Virus record (IMG/VR): IMGVR_UViG_3300044764_000010 | Coordinates: 1-60,525 of that record | Reading direction: 5' to 3' (one strand) | From: a virus | DNA: 60,525 nt | Shown here: positions 1 through 60,525 of the stretch, one piece after another | Numbering within the stretch: position 1 is the first letter of the stretch | How the letters are laid out: each line of letters starts with the position of its first letter | Program-made: the position numbers and the translations under genes | Notes under the pieces: model-generated | What the model was told of the DNA's origin: nothing | The model's input: only the letters and a program-made list of their open reading frames with translations | The model's database searches: none

Positions 1-127
1 GTGGGGTTCCGTGAGGCCGGCCTCACGGTGGGCCGGCTCGAGATCTACAAGTTCTGGGGTGGCGGCGTCTGCCGAGTCAAAGAGCAGTACTTCACCGAGG
101 TCCAGCTTCGCGGGTGGCTCATCGGGA
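1..127. repeat. Terminal direct repeat of the contig (identical to 60399-60525); assembly overlap of a circular or circularly permuted genome
   Basis: First 127 nt (gtggggttccgtgaggcc...ctcatcggga) are repeated exactly at the window end. The junction is inside an ORF. Confidence 0.9.
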
Positions 128-366
128 TGGCGGCCGGCTGCGAGGGGCAACTCCGATGGGGTGAGCTGCGAGGTATCCCGCAGACCGATGCGAACTCCTC
201 GTACGACTTCTCGATGTTCCACACGTACGCGCCCGAGATCGGCCTGTCCGAGTCCGAGGCGCGCCACGAGGCCGCGGCGATGCTCGTGGTCCATTGGGAC
301 GAGGTCGAGGAGCACGCACCCGAGCTCGCGCGCAAGGGCCGGTACCAGGGGCGTGATGTGGCATGA
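1..366 (+). CDS. FtsH/M41-like zinc metalloprotease domain protein, 3' part (same gene as 60342-60525 across the overlap)
   Basis: ORF open from the window edge. The joined product starts MSDYSTEDEVTAFHEVSHAV (HExxH) and continues LIGMAAGCEGQLRWGE...DANSSYDF, like the protease half of FtsH. No ATPase domain. Confidence 0.7.
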   Translation: MGFREAGLTVGRLEIYKFWGGGVCRVKEQYFTEVQLRGWLIGMAAGCEGQLRWGELRGIPQTDANSSYDFSMFHTYAPEIGLSESEARHEAAAMLVVHWDEVEEHAPELARKGRYQGRDVA

Positions 367-524
367 GGCGGATCGGTTGGGCGCTCGGTGACGCCAAGTT
401 CTGGCTGCGGTTCGGCGGCCCGATGCGGTTGTGGGACAAGATCGCCCACTCGCGGCTAGGCGCGGTCCTGCCGTTGTGCCGCAACTGCCGGCGCATGGCC
501 AAGGAAATGAGGCGGACCCCGTGA
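363..524 (+). CDS. hypothetical small protein (53 aa)
   Basis: Under 60 aa, so absent from the ORF track. ATG overlaps the upstream stop as ATGA. GC-rich third positions. MRRIGWALGDAKFWLRFGGPMRLWDKIAHSRLGAVLPLCRNCRRMAKEMRRTP. Confidence 0.4.
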   Translation: MRRIGWALGDAKFWLRFGGPMRLWDKIAHSRLGAVLPLCRNCRRMAKEMRRTP

Positions 525-550
525 CGCGCCCGGCGCAGACGAGGTTAGGC

Positions 551-754
551 ATGGAGATCGATGCCTTGATCGGTGAGGCGCGGCTCGAGGACCGCGGCCG
601 CTATGTCCTGATGGACCGGGCCAAGCTCGATTACCTGCGGGACGACATCCTCAAGCTCATCCGGCGCGCGCGTCGCCGGCGGCAGAAGCCACGCACTGCG
701 CTCGCGGTGATCGTGGCCGGCGAGATGAACGCGCCGGATCCGTACTCGGTTTAG
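551..754 (+). CDS. hypothetical protein (67 aa)
   Basis: In-frame ATG inside track ORF 431-754, preceded by gaggt RBS. The N-terminal extension looks like junk. Followed by the terminator at 802-836. Confidence 0.6.
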   Translation: MEIDALIGEARLEDRGRYVLMDRAKLDYLRDDILKLIRRARRRRQKPRTALAVIVAGEMNAPDPYSV

Positions 755-801
755 GATCGACCGGCGGACGGAAATCCGACGCGGTGAAAGACCCGGACGC
801 A

Positions 802-836
802 GCGAGGCCCCTCATTCAGGATCCGAGGGGCCTCGC
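802..836 (+). terminator. intrinsic-terminator-like hairpin
   Basis: 12-bp perfect stem, gcgaggcccctc / gaggggcctcgc, with an 11-nt loop. Lies directly upstream of the promoter at 840. Confidence 0.65.
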
Positions 837-839
837 CTC

Positions 840-868
840 TTGTGTCCCCCCTGTTTGGGGGGTAAGAT
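840..868 (+). promoter_or_regulatory. canonical dyad-spacer promoter (TTGTGT-C6-TGTTT-G6-TAAGAT)
   Basis: -35 at 840-845, 17-bp spacer at 846-862, -10 at 863-868. About 33-nt leader with ggagg RBS before the ATG at 902. Confidence 0.7.
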
Positions 869-901
869 ATTGGTAACACCTCACCACAACAACGGAGGCT
901 C

Positions 902-1144
902 ATGATGGCTCTCGACTACTTCCCCGCGATCGGCACCACGGTTGAGTACGTCGGGAGCCTGACCGACCAGCACGGCACGTACGTCGTCGCCGGCGAATGC
1001 GAGTGCGCCGGCTGCGAGGAGTTCGAGCGCACGGTCACCTCGTTCGCGGGGTACGCGCCGGGCTCCTGTTGCTGGCTCATCCTCGTGGGCAACGGCGTCC
1101 AGCTGGACCACGTCCGGCTCGCGTCGATCAACCTCGCGGCCTAG
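902..1144 (+). CDS. hypothetical protein (80 aa, Cys-rich)
   Basis: Track ORF. ggagg RBS 6 nt upstream. Normal amino-acid composition. Confidence 0.7.
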   Translation: MMALDYFPAIGTTVEYVGSLTDQHGTYVVAGECECAGCEEFERTVTSFAGYAPGSCCWLILVGNGVQLDHVRLASINLAA

Positions 1145-1198
1145 CCCGCTCGGCGGGGGCCACCCGGTCCTCGCCTCCTTTCCTGTCAGGAGATCACC

Positions 1199-1408
1199 GT
1201 GGATACCGAGCGCATCGGGTTTTCCCGCATCGAGGCGGGCCATTACCCCGAGGCCGTCACGTACGACCCGGACCGCGCGGCACAGGACTTGCCCCCGTGG
1301 GCCAACGATGACCGCGGCAGGTTCTACCTCGATTCCGAGGTCAAAGAGGTCCAGCCCGGCGAGTACGACGACAACGGTTTCCCGACCGACTGGAACGAGA
1401 GCACGTAG
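1199..1408 (+). CDS. hypothetical acidic protein (69 aa)
   Basis: Track ORF with GTG start and aggag RBS. Confidence 0.65.
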   Translation: MDTERIGFSRIEAGHYPEAVTYDPDRAAQDLPPWANDDRGRFYLDSEVKEVQPGEYDDNGFPTDWNEST

Positions 1409-1449
1409 GGGTGCCCATCGCGCACCCCGCCAACACGAGGAGGTGCGCG

Positions 1450-1686
1450 ATGGAAGATCTCTGGCTCTGGTTCGCTCGCTGCAGGGACCTCGACCCCGAG
1501 CTGTTTTTCCCGGCTACGGAGGTTGGCCCCGGCGCGGCGCAGGTCGAGGCGGCCAAGGCCGAGTGCGCGCTTTGCCCGGTCCGTGAGGACTGCCTCGAGC
1601 GGTTCATGGGCGAGGAGTTTGGCGTGTTCGGCGGGATGTCCGCCGGCGAGCGCAAGGCGGCTCGGCGTAAGGCTCGAGCCGCGTGA
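1450..1686 (+). CDS. whiB: WhiB-like Fe-S transcription factor
   Basis: ATG after aggagg RBS. Has C-x(n)-C-x2-C-x5-C (ARC...AECALCPVREDC) followed by GVFGGMSAGERK, the WhiB signature. Confidence 0.85.
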   Translation: MEDLWLWFARCRDLDPELFFPATEVGPGAAQVEAAKAECALCPVREDCLERFMGEEFGVFGGMSAGERKAARRKARAA

Positions 1687-1687
1687 C

Positions 1688-1726
1688 GGGGACGCAATAC
1701 CCGAACCATCTGGGTATTGCGTCCCC
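1688..1726 (+). terminator. 15-bp perfect hairpin whose 3' arm overlaps the -35 box and the first Cs of the next promoter
   Basis: ggggacgcaataccc (1688-1702) pairs with gggtattgcgtcccc (1712-1726). Confidence 0.65.
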
Positions 1727-1745
1727 CCATTTTGGGGGGTAAGAT
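1717..1745 (+). promoter_or_regulatory. canonical dyad-spacer promoter (TTGCGT-C6-ATTTT-G6-TAAGAT), leaderless geometry
   Basis: -10 ends at 1745 and the ATG is at 1752 (+7). No SD. Confidence 0.75.
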
Positions 1746-1751
1746 ACGAGT

Positions 1752-2318
1752 ATGACCAAGCATCGCAAGTCCACCTCGCCGGCCCGACTGTGTGCCGGAA
1801 TCGCTGCCGGCGCCGTTTTCATCGGCGTAGGTGTCGCCGGATTCATCCTCCCCGGGGATCCCGCCGACCGGCCCGCGGCTACCTCGCCGAGCATCTCGCC
1901 GGTTGAGCTGCCCGAGGTCATCACCGGCCACGCCTACCCCGCGGCCCGGATGGTTGAGCCCGAGGTTGCCGTTCCCGCTGCGCCCGTCCTCACCGAGTCC
2001 GTGAAGCCGGCCCCGGTCAAGGCGAGCACCGCGCCCAAGACCAAGACGGCCACCGCGCCGACCCCGCCCAAGACCGTCACCGGTGGTACCGGTGCCCGTC
2101 CGCCGGCGCGCTCGAGCATCCCCGTCGGGCCGGACCTCGAGCTCTATTGCACGAACGGCTACCAGCACGCGAACGGCACGTGCTCGAGCACGCCCGAGTA
2201 CCCGACGTTCTCGCAGCCCAACCCGAACTCGCCGTGCTCGGGCACCGCCTCGGCCTGCCTGGACGCGATCAGCGGCATCGTCAACCCCATCGCTGGCCTC
2301 CTCGGGTCCGGCTCCTAA
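1752..2318 (+). CDS. membrane-anchored Pro/Ala/Thr-rich protein with Cys-rich C-terminal domain
   Basis: Track ORF. Basic N-terminus, then a TM helix (LCAGIAAGAVFIGVGVAGFIL), then a low-complexity linker. Confidence 0.75.
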   Translation: MTKHRKSTSPARLCAGIAAGAVFIGVGVAGFILPGDPADRPAATSPSISPVELPEVITGHAYPAARMVEPEVAVPAAPVLTESVKPAPVKASTAPKTKTATAPTPPKTVTGGTGARPPARSSIPVGPDLELYCTNGYQHANGTCSSTPEYPTFSQPNPNSPCSGTASACLDAISGIVNPIAGLLGSGS

Positions 2319-2626
2319 TGGACGCCGCCGTGGTCTGCCTCTGCGGGTCGATGAGGTTTTTTGACGACATGCTGGCAGTCGCGTCCGAGGAGACTGCAGC
2401 CGGCCGAATCGTGCTGGCTCCGTTCACGGTTGTTGCACCCGACGATCAGGGCTCCGCATTGAAATCGGCACTCGACTCCTTGCATCGAGCCAAGATCGAT
2501 CTCGCTGACGAGATCATCGTTGTCACCCGTGATGGGTACATCGGAGAGTCGACGCGGGGCGAGATTGCCTACGCGCAGGAGACGAGCAAAGCCGTCCGGT
2601 ATGTCGATCTCGTCGGTGTGCAATGA
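2318..2626 (+). CDS. conserved hypothetical (CxCGS...GYIGESTxxEI; possibly a nucleoside deoxyribosyltransferase-like fold)
   Basis: In-frame ATG overlapping the upstream TAA (TAATG). The upstream part of track ORF 2147-2626 is out-of-frame overlap junk. Confidence 0.65.
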   Translation: MDAAVVCLCGSMRFFDDMLAVASEETAAGRIVLAPFTVVAPDDQGSALKSALDSLHRAKIDLADEIIVVTRDGYIGESTRGEIAYAQETSKAVRYVDLVGVQ

Positions 2627-2793
2627 CCTTGCGCTTTCAGGTCGAATACGACCAGGTCAAGAACCAGTGGACTGTTTTCGATGTCACCCTCGGCGCGTTC
2701 GGCTGGTTGGCCTCATTCGTCCCCGAGCACAAAGCCCTCGCTTACGAGATGGCTGACCGGCTCAACGTCCGCAACCTCGCCACGACCTCGTAA
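2623..2793 (+). CDS. hypothetical small protein (56 aa)
   Basis: Unlisted ORF with ATGA overlap. MTLRFQVEYDQVKNQWTVFDVTLGAFGWLASFVPEHKALAYEMADRLNVRNLATTS. Confidence 0.5.
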   Translation: MTLRFQVEYDQVKNQWTVFDVTLGAFGWLASFVPEHKALAYEMADRLNVRNLATTS

Positions 2794-2803
2794 GGAGCAC
2801 GCC

Positions 2804-2962
2804 ATGCCACTCAGTGACGCGCAAAAGATCGCCGCTCGCGAAGGAGTTGAGCAGGCCGTCCGCACTCTCGGCCTGTCGCTCCGGACCGAGGCCGAGATCT
2901 GGCAAGTGACAGACATCGTCGTGCACGCCATCGATGACGCCGAGGACCTGACCGACCAGTAA
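2804..2962 (+). CDS. hypothetical small protein (52 aa)
   Basis: ATG after taaggag RBS, inside track ORF 2681-2962. Confidence 0.55.
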   Translation: MPLSDAQKIAAREGVEQAVRTLGLSLRTEAEIWQVTDIVVHAIDDAEDLTDQ

Positions 2963-2971
2963 CCCAAAACG

Positions 2972-3011
2972 TCCCCCGTTCGCCGGATGGCACAGGCCGG
3001 CGAACGGGGGA
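2972..3011 (+). terminator. intrinsic-terminator-like hairpin
   Basis: 15-bp perfect stem, tcccccgttcgccgg / ccggcgaacggggga, with a 10-nt loop. Confidence 0.65.
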
Positions 3012-3036
3012 TTACCACGTTCCAAGAGAGGAACCG

Positions 3037-3306
3037 ATGATCAAGACGAATCGCCGCCTGCGCCTGCTCCGCGCGGTGGCGCTCGGGCGCATGACGTGGC
3101 GCAAGCGGGACGAGGTGCTGTTCTTCCGCGTGCATGAGTCGGGCCGAGGTGTCCGCGAGCTCGGGCTCATGGAGAACGTTCGGATGCGCTGCATGGCCGA
3201 ACTCGATTTCTTCGATCGGATCAACGGTGACGAGATGCTCGCCGATCAGGGCGCGGTCCGCATTTCCGAGCTTGGCCGCGAGACGTTGACCGGGTGGTTG
3301 GCGTGA
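3037..3306 (+). CDS. hypothetical protein (89 aa)
   Basis: Track ORF with agagagg RBS. Confidence 0.65.
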   Translation: MIKTNRRLRLLRAVALGRMTWRKRDEVLFFRVHESGRGVRELGLMENVRMRCMAELDFFDRINGDEMLADQGAVRISELGRETLTGWLA

Positions 3307-3536
3307 GCGATCCAGTCGAACGAGATGGCGCGTGCCCGGGGATCATCTCGGATATTCCCCTGTCCCATCAGTGGGTTCCGGTGGGCCTCGTGCCCGAGCC
3401 GGGCGCACTGCACACCGACGCCTCCATGCTCGGCGCGCTGCCCGTGTTTGAGATCTGCATGTCCTGCAGGACCTCGCGCGTAGAGCTGTTCCCGCCCACC
3501 GAGGACGCCGGCACGGGGATCACCTTCCGCGTGTGA
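3303..3536 (+). CDS. hypothetical protein (about 77 aa)
   Basis: GTG in GTGA overlap with the upstream stop. An alternative GTG lies at 3294. Confidence 0.55.
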   Translation: MSDPVERDGACPGIISDIPLSHQWVPVGLVPEPGALHTDASMLGALPVFEICMSCRTSRVELFPPTEDAGTGITFRV

Positions 3537-3568
3537 CCCCGCGTATTGCCCGCGTATCCAGATCACTG

Positions 3569-3609
3569 AGTGCCCCGTTCCTGGCATGGTCGCCAGAGAC
3601 GGGGCACTC
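3569..3609 (+). terminator. nested hairpin between early-type genes and the capsid gene (terminator or regulatory structure)
   Basis: Outer 10-bp stem gagtgccccg / cggggcactc, enclosing a 5-bp inner stem ctggc / gccag. Confidence 0.4.
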
Positions 3610-3700
3610 GTGCGTTAGCCGCTCCAAGTGGCTTACGGACAGGCGCTCTAAGCACCATCCGGCCCCCGTCGCCCATGACTAGCGATGGAAGGGGCCGACC

Positions 3701-5449
3701 GTGGACCCGAAGCGCATTGCCGAGATTCTCGCGGATCTTGCGAACGCGAGCGACGCCGATATCACAGCGGCTCTGGAAGCGATCAAGGCGCGAGGCACCG
3801 AGCTCGCCCTCGAGGACGCGACCAAGGAGGGCAACGAGGAGCTCACCGGCCTGGTTGCGCAGCGCAAGGCGTTCGCCGCCGAGGTCGCCAAGCGCGCCGA
3901 GGGCACCTCGCTTGCGGATGCACGCAACGCGGCCCTCGCCGAGCTGGACGGCTCGCACGATCCGGCCCGGGACAACATCCCGCAGCCGACCCCCGACAAC
4001 ACCAAGGACGTGCCGGACCCGGGTGCCGCCGGTGAGGTGCCGGGCGGGGACAACCCGGATGCGGCGCCCGAGGTGGACGACAAGGGGAAGCCGGTCAAGA
4101 AGACCGCACCCAAGTCGCGGACCGCGGCGAACATGCCCAAGATCAACGATGGGCGCTCCCCCGAAGCCCCGGAAACCGCGGGCACGGTGGCGATGCGGAC
4201 GCTCGTGCGCGGCGGCGTCCCGGGGTTCGAGGCCGGCACGCAGCTCGATTTCAACTCGTTCAAGAACGCCATGCGGGACCGGATCATTGCCGCGGGTGGC
4301 GAGGGCCGGCAGGACGTGGCGCACGTCGAGTTCACGTACCCCAAGGACCGGCAGCTCGGCGGCAACGCCAAGGACAACACCGACCGGATCGCCGCGGCCA
4401 AGGGCCCGGACGCGATCGTGGCCGCGGGTGGGCTCTGCTTGCCGCTCGAGGTCAAGTACGACATCAAGGTCCTCGGTGTCACCGACCGGCCCGTGCGCGA
4501 CGCGCTCACCCGGTTCGGTGTCGAACGAGGCGGCATCCAGTACCGCGCGCCGTTCGACGCGCTCGCCATGGCTACCGGCCTCGGCGTGTGGACGCAGGCC
4601 AACGATCAGGCCATCGTCATCCCGCCGGCGGACCCGGACACCAACGTCTACAAGTCGTGCCTCACGGTCGACTGCCCCGGCGTGCTCGAGGCGTCCATCT
4701 ACAGCACGTACATGTGCCTCGAGTTCCCGAATATGACCGCTCGGTTTGACACCGAGTGGGTGGGCGCCACGACCGAGGCCGCCATGGTGGCGTGGGCGCG
4801 GTTCGCCGAGAACCAGTTGATCTCGCGCATCTTCGCCGGCTCCAAGGTCGTCAAGGGCCTCGGTGGCAAGCTCTCGGCGATCGCCGATCTCCTCGCTACC
4901 TACGACCGCGTGATCAGCTACTACCGCTACCGCCATCGCCTCAACAGCTCGGTGAGCCTGCGGACGATCATGCCGCAATGGGTCATCGACATGCTTCGCA
5001 CGGACCTCGCGCGACGGATGACGATGGCATCGCCGGCCGAGCTGTTCTCGATCGCACAGGCGCAGCTCGAGGCATGGTTCAACACCCGCGGCGTCAACGT
5101 CACGTGGCACCTGGACGGGCTCGCCGGTGCCACCGTGAACGGCGTCGTCATCCCCGCACAGACCTACGCGGATCTCGCTGCAGGTCAGGCCATCCCCGAT
5201 TGGCCTACTTCGGTCGACTCGGTGCTGTTTGTCGAGGGTGACTGGCTGTTCCTCGATGGCGGCACGCTGGACCTCGGACTCGTCCGGGACTCGGCGCTCA
5301 ACCGTCGGAACCGCTACCAGACGTTTGTCGAGACGTTCGAGGGTGTCGCGTTCGACGGCAAGGAGTCGCTCCGTGTCGTCATGCCGCTCGAGCCGATCGG
5401 CTCGGCAGCGGGCACCAAGGCCCCGGCTGACTGGGACACCATCGCGTAA
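3701..5449 (+). CDS. major capsid protein (HK97-fold type) with about 190-aa N-terminal helical scaffold/delta-like region
   Basis: 582-aa track ORF, GTG start after ggaagggg. N-terminus is coiled-coil/acidic. The C-terminus (...LVRDSALNRRNRYQTFVETFEGVAF...) resembles capsid C-terminal strands. Position fits. Confidence 0.65.
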   Translation: MDPKRIAEILADLANASDADITAALEAIKARGTELALEDATKEGNEELTGLVAQRKAFAAEVAKRAEGTSLADARNAALAELDGSHDPARDNIPQPTPDNTKDVPDPGAAGEVPGGDNPDAAPEVDDKGKPVKKTAPKSRTAANMPKINDGRSPEAPETAGTVAMRTLVRGGVPGFEAGTQLDFNSFKNAMRDRIIAAGGEGRQDVAHVEFTYPKDRQLGGNAKDNTDRIAAAKGPDAIVAAGGLCLPLEVKYDIKVLGVTDRPVRDALTRFGVERGGIQYRAPFDALAMATGLGVWTQANDQAIVIPPADPDTNVYKSCLTVDCPGVLEASIYSTYMCLEFPNMTARFDTEWVGATTEAAMVAWARFAENQLISRIFAGSKVVKGLGGKLSAIADLLATYDRVISYYRYRHRLNSSVSLRTIMPQWVIDMLRTDLARRMTMASPAELFSIAQAQLEAWFNTRGVNVTWHLDGLAGATVNGVVIPAQTYADLAAGQAIPDWPTSVDSVLFVEGDWLFLDGGTLDLGLVRDSALNRRNRYQTFVETFEGVAFDGKESLRVVMPLEPIGSAAGTKAPADWDTIA

Positions 5450-5519
5450 GTGATGGCCGGCCGGCGCACCCCGACAGTGCGCCGGCTCCTGTTCCAGCTA
5501 CGGCGAGAGGAGCCGAGAC

Positions 5520-6674
5520 ATGCTGTACACCGAGGTTGCTGCGTTCCGCGCGGCTCCCCAATCTGCCGCCAACCTGCTCGCCTCGGCCCTCAAGCCCGGA
5601 TCCAGCGACAACCGGTGGATGGAGGGGTTTGCGTTCCGCGGCGAGACGTGCCCCAACCTGCAGGTGTTCGGCCCGTGTTCCGAGCCGGACCTTCCCGAGG
5701 GCGACCTGTCGCTACCGGTCTACGTCCGGCCGTCCGGCTACCGCGTGCAGGACACCTGCAGCACGCTCGAGCGTGGGTTCGATGACGCTCGAGTGACCAG
5801 GCTTGCCGAGGCCGTCGCAAGCTATGCGGTGGCCAACGAACTGTGGACCGGCGCCGGCACGCTGGCCGAACCGTTCGAGGACGAGGCGCCCAACGGCGCA
5901 GTGCTCAACCCGTATCTCGCGGATGACAACGCGGTGATCATCCCGGACTCGGGAGCCACCGCCGTCACGTCCGCGCTGGACGCCATTGGGCTACTCGAGC
6001 AAACGGCCCGCGAGAAGACCCGCGGGCAACAGGTGTTCCTACACCTGCCAATCCGGCTCATCACCCGCATCGGTGCGCAGCTCGTGCGAGTAGGCAACGA
6101 GATCCGCACGCATACGGACGCGATCGTCATCGCAGACGCCGGCTACCCCGGCGCGGGCCCGATGGACGAGGGCACCACCGAGGCGCAGCTCGTGACCATC
6201 ACGGGCGCGCCCACCGGCGGCACGTTCACGCTCACCAACCAGGGCCAGACCACCGGCCCGATCGCATTCAACGCCGCGCCGGCCGCGGTCCGCACTGCGC
6301 TCGAGGCCCTCTCGAACGTGGAACCGGGCGATGTGGCGGTGACGGGCGCGAACGGCGGCCCGTGGACGGTCACGTTCCTCACCCCGGGCAACGTCCCGCA
6401 GATGACCGCATCCGGCGCCGGCCTGACCGGTGGGGCTGCGCCAGCCGTAGGCGTCACCACGACCACCCCGGGCGTTGCTCGCGTCCAGCTGCCGGGCCTG
6501 TGGGCCTACGCAACGGGACCGGTCGAGGTGCGGCTCGGGCCGGTCGTGACCATGGCGGAAATGGCCGTCACGGTCAACCGGCAGTCCAACGAGCGACAGG
6601 TATGGGCTGACCGGATGTTCGCCTCGGCGTTCGATCCGTGCTGCCAGTTCGCTATCGAAATCCCGACCACGTAA
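5520..6674 (+). CDS. second capsid-fold protein with an inserted domain of about 95 aa (possible pentamer/vertex or auxiliary capsid protein)
   Basis: gagaggag RBS. Contains NRWMEGFAF..C, AVANELWTG and a C-terminal NRQSNERQVWADRMFASAF, all reminiscent of HK97-like capsids. An insert TGGTFTLTNQGQTTGPIAFNAAPAAVRTALEAL lies at aa 221-318. Confidence 0.45.
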   Translation: MLYTEVAAFRAAPQSAANLLASALKPGSSDNRWMEGFAFRGETCPNLQVFGPCSEPDLPEGDLSLPVYVRPSGYRVQDTCSTLERGFDDARVTRLAEAVASYAVANELWTGAGTLAEPFEDEAPNGAVLNPYLADDNAVIIPDSGATAVTSALDAIGLLEQTAREKTRGQQVFLHLPIRLITRIGAQLVRVGNEIRTHTDAIVIADAGYPGAGPMDEGTTEAQLVTITGAPTGGTFTLTNQGQTTGPIAFNAAPAAVRTALEALSNVEPGDVAVTGANGGPWTVTFLTPGNVPQMTASGAGLTGGAAPAVGVTTTTPGVARVQLPGLWAYATGPVEVRLGPVVTMAEMAVTVNRQSNERQVWADRMFASAFDPCCQFAIEIPTT

Positions 6675-6687
6675 CGAGGAGATCCCC

Positions 6688-7356
6688 ATGGCATACGACG
6701 GAGCGGGAACGCTGTTTGCCCTCGGCATCCGCGTTACCAAGCTCGGCCCGAACGGCGCGCCTCTCGTGGGCGCCGGCAACGCCTACGTGTCCGACGCTCT
6801 CGTCAAGACCGAGATCGGGCTCGAGTACGAGGACGCCAAGCAGGTGACGCAGCTCAACGGAACCGGCGTTGCGTGCGTCAACTACCAGGCGCCCTACACG
6901 CTCAAGCGCGGTTCCATCAAGGGCCTGCAGATCTGCACGCCGGACCCGAACCTCACTCAGTTCCTCATCGGTGGTGAGGTCATCGTGGATGCCGCGCCGA
7001 CCCCCAACCAGATCGGTTACCGGGCCCCGCAGACCGGGGTCGAGGAGGTGCCCGACGGCGTGTCGCTCGAGTTCTGGTCGCGCGCGGTGATCGGCTCGGC
7101 GCTCGCGAACACGCTGCCCTACTTCCACTGGATCCTGCCGCGCGCCTACCTCGTGCCGGCCGGCTCGTGGGTGCTCGGCGGTACCGAGGCGATGATCCCC
7201 GAGTTCGACGGCTACTCGGTCCAGAACGCTGGTTGGGGCACCGGGCCCGAGGACGATTTCGACTACCCGTCGGATCGCGTCTGGCAGTACGTGCGTGAGG
7301 CAGCGCTCCCCGATCTGGATGCCGGCCTCGTGCCGGTGGTGGCACAGGTTCCGTGA
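6688..7356 (+). CDS. virion structural protein (possible major tail/tube protein)
   Basis: 222-aa track ORF with gaggag RBS. Beta-rich composition. The function call is a guess from composition and from the absence of another tube candidate. Confidence 0.35.
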   Translation: MAYDGAGTLFALGIRVTKLGPNGAPLVGAGNAYVSDALVKTEIGLEYEDAKQVTQLNGTGVACVNYQAPYTLKRGSIKGLQICTPDPNLTQFLIGGEVIVDAAPTPNQIGYRAPQTGVEEVPDGVSLEFWSRAVIGSALANTLPYFHWILPRAYLVPAGSWVLGGTEAMIPEFDGYSVQNAGWGTGPEDDFDYPSDRVWQYVREAALPDLDAGLVPVVAQVP

Positions 7357-8156
7357 CCACGCCCATCCCGATCCCCGACGGCCCGCCCGCGGACTACACA
7401 TCCATCCTGTGTGGTCCGTGGGCGCAGCCGTCTGACATCCCCGAGGCGTACCGCGGGAACCTGTCCGACGGGCAGTGGCAGACGCTCATCCTGTACGCGT
7501 CCGAGATCCTGTACCACCTCTCGGCCCGACGCTGGCTCGGCATCGGCTGCGAGGAAATCACGACGTTCGCGAGTTCGCCGGCAGCGATCGGCACGGGCTC
7601 GTGGCCGTTCGCCGCGGCATGGTCGTGTGGGTGCTGGATCCCGGGTGGGGCCTGGTTCGGGTGGGGCTACGGCCCGATGTTCACCGGTGAGCACCCGCGG
7701 CCTACCGCGCTCAAGCTGGATAGCTCGAGCACCGAGGTCACGTCGGTGAGCACCGCAGCAGGCGTGCTGGATCCCGCGGCCTACCGTCTGTCGAGCTCGG
7801 GCTACCTCGAGCGCATCGACGGCGGCACGTGGCCCGTGTGCGGTGAGAACGGCCCCACGATCGTCGCAGCGGCCCGCGGCATCGCTCCCCCGCTCGGCGG
7901 CGTCATGGCCTGCGTCCAGTTCGTCATCGAGCTCTACAAGCAGTGGGCGAACGATCCGACGTGCGCGATCCCGAACCGCGCTACCTCGGTTTCCCGGCAG
8001 GGCGTCACGGTCACGCTGGACACCTCGGTATTCCTGGACAAGGGCCGCACGGGCATCCGGGGCGTTGACACGTGGCTCCTCGCCGAGAACCCCAAGGGTC
8101 GCCGCCGCGGTGGCTCGGTCTGGTCGCCGGATGTTCCCTCGGGCAGACGCGGTTAG
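7353..8156 (+). CDS. head-to-tail adaptor-like protein
   Basis: GTGA overlap. The motif ASEILYHLSARRWLGIGCEEIT...RP...VSRQGVTVT resembles actinophage adaptor proteins. Confidence 0.55.
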   Translation: MTTPIPIPDGPPADYTSILCGPWAQPSDIPEAYRGNLSDGQWQTLILYASEILYHLSARRWLGIGCEEITTFASSPAAIGTGSWPFAAAWSCGCWIPGGAWFGWGYGPMFTGEHPRPTALKLDSSSTEVTSVSTAAGVLDPAAYRLSSSGYLERIDGGTWPVCGENGPTIVAAARGIAPPLGGVMACVQFVIELYKQWANDPTCAIPNRATSVSRQGVTVTLDTSVFLDKGRTGIRGVDTWLLAENPKGRRRGGSVWSPDVPSGRRG

Positions 8157-8192
8157 CTCCCCCTGACTTGGGGGGCATGATCCAGCTACGAT
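8153..8192 (+). promoter_or_regulatory. degenerate dyad-spacer promoter (TTAGCT-C5-TGACTT-G6-CATGAT) plus downstream TACGAT box
   Basis: 17-bp spacer is retained. The TACGAT at 8187-8192 ends 7 nt before the ATG at 8199. Confidence 0.45.
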
Positions 8193-8198
8193 CTCGAC

Positions 8199-8450
8199 AT
8201 GTCGAACGAACACGTGCGCGAGCACGATCCCTTCTCGGGACACGCCGACCCCGCAGACCCCGTGTGGGAGAACCTCCCCGCCGTCCTCGTCAAGCTCGAG
8301 GCGACCACGACCGTGTTCCCGCAGGAGATCGCGGTGACGCCCCTGCCGGCCGAGCCGCCGCCGGCTGCCAGGGAGCCCGAGGTCAAGAAGGCCCCTGTCC
8401 GCCGCGGCCGCAAGCCTCGGCGCACGGTGAGTAAGCCGGCCGCCAAGTGA
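8199..8450 (+). CDS. hypothetical protein with basic C-terminal tail
   Basis: Track ORF of 83 aa, ending ...KKAPVRRGRKPRRTVSKPAAK. Confidence 0.6.
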   Translation: MSNEHVREHDPFSGHADPADPVWENLPAVLVKLEATTTVFPQEIAVTPLPAEPPPAAREPEVKKAPVRRGRKPRRTVSKPAAK

Positions 8451-9007
8451 AGGCCGACAATCTGCCCAAGACGGGGCTCAACCTCCTCCCGTTCGCCGTC
8501 AACGCGCTCGAGTACATCGAGGCGTTTTTCACGGCCAACGGCGTAGCGCTGCCCGAGCGCCGGTACATCGCGCCGGGCGTCCCTGCGATGGACGCGTGGG
8601 ACTGCGAGCAATTCATGGTGGGCTGCGTCGGCATCACGAACGGTGGTGCGCAGCAAGGCAACGCCGGCGGGATGCCGCGCGCTGGTTCGCCGGCGTCCGT
8701 GATGACGTTTCGCGGGGTGTCGTACGGCATCCAGCTCGTGCGCTGCGTGCCCAAGGTGAGCGAGTACGGGCAGCCGCCGGACCCCGCCGAGGTGAACAAG
8801 GCCGGCCGGCAACAGCTCATCGATATGGGCCTGCTCTCGCAGGCGGTGGTGAACCTCGCCTCGAGCCCGCCCTCGTGGGTGACCAAGGAGATGAACGTGG
8901 ACGCCGGCGAGGTGGCTCCGCTCGGCCCGTTCGGTGGCTATGCGGCCATCGAGGCGGCCATCAGGATCACCGGCCTCGAGCTCATGACGGGGGATGAGGT
9001 GCCGTAA
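8447..9007 (+). CDS. neck/connector-region structural protein
   Basis: GTGA overlap. 186 aa. Called by position between adaptor-like and gp10-like genes only. Confidence 0.4.
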   Translation: MKADNLPKTGLNLLPFAVNALEYIEAFFTANGVALPERRYIAPGVPAMDAWDCEQFMVGCVGITNGGAQQGNAGGMPRAGSPASVMTFRGVSYGIQLVRCVPKVSEYGQPPDPAEVNKAGRQQLIDMGLLSQAVVNLASSPPSWVTKEMNVDAGEVAPLGPFGGYAAIEAAIRITGLELMTGDEVP

Positions 9008-9429
9008 TGGCCATCCGCGTGAAGGTGACCCGGATCAACTCGACCATGTTCAACAAGTTCGTGAACGCCCGACAGGGTCCGATCCGGATGGACCTCAATC
9101 GGCGCGCCTCGAACGTCCAGGCGTTCCAGCAACGCAAGGCGCCGAGGCGGACCGGCACGCTCGCGGCCACGAGCCGTAAGCGGCAGGGACGCAGCAACAC
9201 CCTGCGCCCGTGGGTCGAGGTCGTGATCGGGAAGTCCGGCACCACGGACTACCTCGGCTACATCCTGTTCGGCACGCCGGCGCACGAAATCCGGGCCATC
9301 CCGAACCGGCCCAACCCGAGGCTCCGTTTCATGTCCGGCGGCTCGGTGGTGTTCGCCAAGGTGGTGTGGCACCCCGGTACCAAGGCCAACAACTTTGTGC
9401 TCGAGTCGCTCCCGGTGGCGCTGCGATGA
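9007..9429 (+). CDS. HK97 gp10-like head-tail joining protein
   Basis: TAATG overlap. 140 aa, with ...GYILFGTPAHEI...WHPGTKANNFVLESL typical of the gp10 family. Confidence 0.55.
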   Translation: MAIRVKVTRINSTMFNKFVNARQGPIRMDLNRRASNVQAFQQRKAPRRTGTLAATSRKRQGRSNTLRPWVEVVIGKSGTTDYLGYILFGTPAHEIRAIPNRPNPRLRFMSGGSVVFAKVVWHPGTKANNFVLESLPVALR

Positions 9430-10082
9430 GGGCGCTCGGGACGTTTTGGACGCTGTTGTCCGTCACGGCGCAGCTGTACGTGATCTGGTTTTTCCTATGC
9501 GAAGTCGCTCGATTCATCACCAGAAAGAGGCACCCCATGGCAGGCAAGCGGTACGGATCGATGGCACCCGAAAAGGTCGAACTCGTTCCGTTCGAGTTGG
9601 TGGCGATGCGTGAGAACGAGATGACCGGCGAGCCCGAGCCCGAGGTCCACGAGTTCACCGCGCGGCCCGTGTCGGACGCCGGTGACCTCGTGGCCATGGC
9701 CTTGGCGCAGGAGAGCGGGGACGGCACCAAGGTTGCCGCGGTGGTCTCGCGCATGATCAAGAAGGTGGTCGTCAACGGGGACGGCACGCCGTCTCAGTGG
9801 TCCGCCAAGGAGATCAACCCGCTCGATCCCGAGAAGGCCACCGCGGCAGAGTTTGAGGCGCACGTGGCCGAGTACCACGGGCCGGACGGGCAGCGCTACC
9901 GGATGGACGGCGAGGAGCGCGCCAAGTTCGAGGACATCGCGAACGGCTCGAGCCGGCGCCGGCTGTTGCACCTGATGTACGAGGACGAGGCGACGGTCAG
10001 GATGGAAGATATTGCCGAGATCATGAAGGACATGATGGGCAAGGCGAGCGGACGCCCTACCACCGCGCCGTCTCGATCCTGA
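9426..10082 (+). CDS. tail assembly chaperone (G-like); alternative start at 9537
   Basis: ATGA overlap at 9426. An internal ATG at 9537 has an aaagagg RBS. The acidic C-terminus ends ...MGKASGRPTTAPSRS. Lies immediately upstream of the tape measure. Confidence 0.55.
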   Translation: MRALGTFWTLLSVTAQLYVIWFFLCEVARFITRKRHPMAGKRYGSMAPEKVELVPFELVAMRENEMTGEPEPEVHEFTARPVSDAGDLVAMALAQESGDGTKVAAVVSRMIKKVVVNGDGTPSQWSAKEINPLDPEKATAAEFEAHVAEYHGPDGQRYRMDGEERAKFEDIANGSSRRRLLHLMYEDEATVRMEDIAEIMKDMMGKASGRPTTAPSRS

Positions 10083-10147
10083 GTGCGGCGCGCGGGCCCT
10101 TCCACAAGACGTACGTCGAGGGTCGCCTTGCCCTCGCGGGGATCAAT

Positions 10148-10354
10148 ATGCGGACACCGCTCAAGCACTGGCTAGACGCTGCCTATGTTTTGATCCTCGA
10201 AACGCCCTACGACGACATCAAGAAGCTCGAGAGTCAACTCACCGTGAGCGATGCGCAGGTTGACCCGAAGGCGGCTCGTGCGGAGTGGGGCCAAACGCCT
10301 CAACATCAGGCGATGATGGGCAGCCTCGCTCGAGGTGCGGAACCGGGACAGTGA
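10148..10354 (+). CDS. hypothetical protein, or -1-frame extension (GT-like) of the chaperone
   Basis: Its frame is -1 relative to 9426-10082 and stays open upstream to 9614. I found no canonical slippery heptamer. Confidence 0.4.
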   Translation: MRTPLKHWLDAAYVLILETPYDDIKKLESQLTVSDAQVDPKAARAEWGQTPQHQAMMGSLARGAEPGQ

Positions 10355-10366
10355 GGGGGGTGGCCA

Positions 10367-13051
10367 ATGCTGATTGGCGAGGCGACGATCAAGATCGACG
10401 CTGACACTATCGGGCTCAAAAAGCAGGTAAGCGACGACCTGAATGATGCGCTCGGCGGCATTCGGCCACCCGTGGACCCGATCAAGAAGACCAAGGACGA
10501 GGCCGACAAAGCAGACAAGTCGATCTCCAAGCTCATCACCAGTTTCAACGGGTTCGCCGCGAGCGCCGGCCGCGGGTTCTTGAGCATCATGAAAGTCGCC
10601 GGCGGGTTCGCCTCGATGAGTACCGCGGCCAACGTCATCCCCGCCATCGTCGCCGGCGTGGCCACCCTGTCCGGCGCAATGTTCCTTGCGGTCCCTGCGG
10701 GGTTCGCCTTGGCCGGCGTGATGGCAACGATCAAGCTCGGGGGCGAGGGCGCTAAACGCGCGTTCGATCGGCTCAATCCCACGCTTGATCAACTCAAGTC
10801 CAAGGTCTCGACCTCGTTCGAGCTCTCGCTCAACCCTGCCGTCAACAACTTGCGGACCGTGCTGCCCAAGCTCACCTCAGGGTTTCAGCAGATCGCCTCG
10901 GCCATCGGTGGCGTGGCCACCAAAGTTTCGATCATGGTCAAGACCAACGCGGCCACCTCGCAGCTACAGGCGATCCTTAGCGGCACGTCGCGCGTGGTCC
11001 AGAACCTCGGGGCTGCGCTCGCGCCGGTGATCGCCGCGTTCATCAAGATCGGCGCGACGGCCATGCCGATCCTCGTACAGCTCACCGCGGGGGCAGGCGC
11101 GGCCGGCGACAAGTTCAACGCGCTCATCCAGCGCATGGCCGACTCGGGCTCGCTCACCGCCTGGATTCAGTCCGCGCTTGAGGGGTTCCGCGCGATCGGC
11201 GCCGTGCTCGGTGACCTCGGCGCGATCCTCAAGGCGGTGTTCACCGCGGTCCAGGCTGCCGGCGGTGGCCTCGGCGGCGTGCTCGGCGAGGTCATCGGGC
11301 GCATCCGTGAGTTCGTGGAGTCGGCGCAGGGGCAGGCCGTGCTTACCGCGCTGGTCACGGCGATCAACGCCATCAGTACCGCGCTCGGTACGGTGCTCAC
11401 CGCGGCACTCGATGCGATCGGGCCGGCCATCCCGGACCTGGTTGACGCGTTCTCGCAGCTCATCGCGATCATCACGCCCACCATCGTGTCCATCATCCAG
11501 AGCCTCGCCGGCGCGTTCCAGGGTCTCGCGCAATTCCTCGCGGCCAACATGGAATGGCTCGGCCCGATCGCCGTCACGGTGCTCGCCCTGATCGGCGCGT
11601 TCAAGATCTTTGTCACGGTCATCACCGCCATCCGCGCGGCCATCGTCGCGTGGTCGATCGTGCAAGCCGTGCTCAACGTCCTCCTCACCGCCAACCCGGT
11701 GGGCGTGATCATCGTCGCCATCGGCGCGCTCATCGCCCTCGTGGTGGTGGTGCTCACCAACCTCGAGTTCTTCCGGGGCGTGTGGGACACGGTGTGGAAG
11801 TTCGTCTCGGACGTGATCAGCACGACCGTGGACGCGATCAAGGACGCGTGGGGTGCCCTGACCTCGTGGCTCTCGGGCGTCATCGACTCCATCGGGAACT
11901 TTTTCAAGGACATCGGCAATTGGTTCGCCGAGCTGCCGGGCAAGATCGGCTCTTTCCTCGCCGGCCTCCCCGCGGTGATCGGCAACGCCTTGCTCGCTGC
12001 CATGCAGTGGGGCCTTAACGCCATCTACCAGGGGATCCAGTGGTACATAGCGGCGATGATCGCCCTCCCCCTGCGGATCATCGAGGCCATCATCACGTTC
12101 GGTCCGATGCTTTTCAATTGGGCGGTTGACGCGTTCATCTGGCTGGTCAACGCCGTGGTGCAAGGCATCGCGAACGTGATCACGTTCTTCCAGGAGCTAC
12201 CCGGCAAGATCATTTCGGCCGTGATCAACTTCGCGGTGATGATGGCCGAGTGGGCGCGAGGCGCGTTCATCGCGTTCATCAACATGGCCGTCACCAAGGC
12301 CGCCGAGTTTATCGTCTGGGTGCGCGGACTGCCGGGCCGGATCATCGCCGGCATCCAGAACCTCGGCTCACTCCTGGCCACCGGCGCCCGGAACCATTTC
12401 AACGCCTTCTTAGACGGCGCCAAGCAGGTGGGCGAGAACCTCCTTAACTGGGTGAAGGGGATCCCGCGGTGGATTGTCGACCGGCTCGGGGACCTCGGCA
12501 ACTTGCTCCTCGGCGCCGGCAAGGCGATCATCAACGGCCTGTTGAACGGGATCAAGAACGCGGTCAAGGGCGTGTTCGACTTCGTGGGCGGGATCGCCGA
12601 CAAGATCAAGAGCCTCAAGGGCCCGCTCTCCTACGACCGCGACCTCCTCATCCCCGCCGGCAACGCGATCATGCAGGGGTTGCACGAGGGCCTCGCCGAG
12701 CGGTTTGCCCGCGTGCTGCAGTTCGTGCGGACCGTCGCGCCCGAGATCAATCGGGCCATCGTGACGCAGGCCGGCGCGCTCTCCATCGGCGGCAAGATCG
12801 GCACCGACGACCGGCCCGACCTGCAGGCCGAGGATGGCACCACGGTCCCCGCCTCGTTCTACGACAAGCCACCGCCCGGGTACGTCCGTCCGCAGTGGAT
12901 CGATGACCTCATTGCCAACCTCAAGGCGCAGGCGGCCGCGCGAGACAAGGCTCTCGCCGAGGAGCTCACCAAGGTCCAGGTTGTGGTGTCCGCGAGTGAA
13001 GCCAATTCGCAGATCAAGAAAGTCCAGACCACCGACGAACGCAGGAGGTGA
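10367..13051 (+). CDS. tape measure protein
   Basis: 894 aa. Long Ala/Gly/Ile/Leu-rich helical and hydrophobic repeats. Lies between chaperone-like and minor tail genes. Confidence 0.9.
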   Translation: MLIGEATIKIDADTIGLKKQVSDDLNDALGGIRPPVDPIKKTKDEADKADKSISKLITSFNGFAASAGRGFLSIMKVAGGFASMSTAANVIPAIVAGVATLSGAMFLAVPAGFALAGVMATIKLGGEGAKRAFDRLNPTLDQLKSKVSTSFELSLNPAVNNLRTVLPKLTSGFQQIASAIGGVATKVSIMVKTNAATSQLQAILSGTSRVVQNLGAALAPVIAAFIKIGATAMPILVQLTAGAGAAGDKFNALIQRMADSGSLTAWIQSALEGFRAIGAVLGDLGAILKAVFTAVQAAGGGLGGVLGEVIGRIREFVESAQGQAVLTALVTAINAISTALGTVLTAALDAIGPAIPDLVDAFSQLIAIITPTIVSIIQSLAGAFQGLAQFLAANMEWLGPIAVTVLALIGAFKIFVTVITAIRAAIVAWSIVQAVLNVLLTANPVGVIIVAIGALIALVVVVLTNLEFFRGVWDTVWKFVSDVISTTVDAIKDAWGALTSWLSGVIDSIGNFFKDIGNWFAELPGKIGSFLAGLPAVIGNALLAAMQWGLNAIYQGIQWYIAAMIALPLRIIEAIITFGPMLFNWAVDAFIWLVNAVVQGIANVITFFQELPGKIISAVINFAVMMAEWARGAFIAFINMAVTKAAEFIVWVRGLPGRIIAGIQNLGSLLATGARNHFNAFLDGAKQVGENLLNWVKGIPRWIVDRLGDLGNLLLGAGKAIINGLLNGIKNAVKGVFDFVGGIADKIKSLKGPLSYDRDLLIPAGNAIMQGLHEGLAERFARVLQFVRTVAPEINRAIVTQAGALSIGGKIGTDDRPDLQAEDGTTVPASFYDKPPPGYVRPQWIDDLIANLKAQAAARDKALAEELTKVQVVVSASEANSQIKKVQTTDERRR

Positions 13052-13908
13052 CCGTGGAGTCCATCCACCTCGGGCCGCTCGGCCGACTCATGCGGATCGA
13101 CATTCCGAGCGAAGGCTTTTCGGCGACGCTCGTGGAGAACGGGGTAGAGCACGCTCCGCTCTCTGGTCGCGTCACCAAGGACGTGTTCAGCCGGCGCCGG
13201 CTGTACGAGGTCGACATGGATGGGCTCACCCCGCGGGCCCTGTCTTGGTTCGAGATGCTCTACACCGACGCGATTACCGGGCCGTTCTACCTTATCGACA
13301 CCTCGCGTACGAACCGGCTGCGAGCGAGGATCTCGAGCACGGGGACGGCGCCGATCTCGCTCAACGCGAACTCCACAGACTGGATCAACCCGGGAGCCGG
13401 CCCGCTCACCTATCCGACGGCCACCGCGGTACTGCTCCCCCGGGACGCGATCCTCTCGCCCGGTCCGAGCAAGGCTGTGCAGTGGGTGCCGGCCGCGGCC
13501 AACGTGCTCACGGACGCCGCGCTCATTCCCGTAATTCCGGGTGAGCCGCTCACGTTCTCGTGCTATGCGCAGGCCGGCGCGCCGTCGCTCGAGTTCGTCC
13601 CGTACAACGCTGCGCTCGCACCCCAGGCGGCCGTCACGGGAACGGTGGTGATCGCGAGCACGCCACCGCGGCGCTACGTCACCTACACGCCGCCGAGCAA
13701 TGGCACCATCGTCGCCGTCCGGGTCCAGATCCGCGCGGCCGCCGCGGGCACGTTCACCACCCTGGCGTGGATGCTCAACCCCGGCGTGCTGCCCGATGAC
13801 TGGACCCTCGGCACGGGCGTCCCGACCGTGATGCTCACCGAGATGGACAGTGACCGGGAACCGGTTGGCCGATACACCACGCCGTCGCTCGTGCTCAAGG
13901 AGACCTGA
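13048..13908 (+). CDS. minor tail protein (distal-tail-like by position)
   Basis: GTGA overlap with the tape-measure stop. 286 aa. Confidence 0.6.
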   Translation: MTVESIHLGPLGRLMRIDIPSEGFSATLVENGVEHAPLSGRVTKDVFSRRRLYEVDMDGLTPRALSWFEMLYTDAITGPFYLIDTSRTNRLRARISSTGTAPISLNANSTDWINPGAGPLTYPTATAVLLPRDAILSPGPSKAVQWVPAAANVLTDAALIPVIPGEPLTFSCYAQAGAPSLEFVPYNAALAPQAAVTGTVVIASTPPRRYVTYTPPSNGTIVAVRVQIRAAAAGTFTTLAWMLNPGVLPDDWTLGTGVPTVMLTEMDSDREPVGRYTTPSLVLKET

Positions 13909-13909
13909 C

Positions 13910-16483
13910 TTGCAAAACGCCGGTGACACCGCGCTCGCGGACGCGCTCAAGGTCGGACAGAAACGGTACTTCGGGACGTTCCTGACATTCGACTGGGGAC
14001 GCGACGGCTCGTACTCGGATCCGCTTTCGGACCTGTCCGACGTGTTTGACGAGGCCGTGATTGAGCGCGAGCTCGCCGGCGTGATCCCATCCGGAATGCA
14101 GACCACCGAGGGCTACTCAGGTGCCAAGGTGACGATCAAGCTCTCGGGTAACCTCGCGGACGGTACGCCCATCTGGCGAGCATTCAGCCCGTACGGCGGC
14201 TATGGCATCTACGGTACCGGTGGCGCGGTGAACACCCCGATGGTCCTCGATATCAAGACCATCACTTCGGACGGGTTCTCGACCACGCGGCAGATCACCG
14301 GGTGGGTCGACTCGGCCAAGCCCTCGAGGCATGACGGCTCGGTGACGATCGTCTGTTTCGACGCGGTTGGGCAGCTCGAGAACGGCATCACCAACTACCG
14401 GTGGGCCGTCGACTCGTACCGCAACGAGGTGGTCGCGCCGACCTACGGCACCGCGGTCCAGCGCAACGAGATCGCGAACTCGGGTACCGGGTCGATGTGC
14501 TGGGTGATCGACAACATCATGCGCCGGTCCGGATTTTACGAGGGCCCGCAGTGGCATGGTTGGGCGCTCGCTGCGTGGACGATGCGCGGCTCGACCCTGC
14601 CCGAGATCGGCACCATCAACCAGGAGCGGACGACCAGTTACGAGAACGTCTGGACGTTCGGCACCGGGGTCTACAACACGCCGATGGTCTCGCCCCCCGG
14701 GCAGCCGGCCGAGGTCTGGTCGAAAGCGCAGGGCAAGTACGGGCCGGCGTTTAAGGGCGCTACCAACCTTGGGCTCTACAACGGCGGGGCCCGCTCGGTG
14801 ATCCAAAGCAAGCTCGCCGGCTCGGCACAGGCAGCCGGCCGGTATGACGTATCGATCTTCGGGCCCAACAACTCGAACCTCCTCGGGCAATCGATGTGGG
14901 TCTACATCGATCGCACGCTCGGCTCGGCGCAACAGACCTACACACAGTTTTTCCTGTCCGACCTGCAAAAGAACTTCTCGGGCAGCAACCGGTATCCGGC
15001 CAACGCGTTCGCCTCGGTCCGCCATGACAGCGGCCTGGTCCGCATGTCGGTGACGAACGAGGGCAGCGGGCAACTCACGTGGGATTGGGTCAACCCGGTG
15101 GCGCTCACGACCGGGTGGCACTTCATCTCGTGGGCCGTCAAGTTCACCTCTACGCAGGTGACAGCCACCCTCTGGATCGACGGCGCGTTGGTGCTCAACA
15201 ACACGAACGGCGGCCGCGTGGGCGGGCTCGGCGCGCTCACCTACGTGTGGCCCCAAGCGTCCACCAACGCCTGCCTCGTGGACTCGCAATATCCCGTCCA
15301 ATACGTCCAGTGGATCGGGATGCCGAACTTCCTTGTGGGCTCGTACCCGCAGCCACCGAGCGCGCCACCGACCGACCCGCGGTATCAGGCCAAGATCGAT
15401 CTCGCCGGCCAACGGCTGATGTGGATGCCCAACGTCGAATCGGACCCGTCGGGCGAGATCGTGCAGAAGGTGGTGGGTGCCGAACTCGGCGCGTTCTACG
15501 CCACCGAGCAAGGCGTCCTCACGTTCGACTCGCGCGAGACGATCAAGGGCCGGCAGACCGTGGGCGCGGTGGCGTTCGAGCTCACCCTCGATGAGGTCGG
15601 CGAGCTCGCGCCCGAGACCACCTACTTGAGCATTGCGAACGAGATCGGTTTCGTCGCTGTGCGCAAGGTCGCGGTCCCGTACCAGAACATCTACGCGACC
15701 ACCAAGGCGGACCAGTTCCTCGTCCAGCCGGGCACCTACATCCTCTGGCCCGTCACCCTCTCGGATGTCCAGAGCATCCGCGTTGGCGGCGTCACGTACC
15801 GGCCGTATGCGCAGGGCTACGACGCCGGCCTGTCCCCGCCCGATCTCTACTGGCAGTCCTATATGGACTACTACAAGCCCGAGTTCTGGCAAGACGGGTT
15901 CACCGCCTACGCGCCGTTCTCGCGGACGGCGAACTTTCCGCCACCGCAGGCCGGCGGGCTCGCGGTGGACGGCATCACCGGATGGGCCGACACCGACCAG
16001 AACCCGCGGCACATGCGGATCGCCACCAACAACTTCGGAGGCGGCAACCCCGCGCTCGAGTACGCGGTGGACGATGGCACGCCGTTCCTCAAGATCGCCG
16101 GCACGACCATCGAGGAGCGGCCCACCGTGTCCGAGTCGCTGCGTGATGCCACGAGCATCGTGCGGTACAAGGAGCGCGTCTACAACCTGCCGGCGGACGA
16201 CTGGCACCAAGACATTGTGTGGCTCCGCTCGCTCGGCGCGTCCCTCCTCGCCGACACCAAGAACCCGCAGACGGCGTTCGAGGAGATTGAGGTGGTGGGG
16301 GATCCCCGCCGGCAACTGCAGGACGTGGTGCGCATCGTGGACGCCGACAAGCCAAGCGCGCCGGGGATGACCGGCACGACGGTCGCGTACGGCTCGGTGG
16401 TGGGGATCAAGCGCACGATCTCGAGGAGCGGCGACGGCGCTGCCATCAAGGACGCCCTGACCATCCGCACGTTCCCGGGGTAG
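13910..16483 (+). CDS. minor tail protein with LamG/concanavalin-like segment
   Basis: TTG start 7 nt after aaggag and 2 nt after the upstream stop. The segment WHFISWAVKFTSTQVTATLWIDGALV is typical of LamG-like lectin folds. Confidence 0.7.
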   Translation: MQNAGDTALADALKVGQKRYFGTFLTFDWGRDGSYSDPLSDLSDVFDEAVIERELAGVIPSGMQTTEGYSGAKVTIKLSGNLADGTPIWRAFSPYGGYGIYGTGGAVNTPMVLDIKTITSDGFSTTRQITGWVDSAKPSRHDGSVTIVCFDAVGQLENGITNYRWAVDSYRNEVVAPTYGTAVQRNEIANSGTGSMCWVIDNIMRRSGFYEGPQWHGWALAAWTMRGSTLPEIGTINQERTTSYENVWTFGTGVYNTPMVSPPGQPAEVWSKAQGKYGPAFKGATNLGLYNGGARSVIQSKLAGSAQAAGRYDVSIFGPNNSNLLGQSMWVYIDRTLGSAQQTYTQFFLSDLQKNFSGSNRYPANAFASVRHDSGLVRMSVTNEGSGQLTWDWVNPVALTTGWHFISWAVKFTSTQVTATLWIDGALVLNNTNGGRVGGLGALTYVWPQASTNACLVDSQYPVQYVQWIGMPNFLVGSYPQPPSAPPTDPRYQAKIDLAGQRLMWMPNVESDPSGEIVQKVVGAELGAFYATEQGVLTFDSRETIKGRQTVGAVAFELTLDEVGELAPETTYLSIANEIGFVAVRKVAVPYQNIYATTKADQFLVQPGTYILWPVTLSDVQSIRVGGVTYRPYAQGYDAGLSPPDLYWQSYMDYYKPEFWQDGFTAYAPFSRTANFPPPQAGGLAVDGITGWADTDQNPRHMRIATNNFGGGNPALEYAVDDGTPFLKIAGTTIEERPTVSESLRDATSIVRYKERVYNLPADDWHQDIVWLRSLGASLLADTKNPQTAFEEIEVVGDPRRQLQDVVRIVDADKPSAPGMTGTTVAYGSVVGIKRTISRSGDGAAIKDALTIRTFPG

Positions 16484-16734
16484 CGAGTTACACTCGGGGT
16501 GTCCTTTCGCGGGACACATGCCGGGCAGGCGTGTTGACTCTCCAAAGAGAAACCCCGGGGTACGGCGACCCCGGGGTTTTCTCGTGCCCTACGCCGGGCT
16601 ACCGGGTCTGGGCGCTTGCCACATGACGACTTCGATTTGCCACCCGACGAATGCTTCCAATACGTCCGGCCGTTGCGAGTTGCCCACACTTGAACAGGTA
16701 GCCCGCAACGGCGGCAAGCGTGAGTACTTGTCAC
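16180..16734 (-). CDS. hypothetical zinc-ribbon-like protein; 3' end uncertain
   Basis: GTGA overlap with the upstream gene. The N-terminus MTSTHACRRCGLPVQVWATRNGRTYWKHSS looks real. The frame then runs through the terminator and antisense into the tail gene before the first stop. Confidence 0.3.
   Translation of the reverse strand: MTSTHACRRCGLPVQVWATRNGRTYWKHSSGGKSKSSCGKRPDPVARRRARENPGVAVPRGFSLESQHACPACVPRKDTPSVTRYPGNVRMVRASLMAAPSPLLEIVRLIPTTEPYATVVPVIPGALGLSASTMRTTSCSCRRGSPTTSISSNAVCGFLVSARRDAPSERSHTMSWCQSSAGRL
16550..16579. terminator. bidirectional terminator between convergent tail operon and minus-strand island
   Basis: aaaccccgggg / ccccggggttt, 11-bp stem, flanked by an A-run and a T-run. 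Confidence 0.75.
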
Positions 16735-16931
16735 GGGATGCTCGCAGACACTCGTTGCAGCGCGGCAGTAAAACTCTTCTCGATCGCTATCAGTTCACCT
16801 GCCGGGCTGTATACGGACCAGGTTCCCGTAGTCCGTCGGCTTAGATCATGGCCTTCCACAATCCACATGCCGGGACAGATACACGAGTGCTCCATCCGGG
16901 CAAGAAGCGCGCCCCGCTCGGTCTGGTACAT
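16731..16931 (-). CDS. hypothetical protein (66 aa)
   Basis: ATG overlaps the upstream stop (TGATG). MYQTERGALLARMEHSCICPGMWIVEGHDL... Local GC looks lower by eye. Confidence 0.5.
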   Translation of the reverse strand: MYQTERGALLARMEHSCICPGMWIVEGHDLSRRTTGTWSVYSPAGELIAIEKSFTAALQRVSASIP

Positions 16932-17134
16932 CAGACGATCCGGCCGTTTCGGTAGACCCGGACGATGCGGTCCTCGTGCCAGCACGTCACGTCGGTGTCT
17001 ACGGTGTTCTCGCTGATGGAGAGGCCGTAGGTGCGGACCTGCTCCGCTGACCAGCCGTTGAGCGGCTTGACCGTCACCTTGCGGCACCGAGAGGTGCGCT
17101 TGTAGGTGACTCCGGTCTTCTTCTCTGTGGCCAT
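16931..17134 (-). CDS. hypothetical protein (67 aa)
   Basis: The second ATG of track ORF 16931-17140 lies exactly 7 nt after the minus-strand TAAGAT box. Confidence 0.6.
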   Translation of the reverse strand: MATEKKTGVTYKRTSRCRKVTVKPLNGWSAEQVRTYGLSISENTVDTDVTCWHEDRIVRVYRNGRIV

Positions 17135-17140
17135 ATCCAT

Positions 17141-17169
17141 ATCTTACCCCCCAATGTGGGGGGAGGCAA
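17141..17169 (-). promoter_or_regulatory. canonical dyad-spacer promoter on the minus strand (TTGCCT-C6-ACATT-G6-TAAGAT), leaderless geometry
   Basis: The reverse complement of 17141-17169 matches the family. The ATG at 17134 is +7 from the -10 box. Confidence 0.7.
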
Positions 17170-17172
17170 GGG

Positions 17173-17571
17173 TTACGCGGGGACGATTATCCGCGATTCG
17201 GGCTTCTCCTTGCTGTGCTGCCCATCGGCTGTGAGGTACGTCCACTCGCGGCCCATCAAGAGGAACGGCTCCTCGAACGGGTCCTGTGAATCCCAGAGCA
17301 GGTAGCCGCACGGTTGCGACCAGTCCGAGTTGCCGTGCACGGACCGGCCACCGCGCGGCGCCGCGTTGTGCGTGTCCGGGTCCAGGGCCAGGAGGTTGAA
17401 CAGGGCATCTCGGAACGGGTCGTATTTCCGGCCACCCATCCGCTTGGGTAGCCGGTGGTGTGCGGAGAAGGTGGCGGGATTGAGCACGCGGCCGCTCACC
17501 TCGCAGTACCCTCCGCATCGCTCGTATAGCGCTTCCCGAATTTTGTTCCAGTTCGGCTTGGTGACCTTCAC
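17173..17571 (-). CDS. HNH endonuclease
   Basis: GTG after agagagg. Contains CGGYCEVSG...HHRLPKRMGG...LALDPDTHN (HNH core). The upstream part of track ORF 17173-17745 is junk. Confidence 0.8.
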   Translation of the reverse strand: MKVTKPNWNKIREALYERCGGYCEVSGRVLNPATFSAHHRLPKRMGGRKYDPFRDALFNLLALDPDTHNAAPRGGRSVHGNSDWSQPCGYLLWDSQDPFEEPFLLMGREWTYLTADGQHSKEKPESRIIVPA

Positions 17572-17584
17572 GGCGTGGCCTCTC

Positions 17585-17613
17585 TTGTGTCCCCCCGATG
17601 AGGGGGGTAACAT
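17585..17613 (+). promoter_or_regulatory. canonical dyad-spacer promoter (TTGTGT-C6-GATGA-G6-TAACAT), leaderless geometry
   Basis: -10 ends at 17613. ATG at 17621 (+8). No SD. Confidence 0.75.
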
Positions 17614-17620
17614 ACCCCAC

Positions 17621-18181
17621 ATGAACACAGCAAAGCCAGGGGAAGCCGGCAGGGCCCCCACTGCCGAGGAGGTCCTCGAGGCCGAAAAGGTCCTCGCGGC
17701 CGCGGGCAAACTCGTAACCGTCGAACTCTGGGTGCGCAAAGACATCTACACCGCAGCCCTCGAGATGGCAGAGAGCCAGGGTGAACGCCTCGCCGCAGTA
17801 GCTCGCGCCTCGCTGTTCTCTGCAGCCGCCGAGGCTAAGCCGCTCACCGGCTGGATCATCATCCGTGACGAGAAGTGGATCGGAGAAAGAACCTACCCAA
17901 ACAGTGCGGCAGCGATCGCCGCGGGCAACGAGGCGTTCGCCGACGCCGGCGAAGCCTGGTCGGTCTACCCCGTCGATGCGCCCGAGGTAATCGAACTCGG
18001 CGTGCTCAAGCCCAAGCCTCGTCCCTACGGTGAGGAACGAGAGCGGATCCGGTTCAAGGTGCCGGCCGACACCAAGCGGGACGCGACCAAGCGCATCGAA
18101 GAGTCGGGCGAATCCGTCCCCGCTGCGCTCGAGCGCTACCTCCTCAAGTACCTCGAGCACGGCACCATCGCCCACGCGTAA
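17621..18181 (+). CDS. hypothetical protein with C-terminal ribbon-helix-helix-like motif
   Basis: In-frame ATG inside track ORF 17330-18181. The C-terminus IRFKVPADTKRDATKRIEESGESVPAALERYLLKYLE looks CopG/Arc-like. Confidence 0.65.
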   Translation: MNTAKPGEAGRAPTAEEVLEAEKVLAAAGKLVTVELWVRKDIYTAALEMAESQGERLAAVARASLFSAAAEAKPLTGWIIIRDEKWIGERTYPNSAAAIAAGNEAFADAGEAWSVYPVDAPEVIELGVLKPKPRPYGEERERIRFKVPADTKRDATKRIEESGESVPAALERYLLKYLEHGTIAHA

Positions 18182-18193
18182 GAAAGAGTCAAC

Positions 18194-19060
18194 ATGCCTG
18201 CCACGCAAGAATCCGCCATGCCCATTCCCGAGCCCAAGTTGGTCGAGGGCAAGCACATCCTCTACGCCATCTGGCACGTCATGCGCGAGGTGACGGTCAT
18301 CCCGAAATCCGGCCAGTACGAGGGCGGCAAATCGGGCAACTACTCGTTCCGCAAGTACTCCGATGTGGCCCTCGCTCTCGGCGTGGCGTTCCGCAAATAC
18401 GGGGTGTTCGTCCAGTCCGAAACGGTCTCGTCCGATTACGGCACCGACAAAAAGCCGTACCCCTCGGGCAGCGGCTACGTGGAATGGACCTCGGCCCGGC
18501 TCGAGATGCGCTACGTCTTCACGAGCCTGGTCGATGGGTCCGAGCTACACGCCTCCTCGTTCGGCGAGGGCAAGGACAACTCGGACAAGGGCACCGGTAA
18601 GGCGATGACGAACGCAATCAAGTCCGCGCTTACGCAGGCGTTCATGATCCCGACCGATGACCCGGACCCGGATACCGAGCGCCCCGGCGACGACCAGGGC
18701 GACTACAGCCGGCCCACCGGGCAGGGCCGCGGGCCGTCCACCCAGGGCCAGCAACAGCGGCCACCGCAGAACCGGCCGGCCGGACCGCAGCCGCCGGCGG
18801 CACAGCCGGAACTCACGCAGGCCGAACAGCGCCACGCCAACGCACGGTGGTTCGTCCAGGCGATGAATCAGCCCAACGTGGACCTCGCACGGCTCAACGA
18901 GCTCATCGGCTTGGCCAAAGCTAAGGGTCTCCTCGGCTACGAGTATGAGGGCGTCCCGCTGCAGGTCCGTTTCACCGCGGCCGGCGGATTGCTCGGCAAG
19001 CAGGCGACGCCGGCCGCTACCAGTAACGAGTTTCCGCCCGAGCCGGAAGGGCTCTACTGA
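18194..19060 (+). CDS. erf: ERF-family single-strand annealing recombinase
   Basis: 288 aa. GEGKDNSDKGTGKAMTNAIKSALTQAFMIPT matches the ERF core. Gln/Pro-rich tail. Confidence 0.75.
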   Translation: MPATQESAMPIPEPKLVEGKHILYAIWHVMREVTVIPKSGQYEGGKSGNYSFRKYSDVALALGVAFRKYGVFVQSETVSSDYGTDKKPYPSGSGYVEWTSARLEMRYVFTSLVDGSELHASSFGEGKDNSDKGTGKAMTNAIKSALTQAFMIPTDDPDPDTERPGDDQGDYSRPTGQGRGPSTQGQQQRPPQNRPAGPQPPAAQPELTQAEQRHANARWFVQAMNQPNVDLARLNELIGLAKAKGLLGYEYEGVPLQVRFTAAGGLLGKQATPAATSNEFPPEPEGLY

Positions 19061-20373
19061 TGGCTACCGCAATCGAGATGATCGCCGCCCACTGGCCCGA
19101 GCACGTCGACCACACCGTCAGGTTCGGCCCGGCCTCGATGGACCAGGGCGCGGGCGTGCTGTGTGGTTGTGGCGAGGTCCTCGGGTGGCCGGTCGAGGAG
19201 CCGCCCGAGGAGGACGAACCCGACCCCACTCCGCTCGAGCTGCAGCGCCCGAAGTCGGCCCGCGGCCGCGAGGCATTCGACAAGGCGGCCGCCGCGGTGG
19301 CTGCAGCTCGAGCCAAGGCCACGCCGCGCACTGATGACTACGCCGCCGAGGGTCCAAAGACCGGCGCCTACGGCACGTACGAACGCAAGGAGGAGCCCGT
19401 CACCGAGCCGACGCCGGACATCGTGGACGCAGAGGTGGTCGAGGACAACCCGCGGGAACGCCTCGGCGAGTTTGGCGCCGTGCACGAGGACATCCCTGTC
19501 CGCGTGCACGCCGGCGGCATGGTGGGCGACCAGACGGCCAAGGAGTGGCAGGCCGACCAGGTGGCCGCGGGCCACGGACCGGCGCCCGAGGTGCTCACCG
19601 ACCTCGGCGTTGCGGATGAGGCGCAGGCGATGACTCCTCCGATGACCGAGGAGGAGCTCGCCGTCAACCTCGGCATCGCGCCCGAGTCCGAGAAGGAGCT
19701 CGCCGAACACCCGTCTATTTGGTGCGACGCGATGGTGCCGGACGGCCAAGAGTCGATGGACCAATGCTCGGACCGGACCGGACCCGAGTCGCCCGACTTT
19801 CTGTGCAACCAGCACGCCGACTACTCGGGCAGCGGAGCAAGCGGGCAGTACTACGAGAACGGCAAGGTGGTCCCGCTGGACGCGCCGGCTGCAGCTGCGC
19901 CGGCCGAGGGCAAGGCGCTCGCGGTCACCGGTCCCGAGCCCGGCAGCGGCACGCCGATCCTGCCCGTTGACCCGGACTCGCAGGACCCCGTCATGGGGTT
20001 CTTGCCACCGCTCGACCCGACGCAGGTCTACACGCCCAAGGACGTAGAGATCGGGATCCTCGAAATCCTGCGCAAGCTGCAGAACGGCGACTACTTCCTA
20101 CGGGAACAGCTCTCCCGACTGCACAAGGCCGATTACGCGTTGATGATGAAATACGAGCTCAAGGTCTCCACGAGCAACGCGCGTGCGCAGGACCAGCGCA
20201 AGGCCGAGGCGAGGATTGCGTGCGCTCGGGAGATCTACGAACAGACCGAGGCCGACATGCTCGTGCGCGCTACCCGGGATTCGCTTCACTCCCTGCGCTC
20301 GCAGCTCATGGGACTGCAGACCGTAGCCCGCTCGCTCGGCGTTTCCATCGGTGGCCCGAGCTACGGGCCCTGA
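19060..20373 (+). CDS. hypothetical protein (437 aa; acidic disordered middle, helical C-terminus)
   Basis: TGATG overlap. Sits between the erf and ssb genes. Confidence 0.75.
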   Translation: MATAIEMIAAHWPEHVDHTVRFGPASMDQGAGVLCGCGEVLGWPVEEPPEEDEPDPTPLELQRPKSARGREAFDKAAAAVAAARAKATPRTDDYAAEGPKTGAYGTYERKEEPVTEPTPDIVDAEVVEDNPRERLGEFGAVHEDIPVRVHAGGMVGDQTAKEWQADQVAAGHGPAPEVLTDLGVADEAQAMTPPMTEEELAVNLGIAPESEKELAEHPSIWCDAMVPDGQESMDQCSDRTGPESPDFLCNQHADYSGSGASGQYYENGKVVPLDAPAAAAPAEGKALAVTGPEPGSGTPILPVDPDSQDPVMGFLPPLDPTQVYTPKDVEIGILEILRKLQNGDYFLREQLSRLHKADYALMMKYELKVSTSNARAQDQRKAEARIACAREIYEQTEADMLVRATRDSLHSLRSQLMGLQTVARSLGVSIGGPSYGP

Positions 20374-20429
20374 CCAAGAATCCCATCAAATGATGGCCTG
20401 CCCGATCCACCAACAAGGAGAGCAACAGC

Positions 20430-20960
20430 ATGGCAAACGAACCAGTCATCACGATCGTGGGCAACACGGGCAGCGATGCCGAGTTGCGGTTCACCCCGTC
20501 CGGTGCGGCCGTCGCGAACTTCTCGGTGTGCGTGACCCCGCGGACCAAGCAGGGTGACCAGTGGGTGGACGGCGAGCCCACCTGGTACCGGATCAACGCG
20601 TGGCGGCAGATGGCCGAGAACGTCGCCGAGACGATCGTCAAGGGGATGCGCGTCATCGTCCAGGGCCGGTTGAACAACCGGAAGTACGTGACGCCCGAGG
20701 GCGAGACGCGCTACACGCTCGAGATCACCGCGGACGCGTGCGGCCCGGACCTCACGTGGGCAATAGCGCAGGTGAAAAAGGCCGAGCGCTCGGGCGGTGG
20801 CGGGGGCTACAACCAGGGTGGCGGGCAGCAACAGGGCGGGCAGTACCAGGGTGGCGGGCAGCGGCAGCAACAGCAGGCGAATGATGACCCGTGGGGCTCG
20901 GCGCCGTCGCGTGGCGGCAACCAGGGCGGTGGCGGGTTCGCCGACGAACCGCCGTTTTAG
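20430..20960 (+). CDS. ssb: single-stranded DNA-binding protein
   Basis: OB-fold N-terminus (ITIVGNTGSDAELRFTPSGAAVANFSV...WYRINAW), Gly/Gln-rich linker and acidic tip DEPPF. Confidence 0.95.
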   Translation: MANEPVITIVGNTGSDAELRFTPSGAAVANFSVCVTPRTKQGDQWVDGEPTWYRINAWRQMAENVAETIVKGMRVIVQGRLNNRKYVTPEGETRYTLEITADACGPDLTWAIAQVKKAERSGGGGGYNQGGGQQQGGQYQGGGQRQQQQANDDPWGSAPSRGGNQGGGGFADEPPF

Positions 20961-20993
20961 GGATCGCGTGACGATCTGTTACCGCTAGACCTC

Positions 20994-21053
20994 GAGGTGC
21001 ACGGCGTTTGTTACTCCCTGGACGTAACAAACGCTGTGCACCTCGTTTATTTG
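20994..21053 (+). terminator. strong intrinsic terminator
   Basis: 21-bp stem (one G:U pair) followed by gtttatttg. Confidence 0.85.
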
Positions 21054-21082
21054 ATCACGCTAGGTGTGCATAATCGAACGCG

Positions 21083-21115
21083 AACGCCCCCGGGGTCCCC
21101 CTCGCCGGGGGCGTT
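21083..21115 (+). terminator. second hairpin downstream of ssb
   Basis: aacgcccccgg / ccgggggcgtt, 11-bp stem. Confidence 0.5.
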
Positions 21116-21129
21116 GCCATGTCCGGTAC

Positions 21130-21158
21130 TTGTGTCCCCCCGAATTGGGGGGTAAGAT
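21130..21158 (+). promoter_or_regulatory. canonical dyad-spacer promoter (TTGTGT-C6-GAATT-G6-TAAGAT), leaderless geometry
   Basis: -10 ends at 21158. ATG at 21166 (+8). Confidence 0.75.
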
Positions 21159-21165
21159 GATCTGC

Positions 21166-21471
21166 ATGGAGAGCAACACCGAAACGATCGAGACCCCGGC
21201 ACTGACCGGCTGCCCCTCGTTCCTCATCGAACTACGCGAGGTTTTCCCTGACCAGATCGACAGGCTCGGCGATGACTGCGAGTACTGCCAGACCGTCGGG
21301 CAACAGGTCCTCGTCAACCTCTACCTCCCGTACCAGCACGGGACGCCGGAAGGCCACGCCGCGGTACTGCACACGTGCATCCCGTGCATCGGCATCGTCG
21401 TCCTTGACCGGTCCGTGGGGCTCGACTGTGACCGCGTGATCGTGGCCGAGTGGGCGCAGGTGCGGAAATGA
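21166..21471 (+). CDS. hypothetical Cys-rich protein (101 aa)
   Basis: In-frame ATG of track ORF 21064-21471. Confidence 0.7.
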   Translation: MESNTETIETPALTGCPSFLIELREVFPDQIDRLGDDCEYCQTVGQQVLVNLYLPYQHGTPEGHAAVLHTCIPCIGIVVLDRSVGLDCDRVIVAEWAQVRK

Positions 21472-21758
21472 CCAAGCCCAAGAACCGGGTCGAGGTCGAG
21501 ACCCCGCCCATGACTGCCGAGGAATACGCCGAGCTCGCGGCCGCCGCGCGCACGGAGTTCCCGCTCGAGCACGCCGAGGGGATCGAGTCCGCTAAGCGTT
21601 TCCTCAAGGGTGGTGCCGCCTCGTTCCGCAAGCACTCGCTCGCGTTGGCCATCCACCAACTCACCCACCGGAACAGCCGCCACAACAAGAACGGCCTCGG
21701 GCCGCCCGACTACGCCAAGATCCAGGGCTACGCCGACCACCTTGGAGGGTCCAAGTGA
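21468..21758 (+). CDS. hypothetical protein (96 aa)
   Basis: ATGA overlap. MTKPKNRVEVETPPMTAEEYAELAAAART... Confidence 0.7.
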   Translation: MTKPKNRVEVETPPMTAEEYAELAAAARTEFPLEHAEGIESAKRFLKGGAASFRKHSLALAIHQLTHRNSRHNKNGLGPPDYAKIQGYADHLGGSK

Positions 21759-22453
21759 GCACGCCAGAAACCACCACAGACCTCGTATTGCACGACGGGC
21801 GCAAGGTCCCCGCCACGCAGGACCTCGCGCGCCTCCTTCGCTTGGGCCTCAACCAGGTCATCGCCGAGGAACGCGAGGGCAAGACGTTCGAGACGCCTGA
21901 GGACACCTACGCCATGGCTCGCCGGCTCGGCAGCATGGAGGAGGTGGCCAAGCACTACGGCCGGACCTTCACGGGTTTCAGCGGTGACGTACGACTTGCC
22001 CTCGAGGAGGTCCTCGTGGATGCCGTCGGTGAGCAGGATGGCGTACCCACGAGCGGCTACGTCGTGCCGGACATCGACGGTACGGATCTCAAGATCGGGC
22101 TCGACACCTCGAACACGTACAGCGTTGACAAGGACGCGCTCAAGTCTGCGCTCGCATTCGTGATCATGAGCCGGTACGACAACATGATTGCCAGCATGTT
22201 CAAGGCCGAGTTCGAGGGCAAGGGCGACGACGCGCAAACCATGCTCGCCGAGCTCCTCACCGAGGCCATGGAGGAGTACGCCGGACAGGGCAAGTTCGAG
22301 CCGCAGGTCACCAAGGTCCGCGCGACGGCCAAGCTCCTTGCCCGGATCCCCGGGGGCGAGAAGATCAGCGCCATCGTGACCGGCGCGATCAAGAAGACGG
22401 TCAACTACAAGGGCGTCAAGGTTGAGCGCGTCCAGCCCAAGGCCACGAAATGA
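21755..22453 (+). CDS. hypothetical protein (232 aa)
   Basis: GTGA overlap. Normal composition. Confidence 0.75.
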   Translation: MSTPETTTDLVLHDGRKVPATQDLARLLRLGLNQVIAEEREGKTFETPEDTYAMARRLGSMEEVAKHYGRTFTGFSGDVRLALEEVLVDAVGEQDGVPTSGYVVPDIDGTDLKIGLDTSNTYSVDKDALKSALAFVIMSRYDNMIASMFKAEFEGKGDDAQTMLAELLTEAMEEYAGQGKFEPQVTKVRATAKLLARIPGGEKISAIVTGAIKKTVNYKGVKVERVQPKATK

Positions 22454-22617
22454 TGGGCGTCGTGCCGGCCGCGGGACACCTGCGAAACATCGCCGAGAAG
22501 ATCGCCGAGGCGTTCGACATGTGCGCGCCGAGCGACTACGACACGGCCGGCGAAATCGCCGCCCTCGAGGTGGCCAAGTACGTCCGCGAGGAACTCGGGT
22601 TCGAGGTGGACCAGTGA
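22450..22617 (+). CDS. hypothetical small protein (55 aa)
   Basis: Unlisted ORF with ATGA overlap. MMGVVPAAGHLRNIAEKIAEAFDMCAPSDYDTAGEIAALEVAKYVREELGFEVDQ. Confidence 0.5.
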   Translation: MMGVVPAAGHLRNIAEKIAEAFDMCAPSDYDTAGEIAALEVAKYVREELGFEVDQ

Positions 22618-22991
22618 AGCGCTCGGACAAGTTCCTCATCAGCAAGCGGCCGTACGCGGTGGACCTGTCCAGCCTGCGCACCACCAACCGGGCGAGCTAC
22701 TACGACTGCAGGATCACTGCGGTGTGGTTCCGCCGGCGCCGAGGCGACACGGTGGCGTGCATCGGAACGCTCTGGGATTTCCAGGACGAGTTGCCCGCGA
22801 CGGGCATCGAGATGCTCGAGCGCCACGATGACGGTCGGTACGGCGGCAACTGCGCCGGCCGATGGGATGGCACCGGGTATTGGGGAGCCGAGGAGCTGGA
22901 CAAGCAGGCGGCCCACCTCGAGATCCTCAAGCCCATGCTCGAGCACTACCCCGCGACGCCCGAGGGTTTCGATGGGTGGTGGACGTTCTGA
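22614..22991 (+). CDS. hypothetical protein (125 aa)
   Basis: GTGA overlap, in the frame of track ORF 22422-22991. Confidence 0.7.
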   Translation: MKRSDKFLISKRPYAVDLSSLRTTNRASYYDCRITAVWFRRRRGDTVACIGTLWDFQDELPATGIEMLERHDDGRYGGNCAGRWDGTGYWGAEELDKQAAHLEILKPMLEHYPATPEGFDGWWTF

Positions 22992-23206
22992 CCGGCAAGG
23001 CGAAGCGGGATGACTTCACGATCGAGGCGACAGACGTGCGCAAGCGAGTCCTCGAGGTGGTCCTCATGGGCGTACTCGGCGATGGGGAGTTCTCCGATGA
23101 GGAGCAGACCGCCTATCACGAGCTCGCGCATGACGGCCTCGTGCACGGCGAGTTCATTACCGGCCGCGGTCACGCTGCCGCCGAGGCTTGGGGGCTGATC
23201 AAGTGA
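22976..23206 (+). CDS. hypothetical protein (about 76 aa)
   Basis: GTG inside track ORF 22862-23206, overlapping the upstream 3' end. Confidence 0.55.
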   Translation: MVDVLTGKAKRDDFTIEATDVRKRVLEVVLMGVLGDGEFSDEEQTAYHELAHDGLVHGEFITGRGHAAAEAWGLIK

Positions 23207-23373
23207 ACCCGGATTACGAGGCGTGCGATGCGGTGATGGAAGTGATGACCGCGGGCATGATCGTTTCGGACTGGCCCGTGGGCGACACCTACCGGACCGA
23301 GCTCAACAGCTTCACCGTGCACACGCCCGACGGTCGCGCGCTTTCCATCGTCGTAGAGGACGTGACCGGATGA
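23203..23373 (+). CDS. hypothetical small protein (56 aa)
   Basis: GTGA overlap. Confidence 0.55.
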   Translation: MNPDYEACDAVMEVMTAGMIVSDWPVGDTYRTELNSFTVHTPDGRALSIVVEDVTG

Positions 23374-23552
23374 GCCCCGAGGAGCAGGAAGAAAGAATGC
23401 TGCTTGAGCAGGCGATGAACTGCGCCGAGATTGGCAACGCGTCGCACTGGCCAACCGTCGCCGGAATGCTGCGAGACGAGATCCTCGAGTTGCGGGCCCG
23501 GATCGAGTCCCTGCAGCACGCCGCGTTCGACACCAAGGAGAACGGGTCATGA
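23370..23552 (+). CDS. hypothetical small protein (60 aa)
   Basis: ATGA overlap. Helical. Confidence 0.55.
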   Translation: MSPEEQEERMLLEQAMNCAEIGNASHWPTVAGMLRDEILELRARIESLQHAAFDTKENGS

Positions 23553-24085
23553 TCGAAAACCTCACGAAAGCGATGGCCTGCGCCGAGCGGGCCCTCGCGC
23601 TGGTCCGCGATCTCGACCAGGTGCGCGGCCCCGGTGCCCTCGCGCAGGTCAAGGCCGGCGCAGCTCACGAGATGGACTGTGTAGTACAACGGCTCTCAGA
23701 TGCCCTAGATGAGCTTCACACGGCCGCCGCGGGTAACCGGCCCGGATTGGTCCGTGCAGACGCAGGCGCGACCAGCCAGGCGGCCGCGGGGGCTATCGCC
23801 GTGAAGTCGGGTAGCCAGCGTGGCGAGATCCTCAAGGCCCTCGCCACGCGGGACATGACGGATTACGAGCTGCAGGTTGAGCTAGGCATCGACCAGAACA
23901 GCGAGCGGCCCCGGCGCGGCGAGCTCATGCGGTCCGGCTACGTCCGTCCCACCGAGATGACCAAGGAGCATCGAGGCAGCGAGTTCCGGGTCTGGCAGAT
24001 CACCGAGCTCGGGTACGAGGTGGTGGTTTCTCTGTACGGGGTACGGGAAACGCCGCCGCCCATGCCGACACAGAGCCTCTTTTAG
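23549..24085 (+). CDS. winged-helix (MarR-like) DNA-binding protein
   Basis: ATGA overlap. The C-terminus GSQRGEILKALATRDMTDYELQVELGIDQNSERPRRGELMRSGYV looks wHTH-like. Confidence 0.65.
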   Translation: MIENLTKAMACAERALALVRDLDQVRGPGALAQVKAGAAHEMDCVVQRLSDALDELHTAAAGNRPGLVRADAGATSQAAAGAIAVKSGSQRGEILKALATRDMTDYELQVELGIDQNSERPRRGELMRSGYVRPTEMTKEHRGSEFRVWQITELGYEVVVSLYGVRETPPPMPTQSLF

Positions 24086-24243
24086 GTCGGTCCGATGCGG
24101 GGATATGATCGGCCTTCTCGGACGCTCGTAGCGCACCGGGGAGCCGGCTCACACGGCTCGCCCGGCACTTGCCTCTCGCGTCCTAGGCACAGGTCAGGAG
24201 GCGAGAAACCACCGTGAGGCTACGTCCCCCAGAACAGCGAAAC

Positions 24244-24267
24244 GGCGGGTACCCGTAGGTACCCGCC
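24244..24267 (+). terminator. 10-bp stem / tetraloop hairpin inside the 340-bp non-coding gap
   Basis: ggcgggtacc cgta ggtacccgcc. Confidence 0.5.
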
Positions 24268-24377
24268 GCTCGTTGGTCTCTACGTCGCTCATACGACTCG
24301 ACCAGTCCGGGCCATCCTCGTGTCAGGGGGCATCACTTCCCTGGCACGTTCGCACCCCTCGCCAAAGGAGAACAGAC

Positions 24378-24428
24378 GTGATTGTACCAATCGGTACCAG
24401 CAATCGCCGCAAGGCGGCCCATCGATGA
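24378..24428 (+). CDS. candidate 16-codon upstream ORF coupled to the replication initiator gene
   Basis: GTG 7 nt after aaaggag. Encodes VIVPIGTSNRRKAAHR. Its TGA overlaps the initiator ATG (ATGA). Confidence 0.3.
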   Translation: MIVPIGTSNRRKAAHR

Positions 24429-25231
24429 GTGGGATTCGACTTTCCGACGACTGGGGCGATCCCGGCTGGGTGATGGTCCCCCGCGGCATCGTGCGCGACA
24501 CCCGGTTGAGCTTCAAAGCCATGGGCCTCGTGACCTACCTCGCCTCGCACGATTCGGGGTTCCGCATGACGCGCGAGTTCCTCGGGCGCGCGGCCAAGGA
24601 CGGCAAGGAGTCCATTGAGTCGGGATTGCGCGAACTCCGCGTGCTCGGCTACCTCACCGTTGAGCAGGCTCGCGACGACAAGGGCCGCCTCGCAGACGGC
24701 TCGGACTACGTGTTGCACCGTGAGCCCGCCACCCCGGAAACCCGTACGACGGGCACCGTGACCCCGGTTTCCCGGACGCCGGGAAAACCGGATGCCGGAA
24801 AACCCGCGACAAAGAGAGACCATCTTTTAGAGAGAGAACAAAACCAGGATATTCCCGACGCTGCCGCGCCGGACGGGAACCAGGAAGCGTTGATCCCTGC
24901 TCCTCCAAAGCAGGCTTTTGACCAGGCGAATCCGGCCGTCCTCACGGTCAACCAGCGAGCGACTCGGCTAGCCCAAGAGCATTACGAGCGGCTCGGCAAG
25001 ATGGGCAACGTCGCGGCCTTCATGAAGATCATCAAGCAGGCGGTTGTCAGGGACTTCTCGGACGACGCGATCGGCAAGGCCCTCGCCTACATCGCCGAGA
25101 ACAACTGGACGCTCACTGCGGAACGCCTTGCGAACATCCTGCGTGGCGGTCCCAAGCTCCCCTCGCGCTCCCCGCAGGCTGCCGGACGCGTCCAGGCCAC
25201 CACCGCAAACGGAATGAGGATTGAGCGCTGA
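24425..25231 (+). CDS. replication initiator-like wHTH protein (DnaD/replisome-organiser type)
   Basis: N-terminus GWVMVPRGIVRDTRLSFKAMGLVTYLASH...GLRELRVLGYL. Lies directly upstream of the helicase. Confidence 0.55.
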   Translation: MSGIRLSDDWGDPGWVMVPRGIVRDTRLSFKAMGLVTYLASHDSGFRMTREFLGRAAKDGKESIESGLRELRVLGYLTVEQARDDKGRLADGSDYVLHREPATPETRTTGTVTPVSRTPGKPDAGKPATKRDHLLEREQNQDIPDAAAPDGNQEALIPAPPKQAFDQANPAVLTVNQRATRLAQEHYERLGKMGNVAAFMKIIKQAVVRDFSDDAIGKALAYIAENNWTLTAERLANILRGGPKLPSRSPQAAGRVQATTANGMRIER

Positions 25232-26523
25232 TGGCTCACAACGCGTACGACCTGATGACCGAGGGCGCACTCCTCGGATCGATGCTCACGACCCCCGACA
25301 GTGCCGCGGCGTTCTTCCTGTCCGTGCCGAACGAGGCGTACTGGCAGCCTCGCAACCAGGCGCTCGCCTCGGTTATCCGCGACATGCTGGTCAAGCGGAC
25401 GCCCATCGACCCGGTCACGGTGCTCGCCGAGATCGAGGATGCCGGGCTTCTGTCTCGCATCACCGGCAACTACCTGTTCGAGCTGTACGCCTCGCCGTAC
25501 ACCGCGGACCACGCCGAGAAGTACGCCGAGCGGATCTGCGAGCTCTACGGCCGGCGGCGCCTCGCCGAGGAGTTCGAGCGGCAACAGCAGTACCTTGACG
25601 CCGAGTGGGAGCACGGCGAGCCCACCCCGGTAGCCGAGGTCATCAGCCGAGTCCGCGCGACGCTGGACGAACTCGTCACTTACGCCGCGAGCCGTGTGCA
25701 CGTCGATCCCCCGACGCTCACCGACCTCCTCGCGTCCGTGGACGAGTACGACTGGCTCGTGCCGGGGTTGCTCGAGCGCGGGGACCGGATGCTCATCACC
25801 GGCGAGGAGGGTCTCGGCAAGACCGAGTTCATGACACAGGTCGTGGCGTGCATCGCAGCGTCCATCCACCCGTTCATGGGCGAGGCGATCGCGGACGGCA
25901 ACGAGGAGTTCCGGGTCACCATCGTGGATTGCGAGAACAGCAAGAGCCAGGCGCGCCGGCGTTGGCGGCGCATCACCGCGGTAGTCGACTCGACTCGTGA
26001 CGCGCTCGGCCTGCCGCCGGTCGATTGGGCCAAGCGGCTGTTCATCGACTTCCGGCCCGAGGGTCTGGATCTGCTCAAGGGTTCGGACTCGGCATGGCTC
26101 GAGCGGTTCGTGGGCAGCACGGCGCCGGACATCCTGATGGTCGGCCCGCTGTACAAGCTCCACAAGGGCGCGGACATGAACGACGAACGGCAGGCGTCCG
26201 CCCTCCTGTCCACGCTGGACGGGATCCGTACGCGCCACCGCTGCGCCATGATGATCGAGGCGCACGCGGGACAGGGCAAGTCGCAAGACGGCGACCGGTT
26301 CATGCGGCCGCGCGGCTCGGCGGTGTTCATGGGGTGGCCTGAGTTCGGGATCGGCCTGCGTCGCAACAAGGACGATGAGACCTCGGCGGACGTGATCGCG
26401 TGGCGCGGTCACCGCGAGGAGCGCGATTGGCCGAGCGGACTACAGCGCGGACACTCGGGCCTCCTGCCGTGGCGCCCGACGATGGAGTACTACGACCGGC
26501 CCTCGGCGACGTTCCCCGCGTGA
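25231..26523 (+). CDS. DnaB-like replicative helicase (DnaB N-terminal domain plus RecA-type ATPase)
   Basis: EGALLGSMLTTP... N-domain, Walker A GEEGLGKT, Walker B VTIVDCEN. Confidence 0.8.
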   Translation: MAHNAYDLMTEGALLGSMLTTPDSAAAFFLSVPNEAYWQPRNQALASVIRDMLVKRTPIDPVTVLAEIEDAGLLSRITGNYLFELYASPYTADHAEKYAERICELYGRRRLAEEFERQQQYLDAEWEHGEPTPVAEVISRVRATLDELVTYAASRVHVDPPTLTDLLASVDEYDWLVPGLLERGDRMLITGEEGLGKTEFMTQVVACIAASIHPFMGEAIADGNEEFRVTIVDCENSKSQARRRWRRITAVVDSTRDALGLPPVDWAKRLFIDFRPEGLDLLKGSDSAWLERFVGSTAPDILMVGPLYKLHKGADMNDERQASALLSTLDGIRTRHRCAMMIEAHAGQGKSQDGDRFMRPRGSAVFMGWPEFGIGLRRNKDDETSADVIAWRGHREERDWPSGLQRGHSGLLPWRPTMEYYDRPSATFPA

Positions 26524-26525
26524 TG

Positions 26526-26556
26526 CCCCCTCGTGCGGGGGGATGGTCGGTAAACT
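26526..26556 (+). promoter_or_regulatory. hairpin-only variant (C5-TCGTGC-G6) followed by a TAAACT box
   Basis: The dyad is retained, but the -35 and abutting -10 boxes are lost. Upstream of the lysis genes. Confidence 0.3.
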
Positions 26557-26596
26557 CATGCTCGACCACGGCGCCACCTCTGGAAGGCAACCGACC

Positions 26597-27493
26597 ATGG
26601 CAGAAGGCGTAGACCTCTACGGGCTCTACAACAAGGTGACCGACTGGCCCGCGGTCAAGCGCGCCGGCATCGAGTTCGCCTGGATCAAGTTGTCCGACGG
26701 CAACACGAACCGCGACGATTACGGCTATGTCGGCGCGGGCCGGTCGGTCGGGATCGCGATGGGCGGCTACCACTACGCACAGCCGGGTGACCCGGTGGCG
26801 CAAGCGGACCGGCTGATCGGTCGGTGTCTCGCCGAGGGTGCGCTCGACCTCGCGCCGGCGCTCGACCTCGAGGATCCTTTCGCGCCGAACGCCGCGGCTA
26901 TTCAGTTCGCGACCCGCTTCCTTTTGCGGCTCGCCGAGCGTGGCTACACGCCATGTCTGTACGCCAACAACTCGATGCTCAGCGGGATCCTCAAGCCCGT
27001 GCGCGAGGCGCTAAAGGCGGCCGGCGTGACCAACCTCAAGGTGTGGGCCGCGCGCTACGGCGGCTCCCTGACCGTGCCCTACGACGTGCACCAGTACTCG
27101 AGTACCGGCCGCGTGCCGGGCATCACCGGGGATGTGGATCGCAACCGCGGCGACATCCTGTGGAACCGTCGCCCCGACGCGATCGCGGCATCAACCGAGG
27201 AGGAAATCGAAGTGAAGGAACTACAGCCGGGCGAGAACCAGGTCACCCAGGTCCCGTGCAACGGTAAGCGCGGACTGTTCTTCGGGACGGGCTTCCGGGG
27301 GACTGTCGAGGGGCAGCTCTGGTTTATCGGCGACACGCAGGGCGACAAGGGCGGCAATTTCAAGGGGACCAGCCCGAGCCCCGTGGGTATCGACACGGAC
27401 CGGCCCGGACCGGTCACGGTGCCGGAAGGCACGCGGTACGTGTCCGCGCTCCTCACCGTGAAGAACCAGCCGTGCACCGTGTGGTGTGCGTGA
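26597..27493 (+). CDS. endolysin, GH25 muramidase domain plus C-terminal domain of unknown type
   Basis: ATG after ggaagg. VDLYGLYNKVTDWPAVKRAGIEFAWIKLSDG...GGYHYAQP looks GH25-like. Confidence 0.8.
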   Translation: MAEGVDLYGLYNKVTDWPAVKRAGIEFAWIKLSDGNTNRDDYGYVGAGRSVGIAMGGYHYAQPGDPVAQADRLIGRCLAEGALDLAPALDLEDPFAPNAAAIQFATRFLLRLAERGYTPCLYANNSMLSGILKPVREALKAAGVTNLKVWAARYGGSLTVPYDVHQYSSTGRVPGITGDVDRNRGDILWNRRPDAIAASTEEEIEVKELQPGENQVTQVPCNGKRGLFFGTGFRGTVEGQLWFIGDTQGDKGGNFKGTSPSPVGIDTDRPGPVTVPEGTRYVSALLTVKNQPCTVWCA

Positions 27494-27510
27494 ACGACCA
27501 ACCGAAAGAG

Positions 27511-27882
27511 ATGATCATGACCGGTAAGTTGATCTTTGGCCGTGAGCCGGCAGTGTGGCTCGCGTTGATCGCCGCTTTGGTCCAGGGCGTGAGCGGGTTC
27601 TTTTTCGAGCTGACCGACACGCAGCAAGGCGTGATCAACGCAGTGGCCATCGCGCTCGCGGGGTTCATCACCGCGTGGGCAGTCAAGGGTGACGCGCTCC
27701 TGCCGGCACTCCTCGGCATCGTGCAAGCCGTGCTCGCACTCGGCGTGGCATTCGGAGCGCACTGGTCGCCTGACAAGCAGTCCCTCGTGTTGATCCTGGT
27801 CTCGGCTGCGTTTACCGCGTTTGTTCGGCAACAGGTCGTCGCGCCGGTCAACGCCGCGGGCCAGTCCGTCCGGGCTGCCTGA
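27511..27882 (+). CDS. holin-like membrane protein (about 4 TM)
   Basis: ATG after aaagag. Four hydrophobic helices. Adjacent to the endolysin. Confidence 0.6.
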   Translation: MIMTGKLIFGREPAVWLALIAALVQGVSGFFFELTDTQQGVINAVAIALAGFITAWAVKGDALLPALLGIVQAVLALGVAFGAHWSPDKQSLVLILVSAAFTAFVRQQVVAPVNAAGQSVRAA

Positions 27883-28376
27883 TGAGCGAGGGCCGCACGT
27901 GGGTGCTTCCCCTGCCATACGTGCGGCCCCCGCTGTCCGCCAACAAGCGCGGGCACTGGTCGCCGGCGCACAAGGAGTACCGCGCCGTCCGCGATGACGT
28001 GATCATCCTGGCCAAGCATTGGCGCAACACGGTGGGCCTAGCCGGCGTAGGCCGAGCTGATGTAGAGCTCGCCTGGTACCCCGGCTCGCAGCGCCTCGCC
28101 GACTCGGACAACATCAGCGACACCCTCAAGCCGGTCCTCGATGGCCTCGTCAAGGGCGGCGTCTGGCCCGATGACAACTGGCGATATGTTCGCCGGACCT
28201 CGTCCATCGTGATCCCGCGTTCCGAGGACCCGCGTGACCAGGCCACCCCTAGAGTGATCCTCATAATCGAGGAGGTGGCCGGTGGCAGTACGCGGGACCG
28301 TCAAGAACTCGCTGATGGACGGCGCCGGCCGCGGACTCAACAACCTCACCGTGCGAATCTCGCTCATCGCGCCTAA
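27882..28376 (+). CDS. rusA: RusA-like Holliday junction resolvase
   Basis: TGATG overlap. Contains ADSDNISDTLKPVLDGLVKGGVWPDDN (RusA core). The last roughly 30 codons overlap the next gene. Confidence 0.7.
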   Translation: MSEGRTWVLPLPYVRPPLSANKRGHWSPAHKEYRAVRDDVIILAKHWRNTVGLAGVGRADVELAWYPGSQRLADSDNISDTLKPVLDGLVKGGVWPDDNWRYVRRTSSIVIPRSEDPRDQATPRVILIIEEVAGGSTRDRQELADGRRRPRTQQPHRANLAHRA

Positions 28377-28848
28377 CAACCCGTTCCTCCTGGACGGCTC
28401 GGGCGAGGTCATCCAGCGCCTCGCTGTAGACACTGACCACACGGGCATCTGGTCCGCCGAGCTCCTCGCCAATAGCGAGTTTGAGCAGGCAGACGCCTAC
28501 TACCTGGTAGACGAGACGTGTGCCCCGGACGGCGAGAAGTGGACCATTCGGATGCCGGGCGCCGGCACGTTCGAGCTGCGAGACCTCCTCGTCTACGTCC
28601 CCCCGGGCGAGAACGGCAGCGGGCCCACCGTTCCCTCGGGCCGGCACACGCACATCCAGAACACCGCGGATCGGTTCTGGACCATCGTGCACAACCTCGG
28701 TTACCCGCCGGTCATCGAGGCTTACGAGGGCGTCTCGCAAGGGGTCGACTCCGATTGGATCGGCTGGAACAAGCGGCGAGAGATCGACGCGAACACCACG
28801 TTGTTGACCTACCTATCGCCCGTTTCAGGACGCGCGTACTGCTCTTGA
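28282..28848 (+). CDS. minor tail / fibre-associated protein
   Basis: GTG after gaggagg. The motif HTHIQNTADRFWTIVHNLGYPPVIEAYEG is common in fibre proteins. Confidence 0.6.
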   Translation: MAVRGTVKNSLMDGAGRGLNNLTVRISLIAPNNPFLLDGSGEVIQRLAVDTDHTGIWSAELLANSEFEQADAYYLVDETCAPDGEKWTIRMPGAGTFELRDLLVYVPPGENGSGPTVPSGRHTHIQNTADRFWTIVHNLGYPPVIEAYEGVSQGVDSDWIGWNKRREIDANTTLLTYLSPVSGRAYCS

Positions 28849-28861
28849 AAGGGGCCTGATC

Positions 28862-30004
28862 ATGGCACGTAAATTTGACGCCAACGTCGACTTCCTTAAC
28901 CACCCGTGGCTCAACGCCGTGCTCGAGATGATCGCCGGCAACCCGGGCGGTACGCCGGTGGACGGGCGGATCTGGTACGACTCCACGAACTCGACTGTCA
29001 AGGTGCGCATCGCCGGCGTCACGATCGACCTGCGAGACCGCGGCAGCATGACCGGCTCGCAGACGGCGGGCACCATCTCGGACTTCACGGCCGCGGTCCA
29101 GGCCATCCGGTGGGCCTCGATGCTCGCGCCCAACGCCTCGGTCAACATGAACTCGCAGAACTTTTCGGGCCTCGCCGCGGCCGCCTCGGGCGGACAGGCT
29201 GTGGAGTATGGCCAGTTCCAAGCTGCTCTCGCCGGCATCCAGGTCGGGATGGATTTCAAGGAGCACGCCGAGATCGCGGCTCTGGCCAACGTCTCGATCG
29301 CCGCGCCCGGGGCGAACGTCAACGGCCGCGTGATGGTGGCCGGCGATCGGACGTTGCTGACCAACCAGACCAACCACATTCAGGACGGGCTTTGGCAGTG
29401 GAACGGCGCCGCGGTCCCGATGACTCGGCCGGCTGACTCGCCGACCGGCAACACGCAGGCGATCGTGGCCGGCACCGTGGTCGAGGCGTACAACGGTACA
29501 AACCGGACACTGTTCATGCAGACCGCGACGGGGACCGGCACCAACGGCGCGATCATCGTGGACACCGATGTGCAGACGTGGGTGGCCCCGTTCTCCATGA
29601 CGATCGCCGCGGGCTACGGCATCGCGGTCACCGGCGGCAACAAGGTCGCGTTCGTCCCCGGGCTCGGCATGGCGGCCACCGGCGCGGACGGCGCGGCTGC
29701 AGGTGTCGACCCCACGATCGTCGCGCGCAAGGTTGTCGGGAACATCCCGACGGCCACCGCGGGGATCTACACGGTCGGCGCGGCGGACTCGGGCGGTACT
29801 GGCTACATCGCGGTGACGATCAACCACGCGCTCAACAACACGCGGGCATCGCTCACCCTGCGATTCGGCAGCGCCGGCGCGGACCCCGGGCAACAGGTCG
29901 AGGTCGACAACAAGCCGGCCGGCGGCACGGACGCCAACAACATGGTGATCAACCTGCCCAACGGGTTCGTCACCAACGCCTACCAGTTCCAGATCGTGGG
30001 CTGA
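28862..30004 (+). CDS. tail fibre protein
   Basis: 380 aa. VMVAGDRTLLTNQTNHIQDGLWQWNG motif. Gly/Ala/Thr-rich. Confidence 0.6.
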   Translation: MARKFDANVDFLNHPWLNAVLEMIAGNPGGTPVDGRIWYDSTNSTVKVRIAGVTIDLRDRGSMTGSQTAGTISDFTAAVQAIRWASMLAPNASVNMNSQNFSGLAAAASGGQAVEYGQFQAALAGIQVGMDFKEHAEIAALANVSIAAPGANVNGRVMVAGDRTLLTNQTNHIQDGLWQWNGAAVPMTRPADSPTGNTQAIVAGTVVEAYNGTNRTLFMQTATGTGTNGAIIVDTDVQTWVAPFSMTIAAGYGIAVTGGNKVAFVPGLGMAATGADGAAAGVDPTIVARKVVGNIPTATAGIYTVGAADSGGTGYIAVTINHALNNTRASLTLRFGSAGADPGQQVEVDNKPAGGTDANNMVINLPNGFVTNAYQFQIVG

Positions 30005-30007
30005 TCG

Positions 30008-32119
30008 ATGCCGCGCACTTTCCTCGGCGGCGTTACGACGCCGAGCCGAGCCACCGAGCCCGCGACACGTCGCTACGTCGACGACGCCGCGGATGTCTAC
30101 TTGCCCATTGCGACCGGGACGCATTTCAACGGCAACGGGGGAGCGGCCTCAACGGCGCTCATCCAGACCCGCTGTAGGCAGTCTCGCAAGATGCTCCGCG
30201 TGATCTCACCGGGTGCGACAGAGTTGCAACTCGAGTGGGCGAACATCTACACGAGCGTCACCCCGCAGGCCGGTGACGCCTCGTGCGAGCTGCCGAGCCC
30301 GAACACGGTGACCGTGCGCATGTCGGTCGAGTACCCCGCGGGCAAGATGCGCATCGTCTCGGGCTCCTCGGCCTGGTCCTCGGTGACGGCCTACGCGGTG
30401 GCGGACCAGGTGACCTCGGGCGGGTTCAAGTGGGTAGCGATCCAGGCCGGCACGAACCAGACGCCGGCCGCGGCGTCCGCGTATTGGCGCAAGGTCAATA
30501 CCTACCCCGTCCAGTGGGACGGGCAGACCGACACCGCCGGCACCATCCCGTTCGCCCCCGGCGCCTACAAGCGCTCGCTCCCTGTCCCGCTCCTCGAGGC
30601 GGTCCAGTACGGGGACCTCATCGCGGTCCTCGGCGCGTTCGACTCGGGCGCCACCTCGGGCACCTACATCCCGTACGCCGGCGCGAACGGCGCCTCGAAT
30701 CACGGGACGTTCGTGGACTGGGTGGTGGACGCCGCCGGCGGGATGCCGGCCATCGGCTCGGCGCTGCCGGACACAGGTGTCACGAACCAGACGAACGGCA
30801 ACACGACCGTCGCCGACGCGCCGAACAACGCGAACTGGCTGCAGATCCCCTACGCCACCGCGGTCACCGGCAACTCGCAGGACAAGCGATGTGTCGCGCT
30901 GTTCGGGGACTCCCTCATCCAGGGATCCGGCGGGGACAACCGAGACGGCGAGCCGTGCGGGATCTTCCCTCGAGCGCTGGACGGTGCCCGATGGTGGCGC
31001 GTGGCGCAGGGCGGCAACCGGGCACAGTGCTACGTCCCGGGTAACCATCCCTGGCAAGCCTCGGTTCTCGCTCGGTGCTCGGCGATCGTGTCGAACATGG
31101 GCTTGAACGACATCAGCACGGGCGCCACCTTGGCCACCGCGCAGGCGTACATCCAGCGCATGTGGAAAGCAGCCGCGGCGTCCGGCGCCCCGCTGTACCA
31201 CGGTCTGCTCTCGCCCATCTCGGCGAGCTCGGACGCGTGGGCAACGGTGGCCAACCAGTCCCGTTTCACCAACGGCGGCACGATCGCCACCACGCAGTAC
31301 CCGACAGACGATGCGACGTTCCTGACCTCGGTATATGGCCTCGTCTCAATGTGGATCTCACAAGACGCCGGCCTGATGAACACCCCGGATAACGTCGCCG
31401 TCAAGGCGGGCCAGAAGGATCACCCCGTCCGGGCCATCCTCGATTGGCACGGCCTGATCGCCGATGGGGCCACGAGCTGGAAGTGGAACGCGCCCGGCTA
31501 CACCTCGGACGGCGCGCACCCCAACACCATCGCGTCGCAGGCGCAGGCGGCCTACCTCGCCCCGCAGATGGAGCCGGTCCTCATCGGTCGAACGCTGCCG
31601 TTCCAGTGGACGCCGGCCTGGTCGCCCACCGGCGAGGTCCCGCTCATGCCGTTCCCGAGGTCGATGTGCAAGGACCTCTCGCCGGTGGCGACCGGCTCGC
31701 AGGAGGGAGTACTCGGGACCAGCCCCGGGCGCTACTACTACGGCGTGCGGCTGATGGCAGGGACCGCGGCCGGCTCGAGGTCATACACGATCTTGGCCGG
31801 CGCTGACCAGGCCAAACTCAAGGTGATCCACTCGGGCGTCCTCGCCTCGGTGGCCTCGGACATCTACACGCTCTCGTTTCCCGGCGCGCCCCTCTGGATC
31901 CCGTACGGGCACCTCGTGGTCGCCGTGGTCACCACGCCGGCCGGATCCTCGTGGGCCGGTGCACTGGCGAGTGCCGCGCCCGTGCACGTCACCGGCGCGC
32001 TTGCTCTCCTCGCCGGCTCGAGCGCTGCCACTGCGGTGCTCACCGGCGTGCAGTCCATCGTCAAGGGCGTCACGTTCGGCACCGGGATTACGCATCGGTT
32101 GTGGGGCGAGGTCTACTAG
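30008..32119 (+). CDS. tail protein with SGNH/GDSL hydrolase domain
   Basis: VALFGDSLIQGSGG (block I), MGLNDIS (block III) and SDGAHPN (block V), at about aa 294-515. Confidence 0.7.
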   Translation: MPRTFLGGVTTPSRATEPATRRYVDDAADVYLPIATGTHFNGNGGAASTALIQTRCRQSRKMLRVISPGATELQLEWANIYTSVTPQAGDASCELPSPNTVTVRMSVEYPAGKMRIVSGSSAWSSVTAYAVADQVTSGGFKWVAIQAGTNQTPAAASAYWRKVNTYPVQWDGQTDTAGTIPFAPGAYKRSLPVPLLEAVQYGDLIAVLGAFDSGATSGTYIPYAGANGASNHGTFVDWVVDAAGGMPAIGSALPDTGVTNQTNGNTTVADAPNNANWLQIPYATAVTGNSQDKRCVALFGDSLIQGSGGDNRDGEPCGIFPRALDGARWWRVAQGGNRAQCYVPGNHPWQASVLARCSAIVSNMGLNDISTGATLATAQAYIQRMWKAAAASGAPLYHGLLSPISASSDAWATVANQSRFTNGGTIATTQYPTDDATFLTSVYGLVSMWISQDAGLMNTPDNVAVKAGQKDHPVRAILDWHGLIADGATSWKWNAPGYTSDGAHPNTIASQAQAAYLAPQMEPVLIGRTLPFQWTPAWSPTGEVPLMPFPRSMCKDLSPVATGSQEGVLGTSPGRYYYGVRLMAGTAAGSRSYTILAGADQAKLKVIHSGVLASVASDIYTLSFPGAPLWIPYGHLVVAVVTTPAGSSWAGALASAAPVHVTGALALLAGSSAATAVLTGVQSIVKGVTFGTGITHRLWGEVY

Positions 32120-32130
32120 ATCTCGGCTAG

Positions 32131-32159
32131 ATCACTCCCCCGCGTTCCGGGGGTATTAT
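32131..32159 (+). promoter_or_regulatory. weaker dyad-spacer promoter (ATCACT-CCCCCG-CGTTC-CGGGGG-TATTAT), leaderless geometry
   Basis: 17-bp spacer. -10 ends at 32159. ATG at 32167 (+8). Confidence 0.55.
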
Positions 32160-32166
32160 CCCGATC

Positions 32167-32778
32167 ATGACCGAGCGCGCGCACGTGGTGTACATCGTCG
32201 GGGAGCCCGGCGTGGGGAAATCAACCGCCCTCGGGGAACTCACTCGGCTCTATGAGCGTCGCGTGGTTTCTCACAAGCTCGCCGGCGGACCGGCCCGTGA
32301 GACCCTCTCGCGAGACGGCCTGGACGTGGCTGTGGAGCTCGGCCGGCGCGAGGGCAAGCACCCCGTTGGGTTCCCCGGAACCGATGCCATGAGCATGTCC
32401 GCGATCGTCGGCGTGGAGTCGTGGCTCACGTCCGGCGCCGCGGCCGCCGAGACCTGCCTCATTCTCGGTGAGGGTGCACGCCTCGCCAACCGCCGGATGA
32501 TCAAGGCCGTTATCAAGGCGGACGCCCGTCTCACCGTGGTCTACCTCCATGACCCCGCCGGCGCTGCAGCTCGCCGGCAGGCTCGAGGTGGCGGACAGAA
32601 CGAGGCGTGGGTCCGCGGGCAGGGCACGCGCGCGGCGAACTTCTATCAGGCGGCCCGGGATGCCATGGTGCACACCGATGCCGACGTGCATTGCGAGTAC
32701 GTCAACGCCGAGCACCCCGAACGCGTCCTCGATGCATTGCACCTCGTTACAGGGTTGGACCGCTCGCCGGTCGCGTGA
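32167..32778 (+). CDS. P-loop NTPase / kinase-like protein
   Basis: Walker A at VYIVGEPGVGKST. Confidence 0.7.
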   Translation: MTERAHVVYIVGEPGVGKSTALGELTRLYERRVVSHKLAGGPARETLSRDGLDVAVELGRREGKHPVGFPGTDAMSMSAIVGVESWLTSGAAAAETCLILGEGARLANRRMIKAVIKADARLTVVYLHDPAGAAARRQARGGGQNEAWVRGQGTRAANFYQAARDAMVHTDADVHCEYVNAEHPERVLDALHLVTGLDRSPVA

Positions 32779-32812
32779 GAATTCCAGGCCGTCTCGCGAC
32801 AGGAGGAGAGCA

Positions 32813-33376
32813 TTGCCCCCGAAGAACCGGACAAATTTGAGGGCCGTTCCCTCGTCCGACACCAAGAAAGCGCCGGCCAAGAAGACCACCAAGAAGAAGA
32901 CGACGCCTCGGGCTACGCCGGTCCAGATGCGGGCTCGCGCCGCGCAGCTCGTGACTCTCGTGGCCTCGGGCGACACCATTACCGAGGCGGCCACCAAGCT
33001 CAAGATGCAACGGACCGCGGCGAACGAGCTCTACAACAAAGAGCTCGCCCGGATGATCGATGAGGCCGGCGCGCGCGAGTCTCTCGTTACGACGACGCTT
33101 GAGACGCTGCGACTGCTCAAGCAGGCGCACATGCCGTTGGCCCTCAAGGGCGATGAGAAGTCCTCGCGCATCATCCTCGGCATCACCTCGCAGGAGTCGG
33201 ACCTCCTCGGGCTCAAGGCCGCTATCCAGGTCCAGGTGTCCAACCAGCGCATCGACAACACCGTTACGGACGTGGTCAAGCTGATCGAATCGGCCGAGGC
33301 GAGCCTCCCCCGGTTGCTCGAATCGGACGTGTTCATCATCGACCAGCGGCCTGACGACAACGAGTCGGCAGGGTGA
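32813..33376 (+). CDS. terminase small subunit (putative)
   Basis: TTG after aggaggagagca. Lys-rich N-terminus and HTH-like GDTITEAATKLKMQRTAANELY. Immediately upstream of TerL. Confidence 0.5.
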   Translation: MPPKNRTNLRAVPSSDTKKAPAKKTTKKKTTPRATPVQMRARAAQLVTLVASGDTITEAATKLKMQRTAANELYNKELARMIDEAGARESLVTTTLETLRLLKQAHMPLALKGDEKSSRIILGITSQESDLLGLKAAIQVQVSNQRIDNTVTDVVKLIESAEASLPRLLESDVFIIDQRPDDNESAG

Positions 33377-35166
33377 CGGCCTCCCTTGAGGCCCAAGTGC
33401 GCGCTCGCCTGGATGACCTCAACCCCGCCGAGCGCCGGCTCGCACAGATCCGCCTAGACCGGATCCTTCGCCGCAAGAAGGCGCTCGCCGAGTTCCCCTC
33501 ACCGGGCCACCTGGCCAAGTTCGTCCAGCCGGACACGGTCCAAACCGAGATGATGACCGCGCTCGACAAGGTGATCATCTCGGCGGACTCGGGTTTCCAA
33601 CGGAATTGGATCATCAGCACGCCACCGCAGGAGGGCAAGACGCAGCGGATGGGCACGGCCGGCCCGCTCTGGCTCCTGCTCCGTGACCCGACCCGACGCA
33701 TCGTCGTCGCGTCGTACGAGCAAGGCGTTGCCGCGCGGTCCGGGCTCGCCGTCCGGCAGATGATCGAGACCTACGGCGGTGGCTACAAGGGTGACCGTGC
33801 GAGCCGTGCGCAGGATGACCACCTCGGCCTGTTGCTCGACCCTGACCGGGCGCAACAGACGAACTGGAACTTGATAGACGGACCGGGCCGGCGCAACGGC
33901 GGGATGATCGCCGTCGGTGTCGGTGGCGCGCTCACTGGCCGGCCGGCGGACGTGATGATCATTGACGACTCCATCAAGAATGCCAAGCAGGCGGACAGTG
34001 CCGAGCAACGCAAGCACATTCGGGACTGGTTCGATTCGGTGGTCACCACTCGGTTGTCCCCGGGCGCGATCATGATCATCATCGGAACCCGGTGGCACGA
34101 GGACGACCTCATCGGCGCGCTCATGCGCGAGGACGACTTGAACCTCACCCCGCGGTTTCGGCACCTCATCATCCCGGCGCAGGCCAAGAAGAAAGATCCA
34201 CTCGGGCGTAAGCCGGGCCAGTTCCTCACGTCCACCCGAGGCCGCACCGTGGAGCAGTGGCACGAGATCCGCAAGAACGTCGGTGAACGGTTTTGGGCAG
34301 CGCTCTACCAGGCCGAGCCATCGCCCCCCGCCGGCGGGATCTTCCAACTCGAGTGGTTCGACAACAACCGCGTGTTCGCCCCGCCCGAGCTGCAAAAGGT
34401 CGAGGTGTTCGTGGACCCCGCGGACAACGAGGGCGATGGGGACGAGGCCGGCATCGTCTGCGTGGGCCGTTCCTACGATCAGCACTACTACGTGCTCGCC
34501 GACGAATCAGGGCACATGACCGTCGCGCGCTGGTTCCGGGTCGCGTTCCTCCTCGCGCTCCAGCACGGCGCCACCGCGGTCAAGTACGAGAAGTCGCTCT
34601 CGGGCCTGCGTCGCTCGGCCAAGCTCGCGTGGAAAGACATCTTGCGCGAGGCCAGGAAGCTCAACGAACTCGACCGGCGCAGCAATGTCAACAGCCGTCG
34701 GCCCATCTCCGCACCCGGCGAGCTACTGCAGCAAGCGGTGGCCGAGCTCGCACGCGACGACGCCGAGCCGGCCGAGCGACTCAAGCTCGAGCTCGACCTT
34801 GCCGAGCTCTGGCACCACGTGCCCAAGGTGCTCGCGCTGCCGGCGGCCACCGGGCTCCCCGTCCGCGGGTTTTCGGCCAAGGGGTCCAAGACGTACCGGG
34901 CCAAGATGGTTGCCCCGTTGCACGAGTCCGGCCGCGTGCACCACGTCGGTTTCCACATGGAGCTCGTGCACCAATGCGTCGCGTGGCAGGAATCGCAGGA
35001 CTCCCCGGACCGGATGGACGCTTACGTGCACGGCCTCGACCAGATGTCGAACTCCCTCGGGGACTCCTCGATGGAACGGTCTAAAGGCTCTGTGCCGGCG
35101 CGACCGTCGCAGGCCGGCGGTGGCGGGGAGCTGCAGCGCCTAGGGGCGACCACGAGGCGCTCGTGA
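33373..35166 (+). CDS. terminase large subunit
   Basis: GTGA overlap. Contains ISTPPQEGKTQRM (Walker A-like), VMIIDDS (Walker B) and GTRWHEDDL. Confidence 0.9.
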   Translation: MTASLEAQVRARLDDLNPAERRLAQIRLDRILRRKKALAEFPSPGHLAKFVQPDTVQTEMMTALDKVIISADSGFQRNWIISTPPQEGKTQRMGTAGPLWLLLRDPTRRIVVASYEQGVAARSGLAVRQMIETYGGGYKGDRASRAQDDHLGLLLDPDRAQQTNWNLIDGPGRRNGGMIAVGVGGALTGRPADVMIIDDSIKNAKQADSAEQRKHIRDWFDSVVTTRLSPGAIMIIIGTRWHEDDLIGALMREDDLNLTPRFRHLIIPAQAKKKDPLGRKPGQFLTSTRGRTVEQWHEIRKNVGERFWAALYQAEPSPPAGGIFQLEWFDNNRVFAPPELQKVEVFVDPADNEGDGDEAGIVCVGRSYDQHYYVLADESGHMTVARWFRVAFLLALQHGATAVKYEKSLSGLRRSAKLAWKDILREARKLNELDRRSNVNSRRPISAPGELLQQAVAELARDDAEPAERLKLELDLAELWHHVPKVLALPAATGLPVRGFSAKGSKTYRAKMVAPLHESGRVHHVGFHMELVHQCVAWQESQDSPDRMDAYVHGLDQMSNSLGDSSMERSKGSVPARPSQAGGGGELQRLGATTRRS

Positions 35167-35669
35167 CCGAGATCAGGCGACAGGGCGAGACTCACCGCGC
35201 CGGCCCGGACGGCACCGTGGGACCGGCCCCGGCGCTGCCTATGCCTGCGCCGGCTCACCGCGTGCGCTCGCTGGATATCCGGCTGGATGTGATGCCCGAC
35301 GGCGGGATGCGCGTGAGCACCCCGCAGGCTCGAGGGTGGGCGGTGGTCGCGTCCGGTCCGCGGCAGCTCCTCGGCGCACTGCAAGCGGCGTTCACCGAGG
35401 CGCAGGTTGCGGCCTACTCGCGCTGGAAGGGCGAACCGTACGAGCTGGACGCCCTGACCGAGGTGGACAACACGGACCCGTTGGCGACCACCCGACAGTG
35501 GCAGGCGCCGCGGGACCGGACCGAGCGCACCGACGTGCACTCGCCGGCGGACTGGACGCAGATGCACGATGGGCGTTGGCGTTCGCCCGGCGGCCGGTTC
35601 TACCGCGAGGACTGCGAGACCGTGCAAAAGGTTCTCCGCAAGCGGCGGATGCTCGGGGAGACCGCGTAA
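35163..35669 (+). CDS. hypothetical protein (168 aa)
   Basis: GTGA overlap. Confidence 0.65.
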   Translation: MTEIRRQGETHRAGPDGTVGPAPALPMPAPAHRVRSLDIRLDVMPDGGMRVSTPQARGWAVVASGPRQLLGALQAAFTEAQVAAYSRWKGEPYELDALTEVDNTDPLATTRQWQAPRDRTERTDVHSPADWTQMHDGRWRSPGGRFYREDCETVQKVLRKRRMLGETA

Positions 35670-35681
35670 CCCGCGTGTCTA

Positions 35682-35710
35682 TTGCGTCCCCCCATTTTGG
35701 GGGGTAACAT
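35682..35710 (+). promoter_or_regulatory. canonical dyad-spacer promoter (TTGCGT-C6-ATTTT-G6-TAACAT), leaderless geometry
   Basis: -10 ends at 35710. ATG at 35717 (+7). Nearly identical to the 1717 copy. Confidence 0.75.
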
Positions 35711-35716
35711 CGGGGC

Positions 35717-35938
35717 ATGTTGACCAAGCCTTGGCCCGCCAATCACATCGTGGACGGCAGCGTCCACGTATGGGAAGCATCGGCATTCGGCCACACCGCC
35801 CACCTCGCCACCTACGACGGTCACCTCAACCTGTTCGCGGCGCCGTATCGCGCGGACGGCATCGAGGGCGTCCAGCTCATTGACGATCACGGCCTCATCC
35901 ACAAGCAGGACCTCGGGGTCCCGCGCAACCAGTTCTGA
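35717..35938 (+). CDS. hypothetical protein (73 aa)
   Basis: Track ORF. Confidence 0.65.
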   Translation: MLTKPWPANHIVDGSVHVWEASAFGHTAHLATYDGHLNLFAAPYRADGIEGVQLIDDHGLIHKQDLGVPRNQF

Positions 35939-35946
35939 GGATCGAC

Positions 35947-36552
35947 ATGCCTGCCAGCAAATACCCGCCGTACTCCGAAGTGATCTTGTGCCCTGCACTC
36001 AAGTGCGAGTGGGAGCACGTTGAGCCCGACCCCCTCGGCCTGCGCCCGACACGCGAAGACATCCAGAACCTCATCCGTGAGGGCGTCCCCGGCGCGGCGC
36101 TCGCTCGAGCGCAGCGCATCGAGGCTGCCCTTGCCGAGCACATCGACACGCACACCGCCCTCGACTGGTTGCAAACCATCTGGTCGCTCAAGGCGGACCG
36201 CTCGCAGGGCGTCACCCTGCTCAACCGCATCCTTGGCGAGGATGCCCCTGCCAGTGACATCGGCATGGAGGCTCGGGCGTACATCAACCGCATCGAGGAT
36301 TTCAAGCTCGCTCGCCTCTCCTCGCCGCGCTTGTGGCGCGCCGGCGATCCCGAGCCGGCCGACCATCCGCCGGTCGAGGACGTTGACGGCCGCACCTGGC
36401 TCTACGTGGTCGAACAGGGGGGCTTCGCGCCGTCCGCAGACAACCGGTACTGGCTCTGGTTTCAAGACGGCCAGCGCACGCACTCGGGTCGCTTCTCGTG
36501 GGATGAGCTCCTGCGCAACACCGAGTACGTGACCGAGAGGGCCTCCCGATGA
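35947..36552 (+). CDS. hypothetical protein (201 aa)
   Basis: Track ORF. Confidence 0.7.
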   Translation: MPASKYPPYSEVILCPALKCEWEHVEPDPLGLRPTREDIQNLIREGVPGAALARAQRIEAALAEHIDTHTALDWLQTIWSLKADRSQGVTLLNRILGEDAPASDIGMEARAYINRIEDFKLARLSSPRLWRAGDPEPADHPPVEDVDGRTWLYVVEQGGFAPSADNRYWLWFQDGQRTHSGRFSWDELLRNTEYVTERASR

Positions 36553-36710
36553 GTCTTGAGGAGATGCTCGCGACACTGGACGAAATCACGGCAGACCTGT
36601 CCGAGGTCCACTCGCTCGGTTACCTCACCGCGTCCGAGCGCGAGGCTCGCATCCAGATGGCCCGCGAGTCGCTGGCCCGGCTGGTCACGGAATCGGCGGG
36701 TGTCTCATGA
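36549..36710 (+). CDS. hypothetical small protein (53 aa)
   Basis: Unlisted ORF with ATGA overlap. MSLEEMLATLDEITADLSEVHSLGYLTASEREARIQMARESLARLVTESAGVS. Confidence 0.5.
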   Translation: MSLEEMLATLDEITADLSEVHSLGYLTASEREARIQMARESLARLVTESAGVS

Positions 36711-36853
36711 GCATGACGCGTATGGAGATCATCGTGGCCATCGGCGACATCCGCTACGAATTGTGGAACCACCTGCAGGACCCGACCTATGACCGACAGA
36801 AGCTCGCCGAGGAAACGGTTGAGCGCCTCAACGAACTGGACGATCGAGCGTGA
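36707..36853 (+). CDS. hypothetical small protein (48 aa)
   Basis: Unlisted ORF with ATGA overlap. MSMTRMEIIVAIGDIRYELWNHLQDPTYDRQKLAEETVERLNELDDRA. Confidence 0.5.
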   Translation: MSMTRMEIIVAIGDIRYELWNHLQDPTYDRQKLAEETVERLNELDDRA

Positions 36854-37053
36854 TGGGCCGCAAGAAGGCGTTCCGTCTCGATGCCCTGTCGTCCGCGCTC
36901 GACTTGCTCGAGTGCATGGTGGATGACGAGACGTGCTCGTTCGACCACCACGGTTCTTGCCAGGATCACTACGGCGAGACCGCCGATGGCCGATGCGCGA
37001 ACACCGCCGCGCGTGAGCTCCTCGATGAGCTGCGTCCGGGGTGGTCCGCATGA
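36853..37053 (+). CDS. hypothetical protein (66 aa, Cys/His-rich)
   Basis: TGATG overlap. Confidence 0.6.
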   Translation: MGRKKAFRLDALSSALDLLECMVDDETCSFDHHGSCQDHYGETADGRCANTAARELLDELRPGWSA

Positions 37054-37739
37054 TGGCGAAAGGGCACTTCATCAGCGGTGGCGTTGCTGGCCTCCTGGTT
37101 GCCCCTCTCGTGCCAATGCCCATGATCGTGGGAGCGAACCAGGGTGTGCGCGGCGTAGGCCTTGTGGCCTCCTATGCGCTCCTCGTGGCTGTCTTCGCAC
37201 TATGGCCGGACATCGACCACCGGCCGTCCACGATCTCGCGTTGCCTCGGTCCGGTCACCTGGCTCCTCTGCCGGTTCTACATGTTCTTGTCGCGGGTCGC
37301 CTACCAGGCCACCCGCACCGAAAAGGACCGGCCCGAGGGCTGTCACCGCACCCTCACGCACACCACGTTGTTCGCCCTCGTGCACGGCGCCGGCGTTGGC
37401 GGCGTCATCGCCCTCACCCCGGCGTCCGCGTGGGCCGCGTTCGTGGGCTCGGGGATCACCGTGGGCTGCCTCGCGCATGTCTGGTTCATCGGCGACGCGT
37501 GCACCCTGTCCGGCGTGCCTCACCCGTTGTGGCCGTTCGTGCTGGTCAAGGGCAAGCGTTGGGGCTCGGTCGGCTACCCGCAGTGGATGCGGTTTCGCGC
37601 CGGCGGCAAGGTCGGCGAGCCGGTGGCCACGTTCGTGCTCGCCCTCGCGTTCGCTGCGATGACCGCGGCCACCGTGTCCGCCACCGGTCGCCCGTGGTGG
37701 GCGCTGGTCGGAGACGCCGCTGGGTGGCTGGTCGCATGA
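37050..37739 (+). CDS. YdjM/DUF457-like membrane-bound metal-dependent hydrolase
   Basis: ATGA overlap. Contains HFISGG..., LWPDIDHRPS and HRTLTHTT. Multiple TM helices. Confidence 0.65.
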   Translation: MMAKGHFISGGVAGLLVAPLVPMPMIVGANQGVRGVGLVASYALLVAVFALWPDIDHRPSTISRCLGPVTWLLCRFYMFLSRVAYQATRTEKDRPEGCHRTLTHTTLFALVHGAGVGGVIALTPASAWAAFVGSGITVGCLAHVWFIGDACTLSGVPHPLWPFVLVKGKRWGSVGYPQWMRFRAGGKVGEPVATFVLALAFAAMTAATVSATGRPWWALVGDAAGWLVA

Positions 37740-38053
37740 GCAAGGTCATCGAGGAGGCCGACAAAGAGCGCATGGTGGGGATCCTCTGCGAGCACGCCGA
37801 GACCACCGCGGACGGCCATGGGTTGAGGCGATGCCGCGGTGTGCCCGAGGGTGACGACCTCACCGGTACGGCAGGGGACCGCAAGGTGATCTACCCGAAC
37901 CATGGGGCTGCCGTCGCTTGTGCCGCCGAGCTCCTGCAGGTGTTCGGCACGCGGATGTGGCCGTACAAGTGTCCGCGGGCCAAGCGCCACCACCACCTCA
38001 CGAGCCGCGGCGACAAGGTCGGCGACACCTGCGCTTGCGGGGTGTCGATATGA
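37736..38053 (+). CDS. hypothetical protein (105 aa)
   Basis: ATGA overlap, in the frame of track ORF 36881-38053, whose upstream part is junk. Confidence 0.65.
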   Translation: MSKVIEEADKERMVGILCEHAETTADGHGLRRCRGVPEGDDLTGTAGDRKVIYPNHGAAVACAAELLQVFGTRMWPYKCPRAKRHHHLTSRGDKVGDTCACGVSI

Positions 38054-38547
38054 CGACGCCGGTATGCACCCGCGGTACGTCGAACGCCGACGACCGCGGC
38101 TCGACCGAGACCCGCAGGCGCCGACGCGCGTGGTTGCTCGAGCGATTCGGGGACGGGGAGAAGGCACCGTGCTACCGCTGCGGTGTCTTCCTGGACAACT
38201 CGACTGTCACCGCGGACAGGATTTTCCCCGGCTGCCTCGGCGGCCGCTACGTCCGCGCGAACATCCGTCCGGCGTGCAACCCGTGCAACATGGCCACCGG
38301 TGGCGCGCTCGGCGCCTCGAGGGTGGGAGTGAGGAGCCTGACCGTGAAGCTCATCGCCATCGCCGACCTCGTGGCCGAGTACGCCGAGATCCTCGCCCGA
38401 CACACCGAGGACGAGATCGGGCCGCACCACCTGCAGGCGGCCTCGGATGGGGTGGGTCGCAAGCTTCGCGAGATGCACCCTGGCCACCGGATGCCGTCGG
38501 ATCGGTCCATCCGGGCCGCGGTCAACCGCCGGGCTCGAGCCGCGTGA
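38050..38547 (+). CDS. HNH endonuclease-like protein
   Basis: ATGA overlap. Contains CYRCGVFL...DRIFPGCLGGRYVRANIRPACNPCN. Confidence 0.65.
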   Translation: MTTPVCTRGTSNADDRGSTETRRRRRAWLLERFGDGEKAPCYRCGVFLDNSTVTADRIFPGCLGGRYVRANIRPACNPCNMATGGALGASRVGVRSLTVKLIAIADLVAEYAEILARHTEDEIGPHHLQAASDGVGRKLREMHPGHRMPSDRSIRAAVNRRARAA

Positions 38548-38563
38548 CCTGAGACGAACGGCC

Positions 38564-38611
38564 AAAAGGCCCGAGATCCGGCGAGATAGCTGCCGGGCCT
38601 CGGGCCTTTTT
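38564..38611. terminator. bidirectional terminator (A-tract, nested hairpin, T-tract)
   Basis: aaaaggcccgag...ctcgggccttttt, with an inner ccggc / gccgg stem. Confidence 0.8.
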
Positions 38612-38627
38612 GTATCGCTCTACACAG

Positions 38628-38655
38628 ATGTATCCCCCCTGGTGGGGGGTATGTT
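38628..38655 (+). promoter_or_regulatory. orphan dyad-spacer promoter-like element (ATGTAT-C6-TGGT-G6-TATGTT) with no + strand gene downstream
   Basis: 16-bp spacer. Points into the 3' end of the minus-strand translocase operon. Confidence 0.4.
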
Positions 38656-38719
38656 GATCTCACTTCTCAGAGGTCTCAGGTCTGCGCACATTACGTGTGA
38701 GGGCCTGAGACTGAGACGG

Positions 38720-40615
38720 CTACGCCGCGCCGGCCTCGTCCTCGGACGCACCCGCCGGCGCCGGGCCCGCGCGCCACATGCCACCCGCCTTGTGCACGCG
38801 CCCGTTCGCCTCGTACGCAGCGAGGCGCCGGTACACGGTCGCACGCGAGACAGTGGACATCTCCACGAGCTTCTCGACCCGAGCCGGCCCCTCGAGGGTG
38901 AGGAACTTGAGGATCTCCTCCTCGGGCTCGGACGCCTCGGCCGGCATGACCATCGGGCCGGACACGCCGCACAGTGCCGCCCACGCGGCCGGCTCAAGAG
39001 CTTTCTGCAGTTCAGCCGATGCGAGGACGTGCCGGCGACGCTCCTTGTTCGGGACAAAGAACCCCTTGGCCGGCTCGGCGACCGAGTGCTTGTCATCGCG
39101 CAACAGGAACTGGCCCTCTCGCAGGGTGGTCGAGTTCCAGCCGAGCCGTCCGAGCTCGCCCCACAGGTTGCGGTTTTGCTGCGCATCCAGCGCGAGGCCG
39201 ACGATGGCCTTGAGCTGCGCCTGCAGCTCTTTGCTGCCGAGGTCGACCTTGGTGCCGTTCTGCGACGCGAACACGAGGCGGACCCCGCACTTACGGGCCT
39301 TTTTGGCGATCCGCGAGAGGAGCGTGATGACGATCTTCTCCATGCCTTGCTGCTTGGCCTCGGCGAGAAGGTCGGGGAACTCATCGATCACGAGCACCAA
39401 CCACGGGTGGGCCTTGCTCGGCTCGAACGAATCCGCGGCCTCGTCATCGTCCTCGCTCGCCTTGCCGAGCACGCGCTCACGCAGCTCGATCACGGCGAAC
39501 ACGCGCTCGAGGATCACCATGGCGGACTCGAGGTCATCGGCGAGCGGCAGTGCGAGGACCTTGCGCCACACACCGAGCGTCGCCCCGCCGGCCATGTCGA
39601 CGGCCACGAGCACCGTGTCCGAGGCAGCCGAGAGCCATGTCATCAGCGAGTGAAGCCAGATCGACTTACCCGAGCCGGTCTGCCCAACCACCAACGTGTG
39701 CTGCAGGTCGTAGATCAACTCGCGACCATCGGCGAGCAAGCCCATGGCGAACCGCTTGCCCATCTCCTTGAGCGAGACCGTGCCGGGCTCGGGCATGGGG
39801 TGATTGATCTTGCCCTTCCACGGGTCCGACGGGAGCACAGTGAGTACCACGGTCCGGGCGTTGTTCGGGTCCTCCTTAGCGAAGATCGATCCCGGTCGCA
39901 GGTTGAGGTACGAGGCCAACGGCTTGACGAGACGCGAGACCACGTCGATGGTCAGGCCCTCGGCGAGCCGGATAGTCAGGGTCGCGACTCGGCCGTTGCC
40001 GTGGACCGCGGTGACCTTGGACCCGACGAACGGGCGCAGGGTCTCGGGGCAGCGGTCCCGGTCCGCGAGCTTCACGAACTTGCGTGCGATCTTGTCCGCG
40101 CGACCCGCGGTCCGGACTCGCCGGTGGTACCACCACGAGCCGCCGTACAGGAGAAGACCGATCTTCCAGAACCAACCTGAGAACTCGGACGGTCCGGCGC
40201 CGGTCCGCACGGCGAGGTATACGCCGATCAGCGAGACCAGCGAGCCGAAGTAGATCCGTTCCACCGGCCGGTCCAGGACCCCGGACTTACCCGAGTCCAG
40301 GCCGCTCGGGACCAGCCGCATGACGATCGCGCCCCACCGGTCCGACAGTTGCGGACCGAACCACGCGACCGGGACGCCGAACGCCGGCAGGACCAGCGCG
40401 ACGAACCACCACCCGGGGACTGTGAGGTTGGCGACGGCTGCGACCAGCCAGATCACGAACCCGAAGAAGACGGGGGACAGGGCCCGGCGCCACCGGAACG
40501 CGAGGCGCTTGGATCCACGGAGCATCTTGGCGCCGGCCCATACCGCGACCTTGGCCATGATCATCCCCCACGCGACATCCAGGGCCCCGCCTTGCTGCTT
40601 AGTCTTCTTGGCCAT
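38720..40615 (-). CDS. FtsK/SpoIIIE-family dsDNA translocase of the actinomycete TraB type (N-terminal TM segments, ATPase, C-terminal wHTH)
   Basis: 631 aa. Walker A VVGQTGSGKS, Walker B WLVLVIDEFPDL. Several N-terminal TM helices. C-terminal VEKLVEMSTVSRATVYRRLAAYEANGRV. Confidence 0.85.
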   Translation of the reverse strand: MAKKTKQQGGALDVAWGMIMAKVAVWAGAKMLRGSKRLAFRWRRALSPVFFGFVIWLVAAVANLTVPGWWFVALVLPAFGVPVAWFGPQLSDRWGAIVMRLVPSGLDSGKSGVLDRPVERIYFGSLVSLIGVYLAVRTGAGPSEFSGWFWKIGLLLYGGSWWYHRRVRTAGRADKIARKFVKLADRDRCPETLRPFVGSKVTAVHGNGRVATLTIRLAEGLTIDVVSRLVKPLASYLNLRPGSIFAKEDPNNARTVVLTVLPSDPWKGKINHPMPEPGTVSLKEMGKRFAMGLLADGRELIYDLQHTLVVGQTGSGKSIWLHSLMTWLSAASDTVLVAVDMAGGATLGVWRKVLALPLADDLESAMVILERVFAVIELRERVLGKASEDDDEAADSFEPSKAHPWLVLVIDEFPDLLAEAKQQGMEKIVITLLSRIAKKARKCGVRLVFASQNGTKVDLGSKELQAQLKAIVGLALDAQQNRNLWGELGRLGWNSTTLREGQFLLRDDKHSVAEPAKGFFVPNKERRRHVLASAELQKALEPAAWAALCGVSGPMVMPAEASEPEEEILKFLTLEGPARVEKLVEMSTVSRATVYRRLAAYEANGRVHKAGGMWRAGPAPAGASEDEAGAA

Positions 40616-41408
40616 CGGTGGCCTCCTTGATCAGTCGCAGGGCCCGACCGGATCCAACGGACCAGCGGGTGATGACGGACCGCTTGGTGACTGGTCCGCT
40701 CTTGGACTCGGACCGGATCCACTCCACGATCTGCGAGTCCTGCGGTACCGGGCTCGAGGTGGTGTTGCCTGCGGTCCGGGGTCGGATGGTCCGGGCAGCT
40801 GCAGCGGTCCGCTTGGGCGCGGTCCGTGCCGGGCGGTCCGGGCTCGAGACCAACCGCGTGATCTCGGACCGGTCCGCGGGCTCGGGCGTGGGCCCGATGG
40901 GTTCGGCGTAATCGGACCAGCCGGACCGGGCCCGCCCGAACCGTCCACGGTCCGCACCGTTGCGCGGACCCAACTCGGTCCGCTCGGGTACCGCGGACTC
41001 GGGGACCATCGGCGGTCCGGCCTTGGACTCGCCGAGCGCGTGCCGATGGAGGACCGAGAGCATCGCGGCAAGGATGGCCGGCGGGATCGCACCAAGAACC
41101 GCGGCGAGCACGGACCGGGTAGAGATCCAGTGGTCCGCCACGTTGGCCGCGAGGGAGAGCACGATGCCCACAAGCGCGAGGGCTCGTGCCTGGTTCATTG
41201 CGGCGGACCGCTCGCGGCGGATCCAGAGGTCCGTCCCGAACGCCACCGCGGCGTCCAGGGTGAGCGGGAACAGCCACGCGAGGTTGCCGAATCCGGCGAT
41301 CTCGGCGAGATGGCGAACCGACTCGAACGAGATGACTGCAGCCGAGGCGACCGGCAGGGTGGCGAACAAGCGCAGGCGCGAGACGCTCATGGGGGGCAGG
41401 CGTCGCAT
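40599..41408 (-). CDS. DUF2637-like integral membrane protein with disordered C-terminal half
   Basis: ATG 7 nt after aaggag. VISFESVRHLAEIAGFGNLAWLFPLTLDAAVAFG matches my memory of DUF2637. About 4 TM helices. Confidence 0.65.
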   Translation of the reverse strand: MRRLPPMSVSRLRLFATLPVASAAVISFESVRHLAEIAGFGNLAWLFPLTLDAAVAFGTDLWIRRERSAAMNQARALALVGIVLSLAANVADHWISTRSVLAAVLGAIPPAILAAMLSVLHRHALGESKAGPPMVPESAVPERTELGPRNGADRGRFGRARSGWSDYAEPIGPTPEPADRSEITRLVSSPDRPARTAPKRTAAAARTIRPRTAGNTTSSPVPQDSQIVEWIRSESKSGPVTKRSVITRWSVGSGRALRLIKEATDGQED

Positions 41409-41410
41409 TG

Positions 41411-41848
41411 TCAGTCTCCTTGGTTCCCGCCGGCGGGAAGCTCGCGCCTCGTGGTCCACCGGTCGTAGACGGTCATGCCGTTGTCGGTCTGCAGGTACGG
41501 CAACATGACCTGGTCAAGCGCCACCATCTCGGTCTCGATGATGGCGAGTTGCGCCCGGACCCAATCCCGCAGGATTCGCCACGCGACCCGCTCGGCGTGA
41601 TCAAGGGTCTGGTACCGCTTCTCGACTCGCTGCTTGATCAGGACCGCTTGGACTGCGCCGGTCCTGACCGGCAGCAAGTAAACGTACGACTCGCCGGCGA
41701 CCACGATGGTGAACATCATCGAGACCATGCGGCCCTGCGGGTCGTACTCGGACCCGATACCGCGGGCCCCGGCGCGGACCAGGTCCTTGGTGATCTCGTT
41801 GGCGGACCGGACCGCGGCAACGGTGGTCGTGTAGTTCGCGAGCGTCAT
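41411..41848 (-). CDS. hypothetical protein (145 aa)
   Basis: ATGA overlap with the upstream gene. Confidence 0.7.
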   Translation of the reverse strand: MTLANYTTTVAAVRSANEITKDLVRAGARGIGSEYDPQGRMVSMMFTIVVAGESYVYLLPVRTGAVQAVLIKQRVEKRYQTLDHAERVAWRILRDWVRAQLAIIETEMVALDQVMLPYLQTDNGMTVYDRWTTRRELPAGGNQGD

Positions 41849-42072
41849 TCCGGGTCACCCGGCTCTACGACGTAGTGCGGGTTCACGGCGCCGACGTTGT
41901 AGCGGACCGCGTTCCAGTTGGACTCGCGAGTCCGCCGGCGGACCGCATCCCGCAGGAACATGGAGACCACGTAGGCGGCCACGACCAGACCGGCCGCGAG
42001 GCCGTCCCCGCGGACCAGCGAGACCGCGAGCCCAATGAGGGCGACGGCCGCAACGATGGATCGGATTCTCAT
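41845..42072 (-). CDS. small membrane protein (75 aa)
   Basis: Internal ATG of track ORF 41845-42183, preceded by aaggag. TM segment IVAAVALIGLAVSLV...LVVAAYVVSMF. Confidence 0.6.
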   Translation of the reverse strand: MRIRSIVAAVALIGLAVSLVRGDGLAAGLVVAAYVVSMFLRDAVRRRTRESNWNAVRYNVGAVNPHYVVEPGDPE

Positions 42073-42078
42073 CTCCTT

Positions 42079-42106
42079 AGCGTAAGGCACCCCCCGCCTT
42101 GGGGGG
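42079..42106 (-). promoter_or_regulatory. hairpin (C6-AAGGC-G6) plus 5 nt plus TACGCT box, upstream of the minus-strand operon
   Basis: On the minus strand TACGCT occupies 42084-42079, exactly 7 nt before the ATG at 42072. No clear -35 box. Confidence 0.4.
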
Positions 42107-42150
42107 TAAGACCATCCTGAGAAAGGGGAGAGATTCACCCGCCTACCCAC

Positions 42151-42179
42151 TTGTGTCCCCCCGATGAGGGGGGTAAGAT
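42151..42179 (+). promoter_or_regulatory. canonical dyad-spacer promoter (TTGTGT-C6-GATGA-G6-TAAGAT)
   Basis: Same core as the 17585 copy. About 35-nt leader with gaggag before the ATG at 42220. Confidence 0.7.
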
Positions 42180-42219
42180 TCAAGAATCAGCATGAACACG
42201 CCGATTCGAGGAGCTCGCC

Positions 42220-42600
42220 ATGTCGACCACCACCGCCACCCGGACCCTCTCGGACGCCGTCGCCGAATCGGACACCGAGATCCGCACGGTGTCCACCACC
42301 CACCTCCTGCAGCTGCAGGCCGAGGGTTGGGAGTTCCGCGGGTTCGCCTCGATCGAGGCCGAGCTCAACCGGCGCGCGGCGGACCAGAGCAACCCGCGGT
42401 TCCAGCACATGGTTTCCCTCGAGGCCCGGATCAACGCCGAGTACGCGAGTCAGGTGTGCGGCATCGACGCCGACACGCGGGCCCGCGCCACCGCTCGCAA
42501 GGCCAAGGCGCAGCGCGCGCTTTACGCCCTCGTGAGTGACCTCGGCCCGAAAGAGGGTGCCGCCTACGGCGAGTACCGCCGGACCGCGTACGCCGGCTGA
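42220..42600 (+). CDS. hypothetical protein (126 aa)
   Basis: gaggag RBS. Normal composition. The competing ORF 42192-42539 is R/G/P junk. Confidence 0.7.
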   Translation: MSTTTATRTLSDAVAESDTEIRTVSTTHLLQLQAEGWEFRGFASIEAELNRRAADQSNPRFQHMVSLEARINAEYASQVCGIDADTRARATARKAKAQRALYALVSDLGPKEGAAYGEYRRTAYAG

Positions 42601-42630
42601 TCATCCGAACCCCTGCCAAGGAGGCAACCA

Positions 42631-42873
42631 GTGCCCGAAACAACCGTCCGCCCGTACAGCTTTTACGCGGACACCGAGGTCCTCGATGAGCTCGCCGACG
42701 TTCGCCGGCAGCTCACCGGGAACCTGACCGGCGCCGAGCACGACTCGCTCGTGTCGGACCTGGTCGACAAAAAGCAGGCCCTCGAGCTCGAGGGCGCAAC
42801 CCGCGGCCTCGAGGACCCGGAGACCGGAATGCCTTTCCAGTTCGATGACGAGGACCCGGAAAGCTGGAACTGA
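42631..42873 (+). CDS. hypothetical acidic protein (80 aa)
   Basis: GTG after aaggagg. Confidence 0.65.
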   Translation: MPETTVRPYSFYADTEVLDELADVRRQLTGNLTGAEHDSLVSDLVDKKQALELEGATRGLEDPETGMPFQFDDEDPESWN

Positions 42874-42934
42874 CCGACCCTCGAGCCGGATGCCACTACG
42901 GCGTCCGGCTCGACCTATGCCCGAGGGGGCCGCT

Positions 42935-43252
42935 ATGCCGATCGATGACCAAGGACGCAGCTATCCGGATGACGAGGTCTACACCTCATGCGAGTGGGAC
43001 ATGGAGCCGCGCGCGGGCGAGATCTTCCGGGAGGAGGACTACCGGCCCGAGCGGTGGCGCGGCGTGCCGATCGAGATGACCTGGATGAGCCCGTACGGCA
43101 CCACCACGTTCCCGTCCGTGTTCACCTCGATGGAGGTCGAGAACGCGGGGATGCGGTTGCACGTCCAGGCCGACGTGCCGACGTGGGCGCAGGTGCTCAT
43201 GATGCCGGGCCAGGAGTTGGACGGCGCGCACATCGAGTTCGATCTACCGTAG
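42935..43252 (+). CDS. hypothetical protein (105 aa)
   Basis: ATG after gaggggg. An alternative ATG lies at 42917. Confidence 0.6.
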   Translation: MPIDDQGRSYPDDEVYTSCEWDMEPRAGEIFREEDYRPERWRGVPIEMTWMSPYGTTTFPSVFTSMEVENAGMRLHVQADVPTWAQVLMMPGQELDGAHIEFDLP

Positions 43253-43254
43253 GG

Positions 43255-43283
43255 TTGTCTCCCCCCTCATCGGGGGGTACGAT
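43255..43283 (+). promoter_or_regulatory. canonical dyad-spacer promoter (TTGTCT-C6-TCATC-G6-TACGAT)
   Basis: The spacer is the inverse of the GATGA copies. The leader carries a gaggaggg RBS before the ATG at 43319. Confidence 0.7.
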
Positions 43284-43318
43284 TGAGGGATCATCCGCAC
43301 CGAGGAGGGCCAAGGCCA

Positions 43319-43639
43319 ATGCGCAACACGATCATCGATCAGGCACCCGAGGGCCAGTACTGGGAGTGGGTGTTTCTCAACGCGGACGGCTACGACGTGA
43401 CCGGCGACATCGGGAGCGACGGCAAGGCCACGTTCGCCCGAGTCATCATCACCGAGGGCCGCGCGGATCTCCTCGGCAGCTACGTCGTCACGTTCCGGCG
43501 CATCGAGGGCATCTGGACCATCCAGCTCGACTCGGACCTGTTCGACTTGAGCGGCTACGACCCCGAGGCGTACGCGGACCCGAGGGACTTCCGGATCCTG
43601 GACGCCGACCTCACCGAGTTCCTCGCCGCGGTCCGATGA
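43319..43639 (+). CDS. hypothetical protein (106 aa)
   Basis: ATG after gaggaggg. Confidence 0.7.
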   Translation: MRNTIIDQAPEGQYWEWVFLNADGYDVTGDIGSDGKATFARVIITEGRADLLGSYVVTFRRIEGIWTIQLDSDLFDLSGYDPEAYADPRDFRILDADLTEFLAAVR

Positions 43640-44076
43640 CCAGCAAGAAGACCAGCCGCAAGCGCGCCAAGGTCCGGCGCCCCAACCACGCGTTCCGCCG
43701 CGCCGTCGCCTCCAAGCTCGCCGCGGCCGCCGAGAAGACCAAGAGCAAGACCACGGTCGTACGCAGCGCCAAGGCCGAGGCCGCCTACAAGATGACGCCC
43801 GAGGAGCGCAAGCTCGCCCTCGCGGGGAACATCGACCGGTCGAAACTCGCGTGGACCGACACGCTCACCGAGGAGGACCGCGAGGAGTACTTCGCTGACT
43901 TCGGGGCCGGCTCGGGCGTCACGTTCTGGCTCTGGCCCGATGAAACCAAGGACCTCGCCGAGGCCGCCATCGATGCCGCGATTGAGCAGTACGGCGTCTA
44001 TGCGGCCACCTGGACCCCGCACGCCATCGAGGCTCGCAACGGGCCCGCCCTCGCCGTTCTGCCCAATCCGATCTAG
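43636..44076 (+). CDS. hypothetical protein with basic N-terminus (146 aa)
   Basis: ATGA overlap, in the frame of track ORF 42988-44076, whose upstream part is junk. Confidence 0.7.
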   Translation: MTSKKTSRKRAKVRRPNHAFRRAVASKLAAAAEKTKSKTTVVRSAKAEAAYKMTPEERKLALAGNIDRSKLAWTDTLTEEDREEYFADFGAGSGVTFWLWPDETKDLAEAAIDAAIEQYGVYAATWTPHAIEARNGPALAVLPNPI

Positions 44077-44089
44077 GAGAAGCACGCCC

Positions 44090-44332
44090 ATGCCCGAGGA
44101 GATTTTCGAGGTACCCGCCGGCGCGATGAACATCATCGAGGTCGACCTGTCCGAGATCACGCGCCACTCGGTGGACGAGGAGGGTGTGACCACCACGCCC
44201 GCGTACCTGCTGGACCTTTTGATCGTGCCGCACGGCGAGGTGCACCCGCTCGGGCGCGCCTCGTTCGTGGTCGATCGCGATGAGCTCGCCGCCATCGTCG
44301 CCGGCATCGTCGAGGGGATGGCCCTGTCGTGA
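44090..44332 (+). CDS. hypothetical protein (80 aa)
   Basis: ATG after aggaga. Confidence 0.65.
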   Translation: MPEEIFEVPAGAMNIIEVDLSEITRHSVDEEGVTTTPAYLLDLLIVPHGEVHPLGRASFVVDRDELAAIVAGIVEGMALS

Positions 44333-44697
44333 TCGCCGACGAATTCGACCTGTCCGGCGCGGTGTGTGCGCAGACGGACGCCGAGGTGTTCTTCCCTGAG
44401 AAGGGCGGGCAACACACGCTCCCGAAGTCGATGTGCCTCGGTAGACCCGAGGGACATCGACGCACGCCGCCGTGCCCCTGCCGCTTCACGTGCTTGCTCA
44501 TCGCGCTCGAGCACCGTGACCCCTACGGCGTCTGGGGTGGCATGAGCGAGAAGGAACGCCGCGCGTTGGCCCGCGAGCCACTGCAGGGCTGCGAGCCGCC
44601 GCCCCCGCCGGTCCAGCGCCGGCCGACGTGCACGCGCGGCAGGGCGCAGATCCACCCGTTGTCGAACGGCCGCCGTAACCACGCCACCCGAGTCTAG
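44329..44697 (+). CDS. divergent WhiB-like protein with extra Cys cluster and long Pro/Arg tail
   Basis: GTGA overlap. Contains CAQTDAEVFFPE...MCLG...PPCPCRFTC...DPYGVWGGMSEKERR. Confidence 0.65.
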   Translation: MIADEFDLSGAVCAQTDAEVFFPEKGGQHTLPKSMCLGRPEGHRRTPPCPCRFTCLLIALEHRDPYGVWGGMSEKERRALAREPLQGCEPPPPPVQRRPTCTRGRAQIHPLSNGRRNHATRV

Positions 44698-44700
44698 GAC

Positions 44701-44729
44701 TTGTGTCCCCCCATTTCGGGGGGTACGAT
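44701..44729 (+). promoter_or_regulatory. canonical dyad-spacer promoter (TTGTGT-C6-ATTTC-G6-TACGAT)
   Basis: Starts 4 nt after the whiB-like stop. About 25-nt leader before the ATG at 44761. Confidence 0.7.
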
Positions 44730-44760
44730 TCCGAGGTACCCGCGAGAGAGTGAGCACCAC

Positions 44761-44913
44761 ATGCCCAAGGCACCCGTCCTTACCGCCGAGGAGCGCAAGG
44801 AGATCCGCGCTACCCATCGCGTCATCGAGAGCAACCGCTCCTCGGCCGACAAGCAGGCCACCGCCCGAGGCATCCGCCCGGACTCCGTGCGCGACGTTCG
44901 TCGGGCCACCTGA
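44761..44913 (+). CDS. small HTH-like protein (50 aa)
   Basis: In-frame ATG of track ORF 44701-44913. LTAEERKEIRATHRVIESNRSSADKQATARGI. Confidence 0.5.
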   Translation: MPKAPVLTAEERKEIRATHRVIESNRSSADKQATARGIRPDSVRDVRRAT

Positions 44914-45059
44914 TGAGTTGGTGGATGCGCAAGATCGCCGAAATGCTCCGCTGCCCCGACTGCGGGCATGACGAGGCCGACCCGGAATGCGAGTGCGCCG
45001 ATGACCTGTGCGCGTGCAACCCGGACAACATCGAAGACGCCAAGAACAGGGAGGAATGA
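44913..45059 (+). CDS. hypothetical Cys-rich small protein (48 aa)
   Basis: Unlisted ORF with TGATG overlap. MSWWMRKIAEMLRCPDCGHDEADPECECADDLCACNPDNIEDAKNREE. Confidence 0.45.
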   Translation: MSWWMRKIAEMLRCPDCGHDEADPECECADDLCACNPDNIEDAKNREE

Positions 45060-45454
45060 TCGTGGTCTGGACCAAGCTCAAGGGCCGACACAAGAAGTGC
45101 ATCAAGCCGGCGCTATGGATCGCGTCCGTCGGTGACGAGTGGCTGTGTGACGCCAAGCTCGGCGGCCCGATGAACCTGCGTTGCACCAAGACGTGGCGCG
45201 TCGGCAGGGGATCCGACGGCAGCAAGATGTGGACCGAGGTTGGCCCTGCCGCGCCGTGCACGCCGGACGTGACGGCTGAGTTCGCCGAGACGTACGCGGC
45301 CATGATCGTCCCCAAGGGCGAGGCGCTCTACTGGCTCACCGATTCGTTGCCCGTGCTCAAGGTCAAGCCCGAATGCGTAGGACACGCGGGATGGGACGCC
45401 ACCGTGGTCCTTGACGCGTTGCTCGAGCACTACGACGTGGTGAGGCGTCCGTGA
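45056..45454 (+). CDS. hypothetical protein (132 aa)
   Basis: ATGA overlap. Confidence 0.65.
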   Translation: MIVVWTKLKGRHKKCIKPALWIASVGDEWLCDAKLGGPMNLRCTKTWRVGRGSDGSKMWTEVGPAAPCTPDVTAEFAETYAAMIVPKGEALYWLTDSLPVLKVKPECVGHAGWDATVVLDALLEHYDVVRRP

Positions 45455-45981
45455 CCGCCTCCACCGGAACCCGCAACCCGTACGCCTGGATTGCCACCAT
45501 CGCCGTGCTCGATCGGCCCACCGATGAGGACGGCCCGAAACGGCAGCTCTCCTCGCAGGCCGGCCCCGCGGCATGGTCCCTCGAGGGTGCGCCGACCCTG
45601 CTCTACTCGATGCCGCCGCGGATGGTGAACGGCCGCGGCCACCACGGCGCGGCGCGCGTCGGGATCATGACCGGCTGCATTCGCATCGGTGACCTCCTCG
45701 TTGCCGAGGGCACGATCAGCCCGCTCGACCTCAAGCAGGCCCACCCCGGACTCCTCGAGCGGTTCATGGAGCGCAAGCCGCTCGCGTGCGGGATCGACGT
45801 GCGCAGCCACCAGGAGCCCAAGCTCATCCCGAACGGCATCGAGTTCGTGAGCTGGAAACTCACCGGGCTCACCCTGCATGACGACGACGATGACGTTTCG
45901 TGGGACGAACTCGTGTTCGTACGTAACGACCTCGAGGCATGGAAGACCCTGACCGAGCTTGTGAAAGGACGGACCGAATGA
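45451..45981 (+). CDS. hypothetical protein resembling the core of the prohead protease encoded at 53493
   Basis: GTGA overlap. By eye, WIATIAVLDRPTDEDG...GHHGAARVG...LACGIDV parallels CLAVEGIETADGR...GGHAKAEVMG...GNSIDL. Confidence 0.6.
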   Translation: MTASTGTRNPYAWIATIAVLDRPTDEDGPKRQLSSQAGPAAWSLEGAPTLLYSMPPRMVNGRGHHGAARVGIMTGCIRIGDLLVAEGTISPLDLKQAHPGLLERFMERKPLACGIDVRSHQEPKLIPNGIEFVSWKLTGLTLHDDDDDVSWDELVFVRNDLEAWKTLTELVKGRTE

Positions 45982-46133
45982 GTGGCACCAGAGTGTGGAT
46001 CTCGCCCGACGGCGAGGCGATCCGCTACCAGTTTGAGACCGAGGACCACCACGAGGTGAGCGCCTACAACGAGGGCGAGACTTGGGTGGATGGCGTTCCG
46101 GCTGGCTGGACCGAGCTCACCGCCGGTCAATGA
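45978..46133 (+). CDS. hypothetical small protein (51 aa)
   Basis: ATGA overlap. Confidence 0.5.
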   Translation: MSGTRVWISPDGEAIRYQFETEDHHEVSAYNEGETWVDGVPAGWTELTAGQ

Positions 46134-46465
46134 CCGAGGGCATCCACCCGCCGGCCGAGACCGTGCCCGAGGGTGCGTACCCGCCGAACCTCGCCGAGAT
46201 TGAGCGGATGGCGTTCCGGCTGTGCTGGGAGGCTCTGGCCCGCGCGATCGCCGACGTAGAGCGGAACGTGGACGGGCCGAGCTGCGCCGGATACGCCGAG
46301 GAGCGGGGCCATTGCGGCGGCTGCCCGGATTGCATGATGGCGCAGGCTGCCTACTCCTACGAATGGTCGCTCGATCACGTCCGCGAGTACTGGATCAACT
46401 TCGCCAACGCCTGGCAGGAGGAGAAGAATCTCAATGCCGCTGCCCGACATACGCCCAACGCTTAA
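46130..46465 (+). CDS. hypothetical protein (111 aa, CGGCPDC motif)
   Basis: ATGA overlap. Confidence 0.65.
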   Translation: MTEGIHPPAETVPEGAYPPNLAEIERMAFRLCWEALARAIADVERNVDGPSCAGYAEERGHCGGCPDCMMAQAAYSYEWSLDHVREYWINFANAWQEEKNLNAAARHTPNA

Positions 46466-47111
46466 CCCGCTCGAGCGCGGTCCGGCGCCGCACTGCGCCA
46501 TCCACGGGGAGCCCGAGCCTGACCTCGAGGGCGACTACCACGCGTGCGGCGAGTGCTGGCACGTCTGGCGTACCCGCGAGGCGTTCGATGCCGACTGTCG
46601 CGCGCTGGTCGAACAGCTCAACAACGTCCCGGACGAATGGAACGGGGGCGAGCGGGTCCAGTGGGACGCTGCCACGATCGGCGACTCATGTTGTCCGTTG
46701 TGCTCGCACGACTGGATGATCGAGCCGTGGCCAGTTCTGCCGATCACGCGGCGTCTTGCGCCGGCGCTTCCCCGAGCAGCCGAGGCCATGATCGACCTCG
46801 CCCATCAGGCGGGATGGAGCCTCTCGGTTACGTGGGCCGAGTGGCGCGATCGCGTTCCCGAGGTCCACGTAACCGTGGACAACGGCGAGCACCGAGCGGG
46901 GATGAACTGGTCCGCGCGATACCTCAACCTGTTCCAGCGCGAGGCGTTCGGCGGCCTGATGGACGATGTCACCGGCCTCTCGTTGCACTTCCACGATGCG
47001 TGGCATGTGCCGCACGACCTTCACCCGCGGCCGGTCTCCCTGCGAGGGGTCCAGACGTTGATTAAAAACAACCGAGTGGCACTACCGAAAGTGAGCCCAC
47101 TGACATGGTGA
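46434..47111 (+). CDS. hypothetical zinc-finger-like protein (225 aa)
   Basis: aggaggag RBS. Contains CAIHG...CGECWHVW...CCPLCSHDW. Confidence 0.7.
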   Translation: MPLPDIRPTLNPLERGPAPHCAIHGEPEPDLEGDYHACGECWHVWRTREAFDADCRALVEQLNNVPDEWNGGERVQWDAATIGDSCCPLCSHDWMIEPWPVLPITRRLAPALPRAAEAMIDLAHQAGWSLSVTWAEWRDRVPEVHVTVDNGEHRAGMNWSARYLNLFQREAFGGLMDDVTGLSLHFHDAWHVPHDLHPRPVSLRGVQTLIKNNRVALPKVSPLTW

Positions 47112-47638
47112 ACGAACCAACGGCGCAGCCGCCAGCGATGGATATCGAGGGACACGCGGCGTTCCTGTACGGCACGGCCAATGGGCAGCTCCCCGTGGAC
47201 CGAGTCGGTATCTCGATGGCATGGGCCGGCGCCAAGACGGACGACAAGAACCAGTACCGGGAGCAGGCCCGGCAGGAGCTCGCCGCGGCGGCCAAGCGGT
47301 CCGGCGATCACGACGCCATGAAAGCGCTCCACGAGGCCGCGGTCACTGCGACCGGCGGCCGCACGATGGCCGCAATGGACTCGCTCACCGAGCCGGCCCG
47401 CGAGATGGCGTTGCGTTCCGCGGCCGCTGACCAGATGGCCCAATCGCCCGATTGGCGCTCCCTGATCGTGGCAGCCGAGGACCGGACTAAAGCGCTCAAG
47501 GAACTCCTCGAGCTCGTGGACGCGATCGGCGACGACTACACGGTTGAGGACGATCAACTCGCCAGGCTCAACGCCGCGGCCGCACAGGTCCGCGAGTTGC
47601 ACGGGCTGCGAACACCACCCCCGGAGCGGGGGGTGTGA
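47105..47638 (+). CDS. hypothetical helical protein (177 aa)
   Basis: Track ORF. Confidence 0.7.
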   Translation: MVNEPTAQPPAMDIEGHAAFLYGTANGQLPVDRVGISMAWAGAKTDDKNQYREQARQELAAAAKRSGDHDAMKALHEAAVTATGGRTMAAMDSLTEPAREMALRSAAADQMAQSPDWRSLIVAAEDRTKALKELLELVDAIGDDYTVEDDQLARLNAAAAQVRELHGLRTPPPERGV

Positions 47639-47644
47639 TACGCT
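47616..47644 (+). promoter_or_regulatory. hairpin (C5G-GAG-CG6) plus 5 nt plus TACGCT box at the end of the 47105 gene
   Basis: Same hairpin-N5-TACGCT layout as 42079-42106. Faces a 230-nt non-coding gap. Confidence 0.35.
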
Positions 47645-47774
47645 AGCGAAGCGATGTTTCGATAGTGCCTGACCGGCTAGCTCACTCAGTGATCCGGGCT
47701 GCAGCTCCTAGAGCAGGCAGACCGGAAATACCTGCAGCTGACTGCCCCTCACGTACTCCCTCCAAACCTCTCGC

Positions 47775-47824
47775 CAGAGAACCCCGGGTCACGCCTCCTA
47801 GAGGATGTGGACCGGGGTTCTCTG
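47775..47824 (+). terminator. 13-bp stem hairpin with structured 24-nt loop
   Basis: cagagaaccccgg / ccggggttctctg. No U-tract. Confidence 0.45.
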
Positions 47825-47833
47825 CGTGTACCC

Positions 47834-47863
47834 CTCCCCCAAACCGGGGGGAGAGACTAGGAT
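47834..47863 (+). promoter_or_regulatory. variant element: hairpin CTCCCCC-AAACCG-GGGGGAG, 4 nt, TAGGAT; leaderless geometry
   Basis: TAGGAT is at 47858-47863. ATG at 47870 (+7). The hairpin sits where a -35 box would be. Confidence 0.45.
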
Positions 47864-47869
47864 GACGCG

Positions 47870-48208
47870 ATGGACACCGAACCGATTACCACTTACGCCT
47901 CCTGGCATCCCGCCACCGTGCTCCTGCCGGACCGCTCGGTTCTCCATCGCACCCGGGTCTACGCCACCGATCAGGGGCTCAAGGTGTTCACGCGCCGGCC
48001 CGAGGATGGCGTTTCACCGCAGTGGGAATCGCTCATCGTGTTCGCCGAGACCTCCAAGCCGGACCTGACCGTCCGCAACAACGGGGTCGACTTCCAGACC
48101 GAGGACGGCCTTGTGGTCGTCACCCCGATGGGCGCGTGCAAGTGCGGCGGCCTCGGGCGCTGGATCCCGAAGTGGGCAAGCAACGTAGCCGAGTGGCCGG
48201 CAGCATGA
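47870..48208 (+). CDS. hypothetical protein (112 aa)
   Basis: Track ORF. Confidence 0.7.
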   Translation: MDTEPITTYASWHPATVLLPDRSVLHRTRVYATDQGLKVFTRRPEDGVSPQWESLIVFAETSKPDLTVRNNGVDFQTEDGLVVVTPMGACKCGGLGRWIPKWASNVAEWPAA

Positions 48209-48363
48209 TCCTCGGCCTGCTCAACCGCCTCGGCGCCCTGTCCTACCGGATCAAGGGCGGCTCATGGTGCCGGCATAACCGGTGGACCGAGTGGTACCTC
48301 GTGGACCTCGGGCGCCGCAAGATCCGCCACTGCAAGGGCTGCCACTGGATGGAAACCACGTGA
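48205..48363 (+). CDS. hypothetical small Cys-rich protein (52 aa)
   Basis: ATGA overlap. Confidence 0.5.
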   Translation: MILGLLNRLGALSYRIKGGSWCRHNRWTEWYLVDLGRRKIRHCKGCHWMETT

Positions 48364-48584
48364 GCCCGTGGATCCGGGACGAGGCCAAGCCCGAGCACAC
48401 CTGCCCGTTGCCGCTCCTCTGGCTGCGCAAGCCGGGCCGGCGGTGGCAGTGCCCGACCTGCCGCACCGTGTGGATCATCGAGACCTACGCCGCGTTCGGC
48501 GGTGACGGCGGCCGGATGTGGATGTCCGAACAGCGCGCCATCGAGAGCGGCCTCGTGACCGACCCCAACCGAAAAGGATCATGA
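48360..48584 (+). CDS. hypothetical zinc-ribbon-like protein (74 aa)
   Basis: GTGA overlap. Contains CPLP...CPTC. Confidence 0.55.
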   Translation: MSPWIRDEAKPEHTCPLPLLWLRKPGRRWQCPTCRTVWIIETYAAFGGDGGRMWMSEQRAIESGLVTDPNRKGS

Positions 48585-48997
48585 TGGTATCCGTCCACAA
48601 TCCGCCGGCCTGCCCGAACGGGCTATGCGGCCACGCCGAGCACGAGGTGAACGTCCAGAAGAACCAGCACTTGGGCTACACCTGCACGACCGCGGGGTGC
48701 AGGTGCAAGCCGCGGCTCTGCCCCGAAGACGGCGCCGTGCTGGTCGGGATTCAGTGGGTGATCGGCCACTTCCCGACCTATCACCACGCGGACGGCAAGG
48801 CTCATGAGGGCACGCCGCCGCTCCTCGCTACCAAGCTCTACGTCACCAAGCTGGACGAGGACGGCCGACCAACGGGCGAGAGCTTCGCATCGGACGCTGA
48901 TGTGGAGATCCGTATCCTGCCGGACCCGGACACCTCGCGCCCGATCGTGCGTGTCTACGACGAACGCCGGCTCACCGGAATGGAGATCACCCCGTGA
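48581..48997 (+). CDS. hypothetical Cys-rich protein (138 aa)
   Basis: ATGA overlap. Confidence 0.65.
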   Translation: MMVSVHNPPACPNGLCGHAEHEVNVQKNQHLGYTCTTAGCRCKPRLCPEDGAVLVGIQWVIGHFPTYHHADGKAHEGTPPLLATKLYVTKLDEDGRPTGESFASDADVEIRILPDPDTSRPIVRVYDERRLTGMEITP

Positions 48998-49236
48998 CGC
49001 AGCCCGAAGTGACGCGCGTCGACACGCGAGACCTGCAGCTCACCACGTGGCAGCTCCTCAAGGGACCGGCCTCGCGCATCGTCGCAGACGAGGACATCAT
49101 GGCGCGCATCGTGCACGTCCCTACCGGAATGCAGGCCGAGGGGTACGGGCGCGACGACAACCGCGCGATCGTCAAGGCGTACGAGGCGCTGGTCCTCGCG
49201 ATGGCTGCCAAGCTGCCCGAGGGCGAGAGCACGTGA
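48994..49236 (+). CDS. hypothetical protein (80 aa)
   Basis: GTGA overlap. Confidence 0.6.
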   Translation: MTQPEVTRVDTRDLQLTTWQLLKGPASRIVADEDIMARIVHVPTGMQAEGYGRDDNRAIVKAYEALVLAMAAKLPEGEST

Positions 49237-49892
49237 AGACCTGCCCGTGCGGTCACCGGCCGGAACAGCACCCGCCGGCAGGGGTCCTCGCGGCCTTCCG
49301 CGCGAGTCCGGCACCGAACGCCTACAGCTGTACGGGCCCGGGGTGCTCCTGCCTCATGTCGGCAGAGCAGGCCCGCGAGTCGCTCGTGGAGACCCTCGAT
49401 GTGACCAGTGGACAGATAGAGGACAAAACCATGACCGTAGGCATGTACCGCCGGCTCCTCGTCCAGATGATCGCCTCCGACGCTGCTTGCCCGTCACTGG
49501 CCTGCCCGGTGACGATGATGGGTCACCTCCTGGCGGGAGTGGACGAACACCTGTTGCCCCTGATCAAGGAGTGCGACCCCGCCGAGCCGACGTTCCGGCC
49601 GCTTGGTGCTCGCGTGCCGGACGACGGCGTCAATCGGATCACCACGCCGGACACGCTCAAGATGGTCCGCGAGGCCCTCTGCGTCGCGCAACACGGCCTC
49701 GGCTACCTCCATGACCGGAACGCCGACCGTCACCGCGAGCTCCTCGGCCGGCTCATCGAGGGCATCGACCAGCAACGTCCGCTCGGGCCGGACGGCAAGC
49801 ACGGCCACCTCCACACCATCACGTGCGGCTGCGAGGACAAGCCGACCGGGTGGACCACCTTCGCGAAGCCGACAGAGGAGAACGAGGCGTGA
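49233..49892 (+). CDS. hypothetical Cys-rich protein (219 aa)
   Basis: GTGA overlap, in the frame of track ORF 48804-49892. Confidence 0.7.
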   Translation: MKTCPCGHRPEQHPPAGVLAAFRASPAPNAYSCTGPGCSCLMSAEQARESLVETLDVTSGQIEDKTMTVGMYRRLLVQMIASDAACPSLACPVTMMGHLLAGVDEHLLPLIKECDPAEPTFRPLGARVPDDGVNRITTPDTLKMVREALCVAQHGLGYLHDRNADRHRELLGRLIEGIDQQRPLGPDGKHGHLHTITCGCEDKPTGWTTFAKPTEENEA

Positions 49893-49895
49893 TCA

Positions 49896-50048
49896 GTGGG
49901 CGAGCACAGACGTGGCTACGTGGACGAGGACACGGCGATCAAGCGCGCGCGCTTAGGCGGCTACATCGGCGGATGCTTAACGACTATCGCGGTATGGAGC
50001 CTCGCCCTGTGGGGGGCCGACCTGTGGACGTGGCTGTGGATGCGGTAG
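49896..50048 (+). CDS. candidate small membrane protein (50 aa)
   Basis: Unlisted ORF. VGEHRRGYVDEDTAIKRARLGGYIGGCLTTIAVWSLALWGADLWTWLWMR. Competes with the 5' extension of the DUF1360 ORF. Confidence 0.3.
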   Translation: MGEHRRGYVDEDTAIKRARLGGYIGGCLTTIAVWSLALWGADLWTWLWMR

Positions 50049-50311
50049 CGATCTACCGGATCACTCGGCTCCTGCAGGTCGACTCGATCACCGAGCCGCT
50101 ACGGGCCAAGGTCCTTGCCCGATGGGGTGGCCACAAGTACGCCGCGCTGATCGACTGCCCATGGTGCCTGTCGGTCTGGATCGCCGGCGCCGCGGTCCTC
50201 GCTCGGTCCGTGTCCCCGCGTACGTGGGACCTGTTCGCGCGCGTCATGGCATTCTCGGCAGTGGCCGGCCTGATCACCGAGACGGTCGATCGGATGGAGA
50301 ACGACGACTAA
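49994..50311 (+). CDS. DUF1360-like membrane protein
   Basis: Contains AIYRITRLLQVDSITEPLRAKV...LIDCPWCLSVWIA. Start uncertain: ATG at 49994, or GTG at 50024, 50030 or 50036. Confidence 0.6.
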   Translation: MEPRPVGGRPVDVAVDAVAIYRITRLLQVDSITEPLRAKVLARWGGHKYAALIDCPWCLSVWIAGAAVLARSVSPRTWDLFARVMAFSAVAGLITETVDRMENDD

Positions 50312-50331
50312 AGCGAGGGAGTGACCACTTA

Positions 50332-52941
50332 ATGCCCTCGAGAGACAAAGGCTCGTTCTGGACCCGGAACCGCTCGAGCAAGAAGACCGGCGGATCCGGG
50401 CCGGCCCGTGTTGCGTCCGGCCGGTACATCGACCTGAACGACCGCAACGTGGTCAACACCCTGTCCGCTACCAAGATGGCGTGGCAGCAACTCGCATGGA
50501 ACTACCGCGACTTGATCGGCGAACTCGGCGCCGCGCTGCGCCTCAAGGCCAACATCATCTCCAAGGTCCAGTTCATCGCTGCCGCGGTAGTCGACGGCGA
50601 GGACGAACCGCGCCGGCTCACCGGGGATCCCGAGAAGGACGTGATCAAGGGCGAGGACGAGGCGCCCGATGAGCCGATCCTCGCCCAACACGTCATCGAT
50701 GCCGCCATCGACTGCCTTAGCAGGCTGCCCTTTCAAAACGGCTACAGCTTCCAGGGGATGATCAGTCAGTCTTTCGATGTCCCCGGTGAGTGCTGGTTGC
50801 ACGGCTACTCGGACGACGATGGTGATGAGGCGTGGGAGGTTCTCTCCACGAGCGAGGTCATCGCCGGCACCGGCGGCCTGTCGATCATGGAGGTGCCCGG
50901 CAAGGCCGCGCGCCCCATCGACATCAAGACCGAGTCGCTCATCCGCCTCCACGTGCCGCATCCGCAGTGGAAACAACTCGCCGACTCCCCGATGCGCATG
51001 TTGCTCGACCAGTGCGAAGACGTGGTGCTCGTGGGCCGCGAGATCCGCGCGGCGGCCCGCTCGCGCATTGCGGCCAACGGGTTCCTCCTCGTGCCCAACG
51101 AGCTCTCCATGAGCAAGCGCGACGACCCCGAGATCACGCCGGAAAACGACACGTTCCAGGCCGATCTCACCGCGGCCATTACCGCGCCCATTGCCAACGA
51201 GGGTGACGCCGGCGCCGTGGTGCCCATCGTCATCCGCGGCGAGACTGAGGACCTCGAGCAATTCCGGCACGTCACGATCGACCGTGAGGCGTCCCCCGAG
51301 CTCCTCGCCAAGCAGGCAGCCGGCCTCGGTCGCATCGCCTCGGGGATCAACCTGCCGTCCGAGATGATGGACACGGGCAGCGGCGGCCTCGGCTCGGTCA
51401 ACCACTGGACCGGGTGGCTCGTGGACGCGACGACGTTCAAGAACTACATCGAGCCGGACTGCCGGCTGATCGCCGACTCGATCACCATGAGCTACTTCCG
51501 GCGGACGCTGCGCCTGCCGATCACCGAGGGCGGCTACGGCCTGACCAAGGACGAGGCCCTCTCGGTCACCATCTGGTACGACGGCGGCAACGTCACCGAG
51601 AACGCCAACCGGTCCAAGGACGCCGACGACGCCATGACCCAAGGGGCGATCTCGTTCGAGGCGTACCGCGCGGCCAAGGGGTTCGGCGAGGAGGACGCGC
51701 CGAGCGAGGAGGACTTGCAGCAAATCCAGATGGTCAAGTCTGCGCCGTCACCGGACATCGCCGGCCAACTCGCCGCAATCCTCCTCGGGGTGCGCGAGCC
51801 CAAGCCGGCCCCGGTCCAGCCCCCGCAGGTCATCCAGGGGCAGGCCGTGCGCGAGCCGGCGCAGATCGGTCCAGGGGCCAAGCAGGGGCAGGTACCCGAC
51901 GCACCCGTACCGACCACGCAGCCGGCGCCGGTCCGGGCGTCCGCGGCCAAGGAGCCCACCATCATCACGGGCGAGGTGCTCGCCGAGATCGACAAGGAGC
52001 TACGGGAGCGCCTGCGCCAAGCCGGTGATGATGCGCTCCTGCGTGCCATCGAGAAGGCCGGCAACCGGATCAAGGCCAAGGCGCAGAGCAACACCGAGGT
52101 AGCCGCGCTGGTCAACGGCCTCCCTGCCACCGAGGCCGGCGCTGCAGTCGGGCCCGAGCGGGTCGCCGAGCTCGGCCTCACCGAGGACCTCCTCCTTGCC
52201 GCGGCGTTCGCTGCCCTGTCCGCGAGCTTCGCCGTCTGGACCGCGGCCGCCATCAAGACGGCCATCAAGACCGTGGCCGGCATGGTGCCGGTCCCGCTCA
52301 CCAAGAGCTCGGCGATGGCGCAGGCGATGAACGCTCGGATCCCCTCGGCCTGGAAACGGTTCGAGGGGTCGCTCCGCAAGCGCGCGCTCGACAAGATGTA
52401 CGGCCGCGCCGGGGACGAGATGCGGGGCGAGGTGCCCGACACCATCGTGCTGCCGGGGGACATCCGCGAGGCGCTCGCGGAGATCGGTGGCGGGGGCAGC
52501 GGCCTTGCGCTCGGCGGGGACATCCTCCGCACCATCGATGACGTGGCCGAACCGATCGGGTTCACGTGGCGCTACGGCATCACCCCGCGGGCCCGCGCGT
52601 TCGAGCCGCACCTCAAGCTCGCCGGCAAGCGGTTCAACGGGTTCGAGGACGAGGCCCTCACGCCGCCGGCCGGCTACGAATGGGTGGGCGCGCGGATGGA
52701 ACCGGGCGATCACAACGGCTGCATGTGTGACTACGTGATGGCCTGGATGCTTGACGAGGCCGATGAGGTGGCGCGCGGTGACGTGCTGCAGGAGTCGGGC
52801 GCGATGTCCGCCGAGCGGATGCTCGCCGACCTGGACGATGCCGCTGGTCGCTCGGGAACGACCGCTCAACGCACGCGGGACCAGCGGGACCGCATCGTGG
52901 CCGTGCAAGAGAACTGGATCAACCGGAAGGCGCTCAAGTGA
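50332..52941 (+). CDS. portal protein fused to a MuF/SPP1-gp7-like head morphogenesis domain
   Basis: 869 aa, gaggga RBS. Portal-sized N-terminal region. The C-terminus GDHNGCMCDY resembles the MuF H-x-N-C-x-C motif. Confidence 0.75.
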   Translation: MPSRDKGSFWTRNRSSKKTGGSGPARVASGRYIDLNDRNVVNTLSATKMAWQQLAWNYRDLIGELGAALRLKANIISKVQFIAAAVVDGEDEPRRLTGDPEKDVIKGEDEAPDEPILAQHVIDAAIDCLSRLPFQNGYSFQGMISQSFDVPGECWLHGYSDDDGDEAWEVLSTSEVIAGTGGLSIMEVPGKAARPIDIKTESLIRLHVPHPQWKQLADSPMRMLLDQCEDVVLVGREIRAAARSRIAANGFLLVPNELSMSKRDDPEITPENDTFQADLTAAITAPIANEGDAGAVVPIVIRGETEDLEQFRHVTIDREASPELLAKQAAGLGRIASGINLPSEMMDTGSGGLGSVNHWTGWLVDATTFKNYIEPDCRLIADSITMSYFRRTLRLPITEGGYGLTKDEALSVTIWYDGGNVTENANRSKDADDAMTQGAISFEAYRAAKGFGEEDAPSEEDLQQIQMVKSAPSPDIAGQLAAILLGVREPKPAPVQPPQVIQGQAVREPAQIGPGAKQGQVPDAPVPTTQPAPVRASAAKEPTIITGEVLAEIDKELRERLRQAGDDALLRAIEKAGNRIKAKAQSNTEVAALVNGLPATEAGAAVGPERVAELGLTEDLLLAAAFAALSASFAVWTAAAIKTAIKTVAGMVPVPLTKSSAMAQAMNARIPSAWKRFEGSLRKRALDKMYGRAGDEMRGEVPDTIVLPGDIREALAEIGGGGSGLALGGDILRTIDDVAEPIGFTWRYGITPRARAFEPHLKLAGKRFNGFEDEALTPPAGYEWVGARMEPGDHNGCMCDYVMAWMLDEADEVARGDVLQESGAMSAERMLADLDDAAGRSGTTAQRTRDQRDRIVAVQENWINRKALK

Positions 52942-53177
52942 ACGAGGCAGAACTCCGCGAGCGGTTCGCGTACCACCCGCCTACGGGCGACGGGGTGGCC
53001 GCGGCCCACGAGGCGATCCGTGACCGCGGGCTCGAGTTCGCCCTCTGGCTCAACGCGCTCTTGATCAACACCGAGGAGGCGCGCGAGGCCCTCCACAACG
53101 TGGACCTCGCCGTCCGGGCTGCCAACGCCTGCGTCGCCCGAGTCCAGCAAGTCAACGTGGAGGTACTCGATGGCTGA
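52938..53177 (+). CDS. small helical protein resembling the Acb2/Tad1-hairpin family (possible cyclic-oligonucleotide sponge)
   Basis: 79 aa. Has an N-terminal RFAYHPP and a C-terminal AVRAANACVAR. The family assignment is from memory of its motifs only. Confidence 0.4.
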   Translation: MNEAELRERFAYHPPTGDGVAAAHEAIRDRGLEFALWLNALLINTEEAREALHNVDLAVRAANACVARVQQVNVEVLDG

Positions 53178-53493
53178 CACGGACTACTTGCTGGACCTCG
53201 CGAACGAGGAGTGCGGGGCCATCGACCTCGGGGGTGGCCATTGGGCGCGGCTGTTCCAGAGCAACGAGATCGACACCGCGGGGTTCTTCCACGTGCACCC
53301 TGCCGCCGGCGGCAACCATGTCCCCGAGGGCGAACCGTGCGCCGGCTCGGTGACGTTCGACCTGCCGGGCGCGGACCCCAAGCGGGCCCGGTGGCAGCTC
53401 CTCTCGCTCGAGCCGCTTCACGTCGAACCATCGATCTTGTGCAGTTGTGGACGGCACGGTTTCGTGCGTAACGGAAAGTGGGAGGACGCCTGA
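53170..53493 (+). CDS. hypothetical protein (107 aa; C-terminus PSILCSCGRHGFVRNGKW, DUF6527-like)
   Basis: Track ORF. Confidence 0.6.
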   Translation: MADTDYLLDLANEECGAIDLGGGHWARLFQSNEIDTAGFFHVHPAAGGNHVPEGEPCAGSVTFDLPGADPKRARWQLLSLEPLHVEPSILCSCGRHGFVRNGKWEDA

Positions 53494-55814
53494 TGGCCGA
53501 CGACGACGCACAGACCGGCGGCATGATCGCCCTCATCCCCGACACCCCCGGCGCGTTCACCGTGCCCGGTGGCGACCCTGCGGGGGTCATCCATTGCACC
53601 CTCGTGTTCCTCGGCGACGACGTGACCACGCTGGACGAGGGCACCCTCGAGAAGCTCAAGGCGCGCGTCATGCAGCTCGCCGCGGACAATGGCCCGGTCG
53701 AGGGCAAGATCATGGGTCCGGCCATCTGGAACCGCGGCAGTGACAAGTTCAAGCCGTCCACCAACACGACGCTCACCGCGGACTACCCGCTAGTAGGGAT
53801 CCACGAATACGCCGAGGACATCGGCCGGTCCGTGCTCGGCGACGGCCGCTTCCCCGAGCAACACCGCCCGTGGAACCCGCACATCTGCGCCGGCTACTCG
53901 CTGCCCGAGGACGTGCTCCCCAAGGCGTCGGGCACGGTCCGGTTCAGCAAGGTCCGGCTCGCGCTCGCGGGCAAGGATTACGACTTCCCGCTGTCCGGGT
54001 GGCGCGGTGACGAGGTCGGCATGGAGCCACGTCGATACGCAGGGAAAGGAACGATGACGATGACTGACACCATCACCAAGCCGGCCGAGCCCGAGGTCAC
54101 TGTGGACGGCGCCGAGCTCAAGCTCTTTTTCCCCTGCCTCGCAGTCGAGGGCATCGAGACGGCCGATGGCCGATTCATCGAGCCCGGCTCGCTCACCACG
54201 CGGGCCCTCCCGATCTCCGTGCTCGCACAGACCGTCAACCCCGGCAGTGAGGGCGGCCACGCCAAGGCCGAGGTCATGGGCAAGCTGGACGAGGCGTGGA
54301 AAATCCCCGGTCCCGAGTTCATCAGCAAGGTCACCGGCGAACCGCTGCCCGAGGGCACGTTCGTGTGGCAGGGCCGCGGTACCGGCGACCCCGAGTCGGT
54401 GGGCGGCAAGCTCGCGGCCAAGGGCTACCTCACCGGGAACTCCATCGACCTGTCCGAGGTCGACTTCTCCGATGACATCCTGTTCAACGAGGACGGCAGC
54501 GAGACGCACCGGACCTCGGTGAACAAGGGCGTCATCGCGGCGACGACCCTGTGCGCCATCCCCGCGTTCCCGGACGCCTACGTGGAGATCAACGGCGAGG
54601 CGCCGATCATGATGTCCGATGAGGGCGAGGTCGTGCCCGAGGCCGAGCGCACCATCGAGAACTTGATCAAGTACCTCGAGGGCAAGGGCATCGAGGCCGT
54701 CACCGCCTCGGCGTTCCGCGCTACCGAGCTCGGGGATGACTGCCTCCCGTGTGAGGCGCTCGAGACCGAGGAGCTCGCCGGCAAGCCGTTCACCAAGGGC
54801 GTGGCGACGGGGCTGCCGATCACCGACGCCAAGAGCTTGGCCAAGGCGATCAGTGGCGCGTCCTCGCTCAAGGGCCCGGCTGCCGCGGCCGCGCGTAAGA
54901 AGATCATCGCCGCGGCCAAGAAGCTCAAGATGGAAGGGAAGATCCCCGCTGCCTGGAAGGGTGACGGTTCGGTAAAGACCGTTACCGCCTCGGGGACTGC
55001 CGACCTACCACCGATCCAGTGGTTCCAGGATCCCGAGCTCACCGGCCCGACGGCGCTGCAGATCGACTACGACACGGGCGAGATCTTCGGGCACATCGCC
55101 ACCTGGAAGTCCTGCCACCTCGGCATCACCCGGAAGTGCACGCCGCCCCCGCGTTCGCCCTCGAACTACTCGCAGTTCCTCGTGGGCGCCAAGCGTGTCC
55201 GTGATGGCGACCAGATCGCCACCGTGGCGGTTGGCCACCTCACCATGAACACGGGCCACGCCGATCTCTCGATGTCCGCCACCGACACCACGCGGCACTA
55301 CGACCACACGGGTTTCGCGGCCGCGGACCTTGCGGCCGGCGATGACGCGTACGGCATCTGGGTGCACGGACTCATCCGGCCGGACATCACGCAAGAGCAG
55401 ATGGACGAACTCGCGGCCTCCCCGCCGTCCGGTGACTGGCGCCCCGTCAACGGTGGCCTCGAGATGGTGGCCATTCTCGCGGTCAACGTGCCCGGGTACG
55501 TCGTGCCGCGGGCCCGTGTCGCCTCGGTCGGTGGCGCCGAGCCCGAGATTGTGGCGCTCGTGGCTGCCGGCGCGCTCAAGCCCGAATCCGCGTTCGTCAA
55601 CGGCATCGATGTGGACCGGCTCGCCGACGCGCTCACGGACAAGGTGGCAGCCCGGCTCGGCGATCTCCTCGGGAAGTGGTCGCGCTCGCCGGCCAACGAA
55701 CCGGACGAGGTCGCGATCCAGGCTGCAGCGCTGCGTATCGAGCTCGGCAGGATGGACGCGCTCGAGGAGCTGCAGGTGATGCCCCCTTTCCCGGGGACGC
55801 CCTCGAGGCGCTAA
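53493..55814 (+). CDS. capsid maturation (prohead) protease with N-terminal 2H-phosphoesterase/LigT-like domain
   Basis: TGATG overlap. aa 9-169 contain HCTLVFLG and PHICAGY. The central and C-terminal parts contain EGIETADGRF...GGHAKAEVMG...GNSIDL and GHIATWKSCHLG...SGDWRPV, typical of actinophage proteases. Confidence 0.75.
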   Translation: MADDDAQTGGMIALIPDTPGAFTVPGGDPAGVIHCTLVFLGDDVTTLDEGTLEKLKARVMQLAADNGPVEGKIMGPAIWNRGSDKFKPSTNTTLTADYPLVGIHEYAEDIGRSVLGDGRFPEQHRPWNPHICAGYSLPEDVLPKASGTVRFSKVRLALAGKDYDFPLSGWRGDEVGMEPRRYAGKGTMTMTDTITKPAEPEVTVDGAELKLFFPCLAVEGIETADGRFIEPGSLTTRALPISVLAQTVNPGSEGGHAKAEVMGKLDEAWKIPGPEFISKVTGEPLPEGTFVWQGRGTGDPESVGGKLAAKGYLTGNSIDLSEVDFSDDILFNEDGSETHRTSVNKGVIAATTLCAIPAFPDAYVEINGEAPIMMSDEGEVVPEAERTIENLIKYLEGKGIEAVTASAFRATELGDDCLPCEALETEELAGKPFTKGVATGLPITDAKSLAKAISGASSLKGPAAAAARKKIIAAAKKLKMEGKIPAAWKGDGSVKTVTASGTADLPPIQWFQDPELTGPTALQIDYDTGEIFGHIATWKSCHLGITRKCTPPPRSPSNYSQFLVGAKRVRDGDQIATVAVGHLTMNTGHADLSMSATDTTRHYDHTGFAAADLAAGDDAYGIWVHGLIRPDITQEQMDELAASPPSGDWRPVNGGLEMVAILAVNVPGYVVPRARVASVGGAEPEIVALVAAGALKPESAFVNGIDVDRLADALTDKVAARLGDLLGKWSRSPANEPDEVAIQAAALRIELGRMDALEELQVMPPFPGTPSRR

Positions 55815-56152
55815 CCGAGGAGCTCGCGGGCGCGGTTGACGAGATCGTCGCAGGGTTCATCGCAGACGCCCGCGCGGACGGCGGGTGGCCTGACCTGCCG
55901 TGGGGCAATTTCAACTGGGTAAGCAAGGCCGGCGGCCTGCCCAAGTTCATCAAGCGCATCAAGAAACACCTCGAGGCGAAAGGGATGGACGAGAGCCACG
56001 CCATCGCCACCGCGGTCAACGTGGTCAAGAAGATGTGCGCGTCCGGCGACACCAACTTCCCCGGCAAGCAGAACGTTTCGGCCGGCTCGAGGGCCGAGGC
56101 GTGCGCGGCGGCCGCGGACTGGAAGGCCAAGAAAGCCAAGGCCGGTAAGTGA
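55784..56152 (+). CDS. start-less ORF in the -1 frame of the protease: candidate frameshift extension (GGLPKFIKRIKKHL... domain)
   Basis: No ATG/GTG/TTG between the junk-coding ATG at 55676 and the conserved part. A CCCTTTC heptamer in X_XXY_YYZ register lies at 55784-55790, 8 codons before the protease stop. Confidence 0.45.
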   Translation, partial: PFPGDALEALTEELAGAVDEIVAGFIADARADGGWPDLPWGNFNWVSKAGGLPKFIKRIKKHLEAKGMDESHAIATAVNVVKKMCASGDTNFPGKQNVSAGSRAEACAAAADWKAKKAKAGK

Positions 56153-56556
56153 CCGTGCACCTGCGCTACCCCGGGCGGTGGCAACTGTCCGTCCTCCTCG
56201 CGGTGGCGCAGGTGGCCATAGGCGTGCTTCACCTATGGCCACACCTCGTGTACCCGGCAAACCCCGCTACGACCAAGGTGGTGGCTGCCCTCTCGTCCCT
56301 CGGGCCGGTCTGGGTGGCGTGGTTTGGGGTCACGGGTATTGCCCTGATTGTGTCGCTGGTCGCCAATAGGTTGATCCACGTGGCGCACATGCTCGCCGGC
56401 TCAAGCTGGATCGCCTACGCGTTCGCCCTCGAGGTCGGCGCCTGGTCGAGTCATGGCACGCACTTCCTGCCGGCAGTGACGGCGATCGTGGCCGCGGTCC
56501 ACATCATTTCCGCGGTGAGCTATTCCAATGACGCACGAGAAAGGGGCGACGGATGA
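56149..56556 (+). CDS. integral membrane protein (4 TM)
   Basis: GTGA overlap. Confidence 0.7.
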   Translation: MTVHLRYPGRWQLSVLLAVAQVAIGVLHLWPHLVYPANPATTKVVAALSSLGPVWVAWFGVTGIALIVSLVANRLIHVAHMLAGSSWIAYAFALEVGAWSSHGTHFLPAVTAIVAAVHIISAVSYSNDARERGDG

Positions 56557-56885
56557 CGCCGATAGTCGCCCTCGGTGGCATAGGCGGGCTCGCGCTCGGC
56601 ATCGCCTCGTTCGTGATCGGTGTCATCGCGTTACGGGCCAAGCGCAAGGACCGGCAGGTGGTAGAGCTGCGTGAAGCGCAGGACACGAGCGTGGCGTTGT
56701 TCCGATGGAAGTACCGTGTAACCACACTCGCCGCGCAACGCGGGTGGGACACAGACCCGGATTGGCCTCCCCTGCCCCTGGAAGCTACCGCCGAGTACCT
56801 GCGCGGACGGATCAAGGCGTCCGACAACCAGGAGATCAAAGAGCTCCTTGACCTCGTAACCAAGCTCACCAAGGGCGACAAATGA
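56553..56885 (+). CDS. membrane-anchored protein (110 aa)
   Basis: ATGA overlap. N-terminal TM helix. Confidence 0.65.
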   Translation: MTPIVALGGIGGLALGIASFVIGVIALRAKRKDRQVVELREAQDTSVALFRWKYRVTTLAAQRGWDTDPDWPPLPLEATAEYLRGRIKASDNQEIKELLDLVTKLTKGDK

Positions 56886-57670
56886 CCATCCGCATAGAGG
56901 ACTCCCCGCCGGCCAAGCCGAGGCGCCGCACGCCGAGCACGCCGATCCTCCTTGGCATCGTCATCATCGCCCTCATCGCCGCGTCCACGATGTTCGTGGT
57001 TGTCGTCGTCACGGGCCAGAATTCTGAGAACCAGCGAGCCAACGTCGTCACCGACACCGCGCCGGCTGTGCTCACCCTCGATGTCCTGTGCAAGCGCACT
57101 GACCAACTCGGCACGGACCTCAAGACCGTGGGTGCGTGCGGCGAGAAGGTCGACAAGGCCAAGACTGCAGTCGAAGGGCAGCCGCTCCCCGCGGTGGCGG
57201 CAGGGCTGCAGCGGGACGACGTGGTGGCCATCGTCCAGGCGCAGATCTCGGGCAAGGTCGTCACGTCCGACCAGGTCATGCGGATGATCGTGGACGTGTA
57301 CAACGCCAACCGGCCGGCCAACGGTCCGGCGGGTCCGGGCCCGACTTCGGAGCAGGTGCTCAACGCCGCGCGTGAGGTGTGTGCGAATGATCGATGCGTG
57401 GGCCCTAGGGGAGCGGACGCGCCACCGGCGACGGCCGCGGAGATCCTTGCGCAGGTCACGAACTTTTGCGGGGTGGCGAGCGAGCCATGCCGCGGGCCCA
57501 AGGGCGAGAAGGGCGATAAAGGGGACGAGGGCGACCAGGGTGAACCTGGAATCCAGGGCGCGCCCGGACCGACCTGCGAGCCCGGCTACCACGTCACGGA
57601 CGCGATGAGCGGCGATCTACCCCCACAACAGATCCGCGTGTGCGTGGCGGACACCCCGCCCGGTGGCTAG
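56882..57670 (+). CDS. membrane-anchored protein with short collagen-like G-X-Y run
   Basis: ATGA overlap. TM helix at aa 21-45. GPKGEKGDKGDEGDQGEPGIQGAPGP at aa 205-230. Confidence 0.7.
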   Translation: MTIRIEDSPPAKPRRRTPSTPILLGIVIIALIAASTMFVVVVVTGQNSENQRANVVTDTAPAVLTLDVLCKRTDQLGTDLKTVGACGEKVDKAKTAVEGQPLPAVAAGLQRDDVVAIVQAQISGKVVTSDQVMRMIVDVYNANRPANGPAGPGPTSEQVLNAAREVCANDRCVGPRGADAPPATAAEILAQVTNFCGVASEPCRGPKGEKGDKGDEGDQGEPGIQGAPGPTCEPGYHVTDAMSGDLPPQQIRVCVADTPPGG

Positions 57671-57677
57671 GTGGGGA

Positions 57678-57706
57678 TTGTGTCCCCCCACAAAGGGGGG
57701 TAAGAT
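57678..57706 (+). promoter_or_regulatory. canonical dyad-spacer promoter (TTGTGT-C6-ACAAA-G6-TAAGAT), leaderless geometry
   Basis: -10 ends at 57706. The second ATG, at 57713, is +7. Confidence 0.75.
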
Positions 57707-57712
57707 ATGGGT

Positions 57713-57958
57713 ATGAACCTCACCGGCACCCCGCTCAAGTCACTCAAGCTCGCCATCGTTCGCGAACTGGAAGACCGGCTACTCCTCGGCCTGACCGCCG
57801 AGCGCCTTGTGAAGCGCACCCCGGGCGATGAGCACGAGGTGACCGAGGCCCTGCAGGAGCTCGAGGCCGAGGGCAAGGTCCGCTCGGACATCCACCGATT
57901 CGAAGGCGAGCGGTTCTACGTCACCCGCGGGCCGGCCCCGAAGACCACGCGTCGCTGA
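57713..57958 (+). CDS. small winged-helix DNA-binding protein (81 aa)
   Basis: LKLAIVRELEDRLLLGLTAERLVKRTPGDEHEVTEALQELEAEGKVRS looks wHTH-like. Monocistronic, between a promoter and a terminator. Confidence 0.6.
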   Translation: MNLTGTPLKSLKLAIVRELEDRLLLGLTAERLVKRTPGDEHEVTEALQELEAEGKVRSDIHRFEGERFYVTRGPAPKTTRR

Positions 57959-57968
57959 TCGCAGACAG

Positions 57969-58006
57969 CAGAAACCCCCCGTCTCCCTGAAGGCGGGGGG
58001 TTTCTG
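57969..58006. terminator. bidirectional terminator between convergent genes
   Basis: cagaaaccccccg / cggggggtttctg, 13-bp stem. Confidence 0.8.
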
Positions 58007-58028
58007 GGTTCACCGACAGGACGAGACC

Positions 58029-58373
58029 TTACTCGGTCTCGGGTGATTCGTCTCCCGACTCGCCGGCTTCCTTGGCCGCCTTGGACCGGGTCGCACGCTT
58101 GGGCTTGACGGCCGGCTCCTCGGTGCCCTCCTCCTTGAGCTTTTCCTCGAGCTCCGCGACCGGCGAGCTCGAGGTCTCGTGCGCGCCGGGGACACCCGAG
58201 AGGATGTGCAACGCGATCTCGAGCCGCTGCAGGGCCGCGGTGACCGCCGGCTCGCTTGGGTCCAGGAGGTCAAGCACGTTGCGCTCGAAATCGGTGAGCT
58301 GTTCCTTGAACGCGGCGAGCGGCGTGTTGGGCTCGGTCTTGGTGGTTGAGAAGCGGTCACCTGGTCGACTCAT
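58029..58373 (-). CDS. hypothetical helical protein with acidic/basic tail (114 aa)
   Basis: Track ORF with gggagga RBS. The only gene of this minus-strand island. Confidence 0.65.
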   Translation of the reverse strand: MSRPGDRFSTTKTEPNTPLAAFKEQLTDFERNVLDLLDPSEPAVTAALQRLEIALHILSGVPGAHETSSSPVAELEEKLKEEGTEEPAVKPKRATRSKAAKEAGESGDESPETE

Positions 58374-58387
58374 CGCGGGATCCTCCC

Positions 58388-58416
58388 TTGTATCCCCCCG
58401 GTATGGGGGGTAAGAT
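58388..58416 (+). promoter_or_regulatory. canonical dyad-spacer promoter (TTGTAT-C6-GGTAT-G6-TAAGAT)
   Basis: Divergent from the minus-strand gene that starts at 58373. The leader carries gaggag before the TTG at 58458. Confidence 0.7.
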
Positions 58417-58457
58417 GGGGCGAGTCTATCCGATCAGGCTCAACCCGAGGAGCGACC

Positions 58458-58967
58458 TTGCTGCCCGTCATCACCATCGGATTATCCGAACCCGCCAAAG
58501 AAGTAGCTGCCAGTATCGCGGACGGCCGCGGGCTCTGGCACTTCACGACCATCGAGGACGCCCATTGGGCCCTCGAGGACGGGGCCGACCGGGAAGACCC
58601 CATCGCCGCGTTCGACGCGCTCGCCGACGACAACCCGCAGGCCGTCACCTGGTTCTGCCACATCGTCTACGGCGAGGGCATGTTCGGCGAGGTGCTCACC
58701 AAGCAGCCCGCCCTACTCGCCCACAAGGGCACCACCATCGTGCTGGTCGACTCCCTCGGCGACGACCCCGGCACCGTGCGCCGCGTGCGCGACGGCGTCC
58801 CCGAGCCGGTCGAGGACAAGCGCGAACTCTGGTCCGCCATCCCGCGGCTCGGCGCCAAGGCCGTCGGTGCCTGCGACGTGCTCGACCTCGCAGGGCAAGC
58901 CGGCCTCACCGGGCTGATGGGGCAGGCCGAGGCCGACCTCGCGGCGATCTCGCTACAGGAGGGCTGA
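58458..58967 (+). CDS. hypothetical protein (169 aa)
   Basis: TTG after gaggag. Confidence 0.65.
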   Translation: MLPVITIGLSEPAKEVAASIADGRGLWHFTTIEDAHWALEDGADREDPIAAFDALADDNPQAVTWFCHIVYGEGMFGEVLTKQPALLAHKGTTIVLVDSLGDDPGTVRRVRDGVPEPVEDKRELWSAIPRLGAKAVGACDVLDLAGQAGLTGLMGQAEADLAAISLQEG

Positions 58968-58970
58968 CTC

Positions 58971-59354
58971 GTGGATGAACGCACCGTGTTTGTCGAGTTC
59001 GGCGCACCCATCGCCATCGGCCTCGTGGCAACGCTCCTCGCGTGGGTGATCCTGCGGTACTGGCCCCGTGGACGGGAGCGGCCCGTGAGGTTCGTCCACA
59101 TCGTCCGAGACCTCAATGACCGGGAGATCGGCCGTTACGAGGTCTCGTGCCGGAACGTGGCCGAGGCTCTCGCCGCCGAGTTTCAGATCCGCATTGGCAC
59201 CGAGACCGCGGTACGCCTCAAGCCGGCCGACGTTCTCGCCGAGGTCGAGGCCGACCAGAACGAACAGGGCGGTAAGCCGAGCCTCCGTGAACAGGTCCGG
59301 CTCAATCGCGAGCGGGCCGCCGTTGACCAGAAGTACGGGCGGGTCAAGCGGTGA
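58971..59354 (+). CDS. membrane-anchored hypothetical protein (127 aa)
   Basis: GTG start. N-terminal TM helix. Confidence 0.6.
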   Translation: MDERTVFVEFGAPIAIGLVATLLAWVILRYWPRGRERPVRFVHIVRDLNDREIGRYEVSCRNVAEALAAEFQIRIGTETAVRLKPADVLAEVEADQNEQGGKPSLREQVRLNRERAAVDQKYGRVKR

Positions 59355-59830
59355 CCGCGCGCGAGGGGTGGAACGTCCACGGGTGGTGGATCGGCGATGC
59401 GGCCAACGAGGTCAAGTCGCAGGCGCCGGCCAAAGCACGTTGCGGTGGCCCGAGCATGTGCCGTTGCGGCCGCATCGTGACCCGCACCGTGACGGCCTGC
59501 GAGTTCCCGACCACCACGTGCAAGTTCTGCAAGGAGCCGATCGTGTGGGCCGAGACGCAGCCCAACCCGAACGCGCGTACTCCTGAGAAAAAGCTCGAGG
59601 TCAAGCTCGTTCCAATGGACGCCGAGCCGGTGGACTTCGGGGTGGTGATCTTGACGGCCAACCCGAACGGTGGCCGGCCGCTGTACGGCGAGATGCGCAC
59701 AAGGAACGCGGCCGCCGGCTATCGAGCGGCAGGCAAGAAGACGTACCAGAAGCACGTGAAGACGTGCACTCAGGTGGCGAAATGGCCCAAGGGCGCATTC
59801 ATCACCAAGGCCAGGGAGAGGAAAGCATGA
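59351..59830 (+). CDS. zinc-ribbon protein (159 aa)
   Basis: GTGA overlap. Contains CRCG...CKFCKEPIVWAE. Confidence 0.65.
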   Translation: MTAREGWNVHGWWIGDAANEVKSQAPAKARCGGPSMCRCGRIVTRTVTACEFPTTTCKFCKEPIVWAETQPNPNARTPEKKLEVKLVPMDAEPVDFGVVILTANPNGGRPLYGEMRTRNAAAGYRAAGKKTYQKHVKTCTQVAKWPKGAFITKARERKA

Positions 59831-60345
59831 ACGACAAGGAGAGGCCCGAGGTAGCCGAGTTCCTCGGGCTCATCCCGCCGGCCGTGCCGCGCGGTCTCGA
59901 GCGCGGGCCCAAGCCAGACGAGGTCATCATCGATGACGCCGTGCCGCGCCCGGCGTTCTCGGCCAAGGAGTTCAACCGCGTGGTGAACCTGCACTTGGGG
60001 CCGCACGGCCGGCCCAAGCCGATGTTCACTCCCGAACAGCGTGAGCGGTTCCAGCGCGACATAAGCGCAGCGGGGACCAACCTCGCCGAGGGCCTCGATC
60101 TGTTCCGTGCCAGCATCGCCACGCACGCGGAAACCCGGGCGCGGTTCGGCCTGCCGCCTACCCCGCGGCTCACGTGGCGCACGATGATGCGCCGGCGCCG
60201 AGGTGGTGTCGAGTTCCGCGAGGACTTCGGGCAGCTCGCGTTGTACCTCGAGCCGCGCGACTGGTGGATCGGCTACTACCGCGGGTCCTCGCACCACTAC
60301 GTGTGCGTGCTGCCCTGCCTCGTGATCCGGTGGAACCGACGATGA
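59827..60345 (+). CDS. hypothetical protein (172 aa)
   Basis: ATGA overlap. Confidence 0.7.
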   Translation: MNDKERPEVAEFLGLIPPAVPRGLERGPKPDEVIIDDAVPRPAFSAKEFNRVVNLHLGPHGRPKPMFTPEQRERFQRDISAAGTNLAEGLDLFRASIATHAETRARFGLPPTPRLTWRTMMRRRRGGVEFREDFGQLALYLEPRDWWIGYYRGSSHHYVCVLPCLVIRWNRR

Positions 60346-60525
60346 GCGACTACAGCACCGAGGACGAGGTCACCGCATTCCACGAGGTGTCGCACGCAGT
60401 GGGGTTCCGTGAGGCCGGCCTCACGGTGGGCCGGCTCGAGATCTACAAGTTCTGGGGTGGCGGCGTCTGCCGAGTCAAAGAGCAGTACTTCACCGAGGTC
60501 CAGCTTCGCGGGTGGCTCATCGGGA
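60342..60525 (+). CDS. FtsH/M41-like zinc metalloprotease domain protein, 5' part (continues at 128-366 after the overlap)
   Basis: ATGA overlap. MSDYSTEDEVTAFHEVSHAVGFREAG... Confidence 0.7.
   Translation, partial: MSDYSTEDEVTAFHEVSHAVGFREAGLTVGRLEIYKFWGGGVCRVKEQYFTEVQLRGWLIG
60399..60525. repeat. second copy of the 127-bp terminal overlap
   Basis: Identical to 1-127. Confidence 0.9.

Follow-up and report, generated by a model that had tools for sequence, protein, structure and literature searches.

A GC-rich dyad fills the spacer of predicted SigA-type promoters across the genome of an uncultured actinobacterial phage

A start codon 6-7 nt past the -10 box is the geometry of leaderless mRNAs in Actinobacteria, whose SigA leaderless promoters have a TTGACA-like -35 box, a TAnnnT -10 box and a spacer of 17-18 bp. 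The P22 Arc operator at Pant lies between the -35 and -10 boxes, the centres of the Arc half-sites being about one helical turn apart. In the MerR family (MerR, CueR, SoxR and BmrR) the dyad is centred in the spacer, where the dimer can co-bind with RNA polymerase, the BmrR site being C-rich and then G-rich; promoters of this type have overlong spacers of 19-20 bp, which the mechanism needs. In phi29 p4 and Mu Mor/C, a single dimeric protein represses where its site overlaps the core promoter and activates late promoters without a -35 box from further upstream. The CopG operator at Pcr also lies inside the core promoter (PMC2724298). Cluster O mycobacteriophages have predicted leaderless SigA-like promoters and, in addition, 17-bp palindromes TGTTCGG-N3-CCGAACA (PMC4351075), while Microbacterium Cluster EG has 18-bp inverted repeats (PMC7302621). 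The 12-bp palindromes of BPs gp33 occur at five loci and four promoters (PMC4557955), and Cluster A actinophages carry stoperators genome-wide (PMC6550527).

The stretch of DNA analysed here (the window, 60,525 nucleotides) is a complete circular ~60 kb genome of an uncultured actinobacterial phage from a metagenome, for which there is no cultured relative. Its predicted promoters are like actinobacterial SigA leaderless promoters in their hexamers, spacer length and start codon position, except that the spacer is not free sequence but a conserved GC dyad, more informative than the variable hexamer positions. As in Arc/Pant and CopG/Pcr, a dyad or pseudo-dyad lies in the core promoter and is bound, here by prediction, by a small oligomeric repressor hindering RNA polymerase; those systems, however, each operate at one locus through a protein already known, whereas here every predicted promoter of the genome is involved, family-wide, and the factor is only a candidate. 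The spacer-centred dyad recalls the MerR family, and BmrR in its C-rich and then G-rich order, but the spacers here are 17-18 bp and no MerR-family protein was detected among the proteins scanned. BPs gp33 sites and Cluster A stoperators likewise repeat a short site many times in small gaps between genes, one phage protein there controlling several promoters; those phages, though, are temperate and have an immunity repressor, and the sites do not occupy a set place within the spacer, whereas scans of about 80 of the 98 window proteins recognised neither an integrase nor an immunity repressor. The repeats of Clusters O and EG are also short dyads in which the arms are invariant and the centre varies, present in many copies and mostly intergenic or start-associated, but they lie apart from predicted SigA promoters, some of them inside genes, whereas in this genome the dyad itself forms the spacer of the promoter. 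The repressing and activating roles in phi29 and Mu may have a parallel in the division between the two kinds of site described below, although the variant dyads lie 0, 6, 8 or 11 nt from the -10 box, with no single helical phase. A dyad-in-spacer promoter architecture was not found in the literature searched or in cultured phages, which bears out the impression of the sequence-only reading that the class was undescribed.

Each of the eleven strong sites reported by that reading was recovered at its position and on its strand with zero mismatches to TTGYVT-CCCCCC-N5-GGGGGG-TAMSAT, a pattern expected 0.00 times in dinucleotide-preserving shuffles, and the bare C6-N5-G6 dyad occurs 12 times in the window against 0.02 expected. 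The twelfth perfect dyad, at 42090-42106, had been overlooked and has no -35 box. Intergenic DNA makes up 6.7% of the window (own gene map, 98 genes), and all 12 perfect dyads lie wholly within it (chance probability ~8.5e-15), as do 18 of the 19 looser C5+...G5+ dyads. With each of the strong sites also facing the next gene, the description of these copies as intergenic and aimed at the next gene holds. The N5 centres are 76% A+T, compared with 33% genome-wide. The strong sites, termed class 1, are predicted promoters:

840-868, plus strand: TTGTGT-C6-TGTTT-G6-TAAGAT, with a leader carrying a Shine-Dalgarno sequence before gene 902-1144 and a separate GC hairpin just upstream
1717-1745, plus strand: leaderless, ATG at 1752, 6 nt past TAAGAT
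17141-17169, minus strand: leaderless for gene 16931-17134
17585-17613, plus strand: leaderless for 17621-18181, with which the ERF/SSB (recombinase, single-strand-binding protein) operon begins
21130-21158, plus strand: leaderless for 21166-21471, with a separate hairpin before it at 21091-21117
35682-35710, plus strand: leaderless for 35717-35938, immediately following the terminase module
42151-42179, plus strand: leader before gene 42220-42600
43255-43283, plus strand: leader before gene 43319-43639
44701-44729, plus strand: leader before gene 44761-44913, directly after WhiB-like gene 44329-44697
57678-57706, plus strand: leaderless for 57713-57958
58388-58416, plus strand: leader before family-conserved gene 58458-58967, divergent from minus-strand gene 58029-58373

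That these sites are the genome's promoters for host RNA polymerase with the primary (SigA-type) sigma factor is strongly supported in silico. Their layout comprises a -35 box TTGNNN, a spacer of 17-18 bp and a -10 box TAnnnT; an ATG stands 6-7 nt past the -10 hexamer at six strong sites (1717, 17141 on the minus strand, 17585, 21130, 35682 and 57678), and at the remaining five a Shine-Dalgarno sequence lies in a leader. Transcription is predicted to start 6-7 nt beyond the -10 box, often exactly at the start codon, which would yield a leaderless mRNA. TAnnnT lies 6-7 nt ahead of the start codon of nine window genes, all nine with a C/G dyad upstream. The flanks had been taken for a SigA-type -35/-10 pair at 17 bp, an assignment strengthened by start codons that fall where the transcription start is predicted and by more distant relatives in which the -35 box is a perfect TTGACA. 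A role of the dyad as terminator was ruled out, because canonical T-tract terminators exist separately in the window and none of the promoter dyads is followed by a T-tract. Separate hairpins are found upstream of several promoters.

Judged by its sequence, the design is common to a large uncultured phage family. Related viral contigs contain 107 unique sites whose arms have no more than one mismatch (79 perfect, 45 with TTGACA), and 50 of the first 55 loci collected are protein-related to the window. The exact pattern TTGNNT-C6-N5-G6-TANNAT, which misses TTGACA-type copies, has no match in 185,579 bacterial species genomes. When leaderless SigA-like promoter candidates were chosen without regard to the dyad, 54 of 70 (77%) in family DNA had an outer dyad measuring 5 bp or more, against 3% with shuffled spacers, and among control loci from Actinobacteria it was 0 of 6.

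The earlier assignment of the class to 'non-late' units is only roughly right: relatives have the same promoter class directly upstream of capsid genes, and dyad variants that lack a -35 box occur in the window's lysis, packaging, portal and tail modules. The weaker copies noted before at 8153-8181, 32131-32159 and 38628-38655 are all present, and the dyads outside class 1 comprise:

8153-8192, plus strand: variant ('class 2') site of the tail module, C5-TGACTT-G6, 11 nt, TACGAT, 6 nt and ATG at 8199, without a TTG -35 box at 17 bp; arrangement kept in L012, L011 and L018
26526-26542, unstranded: C5-TCGTGC-G6 dyad within the 19-nt gap from the DnaB stop codon to the lysin start codon; the junction in relatives reads CACTCA-C6-N5-G6-TGAGTG, then TAGGCT and a Shine-Dalgarno sequence
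32131-32159, plus strand: variant site ATCACT-C5-N7-G5-TATTAT, 7 nt and ATG at 32167, the dyad filling the spacer and the -35 consensus absent; heads the operon of P-loop kinase, small terminase and TerL, and is seen also in relatives L001 and L005
38628-38655, plus strand: weak copy ATGTAT-C6-TGGT-G6-TATGTT with a 4-nt centre and 16-bp spacer, in a convergent intergenic region, the downstream gene absent
42090-42106, unstranded: perfect C6-GCCTT-G6 dyad without -35/-10 flanks, 12 nt before the Shine-Dalgarno sequence of the leftward FtsK/DUF2637 operon, for which there is no class-1 promoter
47830-47863, plus strand: variant site C5-AAACC-G6, 6 nt, TAGGAT, 6 nt and ATG at 47870, after a T-tract terminator; heads the operon leading to portal and MuF-like genes, and is kept in L054, L016, L030 and L042

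Information content is 1.0-2.0 bits per position in the arms and 0.2-0.7 bits at the variable -35/-10 positions. Orthologues of the 1717-1745 site in L012 and L014 keep the arms, the centre and hexamers having changed, and the orthologue of the 17585-17613 site in L008 differs in its centre. More distant clades have other symmetric arms (CCCG...CGGG, CCCCG...CGGGG, CTCCC...GGGAG, CCCAC...GTGGG and CGGGGG...CCCCCG), their outer core mostly constant per genome (1-4 sites sampled per genome), and L104 has reversed arms, a G-run followed by a C-run. Such concerted symmetric change over the promoters of a genome is what a trans-acting dimer predicts. The C6/G6 arms can thus be called invariant, as they had been, inside the window's own clade but not in others. 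Arm pairing is 89.6% against 85.8% when shuffled, a value reached by 0 of 500 shuffles, and the arm covariation score is 0.127 against 0.096 (reached by 5 of 500). Arm mismatches concentrate at the innermost pair, with no significant strand bias (14 versus 6). Inner positions are compensated within one genome in L056, where CCCGCGA/TCGCGGG stands beside CCCGCGC/GCGCGGG, and the extended arms of the DnaB-lysin junction are CACTCA/TGAGTG or GCTCTC/GAGAGC among relatives. Selection on dyad symmetry, as had been suggested, is supported by arms that outrank the variable hexamer positions in conservation and that differ in other clades yet stay complementary.

Our tentative preference, quite possible on these comparisons, is that the dyad in the spacer serves as the operator for a phage-encoded dimeric DNA-binding protein controlling all promoters. 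A phage homodimer would set one recognition element on each GC-rich arm, the arm centres being 11 bp or about one helical turn apart, and would make no direct contact with the A/T-rich centre. Bound between the -35 and -10 boxes, it would control RNA polymerase at all transcription units simultaneously, the likeliest effect being a genome-wide shut-off or timing switch, and co-evolution of arms and factor would give different but symmetric arms in other clades, largely uniform per genome. It counts against this proposal that a single operator at every promoter could not produce temporal classes by itself.

Neither Pfam nor PHROGs recognised an HTH or RHH regulator among the window proteins scanned, two WhiB-like proteins being the sole recognised transcription factors. 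The candidate regulators are:

1411-1686, plus strand: WhiB-like protein (Pfam PF02467, E = 6e-16)
17621-18181, plus strand: candidate factor whose low-confidence model shows two beta-alpha-alpha units in an RHH-like topology
23549-24085, plus strand: candidate dyad-binding factor with an N-terminal helical hairpin, a predicted C-terminal winged HTH and an invariant SERPRRGEL segment
44329-44697, plus strand: WhiB-like protein (Pfam PF02467, E = 1.7e-15)

The best structural candidate would be the conserved winged-helix protein at 23549-24085, whose model (pLDDT 79) resembles PadR/ArsR/MarR dimeric repressors and whose three-arginine segment is invariant in 24 homologs. In every relative its gene sits immediately before DnaB, and the protein may therefore instead be a replication protein or initiator; its association with dyad promoters (13 of 14 loci versus 0 of 27) is confounded by phylogeny. 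Among the factors proposed from sequence, the 23549 protein thus models as the expected winged helix and both WhiB-like genes are confirmed, whereas the winged-helix protein at 57713 shows no conservation within the family and the 17621 model is too poor for an RHH call. Taken as a whole, the sequence-only interpretation stands in part: promoter flanks, dyad symmetry, the 23549 fold and the WhiB genes gain support, while the proposals of a binding factor, a cruciform and invariant arms come out weaker.

Where sites in the same genome differ at inner arm positions with compensation, selection on nucleic-acid structure would explain the pattern as well, and the dyad might act in cis as an RNA hairpin in read-through transcripts (a 3'-end stabiliser, processing or pause site, or operon insulator) or as a DNA hairpin or cruciform switching the promoter off. 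Each site folds as RNA to -13 to -17.6 kcal/mol, complementarity persists as the arms change between clades, the DnaB-lysin junction of relatives extends the same core to a 12-bp stem with covarying flanks, and a bidirectional terminator at ~57971-58012 is also built on a C6...G6 stem. We nevertheless consider a structural role unlikely, given the missing T-tracts and the many family sites that are perfect 17-bp palindromes (CCCCCCAC-G-GTGGGGGG), in which a 1-nt loop is left and the hairpin therefore cannot form. The outer arm sequence is, moreover, mostly uniform over a genome's sampled sites, which a purely structural role would not need, nearly all dyads, displaced ones too, are coupled to a -10 box and start codon, and tolerated mismatches lack significant strand asymmetry. 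Cruciform extrusion, which had been offered as one explanation, is physically unlikely here, the 6-bp arms being short for it.

The near-fixed register relative to the -35 box might also mean that the polymerase reads the element directly, the C-run that follows the -35 box and the G-run that precedes the -10 box forming a promoter specificity or strength element rather than a separate operator, recognised by the host's SigA holoenzyme together with RbpA or CarD, or by holoenzyme modified by a phage WhiB-like protein on sigma region 4. The WhiB-like class acts through SigA region 4, and no other transcription factors are recognisable here; the runs abut their boxes at almost every site, the outer limits do not shift even where the inner positions decay (C5-N7-G5 is an example), no predicted leaderless promoter lacks the dyad, and family sites without a perfect dyad still start with CCC and finish with GGG. 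This explanation too seems improbable to us, since symmetric covariation of both arms across clades, including the reversal in L104, is unexpected for independent contacts, WhiB genes are confined to near relatives among the sampled loci, and variant sites have the dyad 6-11 nt away from the -10 box; GC-rich spacers, moreover, have no known favourable effect on sigma-70-type promoters. Very improbable indeed is a primary role of the 29-bp units as conserved module boundaries promoting homologous cassette exchange between related phages, with promoter activity secondary. The units do head cassettes whose gene content varies strongly between relatives, many downstream genes having no homolog even in contigs at 70% capsid identity, but recombination linkers would need neither dyad symmetry nor fixed -35/-10 geometry nor a start codon at +1, and the hexamers and centre vary by copy, so that just 12 homopolymer bases are invariant.

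All eleven promoter-like sites listed by the sequence-only reading carry the exact 29-bp pattern TTGYVT-C6-N5-G6-TAMSAT at the positions and strands claimed for them (starting at 840, 1717, 17141 on the minus strand, 17585, 21130, 35682, 42151, 43255, 44701, 57678 and 58388; here class-1 sites), where shuffled sequence predicts 0.00 matches, and the three weaker copies at 8153, 32131 and 38628 are likewise present as described. The bare CCCCCC-N5-GGGGGG dyad, two inverted arms around a 5-nt centre, occurs in 12 copies in the window against 0.02 expected. On a codon-bias-based map of 98 genes, which leaves 6.7% of the window intergenic, all 12 perfect copies fall between genes (chance probability ~8.5e-15), as do 18 of 19 looser C5+...G5+ dyads. 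The dyad centres are 76% A+T in a genome of 33% A+T. Boxes at -35 and -10 stand in register with 11 of the 12 perfect dyads, the twelfth (42090-42106) being without promoter hexamers.

The boxes flanking the dyad read as those of a SigA-type promoter. TTG, as in TTGACA-related hexamers, is invariant in the -35 box at 11/11 class-1 sites, the spacer measures 17 bp at 11/11, and a TAnnnT -10 box lies at 17 +/- 1 bp from the -35 box. An ATG follows 6-7 nt 3' of the -10 hexamer at six of the eleven class-1 sites and at three variant sites in the window, the latter being dyads that lack a TTG -35 box, while the remaining five class-1 sites precede leaders carrying a Shine-Dalgarno sequence. A scan of all 98 genes for a TAnnnT with its end 5-9 nt 5' of the start codon found nine genes, 9/9 with a C/G dyad: six belong to class-1 sites, and the others are the genes starting at 8199, 32167 and 47870. 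The leaderless arrangement of Actinobacteria puts the start codon at +1 of a SigA-type promoter, and because of this start-codon geometry the predicted status of the dyad sites as SigA-type promoters is well supported. Leaderless SigA-type promoters have likewise been predicted in Cluster O phages (PMC4351075). The window sites were missed by a generic sigma-70 scanner because its threshold is 9/12 matches to the E. coli consensus TTGACA/TATAAT.

The same architecture is found across a family of related uncultured viral contigs. Scanned twice with exact patterns, IMG/VR yielded 19 and 51 stretches, and 50 of the 55 loci then collected are protein-related to the window. Family DNA holds 107 unique sites composed of TTGNNN, C6-N5-G6 allowing no more than one mismatch in the arms, and TAnnnT; arms are perfect at 79 of these, the -35 box is TTGACA at 45, and the spacer is 17 bp at 83 and 18 bp at 24, where the -10 box lies one base further. 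A dyad-independent test (TTGNNN, 17/18 nt, TAnnnT, 6/7 nt, ATG) in 1.6 Mb of family DNA gave 70 candidates, 54 of which have an outer spacer dyad of at least 5 bp versus 3% with shuffled spacers, and 0/6 in control actinobacterial loci had an outer dyad. Arm positions carry 1.0-2.0 bits of information each, and the variable positions within the -35 and -10 hexamers 0.2-0.7 bits. Origin of the motif from hosts or prophages was rejected: TTGNNT-C6-N5-G6-TANNAT, a pattern that needs T at the sixth -35 position and misses TTGACA-type copies, is matched in none of 185,579 bacterial and archaeal species (one genome each), and the dyad is absent from capsid-anchored loci in bacterial genomes, which comprise distant prophages only. 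The pattern is a sequence signature that, within IMG/VR, selects the phage family almost exclusively.

Scans anchored on DnaB and on the protein encoded from 23549 reach the C6/G6 clade only; capsid-anchored loci show the same promoter design with other arms, down to ~40% capsid identity.

Other arms at related viral loci (1-4 sites sampled per genome)
CCCGCG...CGCGGG and CCCG...CGGG: L056, L080, L077/L282, L079, L089
CCCCG(T)...(A)CGGGG: L075, L093, L076
CTCCC...GGGAG: L079
CCCAC...GTGGG: L095, L096
CGGGGG...CCCCCG (reversed): L104

In other-arm genomes with several sites the outer core is mostly constant, and the inner positions and centre vary; a looser pattern for the CCCCG clade gave mostly chance matches. 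In an unselected alignment, arm pairing amounts to 89.6% of cells vs 85.8% in shuffles (reached by 0/500), and the covariation score is 0.127 vs 0.096 (5/500 shuffles), a modest signal because most arms never vary. Single arm mismatches sit on the innermost pair, where 14 left-arm C-to-T and 6 right-arm G-to-A changes give no significant RNA-specific G-U asymmetry or strand bias. Since most centres start with A and end with T, the usual dyad form is effectively 7-3-7, and at many family sites the palindrome is perfect over 17 bp. Relatives carry, between DnaB and the lysin gene, a C6-N5-G6 core lengthened to a 12-bp stem, whose flanks covary between genomes (CACTCA/TGAGTG vs GCTCTC/GAGAGC) and which is followed 9 nt 3' by TAGGCT or TACGCT and then by a Shine-Dalgarno sequence.

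Junction sites with a 12-bp stem in related loci
L001, 5420-5448
L004, 9098-9126
L005, 6766-6794
L019, 504-532
L007, 2466-2495

The dyad is tentatively proposed, as the preferred reading, to be a spacer-embedded operator for a phage-encoded dimer; a dimer with specificity that shifts between clades would sit on a symmetric DNA site. The arm centres lie 11 bp apart, one helical turn, and operators with an uncontacted middle typically have an A/T-rich centre of unconserved sequence. Arc acts at Pant through an operator inside the core promoter, and in the window, too, the -35 and -10 boxes enclose a dyad-symmetric site; CopG provides a further operator within a core promoter (PMC2724298). A cis-acting RNA or DNA structure formed by the dyad, drawing on stable RNA folds (-13 to -17.6 kcal/mol per site) and on compensated inner-arm and flank changes in some relatives, seems unlikely, and the observations that disfavour a hairpin are those that favour an operator: many perfect palindromes would leave a 1-nt loop, outer arm sequence is mostly uniform across the promoters of one genome, and nearly every dyad is tightly coupled to a -10 box. 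Direct reading of the arms by the polymerase or by a sigma-bound WhiB-like protein, with which the fixed abutment of the C-run on the -35 box and the G-run on the -10 box is consistent, seems equally unlikely. The dyad is not a terminator; it does supply a GC-rich hairpin, but TAAGAT-type hexamers and not a T-tract follow the stem, and true terminators are present in the same genome, ordinary bidirectional ones with A and T tracts lying near 16540, 38570, 47780 and 57971. The last of these (57971-58012) is built on a 16-bp stem (AGAAACCCCCCGCC.../...GGCGGGGGGTTTCT) bordered by A and T tracts, and also holds a C6...G6 pair with a longer loop. Separate hairpins lie 5' of the promoters at 840, 1717 and 21130.

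Four dyads without the TTG -35 box head the tail, packaging, portal and lysis modules of the window.

Variant sites of the window
8153-8192: dyad end 11 nt before TACGAT; tail module
26526-26542: dyad between the DnaB and lysin genes
32131-32159: dyad fills the spacer, -10 box TATTAT; kinase, small terminase and TerL genes downstream
47830-47863 (47835): dyad end 6 nt before TAGGAT, terminator precedes; portal and MuF-like genes downstream

Those at 8153, 32131 and 47835 are leaderless and conserved in relatives. The variant sites may constitute a late-promoter class, and the split between them and class-1 sites suggests, as a hypothesis, an early/late distinction built on one dyad. However, the distance from dyad to -10 box at the leaderless variant sites is 0, 6 or 11 nt, with no common helical phase, and several relatives have ordinary class-1 promoters just 5' of the capsid gene. 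A more far-reaching proposal holds the dyad to be an obligatory third promoter element of a family-specific transcription system. Phage promoters would be marked by a dimer, encoded by the family, that occupies the spacer jointly with host SigA polymerase; in the spacer position this dimer would throttle early and middle units, and, when displaced, would stand in for the -35 box that the lysis, packaging, portal and tail operons lack (8153, 26526, 32131, 47835), such that one factor and one site would drive the early-to-late programme, with arms co-evolving with the factor between clades. This scheme is quite unlikely.

For the operator reading, a dimeric factor was sought among the window proteins. 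Pfam and PHROGs recognised no HTH or RHH regulator among ~80/98 of these, and the only recognised transcription factors in that set are the two WhiB-like proteins that the sequence-only reading had listed. No solved structure (PDB) matched any of four candidate proteins by sequence. The 23549 protein, earlier named as a wHTH candidate, has 23 homologs on family contigs, in which a SERPRRGEL segment with three arginines is invariant. Its model (mean pLDDT 79) predicts a winged HTH preceded by a long helical hairpin, with PadR, ArsR/SmtB and MarR repressors as best structural matches (Foldseek E ~3e-3, probability 1.0). The gene invariably lies directly 5' of DnaB, however, so a replication role is equally possible; co-occurrence of 23549 and dyad promoters at 13/14 DnaB-anchored loci, vs 0/27 loci without 23549, tracks phylogeny. 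The other two proposals fared less well: the supposedly RHH-like 17621 protein gave a model too poor for fold search (pLDDT 47), with two beta-alpha-alpha units visible, and conservation of the 57713 protein extends no further than the nearest relative. The second WhiB-like protein (44329-44697) bears a proline-rich C-terminal extension with TRGRA, resembling an AT-hook core; speculatively, it is conceivable that the A/T-rich dyad centre is the target of this segment.

Several known systems share parts of this design. MerR-type promoters carry spacer dyads in an overlong spacer of 19-20 bp, untwisted by the activator; this type was rejected, as spacers in the window and family are 17-18 bp and Pfam/PHROGs found no MerR match among ~80/98 proteins. 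An N4-type hairpin promoter was set aside too, the flanks being a host-type -35/-10 pair and the large proteins being without an RNA polymerase family match, although two of these have no PHROGs match of any kind and the absence of a polymerase is thus not proven. The 17-bp palindromes of Cluster O had been assumed to lie within SigA promoter spacers. They do not serve as a precedent, being elements apart from the promoters (PMC4351075), whereas the window dyad is in register with them; the dispersed palindromes of Cluster O and Cluster EG phages have no known role (PMC4351075, PMC7302621). Multi-site phage repressors include BPs gp33 (PMC4557955) and those of Cluster A stoperators (PMC6550527), but such temperate immunity systems come with an integrase, a repressor and prophage copies, and neither an integrase nor a repressor family was detected by Pfam/PHROGs in ~80/98 window proteins. 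Leaderless SigA promoters, core-promoter operators, spacer dyads, multi-site repressors and dispersed palindromes are already known. What is new is, first, their fusion, in which a conserved GC dyad is itself the spacer of essentially every promoter, and, second, that this dyad is conserved, and co-varies clade by clade, throughout a large family of uncultured phages. Literature searches with motif strings and keywords found no description of a dyad-spacer architecture, and a consensus promoter query against phage records returned nothing relevant, with the BLAST low-complexity filter possibly masking C/G runs. If the operator reading holds, the 29-bp unit would be a compact design in which a strong promoter of host type carries its own control site, reused for each transcription unit. 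The architecture is conserved in a large family of ~60 kb actinobacterial phages known solely from metagenomes. It would offer direct experimental access to the regulation of genes in uncultured phages, a natural operator series (C6/G6, CCCG/CGGG, CTCCC/GGGAG, CCCAC/GTGGG) for studies of factor-site co-evolution, and a ready set of switchable leaderless promoters for high-GC Actinobacteria.

The window ends, 1-127 and 60399-60525, are an exact 127-bp direct repeat, which identifies a circular assembly and a complete genome of ~60.4 kb; one gene runs across the repeat (60330-60524, continuing as 1-366). The capsid protein has 297 homologs, many on 58-63 kb contigs. Among 50,697 phage records searched by megablast, blastn and tblastn there is no close cultured relative; the nearest cultured-phage capsids are ~36% identical, and cultured phages include no kin at the DNA level. 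One Microbacterium phage record shares only distant capsid similarity and is otherwise unrelated. The host belongs to the Actinomycetota, judging by the two WhiB genes and by distantly related prophages in Pseudonocardia, Blastococcus and Acidimicrobiia. The window contains no tRNA or Rfam RNA.

Recognised genes of the window, with basis
Major capsid protein, 3701-5449: resemblance to annotated cultured-phage capsids
Major tail protein, portal, MuF/protease-like protein, TerL, DnaB, FtsK-like protein: PHROGs
ERF recombinase, SSB, GH25 lysin, DUF2637 protein: Pfam
P-loop nucleotide kinase, HNH endonuclease, YdjM-like membrane protein: Pfam/PHROGs scans

Small family-conserved, Cys-rich proteins with CxxC pairs stand at the heads of transcription units (21166-21471, 902-1144, 59351-59830 and 47870-48208), and the pairs suggest zinc ribbons; 59351-59830, the sole one of the four with a family match, is phrog_5984, to which no function is assigned. 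Gene order is unusual in that the large terminase (33373-35166) lies ~15 kb from the portal gene (50332-52941), separated from it by numerous small genes of unknown function and by a leftward FtsK-like/DUF2637 module of a kind that occurs in actinomycete conjugative elements. That operon (38720-42075) is the only multi-gene unit of the genome without a class-1 promoter, and the twelfth perfect dyad lies 12 nt 5' of its Shine-Dalgarno sequence. At 38628-38720, a convergent intergenic region with no downstream ORF and no Rfam match, conserved TCTCA(A/G)GTCTC repeats that form a long hairpin come after the weak promoter-like copy, an arrangement with counterparts at L030 ~1566, L042 ~11468 and L043 ~4055; conceivable identities of the element are a small RNA, an array of binding sites or a portion of a bidirectional terminator. 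Two leftward genes, 17173-17571 (-) and 58029-58373 (-), one with an HNH-like Cys/His pattern and the other with an acidic tail, each have their own Shine-Dalgarno sequence and begin at a distance of 14-18 nt from a rightward class-1 promoter, on its -35 side. A promoter reading leftward into them is not apparent, and the dyad would therefore fall within or just 5' of their leader.

Follow-up and report, generated by a model that had tools for sequence, protein, structure and literature searches.

The window, that is, the whole stretch of DNA that was analysed, comprises 60,525 nt and corresponds to positions 1 to 60,525 of the virus record IMGVR_UViG_3300044764_000010. Its two ends share an exact overlap of 127 bp, which indicates that the genome is complete and circularly closed. 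Tailed-phage virion genes (major head protein, head-tail adaptor, tape measure, large terminase and portal) were recognised with PHROGs, and the nearest cultured relatives by TerL, about 35% identical, are phages of Rhodococcus, Gordonia and Mycobacterium. The operon at 38720-42072 constitutes the main reverse-strand island in the GC3 gene map, and it is flanked by an intergenic control region and a terminator hairpin of its own (Table 1), in agreement with a preliminary description of the locus that had it running against the flow of the genome. The same description had proposed four translationally coupled genes, and all four reading frames were recovered with overlapping or nearly abutting junctions. 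The stop codon of p75 and the start codon of p145 overlap in the sequence ATGA (41845-41848); the TGA that ends p145 is followed by CA and then by the DUF2637 start codon (ATG at 41408), which is preceded by an AAGGAG Shine-Dalgarno site; and the ATPase gene, whose ATG at 40615 has an AAGGAGG site ahead of it, shares its first 17 nt with the end of the DUF2637 gene. Because of these junctions and the AAGGAG site, the DUF2637 protein most likely starts at ATG 41408 and has 269 aa, rather than the 263 aa of the JGI call or the 286 aa of the longest reading frame, which begins at GTG 41459.

Table 1. Features of the operon and its surroundings, in window coordinates.
Feature	Position	Strand	Evidence or context
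HNH gene	37918-38547	+	convergent with the operon
Bidirectional intrinsic terminator hairpin	38564-38610	.	between the convergent HNH gene and the operon; inverted repeat I7 and terminator scan
Degenerate C6-N5-G6 palindrome copy (dispersed motif)	38633-38654	+	abuts and faces the palindromic element
Imperfect palindrome of ~65 nt, candidate clt-like loading site	38655-38717	-	directly 3' of the ATPase stop
Membrane-anchored FtsK/TraB-like dsDNA translocase, 631 aa	38720-40615	-	Pfam, NCBIfam, PDB sequence search, AF2, Foldseek, hhalign
DUF2637 membrane protein, 269 aa	40599-41408	-	Pfam, profile comparison, AF2, junction sequence, 34 homologues
p145, soluble protein of 145 aa, phrog_17260 (function unknown)	41411-41848	-	PHROG match
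p75, 75 aa, two TM helices, first gene of the operon	41845-42072	-	hydropathy; ATGA overlap with p145
Divergent intergenic control region	42073-42219	.	sequence and motif census

The promoter of the operon must lie within the divergent intergenic region, where a TACGCT hexamer is found 6 nt ahead of the p75 ATG. The region also carries two copies of the motif CCCCCC-N5-GGGGGGTAAGA, at 42090-42111 and 42157-42178. The preliminary description had pointed to an adjacent repeat cluster. The motif census showed that the motif is not private to the operon as a cis site but dispersed over the whole genome, most likely as a promoter-like sequence. Regarding the remaining gene content, no integrase, ParA/B or repressor was recognised by Pfam among ~80 ORFs (PHROGs alone covered the large genes for virion and replication proteins), which bears out the earlier remark that integrase and partition genes are not visible. 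Pfam likewise recognised neither a GntR regulator of the TraR/KorA type nor a plasmid-type replication initiator in the window. Two WhiB-like regulators are encoded by the genome.

The survey of synteny that the preliminary description had called for showed that the conserved core of the module consists of a small protein with two TM helices, the DUF2637 protein and the ATPase, all in the same orientation. This trio recurs as an opposite-strand island at the same position in no fewer than 25 contigs of uncultured phages, whose ATPases are 32-93% identical to that of the window. In 8 related loci a homologue of p75 precedes the DUF2637 gene, and p75 is thus a conserved small membrane partner. 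The 145-aa protein had also been counted as a member of the module. Its homologue adjoins the module in one related locus only (L015) and is encoded elsewhere, on the main phage strand, in two others (L019 and L030), which makes it an accessory passenger outside the conserved core.

The domain organisation described earlier for the ATPase, with N-terminal TM helices, Walker motifs and a C-terminal winged helix, was borne out by Pfam, the translation and the AF2 model. The protein matches FtsK_SpoIIIE (PF01580) with 48.7 bits (8.6e-13; cut-off 24 bits) and shows HTH-type domain matches at residues 563-616. Walker A (GQTGSGKS, 311-318) and Walker B (LVLVIDEF, 406-413) can be read from the translation, and their G, GSGKS and D/E residues are invariant across 44 homologues; a search for relatives of the ATPase gave 91 homologues. 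The AF2 model (pLDDT 86) comprises N-terminal helices (11-184), which hydropathy also identifies as membrane helices, an alpha/beta motor (~200-550) and a winged helix (567-616). When this model was used as a Foldseek query, the top match in the PDB was the FtsK motor bound to dsDNA (E ~1e-19 over ~400 aligned columns; 6t8o, 6t8b and 2iut), followed by the conjugative coupling protein TcpA; the PDB sequence search likewise put the FtsK motor first among solved folds. Domain match, motifs and predicted fold therefore place the ATPase in the FtsK/SpoIIIE superfamily.

Its position within the superfamily is less sharply defined. The preliminary description had regarded the order of domains as the mark of TraB, but the succession of TM helices, motor and winged helix is common to TraB, FtsK and SpoIIIE. 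Among NCBIfam families, plasmid_TraB ranks first (3.6e-16), above EccCa (6.9e-12) and FtsK (1.4e-5). The score against the plasmid TraB equivalog NF041214, 58.8 bits, lies far below the curated cut-off of 800 bits, and the protein cannot therefore be filed as TraB; among the reference proteins, pFP4 TraB reaches 425.7 bits with the same model and pIJ101 Tra has no match. The best annotated relative is pFP4 TraB, with 26% identity over residues 52-477. In profile comparisons of the HHpred type, as had been recommended, hhalign gave a probability of 99.3% with pFP4 TraB, over the last TM helices, the linker and the motor, and of 97.9% with pIJ101 Tra, over the motor and the winged helix, including the C-terminus of pIJ101 Tra. 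The affinity to TraB was in this way upheld, but not as an exclusive one, since Gilgamesh gp10, annotated as 'FtsK-like' in a Streptomyces phage, reached 99.2%; judged by these profiles, the ATPase is equally close to Gilgamesh gp10 and pFP4 TraB.

Identification of the DUF2637 protein, for which a Pfam check had been advised, was straightforward: it matches PF10935 with 31.9 bits (1.5e-7), above the cut-off of 22.8 bits, and most of its 34 homologues carry a precomputed PF10935 match. The AF2 model displays four long helices (9-124) and a disordered linker of ~95 residues. The four TM helices anticipated in the preliminary description were in this manner corroborated by the model, whereas the disordered tail had to be revised, for it ends in a confidently predicted three-helix bundle that appears HTH-like. 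The family is present in 324-328 plasmid records, nearly all from Streptomyces, and the gene lies upstream of a transfer ATPase in the same operon in pFP4/pFP3, SCP2, the NBC_01102 plasmid and an S. chartreusis plasmid; in the last of these, DUF2637 adjoins a T4 coupling protein and MobF is near. The window protein shares with SCP2.27c and VWB gp24 a four-helix TM core and a long C-terminal extension, and differs from the Streptomyces plasmid and VWB proteins in being shorter (269 aa against 434-584 aa). VWB has its DUF2637 gene but no detectable translocase. Although tblastn did not detect similarity between the window protein and these DUF2637 proteins, a profile of the window's clade aligned with the plasmid/VWB profile at 96.1% probability in hhalign.

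The relationship of this protein to the Spd proteins that accompany TraB was also considered. Identity with pIJ101-type SpdB was ruled out: BLASTP found no match with pIJ101 SpdB, hhalign gave a probability of 0.1%, and pIJ101 SpdB is not a DUF2637 protein. A different Spd protein, SpdB2 of pSVH1, has four TM helices, is oligomeric, forms pores, binds dsDNA, interacts with TraB and is required for intramycelial spread (PMC4447253). Homologues of SpdB2 have been reported on phiC31 and VWB (Thoma 2015; PMC4447253). As VWB gp24 is a DUF2637 protein (1.2e-35) and both families combine four TM segments with a long C-terminal domain, the DUF2637 family is probably, by this indirect link, the SpdB2 family. 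The parallel that the preliminary description drew with the Spd proteins accompanying TraB holds in terms of synteny with plasmid tra/spd modules and fails with regard to the pIJ101 type.

Directly downstream of the ATPase stop codon lies a palindromic element composed of GTCTCA heptamer repeats on the ATPase side, a core GTAATGTGCGCAGAC (38680-38694), inverted TGAGAC/TGAGAA/TGAGAT repeats and GATCAAC. The hexamers are clustered (P ~1e-6), the element folds as a hairpin on both strands, and it occurs once in the window. It is present in at least 17 loci of the clade, and scans of viral and metagenome sequences found no copy without the ATPase. The element is conserved more strongly than the proteins: the 13-15-nt core and the same heptamers are kept even between lineages in which ATPase identity has dropped to 44-57%. 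It also tracks the ATPase in L001, despite an HNH gene inserted between the two, and in a genome type of 150 kb (L002, L017, L018 and L032). Element-bearing loci have in common the winged-helix recognition motif S[RK]A[TQ]x[YF][RK]xL, which differs in four loci that lack the element, though phylogeny confounds this correlation and L030 and L032 depart from it. No Rfam 15 family corresponds to the element, the sole match being whalefall-1 (17.1 against 37 bits, E 0.11), and octamers of the pSVH1 type (GACCCGGA) do not cluster. The degenerate copy of the dispersed motif that adjoins the element is replaced in relatives by a GC-rich palindrome.

Characterised clt loci consist of 5-9-bp direct repeats accompanied by imperfect inverted repeats; they lie at the 3' end of tra or beside it, and Tra/TraB bind them with the winged helix (PMC3583192). 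Like the clt of pWTY27 and pSVH1 (PMC3583192), the element combines repeats with inverted repeats and abuts the 3' end of the ATPase gene, although its GTCTCAY repeats and core GTAAYGYGCGCAG are unlike those of any described TRS/clt. By analogy in construction and position, and given its co-inheritance with the ATPase, the element is a candidate loading site of the pump; equally plausible identities are a regulatory site, an origin or a hairpin in the 3'-UTR.

The comparison with Streptomyces TraB/Tra/TraA proteins of plasmids and AICEs (pSVH1, pIJ101, pJV1, pWTY27, SCP2) revealed the same predicted arrangement of TM helices, FtsK-type motor and winged helix, and in both cases small membrane proteins are encoded in the same translationally coupled operon. 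In contrast, the carrier is a virion-forming genome that lacks the plasmid Rep, GntR, integrase and partition genes of those elements. Sequence comparison and gene order firmly link the ATPase and the adjacent DUF2637 protein, by homology and synteny alike, to the tra/spd modules found on conjugative plasmids of Streptomyces; a function in transfer is what we infer from this. We tentatively interpret the operon, at somewhat less than an even chance, as a dsDNA translocation module of the TraB/Spd type that is maintained as a stable, separately transcribed cassette in uncultured actinobacterial tailed phages. The ATPase would assemble in the membrane as a hexameric ring, and its winged helix, possibly aided by the HTH of the DUF2637 protein, would recognise the element, once the phage DNA has been replicated, and load there as at a clt. 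ATP hydrolysis would then drive dsDNA, unprocessed, through a channel in the membrane or septum made with DUF2637 and p75, so that the phage genome could enter a neighbouring host cell or a compartment of the hypha with no virion involved, enlarging the infected territory or seeding a carrier state. Transcription from the opposite strand, under a separate control region and terminator, would allow the module to be timed apart from the lytic genes. The combination of the kind of membrane DNA-pump module with which Streptomyces plasmids move dsDNA from cell to cell and a loading-site-like repeat element suggests that phages of this lineage may have another way of spreading their DNA, which, if true, would be independent of virus particles. 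A point against transfer is that, with no GntR, plasmid-type Rep, ParA or integrase recognised, no means of persistence after transfer is evident besides lytic growth. The low TraB score and the equal closeness to Gilgamesh gp10 also weigh against it, as does the presence of FtsK-like genes in phages of non-mycelial hosts.

The same machinery might instead act inside a single host lineage: it would recognise the phage's element and, as FtsK/SpoIIIE do at a closing septum, pump the viral genome into a spore, a prespore or a daughter compartment, where it would be trapped and carried in a carrier or pseudolysogenic state. The window ATPase resembles chromosomal FtsK/SpoIIIE in motor fold, gamma-like winged helix and membrane anchoring, a single oriented cis element would serve for loading, and both the absence of Pfam-recognisable integrase and ParAB and the presence of the WhiB-like genes fit, since phage FtsK-like and WhiB-like genes have been tied to host development (PMC13587820). 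We nevertheless consider this unlikely: the curated families rank TraB above FtsK, and DUF2637 is a protein of plasmid transfer operons and not of division. The window ATPase also differs from FtsK/SpoIIIE in having no long linker, and EccC, too, ranks above FtsK. Moreover, FtsK/SpoIIIE are guided by many skewed octamers distributed genome-wide (KOPS/SRS), whereas the window has one local palindromic element, and no skewed 8-mers are prominent in it except the promoter motif. More doubtful still is that the ATPase is a generic FtsK-like helper that assists at the membrane in replication, in recombination or in the handling of concatemers, the palindrome being a terminator, mRNA-stabilising 3'-UTR, regulator site or origin rather than its target. 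Publications on Streptomyces phages do assign FtsK-like genes to replication or leave their role unknown (PMC11536984; bioRxiv 10.1101/2024.02.16.580700), iterons and inverted repeats also typify plasmid origins (PMC3583192), and the element forms its hairpin between convergent transcription units near a terminator. Yet a plain terminator would covary instead of keeping a core and heptamers across such divergent ATPases, the true T-tract terminator lies further downstream, and the element follows the ATPase past the HNH insertion and into the 150-kb genome type; several TM helices and two dedicated membrane partners would be unexpected in a replication helper.

The least probable reading, which we regard as improbable, takes the module for a superinfection-exclusion or interference device of the resident phage that expels or blocks incoming DNA of other phages or of TraB-type plasmids. 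Phage genes on the opposite strand and under separate control often have exclusion or immunity functions, and the L003 module is divergent from an HTH_3/31 regulator. The weak PADLOC matches to SspH and HerA that could be invoked in its favour involve only the generic P-loop region, with no defence-system partner present; such a device would not need a conserved cis element linked to itself, and we know of no FtsK-type exclusion pump as a precedent. Exclusion also draws some support from Mycobacterium phage LittleE, in which the FtsK-like gene (gp198, shorter at 442 aa) adjoins a repressor and an RDF in the immunity region. LittleE gp198 and Gilgamesh gp10, annotated as 'FtsK-like DNA translocase' in cultured actinophages, have a related motor (at most 31.4% identity in tblastn). 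Unlike the window ATPase, these have no Pfam-detectable DUF2637 neighbour, and their function is given as unknown in the literature.

The notion of a phage/conjugative-element hybrid, put forward in the preliminary description as one hypothesis, is already known in outline, as plasmid-phages such as pFP4 are described in PMC4170104 (citing Chen 2012) as conjugating and forming particles. pFP4 resembles the window in having its virion genes on one strand and a WhiB-DUF2637-TraB operon as an opposite-strand island. It differs in size (41 kb) and in carrying a tyrosine integrase, ParA, Prim-Pol/DUF927 replication genes and GntR, none of which was recognised by Pfam in the window; the two DUF2637 proteins are only remotely alike, and no further common genes were seen in the comparisons made. 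Classification of the window as a phage-plasmid of the pFP4 type was rejected, since the virion genes are present but ParA, Prim-Pol/Rep and integrase are absent according to Pfam. In the literature, pZL12 is grouped with pFP4 and pFP3 as a Streptomyces plasmid-phage.

The four minus-strand open reading frames at 38720-42072, which the preliminary description had read as a translationally coupled operon, are present as it described them, and the junctions between them are tight. The stop codon of the 75-aa protein (p75) overlaps the start codon of the 145-aa protein (p145) as ATGA; the TGA of p145 is separated by CA from the ATG of the DUF2637 gene at 41408, which has an AAGGAG site in front; and the ATPase ATG, preceded by an AAGGAGG site, and the DUF2637 stop overlap by 17 nt. 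The terminator proposed for the operon was also found, as a bidirectional hairpin between the operon and the convergent HNH gene. Pfam (FtsK_SpoIIIE, 8.6e-13; HTH families at residues 563-616) and an AlphaFold2 model built from 44 homologues (pLDDT 86) agree with the FtsK/SpoIIIE architecture assigned to the ATPase, with N-terminal helices and a C-terminal winged helix: the model comprises helices at residues 11-184, an alpha/beta motor and a winged helix at 567-616 (helix-helix-helix-hairpin). Its partner, provisionally called DUF2637-like, exceeds the Pfam threshold for that family. In its model, four long helices are joined through some 95 disordered residues to a very confident bundle of three helices at the C-terminus (pLDDT 94-96); the fold search with this bundle gave various (winged) HTH domains, none of them significant (E above 1). 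p75 contains two hydrophobic helices, and the sole match of p145 is an unannotated PHROG. Membership of a defence system was rejected, as PADLOC matches were at the P-loop level only. A 19-nt sequence occurs three times (79-89% identical, about 190 bp apart) within the p145 and p75 coding regions, where two copies encode LRDWVR and LRDAVR; this is probably due to chance.

Homologues of the ATPase (n = 91, 32-93% identity) lie almost all on metagenomic contigs, many of them 58-63 kb and a few about 150 kb long, and the 34 homologues of the DUF2637 partner come from the same kind of contigs; a tblastn search of phages and plasmids with the DUF2637 protein of the window gave no match. Across the synteny of 25 loci, an opposite-strand island of a small TM protein, the DUF2637 protein and the ATPase is constant, flanked by YdjM/(HNH)/TerL at one end and by WhiB/portal at the other. 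The YdjM gene is a near-constant neighbour of the module (about 20 of the 25 related loci, on the opposite strand and often with an HNH gene between). Contrary to the earlier view that the 145-aa gene is part of the module, p145 adjoins it only in the closest relative and in two others is placed elsewhere, on the main strand, which identifies it as a passenger. The only match in isolate genomes, obtained with a single-sequence query, was a distant one in the mycelial actinomycete Catenulispora rubra (NZ_JAACYW010000083.1, 10001-10513), with 33% identity over the motor.

Comparison of the DNA just past the ATPase stop across the relatives brought to light a conserved, noncoding element, which on the ATPase strand reads GTCTCAGTCTCAGG-CCCTCACAC-GTAATGTGCGCAGAC-CTGAGAC-CTCTGAGAA-GTGAGATCAAC. 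It is made up of two to three heptamers (GTCNCAY), a palindromic core and two to three inverted heptamers plus GATCA. The core GTAATGTGCGCAGAC is a single copy in the window, and the element is the window's only 90-nt stretch with at least three exact GTCTCA/TGAGAC hexamers (P about 1e-6). It occurs singly at the related loci, in every case on the ATPase strand and downstream of the gene, and this extends to loci with an ATPase only 44-57% identical and to the 150-kb genome type; at one related locus (L001) it is kept downstream despite an HNH gene lying between the two. Among 2.9 million viral contigs, a composite pattern was matched six times, each time on a contig that carries the ATPase. 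In a metagenome scan, the full-architecture matches were all accompanied by a same-strand ATPase wherever flanks existed, and the other matches, which did not have the element architecture, were attributed to chance. A structured RNA, though possible, was not supported: the element matched no Rfam family, RNAalifold on a MAFFT alignment gave -1.9 kcal/mol with one covarying pair, and single-sequence folds showed no strand preference. A conserved antisense promoter into the element was dropped as well, as its -10-like hexamer is not conserved in the relatives. Characterised clt loci, the cis-acting plasmid loci for Tra/TraB, consist of 5-9-bp direct repeats and imperfect inverted repeats, adjoin or overlap the tra 3′ end, and are bound by Tra/TraB via helix 3 of the winged helix (PMC3583192). 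The candidate element matches these loci exactly in its repeat design and in its position.

Other repeats were considered as a possible site for the pump and rejected. The preliminary description had considered the repeat cluster beside the operon together with the module; its members at 42090-42111 and 42157-42178, in the divergent intergenic region, turned out to belong to a family dispersed genome-wide, with about 15 sites of CCCCCC-N5-GGGGGGTAAGA against 0.15 expected, and are most likely promoters or operators rather than a module-specific clt. In the extended form, TGTGT-CCCCCC-N5-GGGGGG-TAAGA(T), nearly every copy is intergenic, upstream of a gene and on the plus strand. The motif reads as a putative sigma-70-like promoter (TTGTGT, a 17-nt C6N5G6 spacer and TAAGAT as -35, spacer and -10), the GC-palindrome spacer of which could be an operator or a hairpin; it is present in close relatives (L015, L016, L022-L027) and absent in distant ones. 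The pSVH1-type TRS octamer GACCCGGA has 20 dispersed copies in the window, mostly in-frame Asp-Pro-Asp/Glu codons, ranks 11th of 438 same-composition 8-mers and does not cluster at the operon. Among KOPS-like skewed 8-mers genome-wide, none was prominent except the promoter motif.

The exact 127-bp terminal direct repeat marks the window as a complete genome, closed into a circle of about 60.4 kb, and an identical 60,525-bp contig is present in the JGI collection. A map from third-position GC places nearly all genes on the plus strand. In line with the preliminary description, no integrase or partition gene was recognised: Pfam on about 80 ORFs detected no integrase, ParA/ParB, GntR or repressor-type HTH, and the window has no tRNA genes. 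Megablast against phages matched nothing, and TerL reaches at best about 35% identity, to proteins of Rhodococcus, Gordonia and Mycobacterium phages; the window is thus taken as an uncultured actinophage. TerL and the portal gene are about 15 kb apart, with small genes between them, the operon and WhiB included, and the relatives are split likewise.

Features of the genome and of the region around the operon, with their positions in the window
Feature	Position	Strand	Basis
Terminal direct repeat	1-127; 60399-60525		exact repeat
Major head protein	3701-5449		PHROG scan
Head-tail adaptor			PHROG scan
Tape measure	10367-13051		PHROG scan
Small island (69-aa and 190-aa ORFs)	16931-17745	-	
DnaB-like helicase			PHROG scan
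Large terminase (TerL)	33373-35166		PHROG scan
YdjM-family membrane protein	37041-37739	+	Pfam
Terminator hairpin	38564-38610	both	
Palindromic element	38655-38717	-	comparison of relatives
ATPase	38720-40615	-	Pfam
19-nt copies	41556-41574; 41749-41767; 41939-41957		
Portal	50122-52941		PHROG scan
ERF, SSB, GH25 lysin, HNH, RusA, P-loop nucleotide kinase			Pfam
Two WhiB-like proteins			Pfam (second WhiB 6e-16)
DUF6527 protein			Pfam, pooled small ORFs
Promoter-like motif	846, 1723, 17591, 21136, 35688, 42090, 42157, 43261, 44707, 57684, 58394		
Promoter-like motif, minus orientation	17142	-	
Degenerate motif copies	8159, 38633, 47617, 47835		

The likeness of the ATPase to TraB, proposed from its domain order, stood in part. 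TraB is the top curated family, with a score (58.8 bits) far under the 800-bit equivalog cut-off. Of the annotated proteins, the TraB-like one of pFP4 and pFP3 is the nearest (BLASTP 26% identity over residues 52-477, E = 1e-18; hhalign 99.3%), and the alignment to pIJ101 Tra takes in the motor as well as the C-terminal winged helix (hhalign 97.9%). No less close (99.2%) is gp10 of Streptomyces phage Gilgamesh, annotated as 'FtsK-like', so that the window clade makes up one broad group with the plasmid TraBs and with some, at least, of the 'FtsK-like' phage proteins. Homologues of DUF2637 occur in 324-328 plasmid records, nearly all from Streptomyces, and the gene lies upstream of the main transfer ATPase in one operon in pFP4/pFP3, SCP2, an NBC_01102 plasmid and a plasmid of S. 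chartreusis, but not in pRVR1. The DUF2637 profile of the clade matches the plasmid/VWB profile with 96% probability. pIJ101 SpdB was unrelated by profile comparison. In pSVH1, SpdB2 is a 4-TM, oligomeric, pore-forming and dsDNA-binding partner of TraB required for intramycelial spreading (Thoma et al. 2015, PMC4447253). pFP4 resembles the window in being a virion-encoding replicon in which the WhiB...DUF2637...TraB operon is an opposite-strand island too, whereas it has an integrase, ParA, Prim-Pol and GntR. Among phages, gp24 of VWB is a strong DUF2637 protein and no translocase was detectable in that phage, its gp25/gp26, considered as a split translocase, resembling no Tra or FtsK protein. 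Gilgamesh and LittleE, both cultured, carry the ATPase, but no DUF2637 neighbour could be recognised beside it. Within the collections searched, the complete pair of ATPase and DUF2637 in a virion genome is confined to pFP4/pFP3 and this uncultured clade.

Profile and synteny comparisons make a solid case for the module being a homologue of the TraB and DUF2637 dsDNA-transfer module of Streptomyces plasmids, and it is equally solid that it is fixed in a phage lineage together with a co-inherited cis element. In the leading explanation, held at somewhat below even odds, the winged helix would load the hexameric pump onto the element, and phage DNA would be pumped through a membrane or septum to reach an adjacent cell or compartment. 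The main uncertainties of this transfer reading are the host, the lack of maintenance functions, the equal likeness of the ATPase to phage 'FtsK-like' proteins and an element that can be read otherwise. A doubtful, though possible, reading goes further: an apparently virulent phage lineage, with neither integrase nor plasmid maintenance genes, would own a complete conjugation-type apparatus, in which a TraB-like pump works with a channel protein of the DUF2637/SpdB2 kind, a small TM protein and a clt-like loading site of its own, for a second, particle-independent transmission of its genome between neighbouring host cells or hyphal compartments. This would make the 65-nt palindrome the first clt of a phage.

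One rival is an FtsK/SpoIIIE-like role, in which phage DNA would be placed into daughter cells or spores; the Foldseek order, with the dsDNA-bound FtsK motor (E about 1e-19) ahead of the conjugative coupling protein TcpA (about 1e-15) and EccC/EssC, agrees with it, and the curated NCBIfam models point to plasmid_TraB (3.6e-16) rather than to EccCa (6.9e-12) or FtsK (1.4e-5). Alternatively, the ATPase may be a generic DNA-handling helper and the palindrome a terminator, an origin or an operator. In single-sequence folds each copy is a long imperfect hairpin, equal on both strands, and the arms vary between lineages but stay complementary. Set beside this is the winged helix, since element-bearing loci have a common recognition-helix motif, S[RK]A[TQ]x[YF][RK]xL, and four divergent loci that do not have the element have different recognition helices; exceptions to this correlation exist and phylogeny confounds the signal. 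Superinfection exclusion is a further rival.

To our knowledge, FtsK-like genes are annotated in many actinophages, none with a tested function, and TraB-type conjugation, in which a single protein moves dsDNA, is tied only to plasmids, AICEs and a few plasmid-phages. The last are described as capable both of conjugation and of forming infective particles (PMC4170104, citing Chen 2012). Neither the components nor the idea is new (TraB, SpdB2/DUF2637, plasmid-phages and the suggestion of Thoma et al.); what is added here is the complete module, conserved in a large clade of apparently non-temperate and otherwise ordinary tailed phages, and the candidate phage clt. Because the co-inherited element can be cloned and mutated, a vague annotation becomes a directly testable hypothesis. 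If the transfer reading is true, phages could spread through filamentous or aggregated actinobacteria by more than virion diffusion, with consequences for the understanding of plaque and pock phenotypes, of carrier states, of gene flow through phages and of defence against them in antibiotic-producing bacteria, and the boundary between phage and conjugative element would be blurred beyond the known plasmid-phages.

Several minor observations concern the relatives and the remaining genes. The ATPase homologue P0065 (821 aa) carries PF14890, according to Pfam an intein-splicing domain, and may hold an intein; the HNH_3 domains of the DUF2637 homologues P0102 and P0124 may reflect fusions or mis-called genes. 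In temperate actinophages, immunity and integration genes sit after the tail genes. In the window this position is occupied by the second small minus-strand island, the ORFs of which had no Pfam match and which contains the minus-oriented copy of the promoter-like motif. In the most distant family member (L003, 7625-12944), the module is divergent from an HTH_3/HTH_31 Cro/CI-like gene, and in Mycobacterium phage LittleE (L096, 3953-6134) a 442-aa FtsK-like gene lies in one operon with an RDF and a repressor, a hint that the FtsK-like genes of phages may have a connection with immunity regions. Finally, one of the 38 pooled small ORFs of the window, which was not localised, has an Acb2/Tad1 hairpin domain (Pfam, 2.5e-7), suggesting an anti-CBASS or anti-Thoeris sponge-like counter-defence protein.
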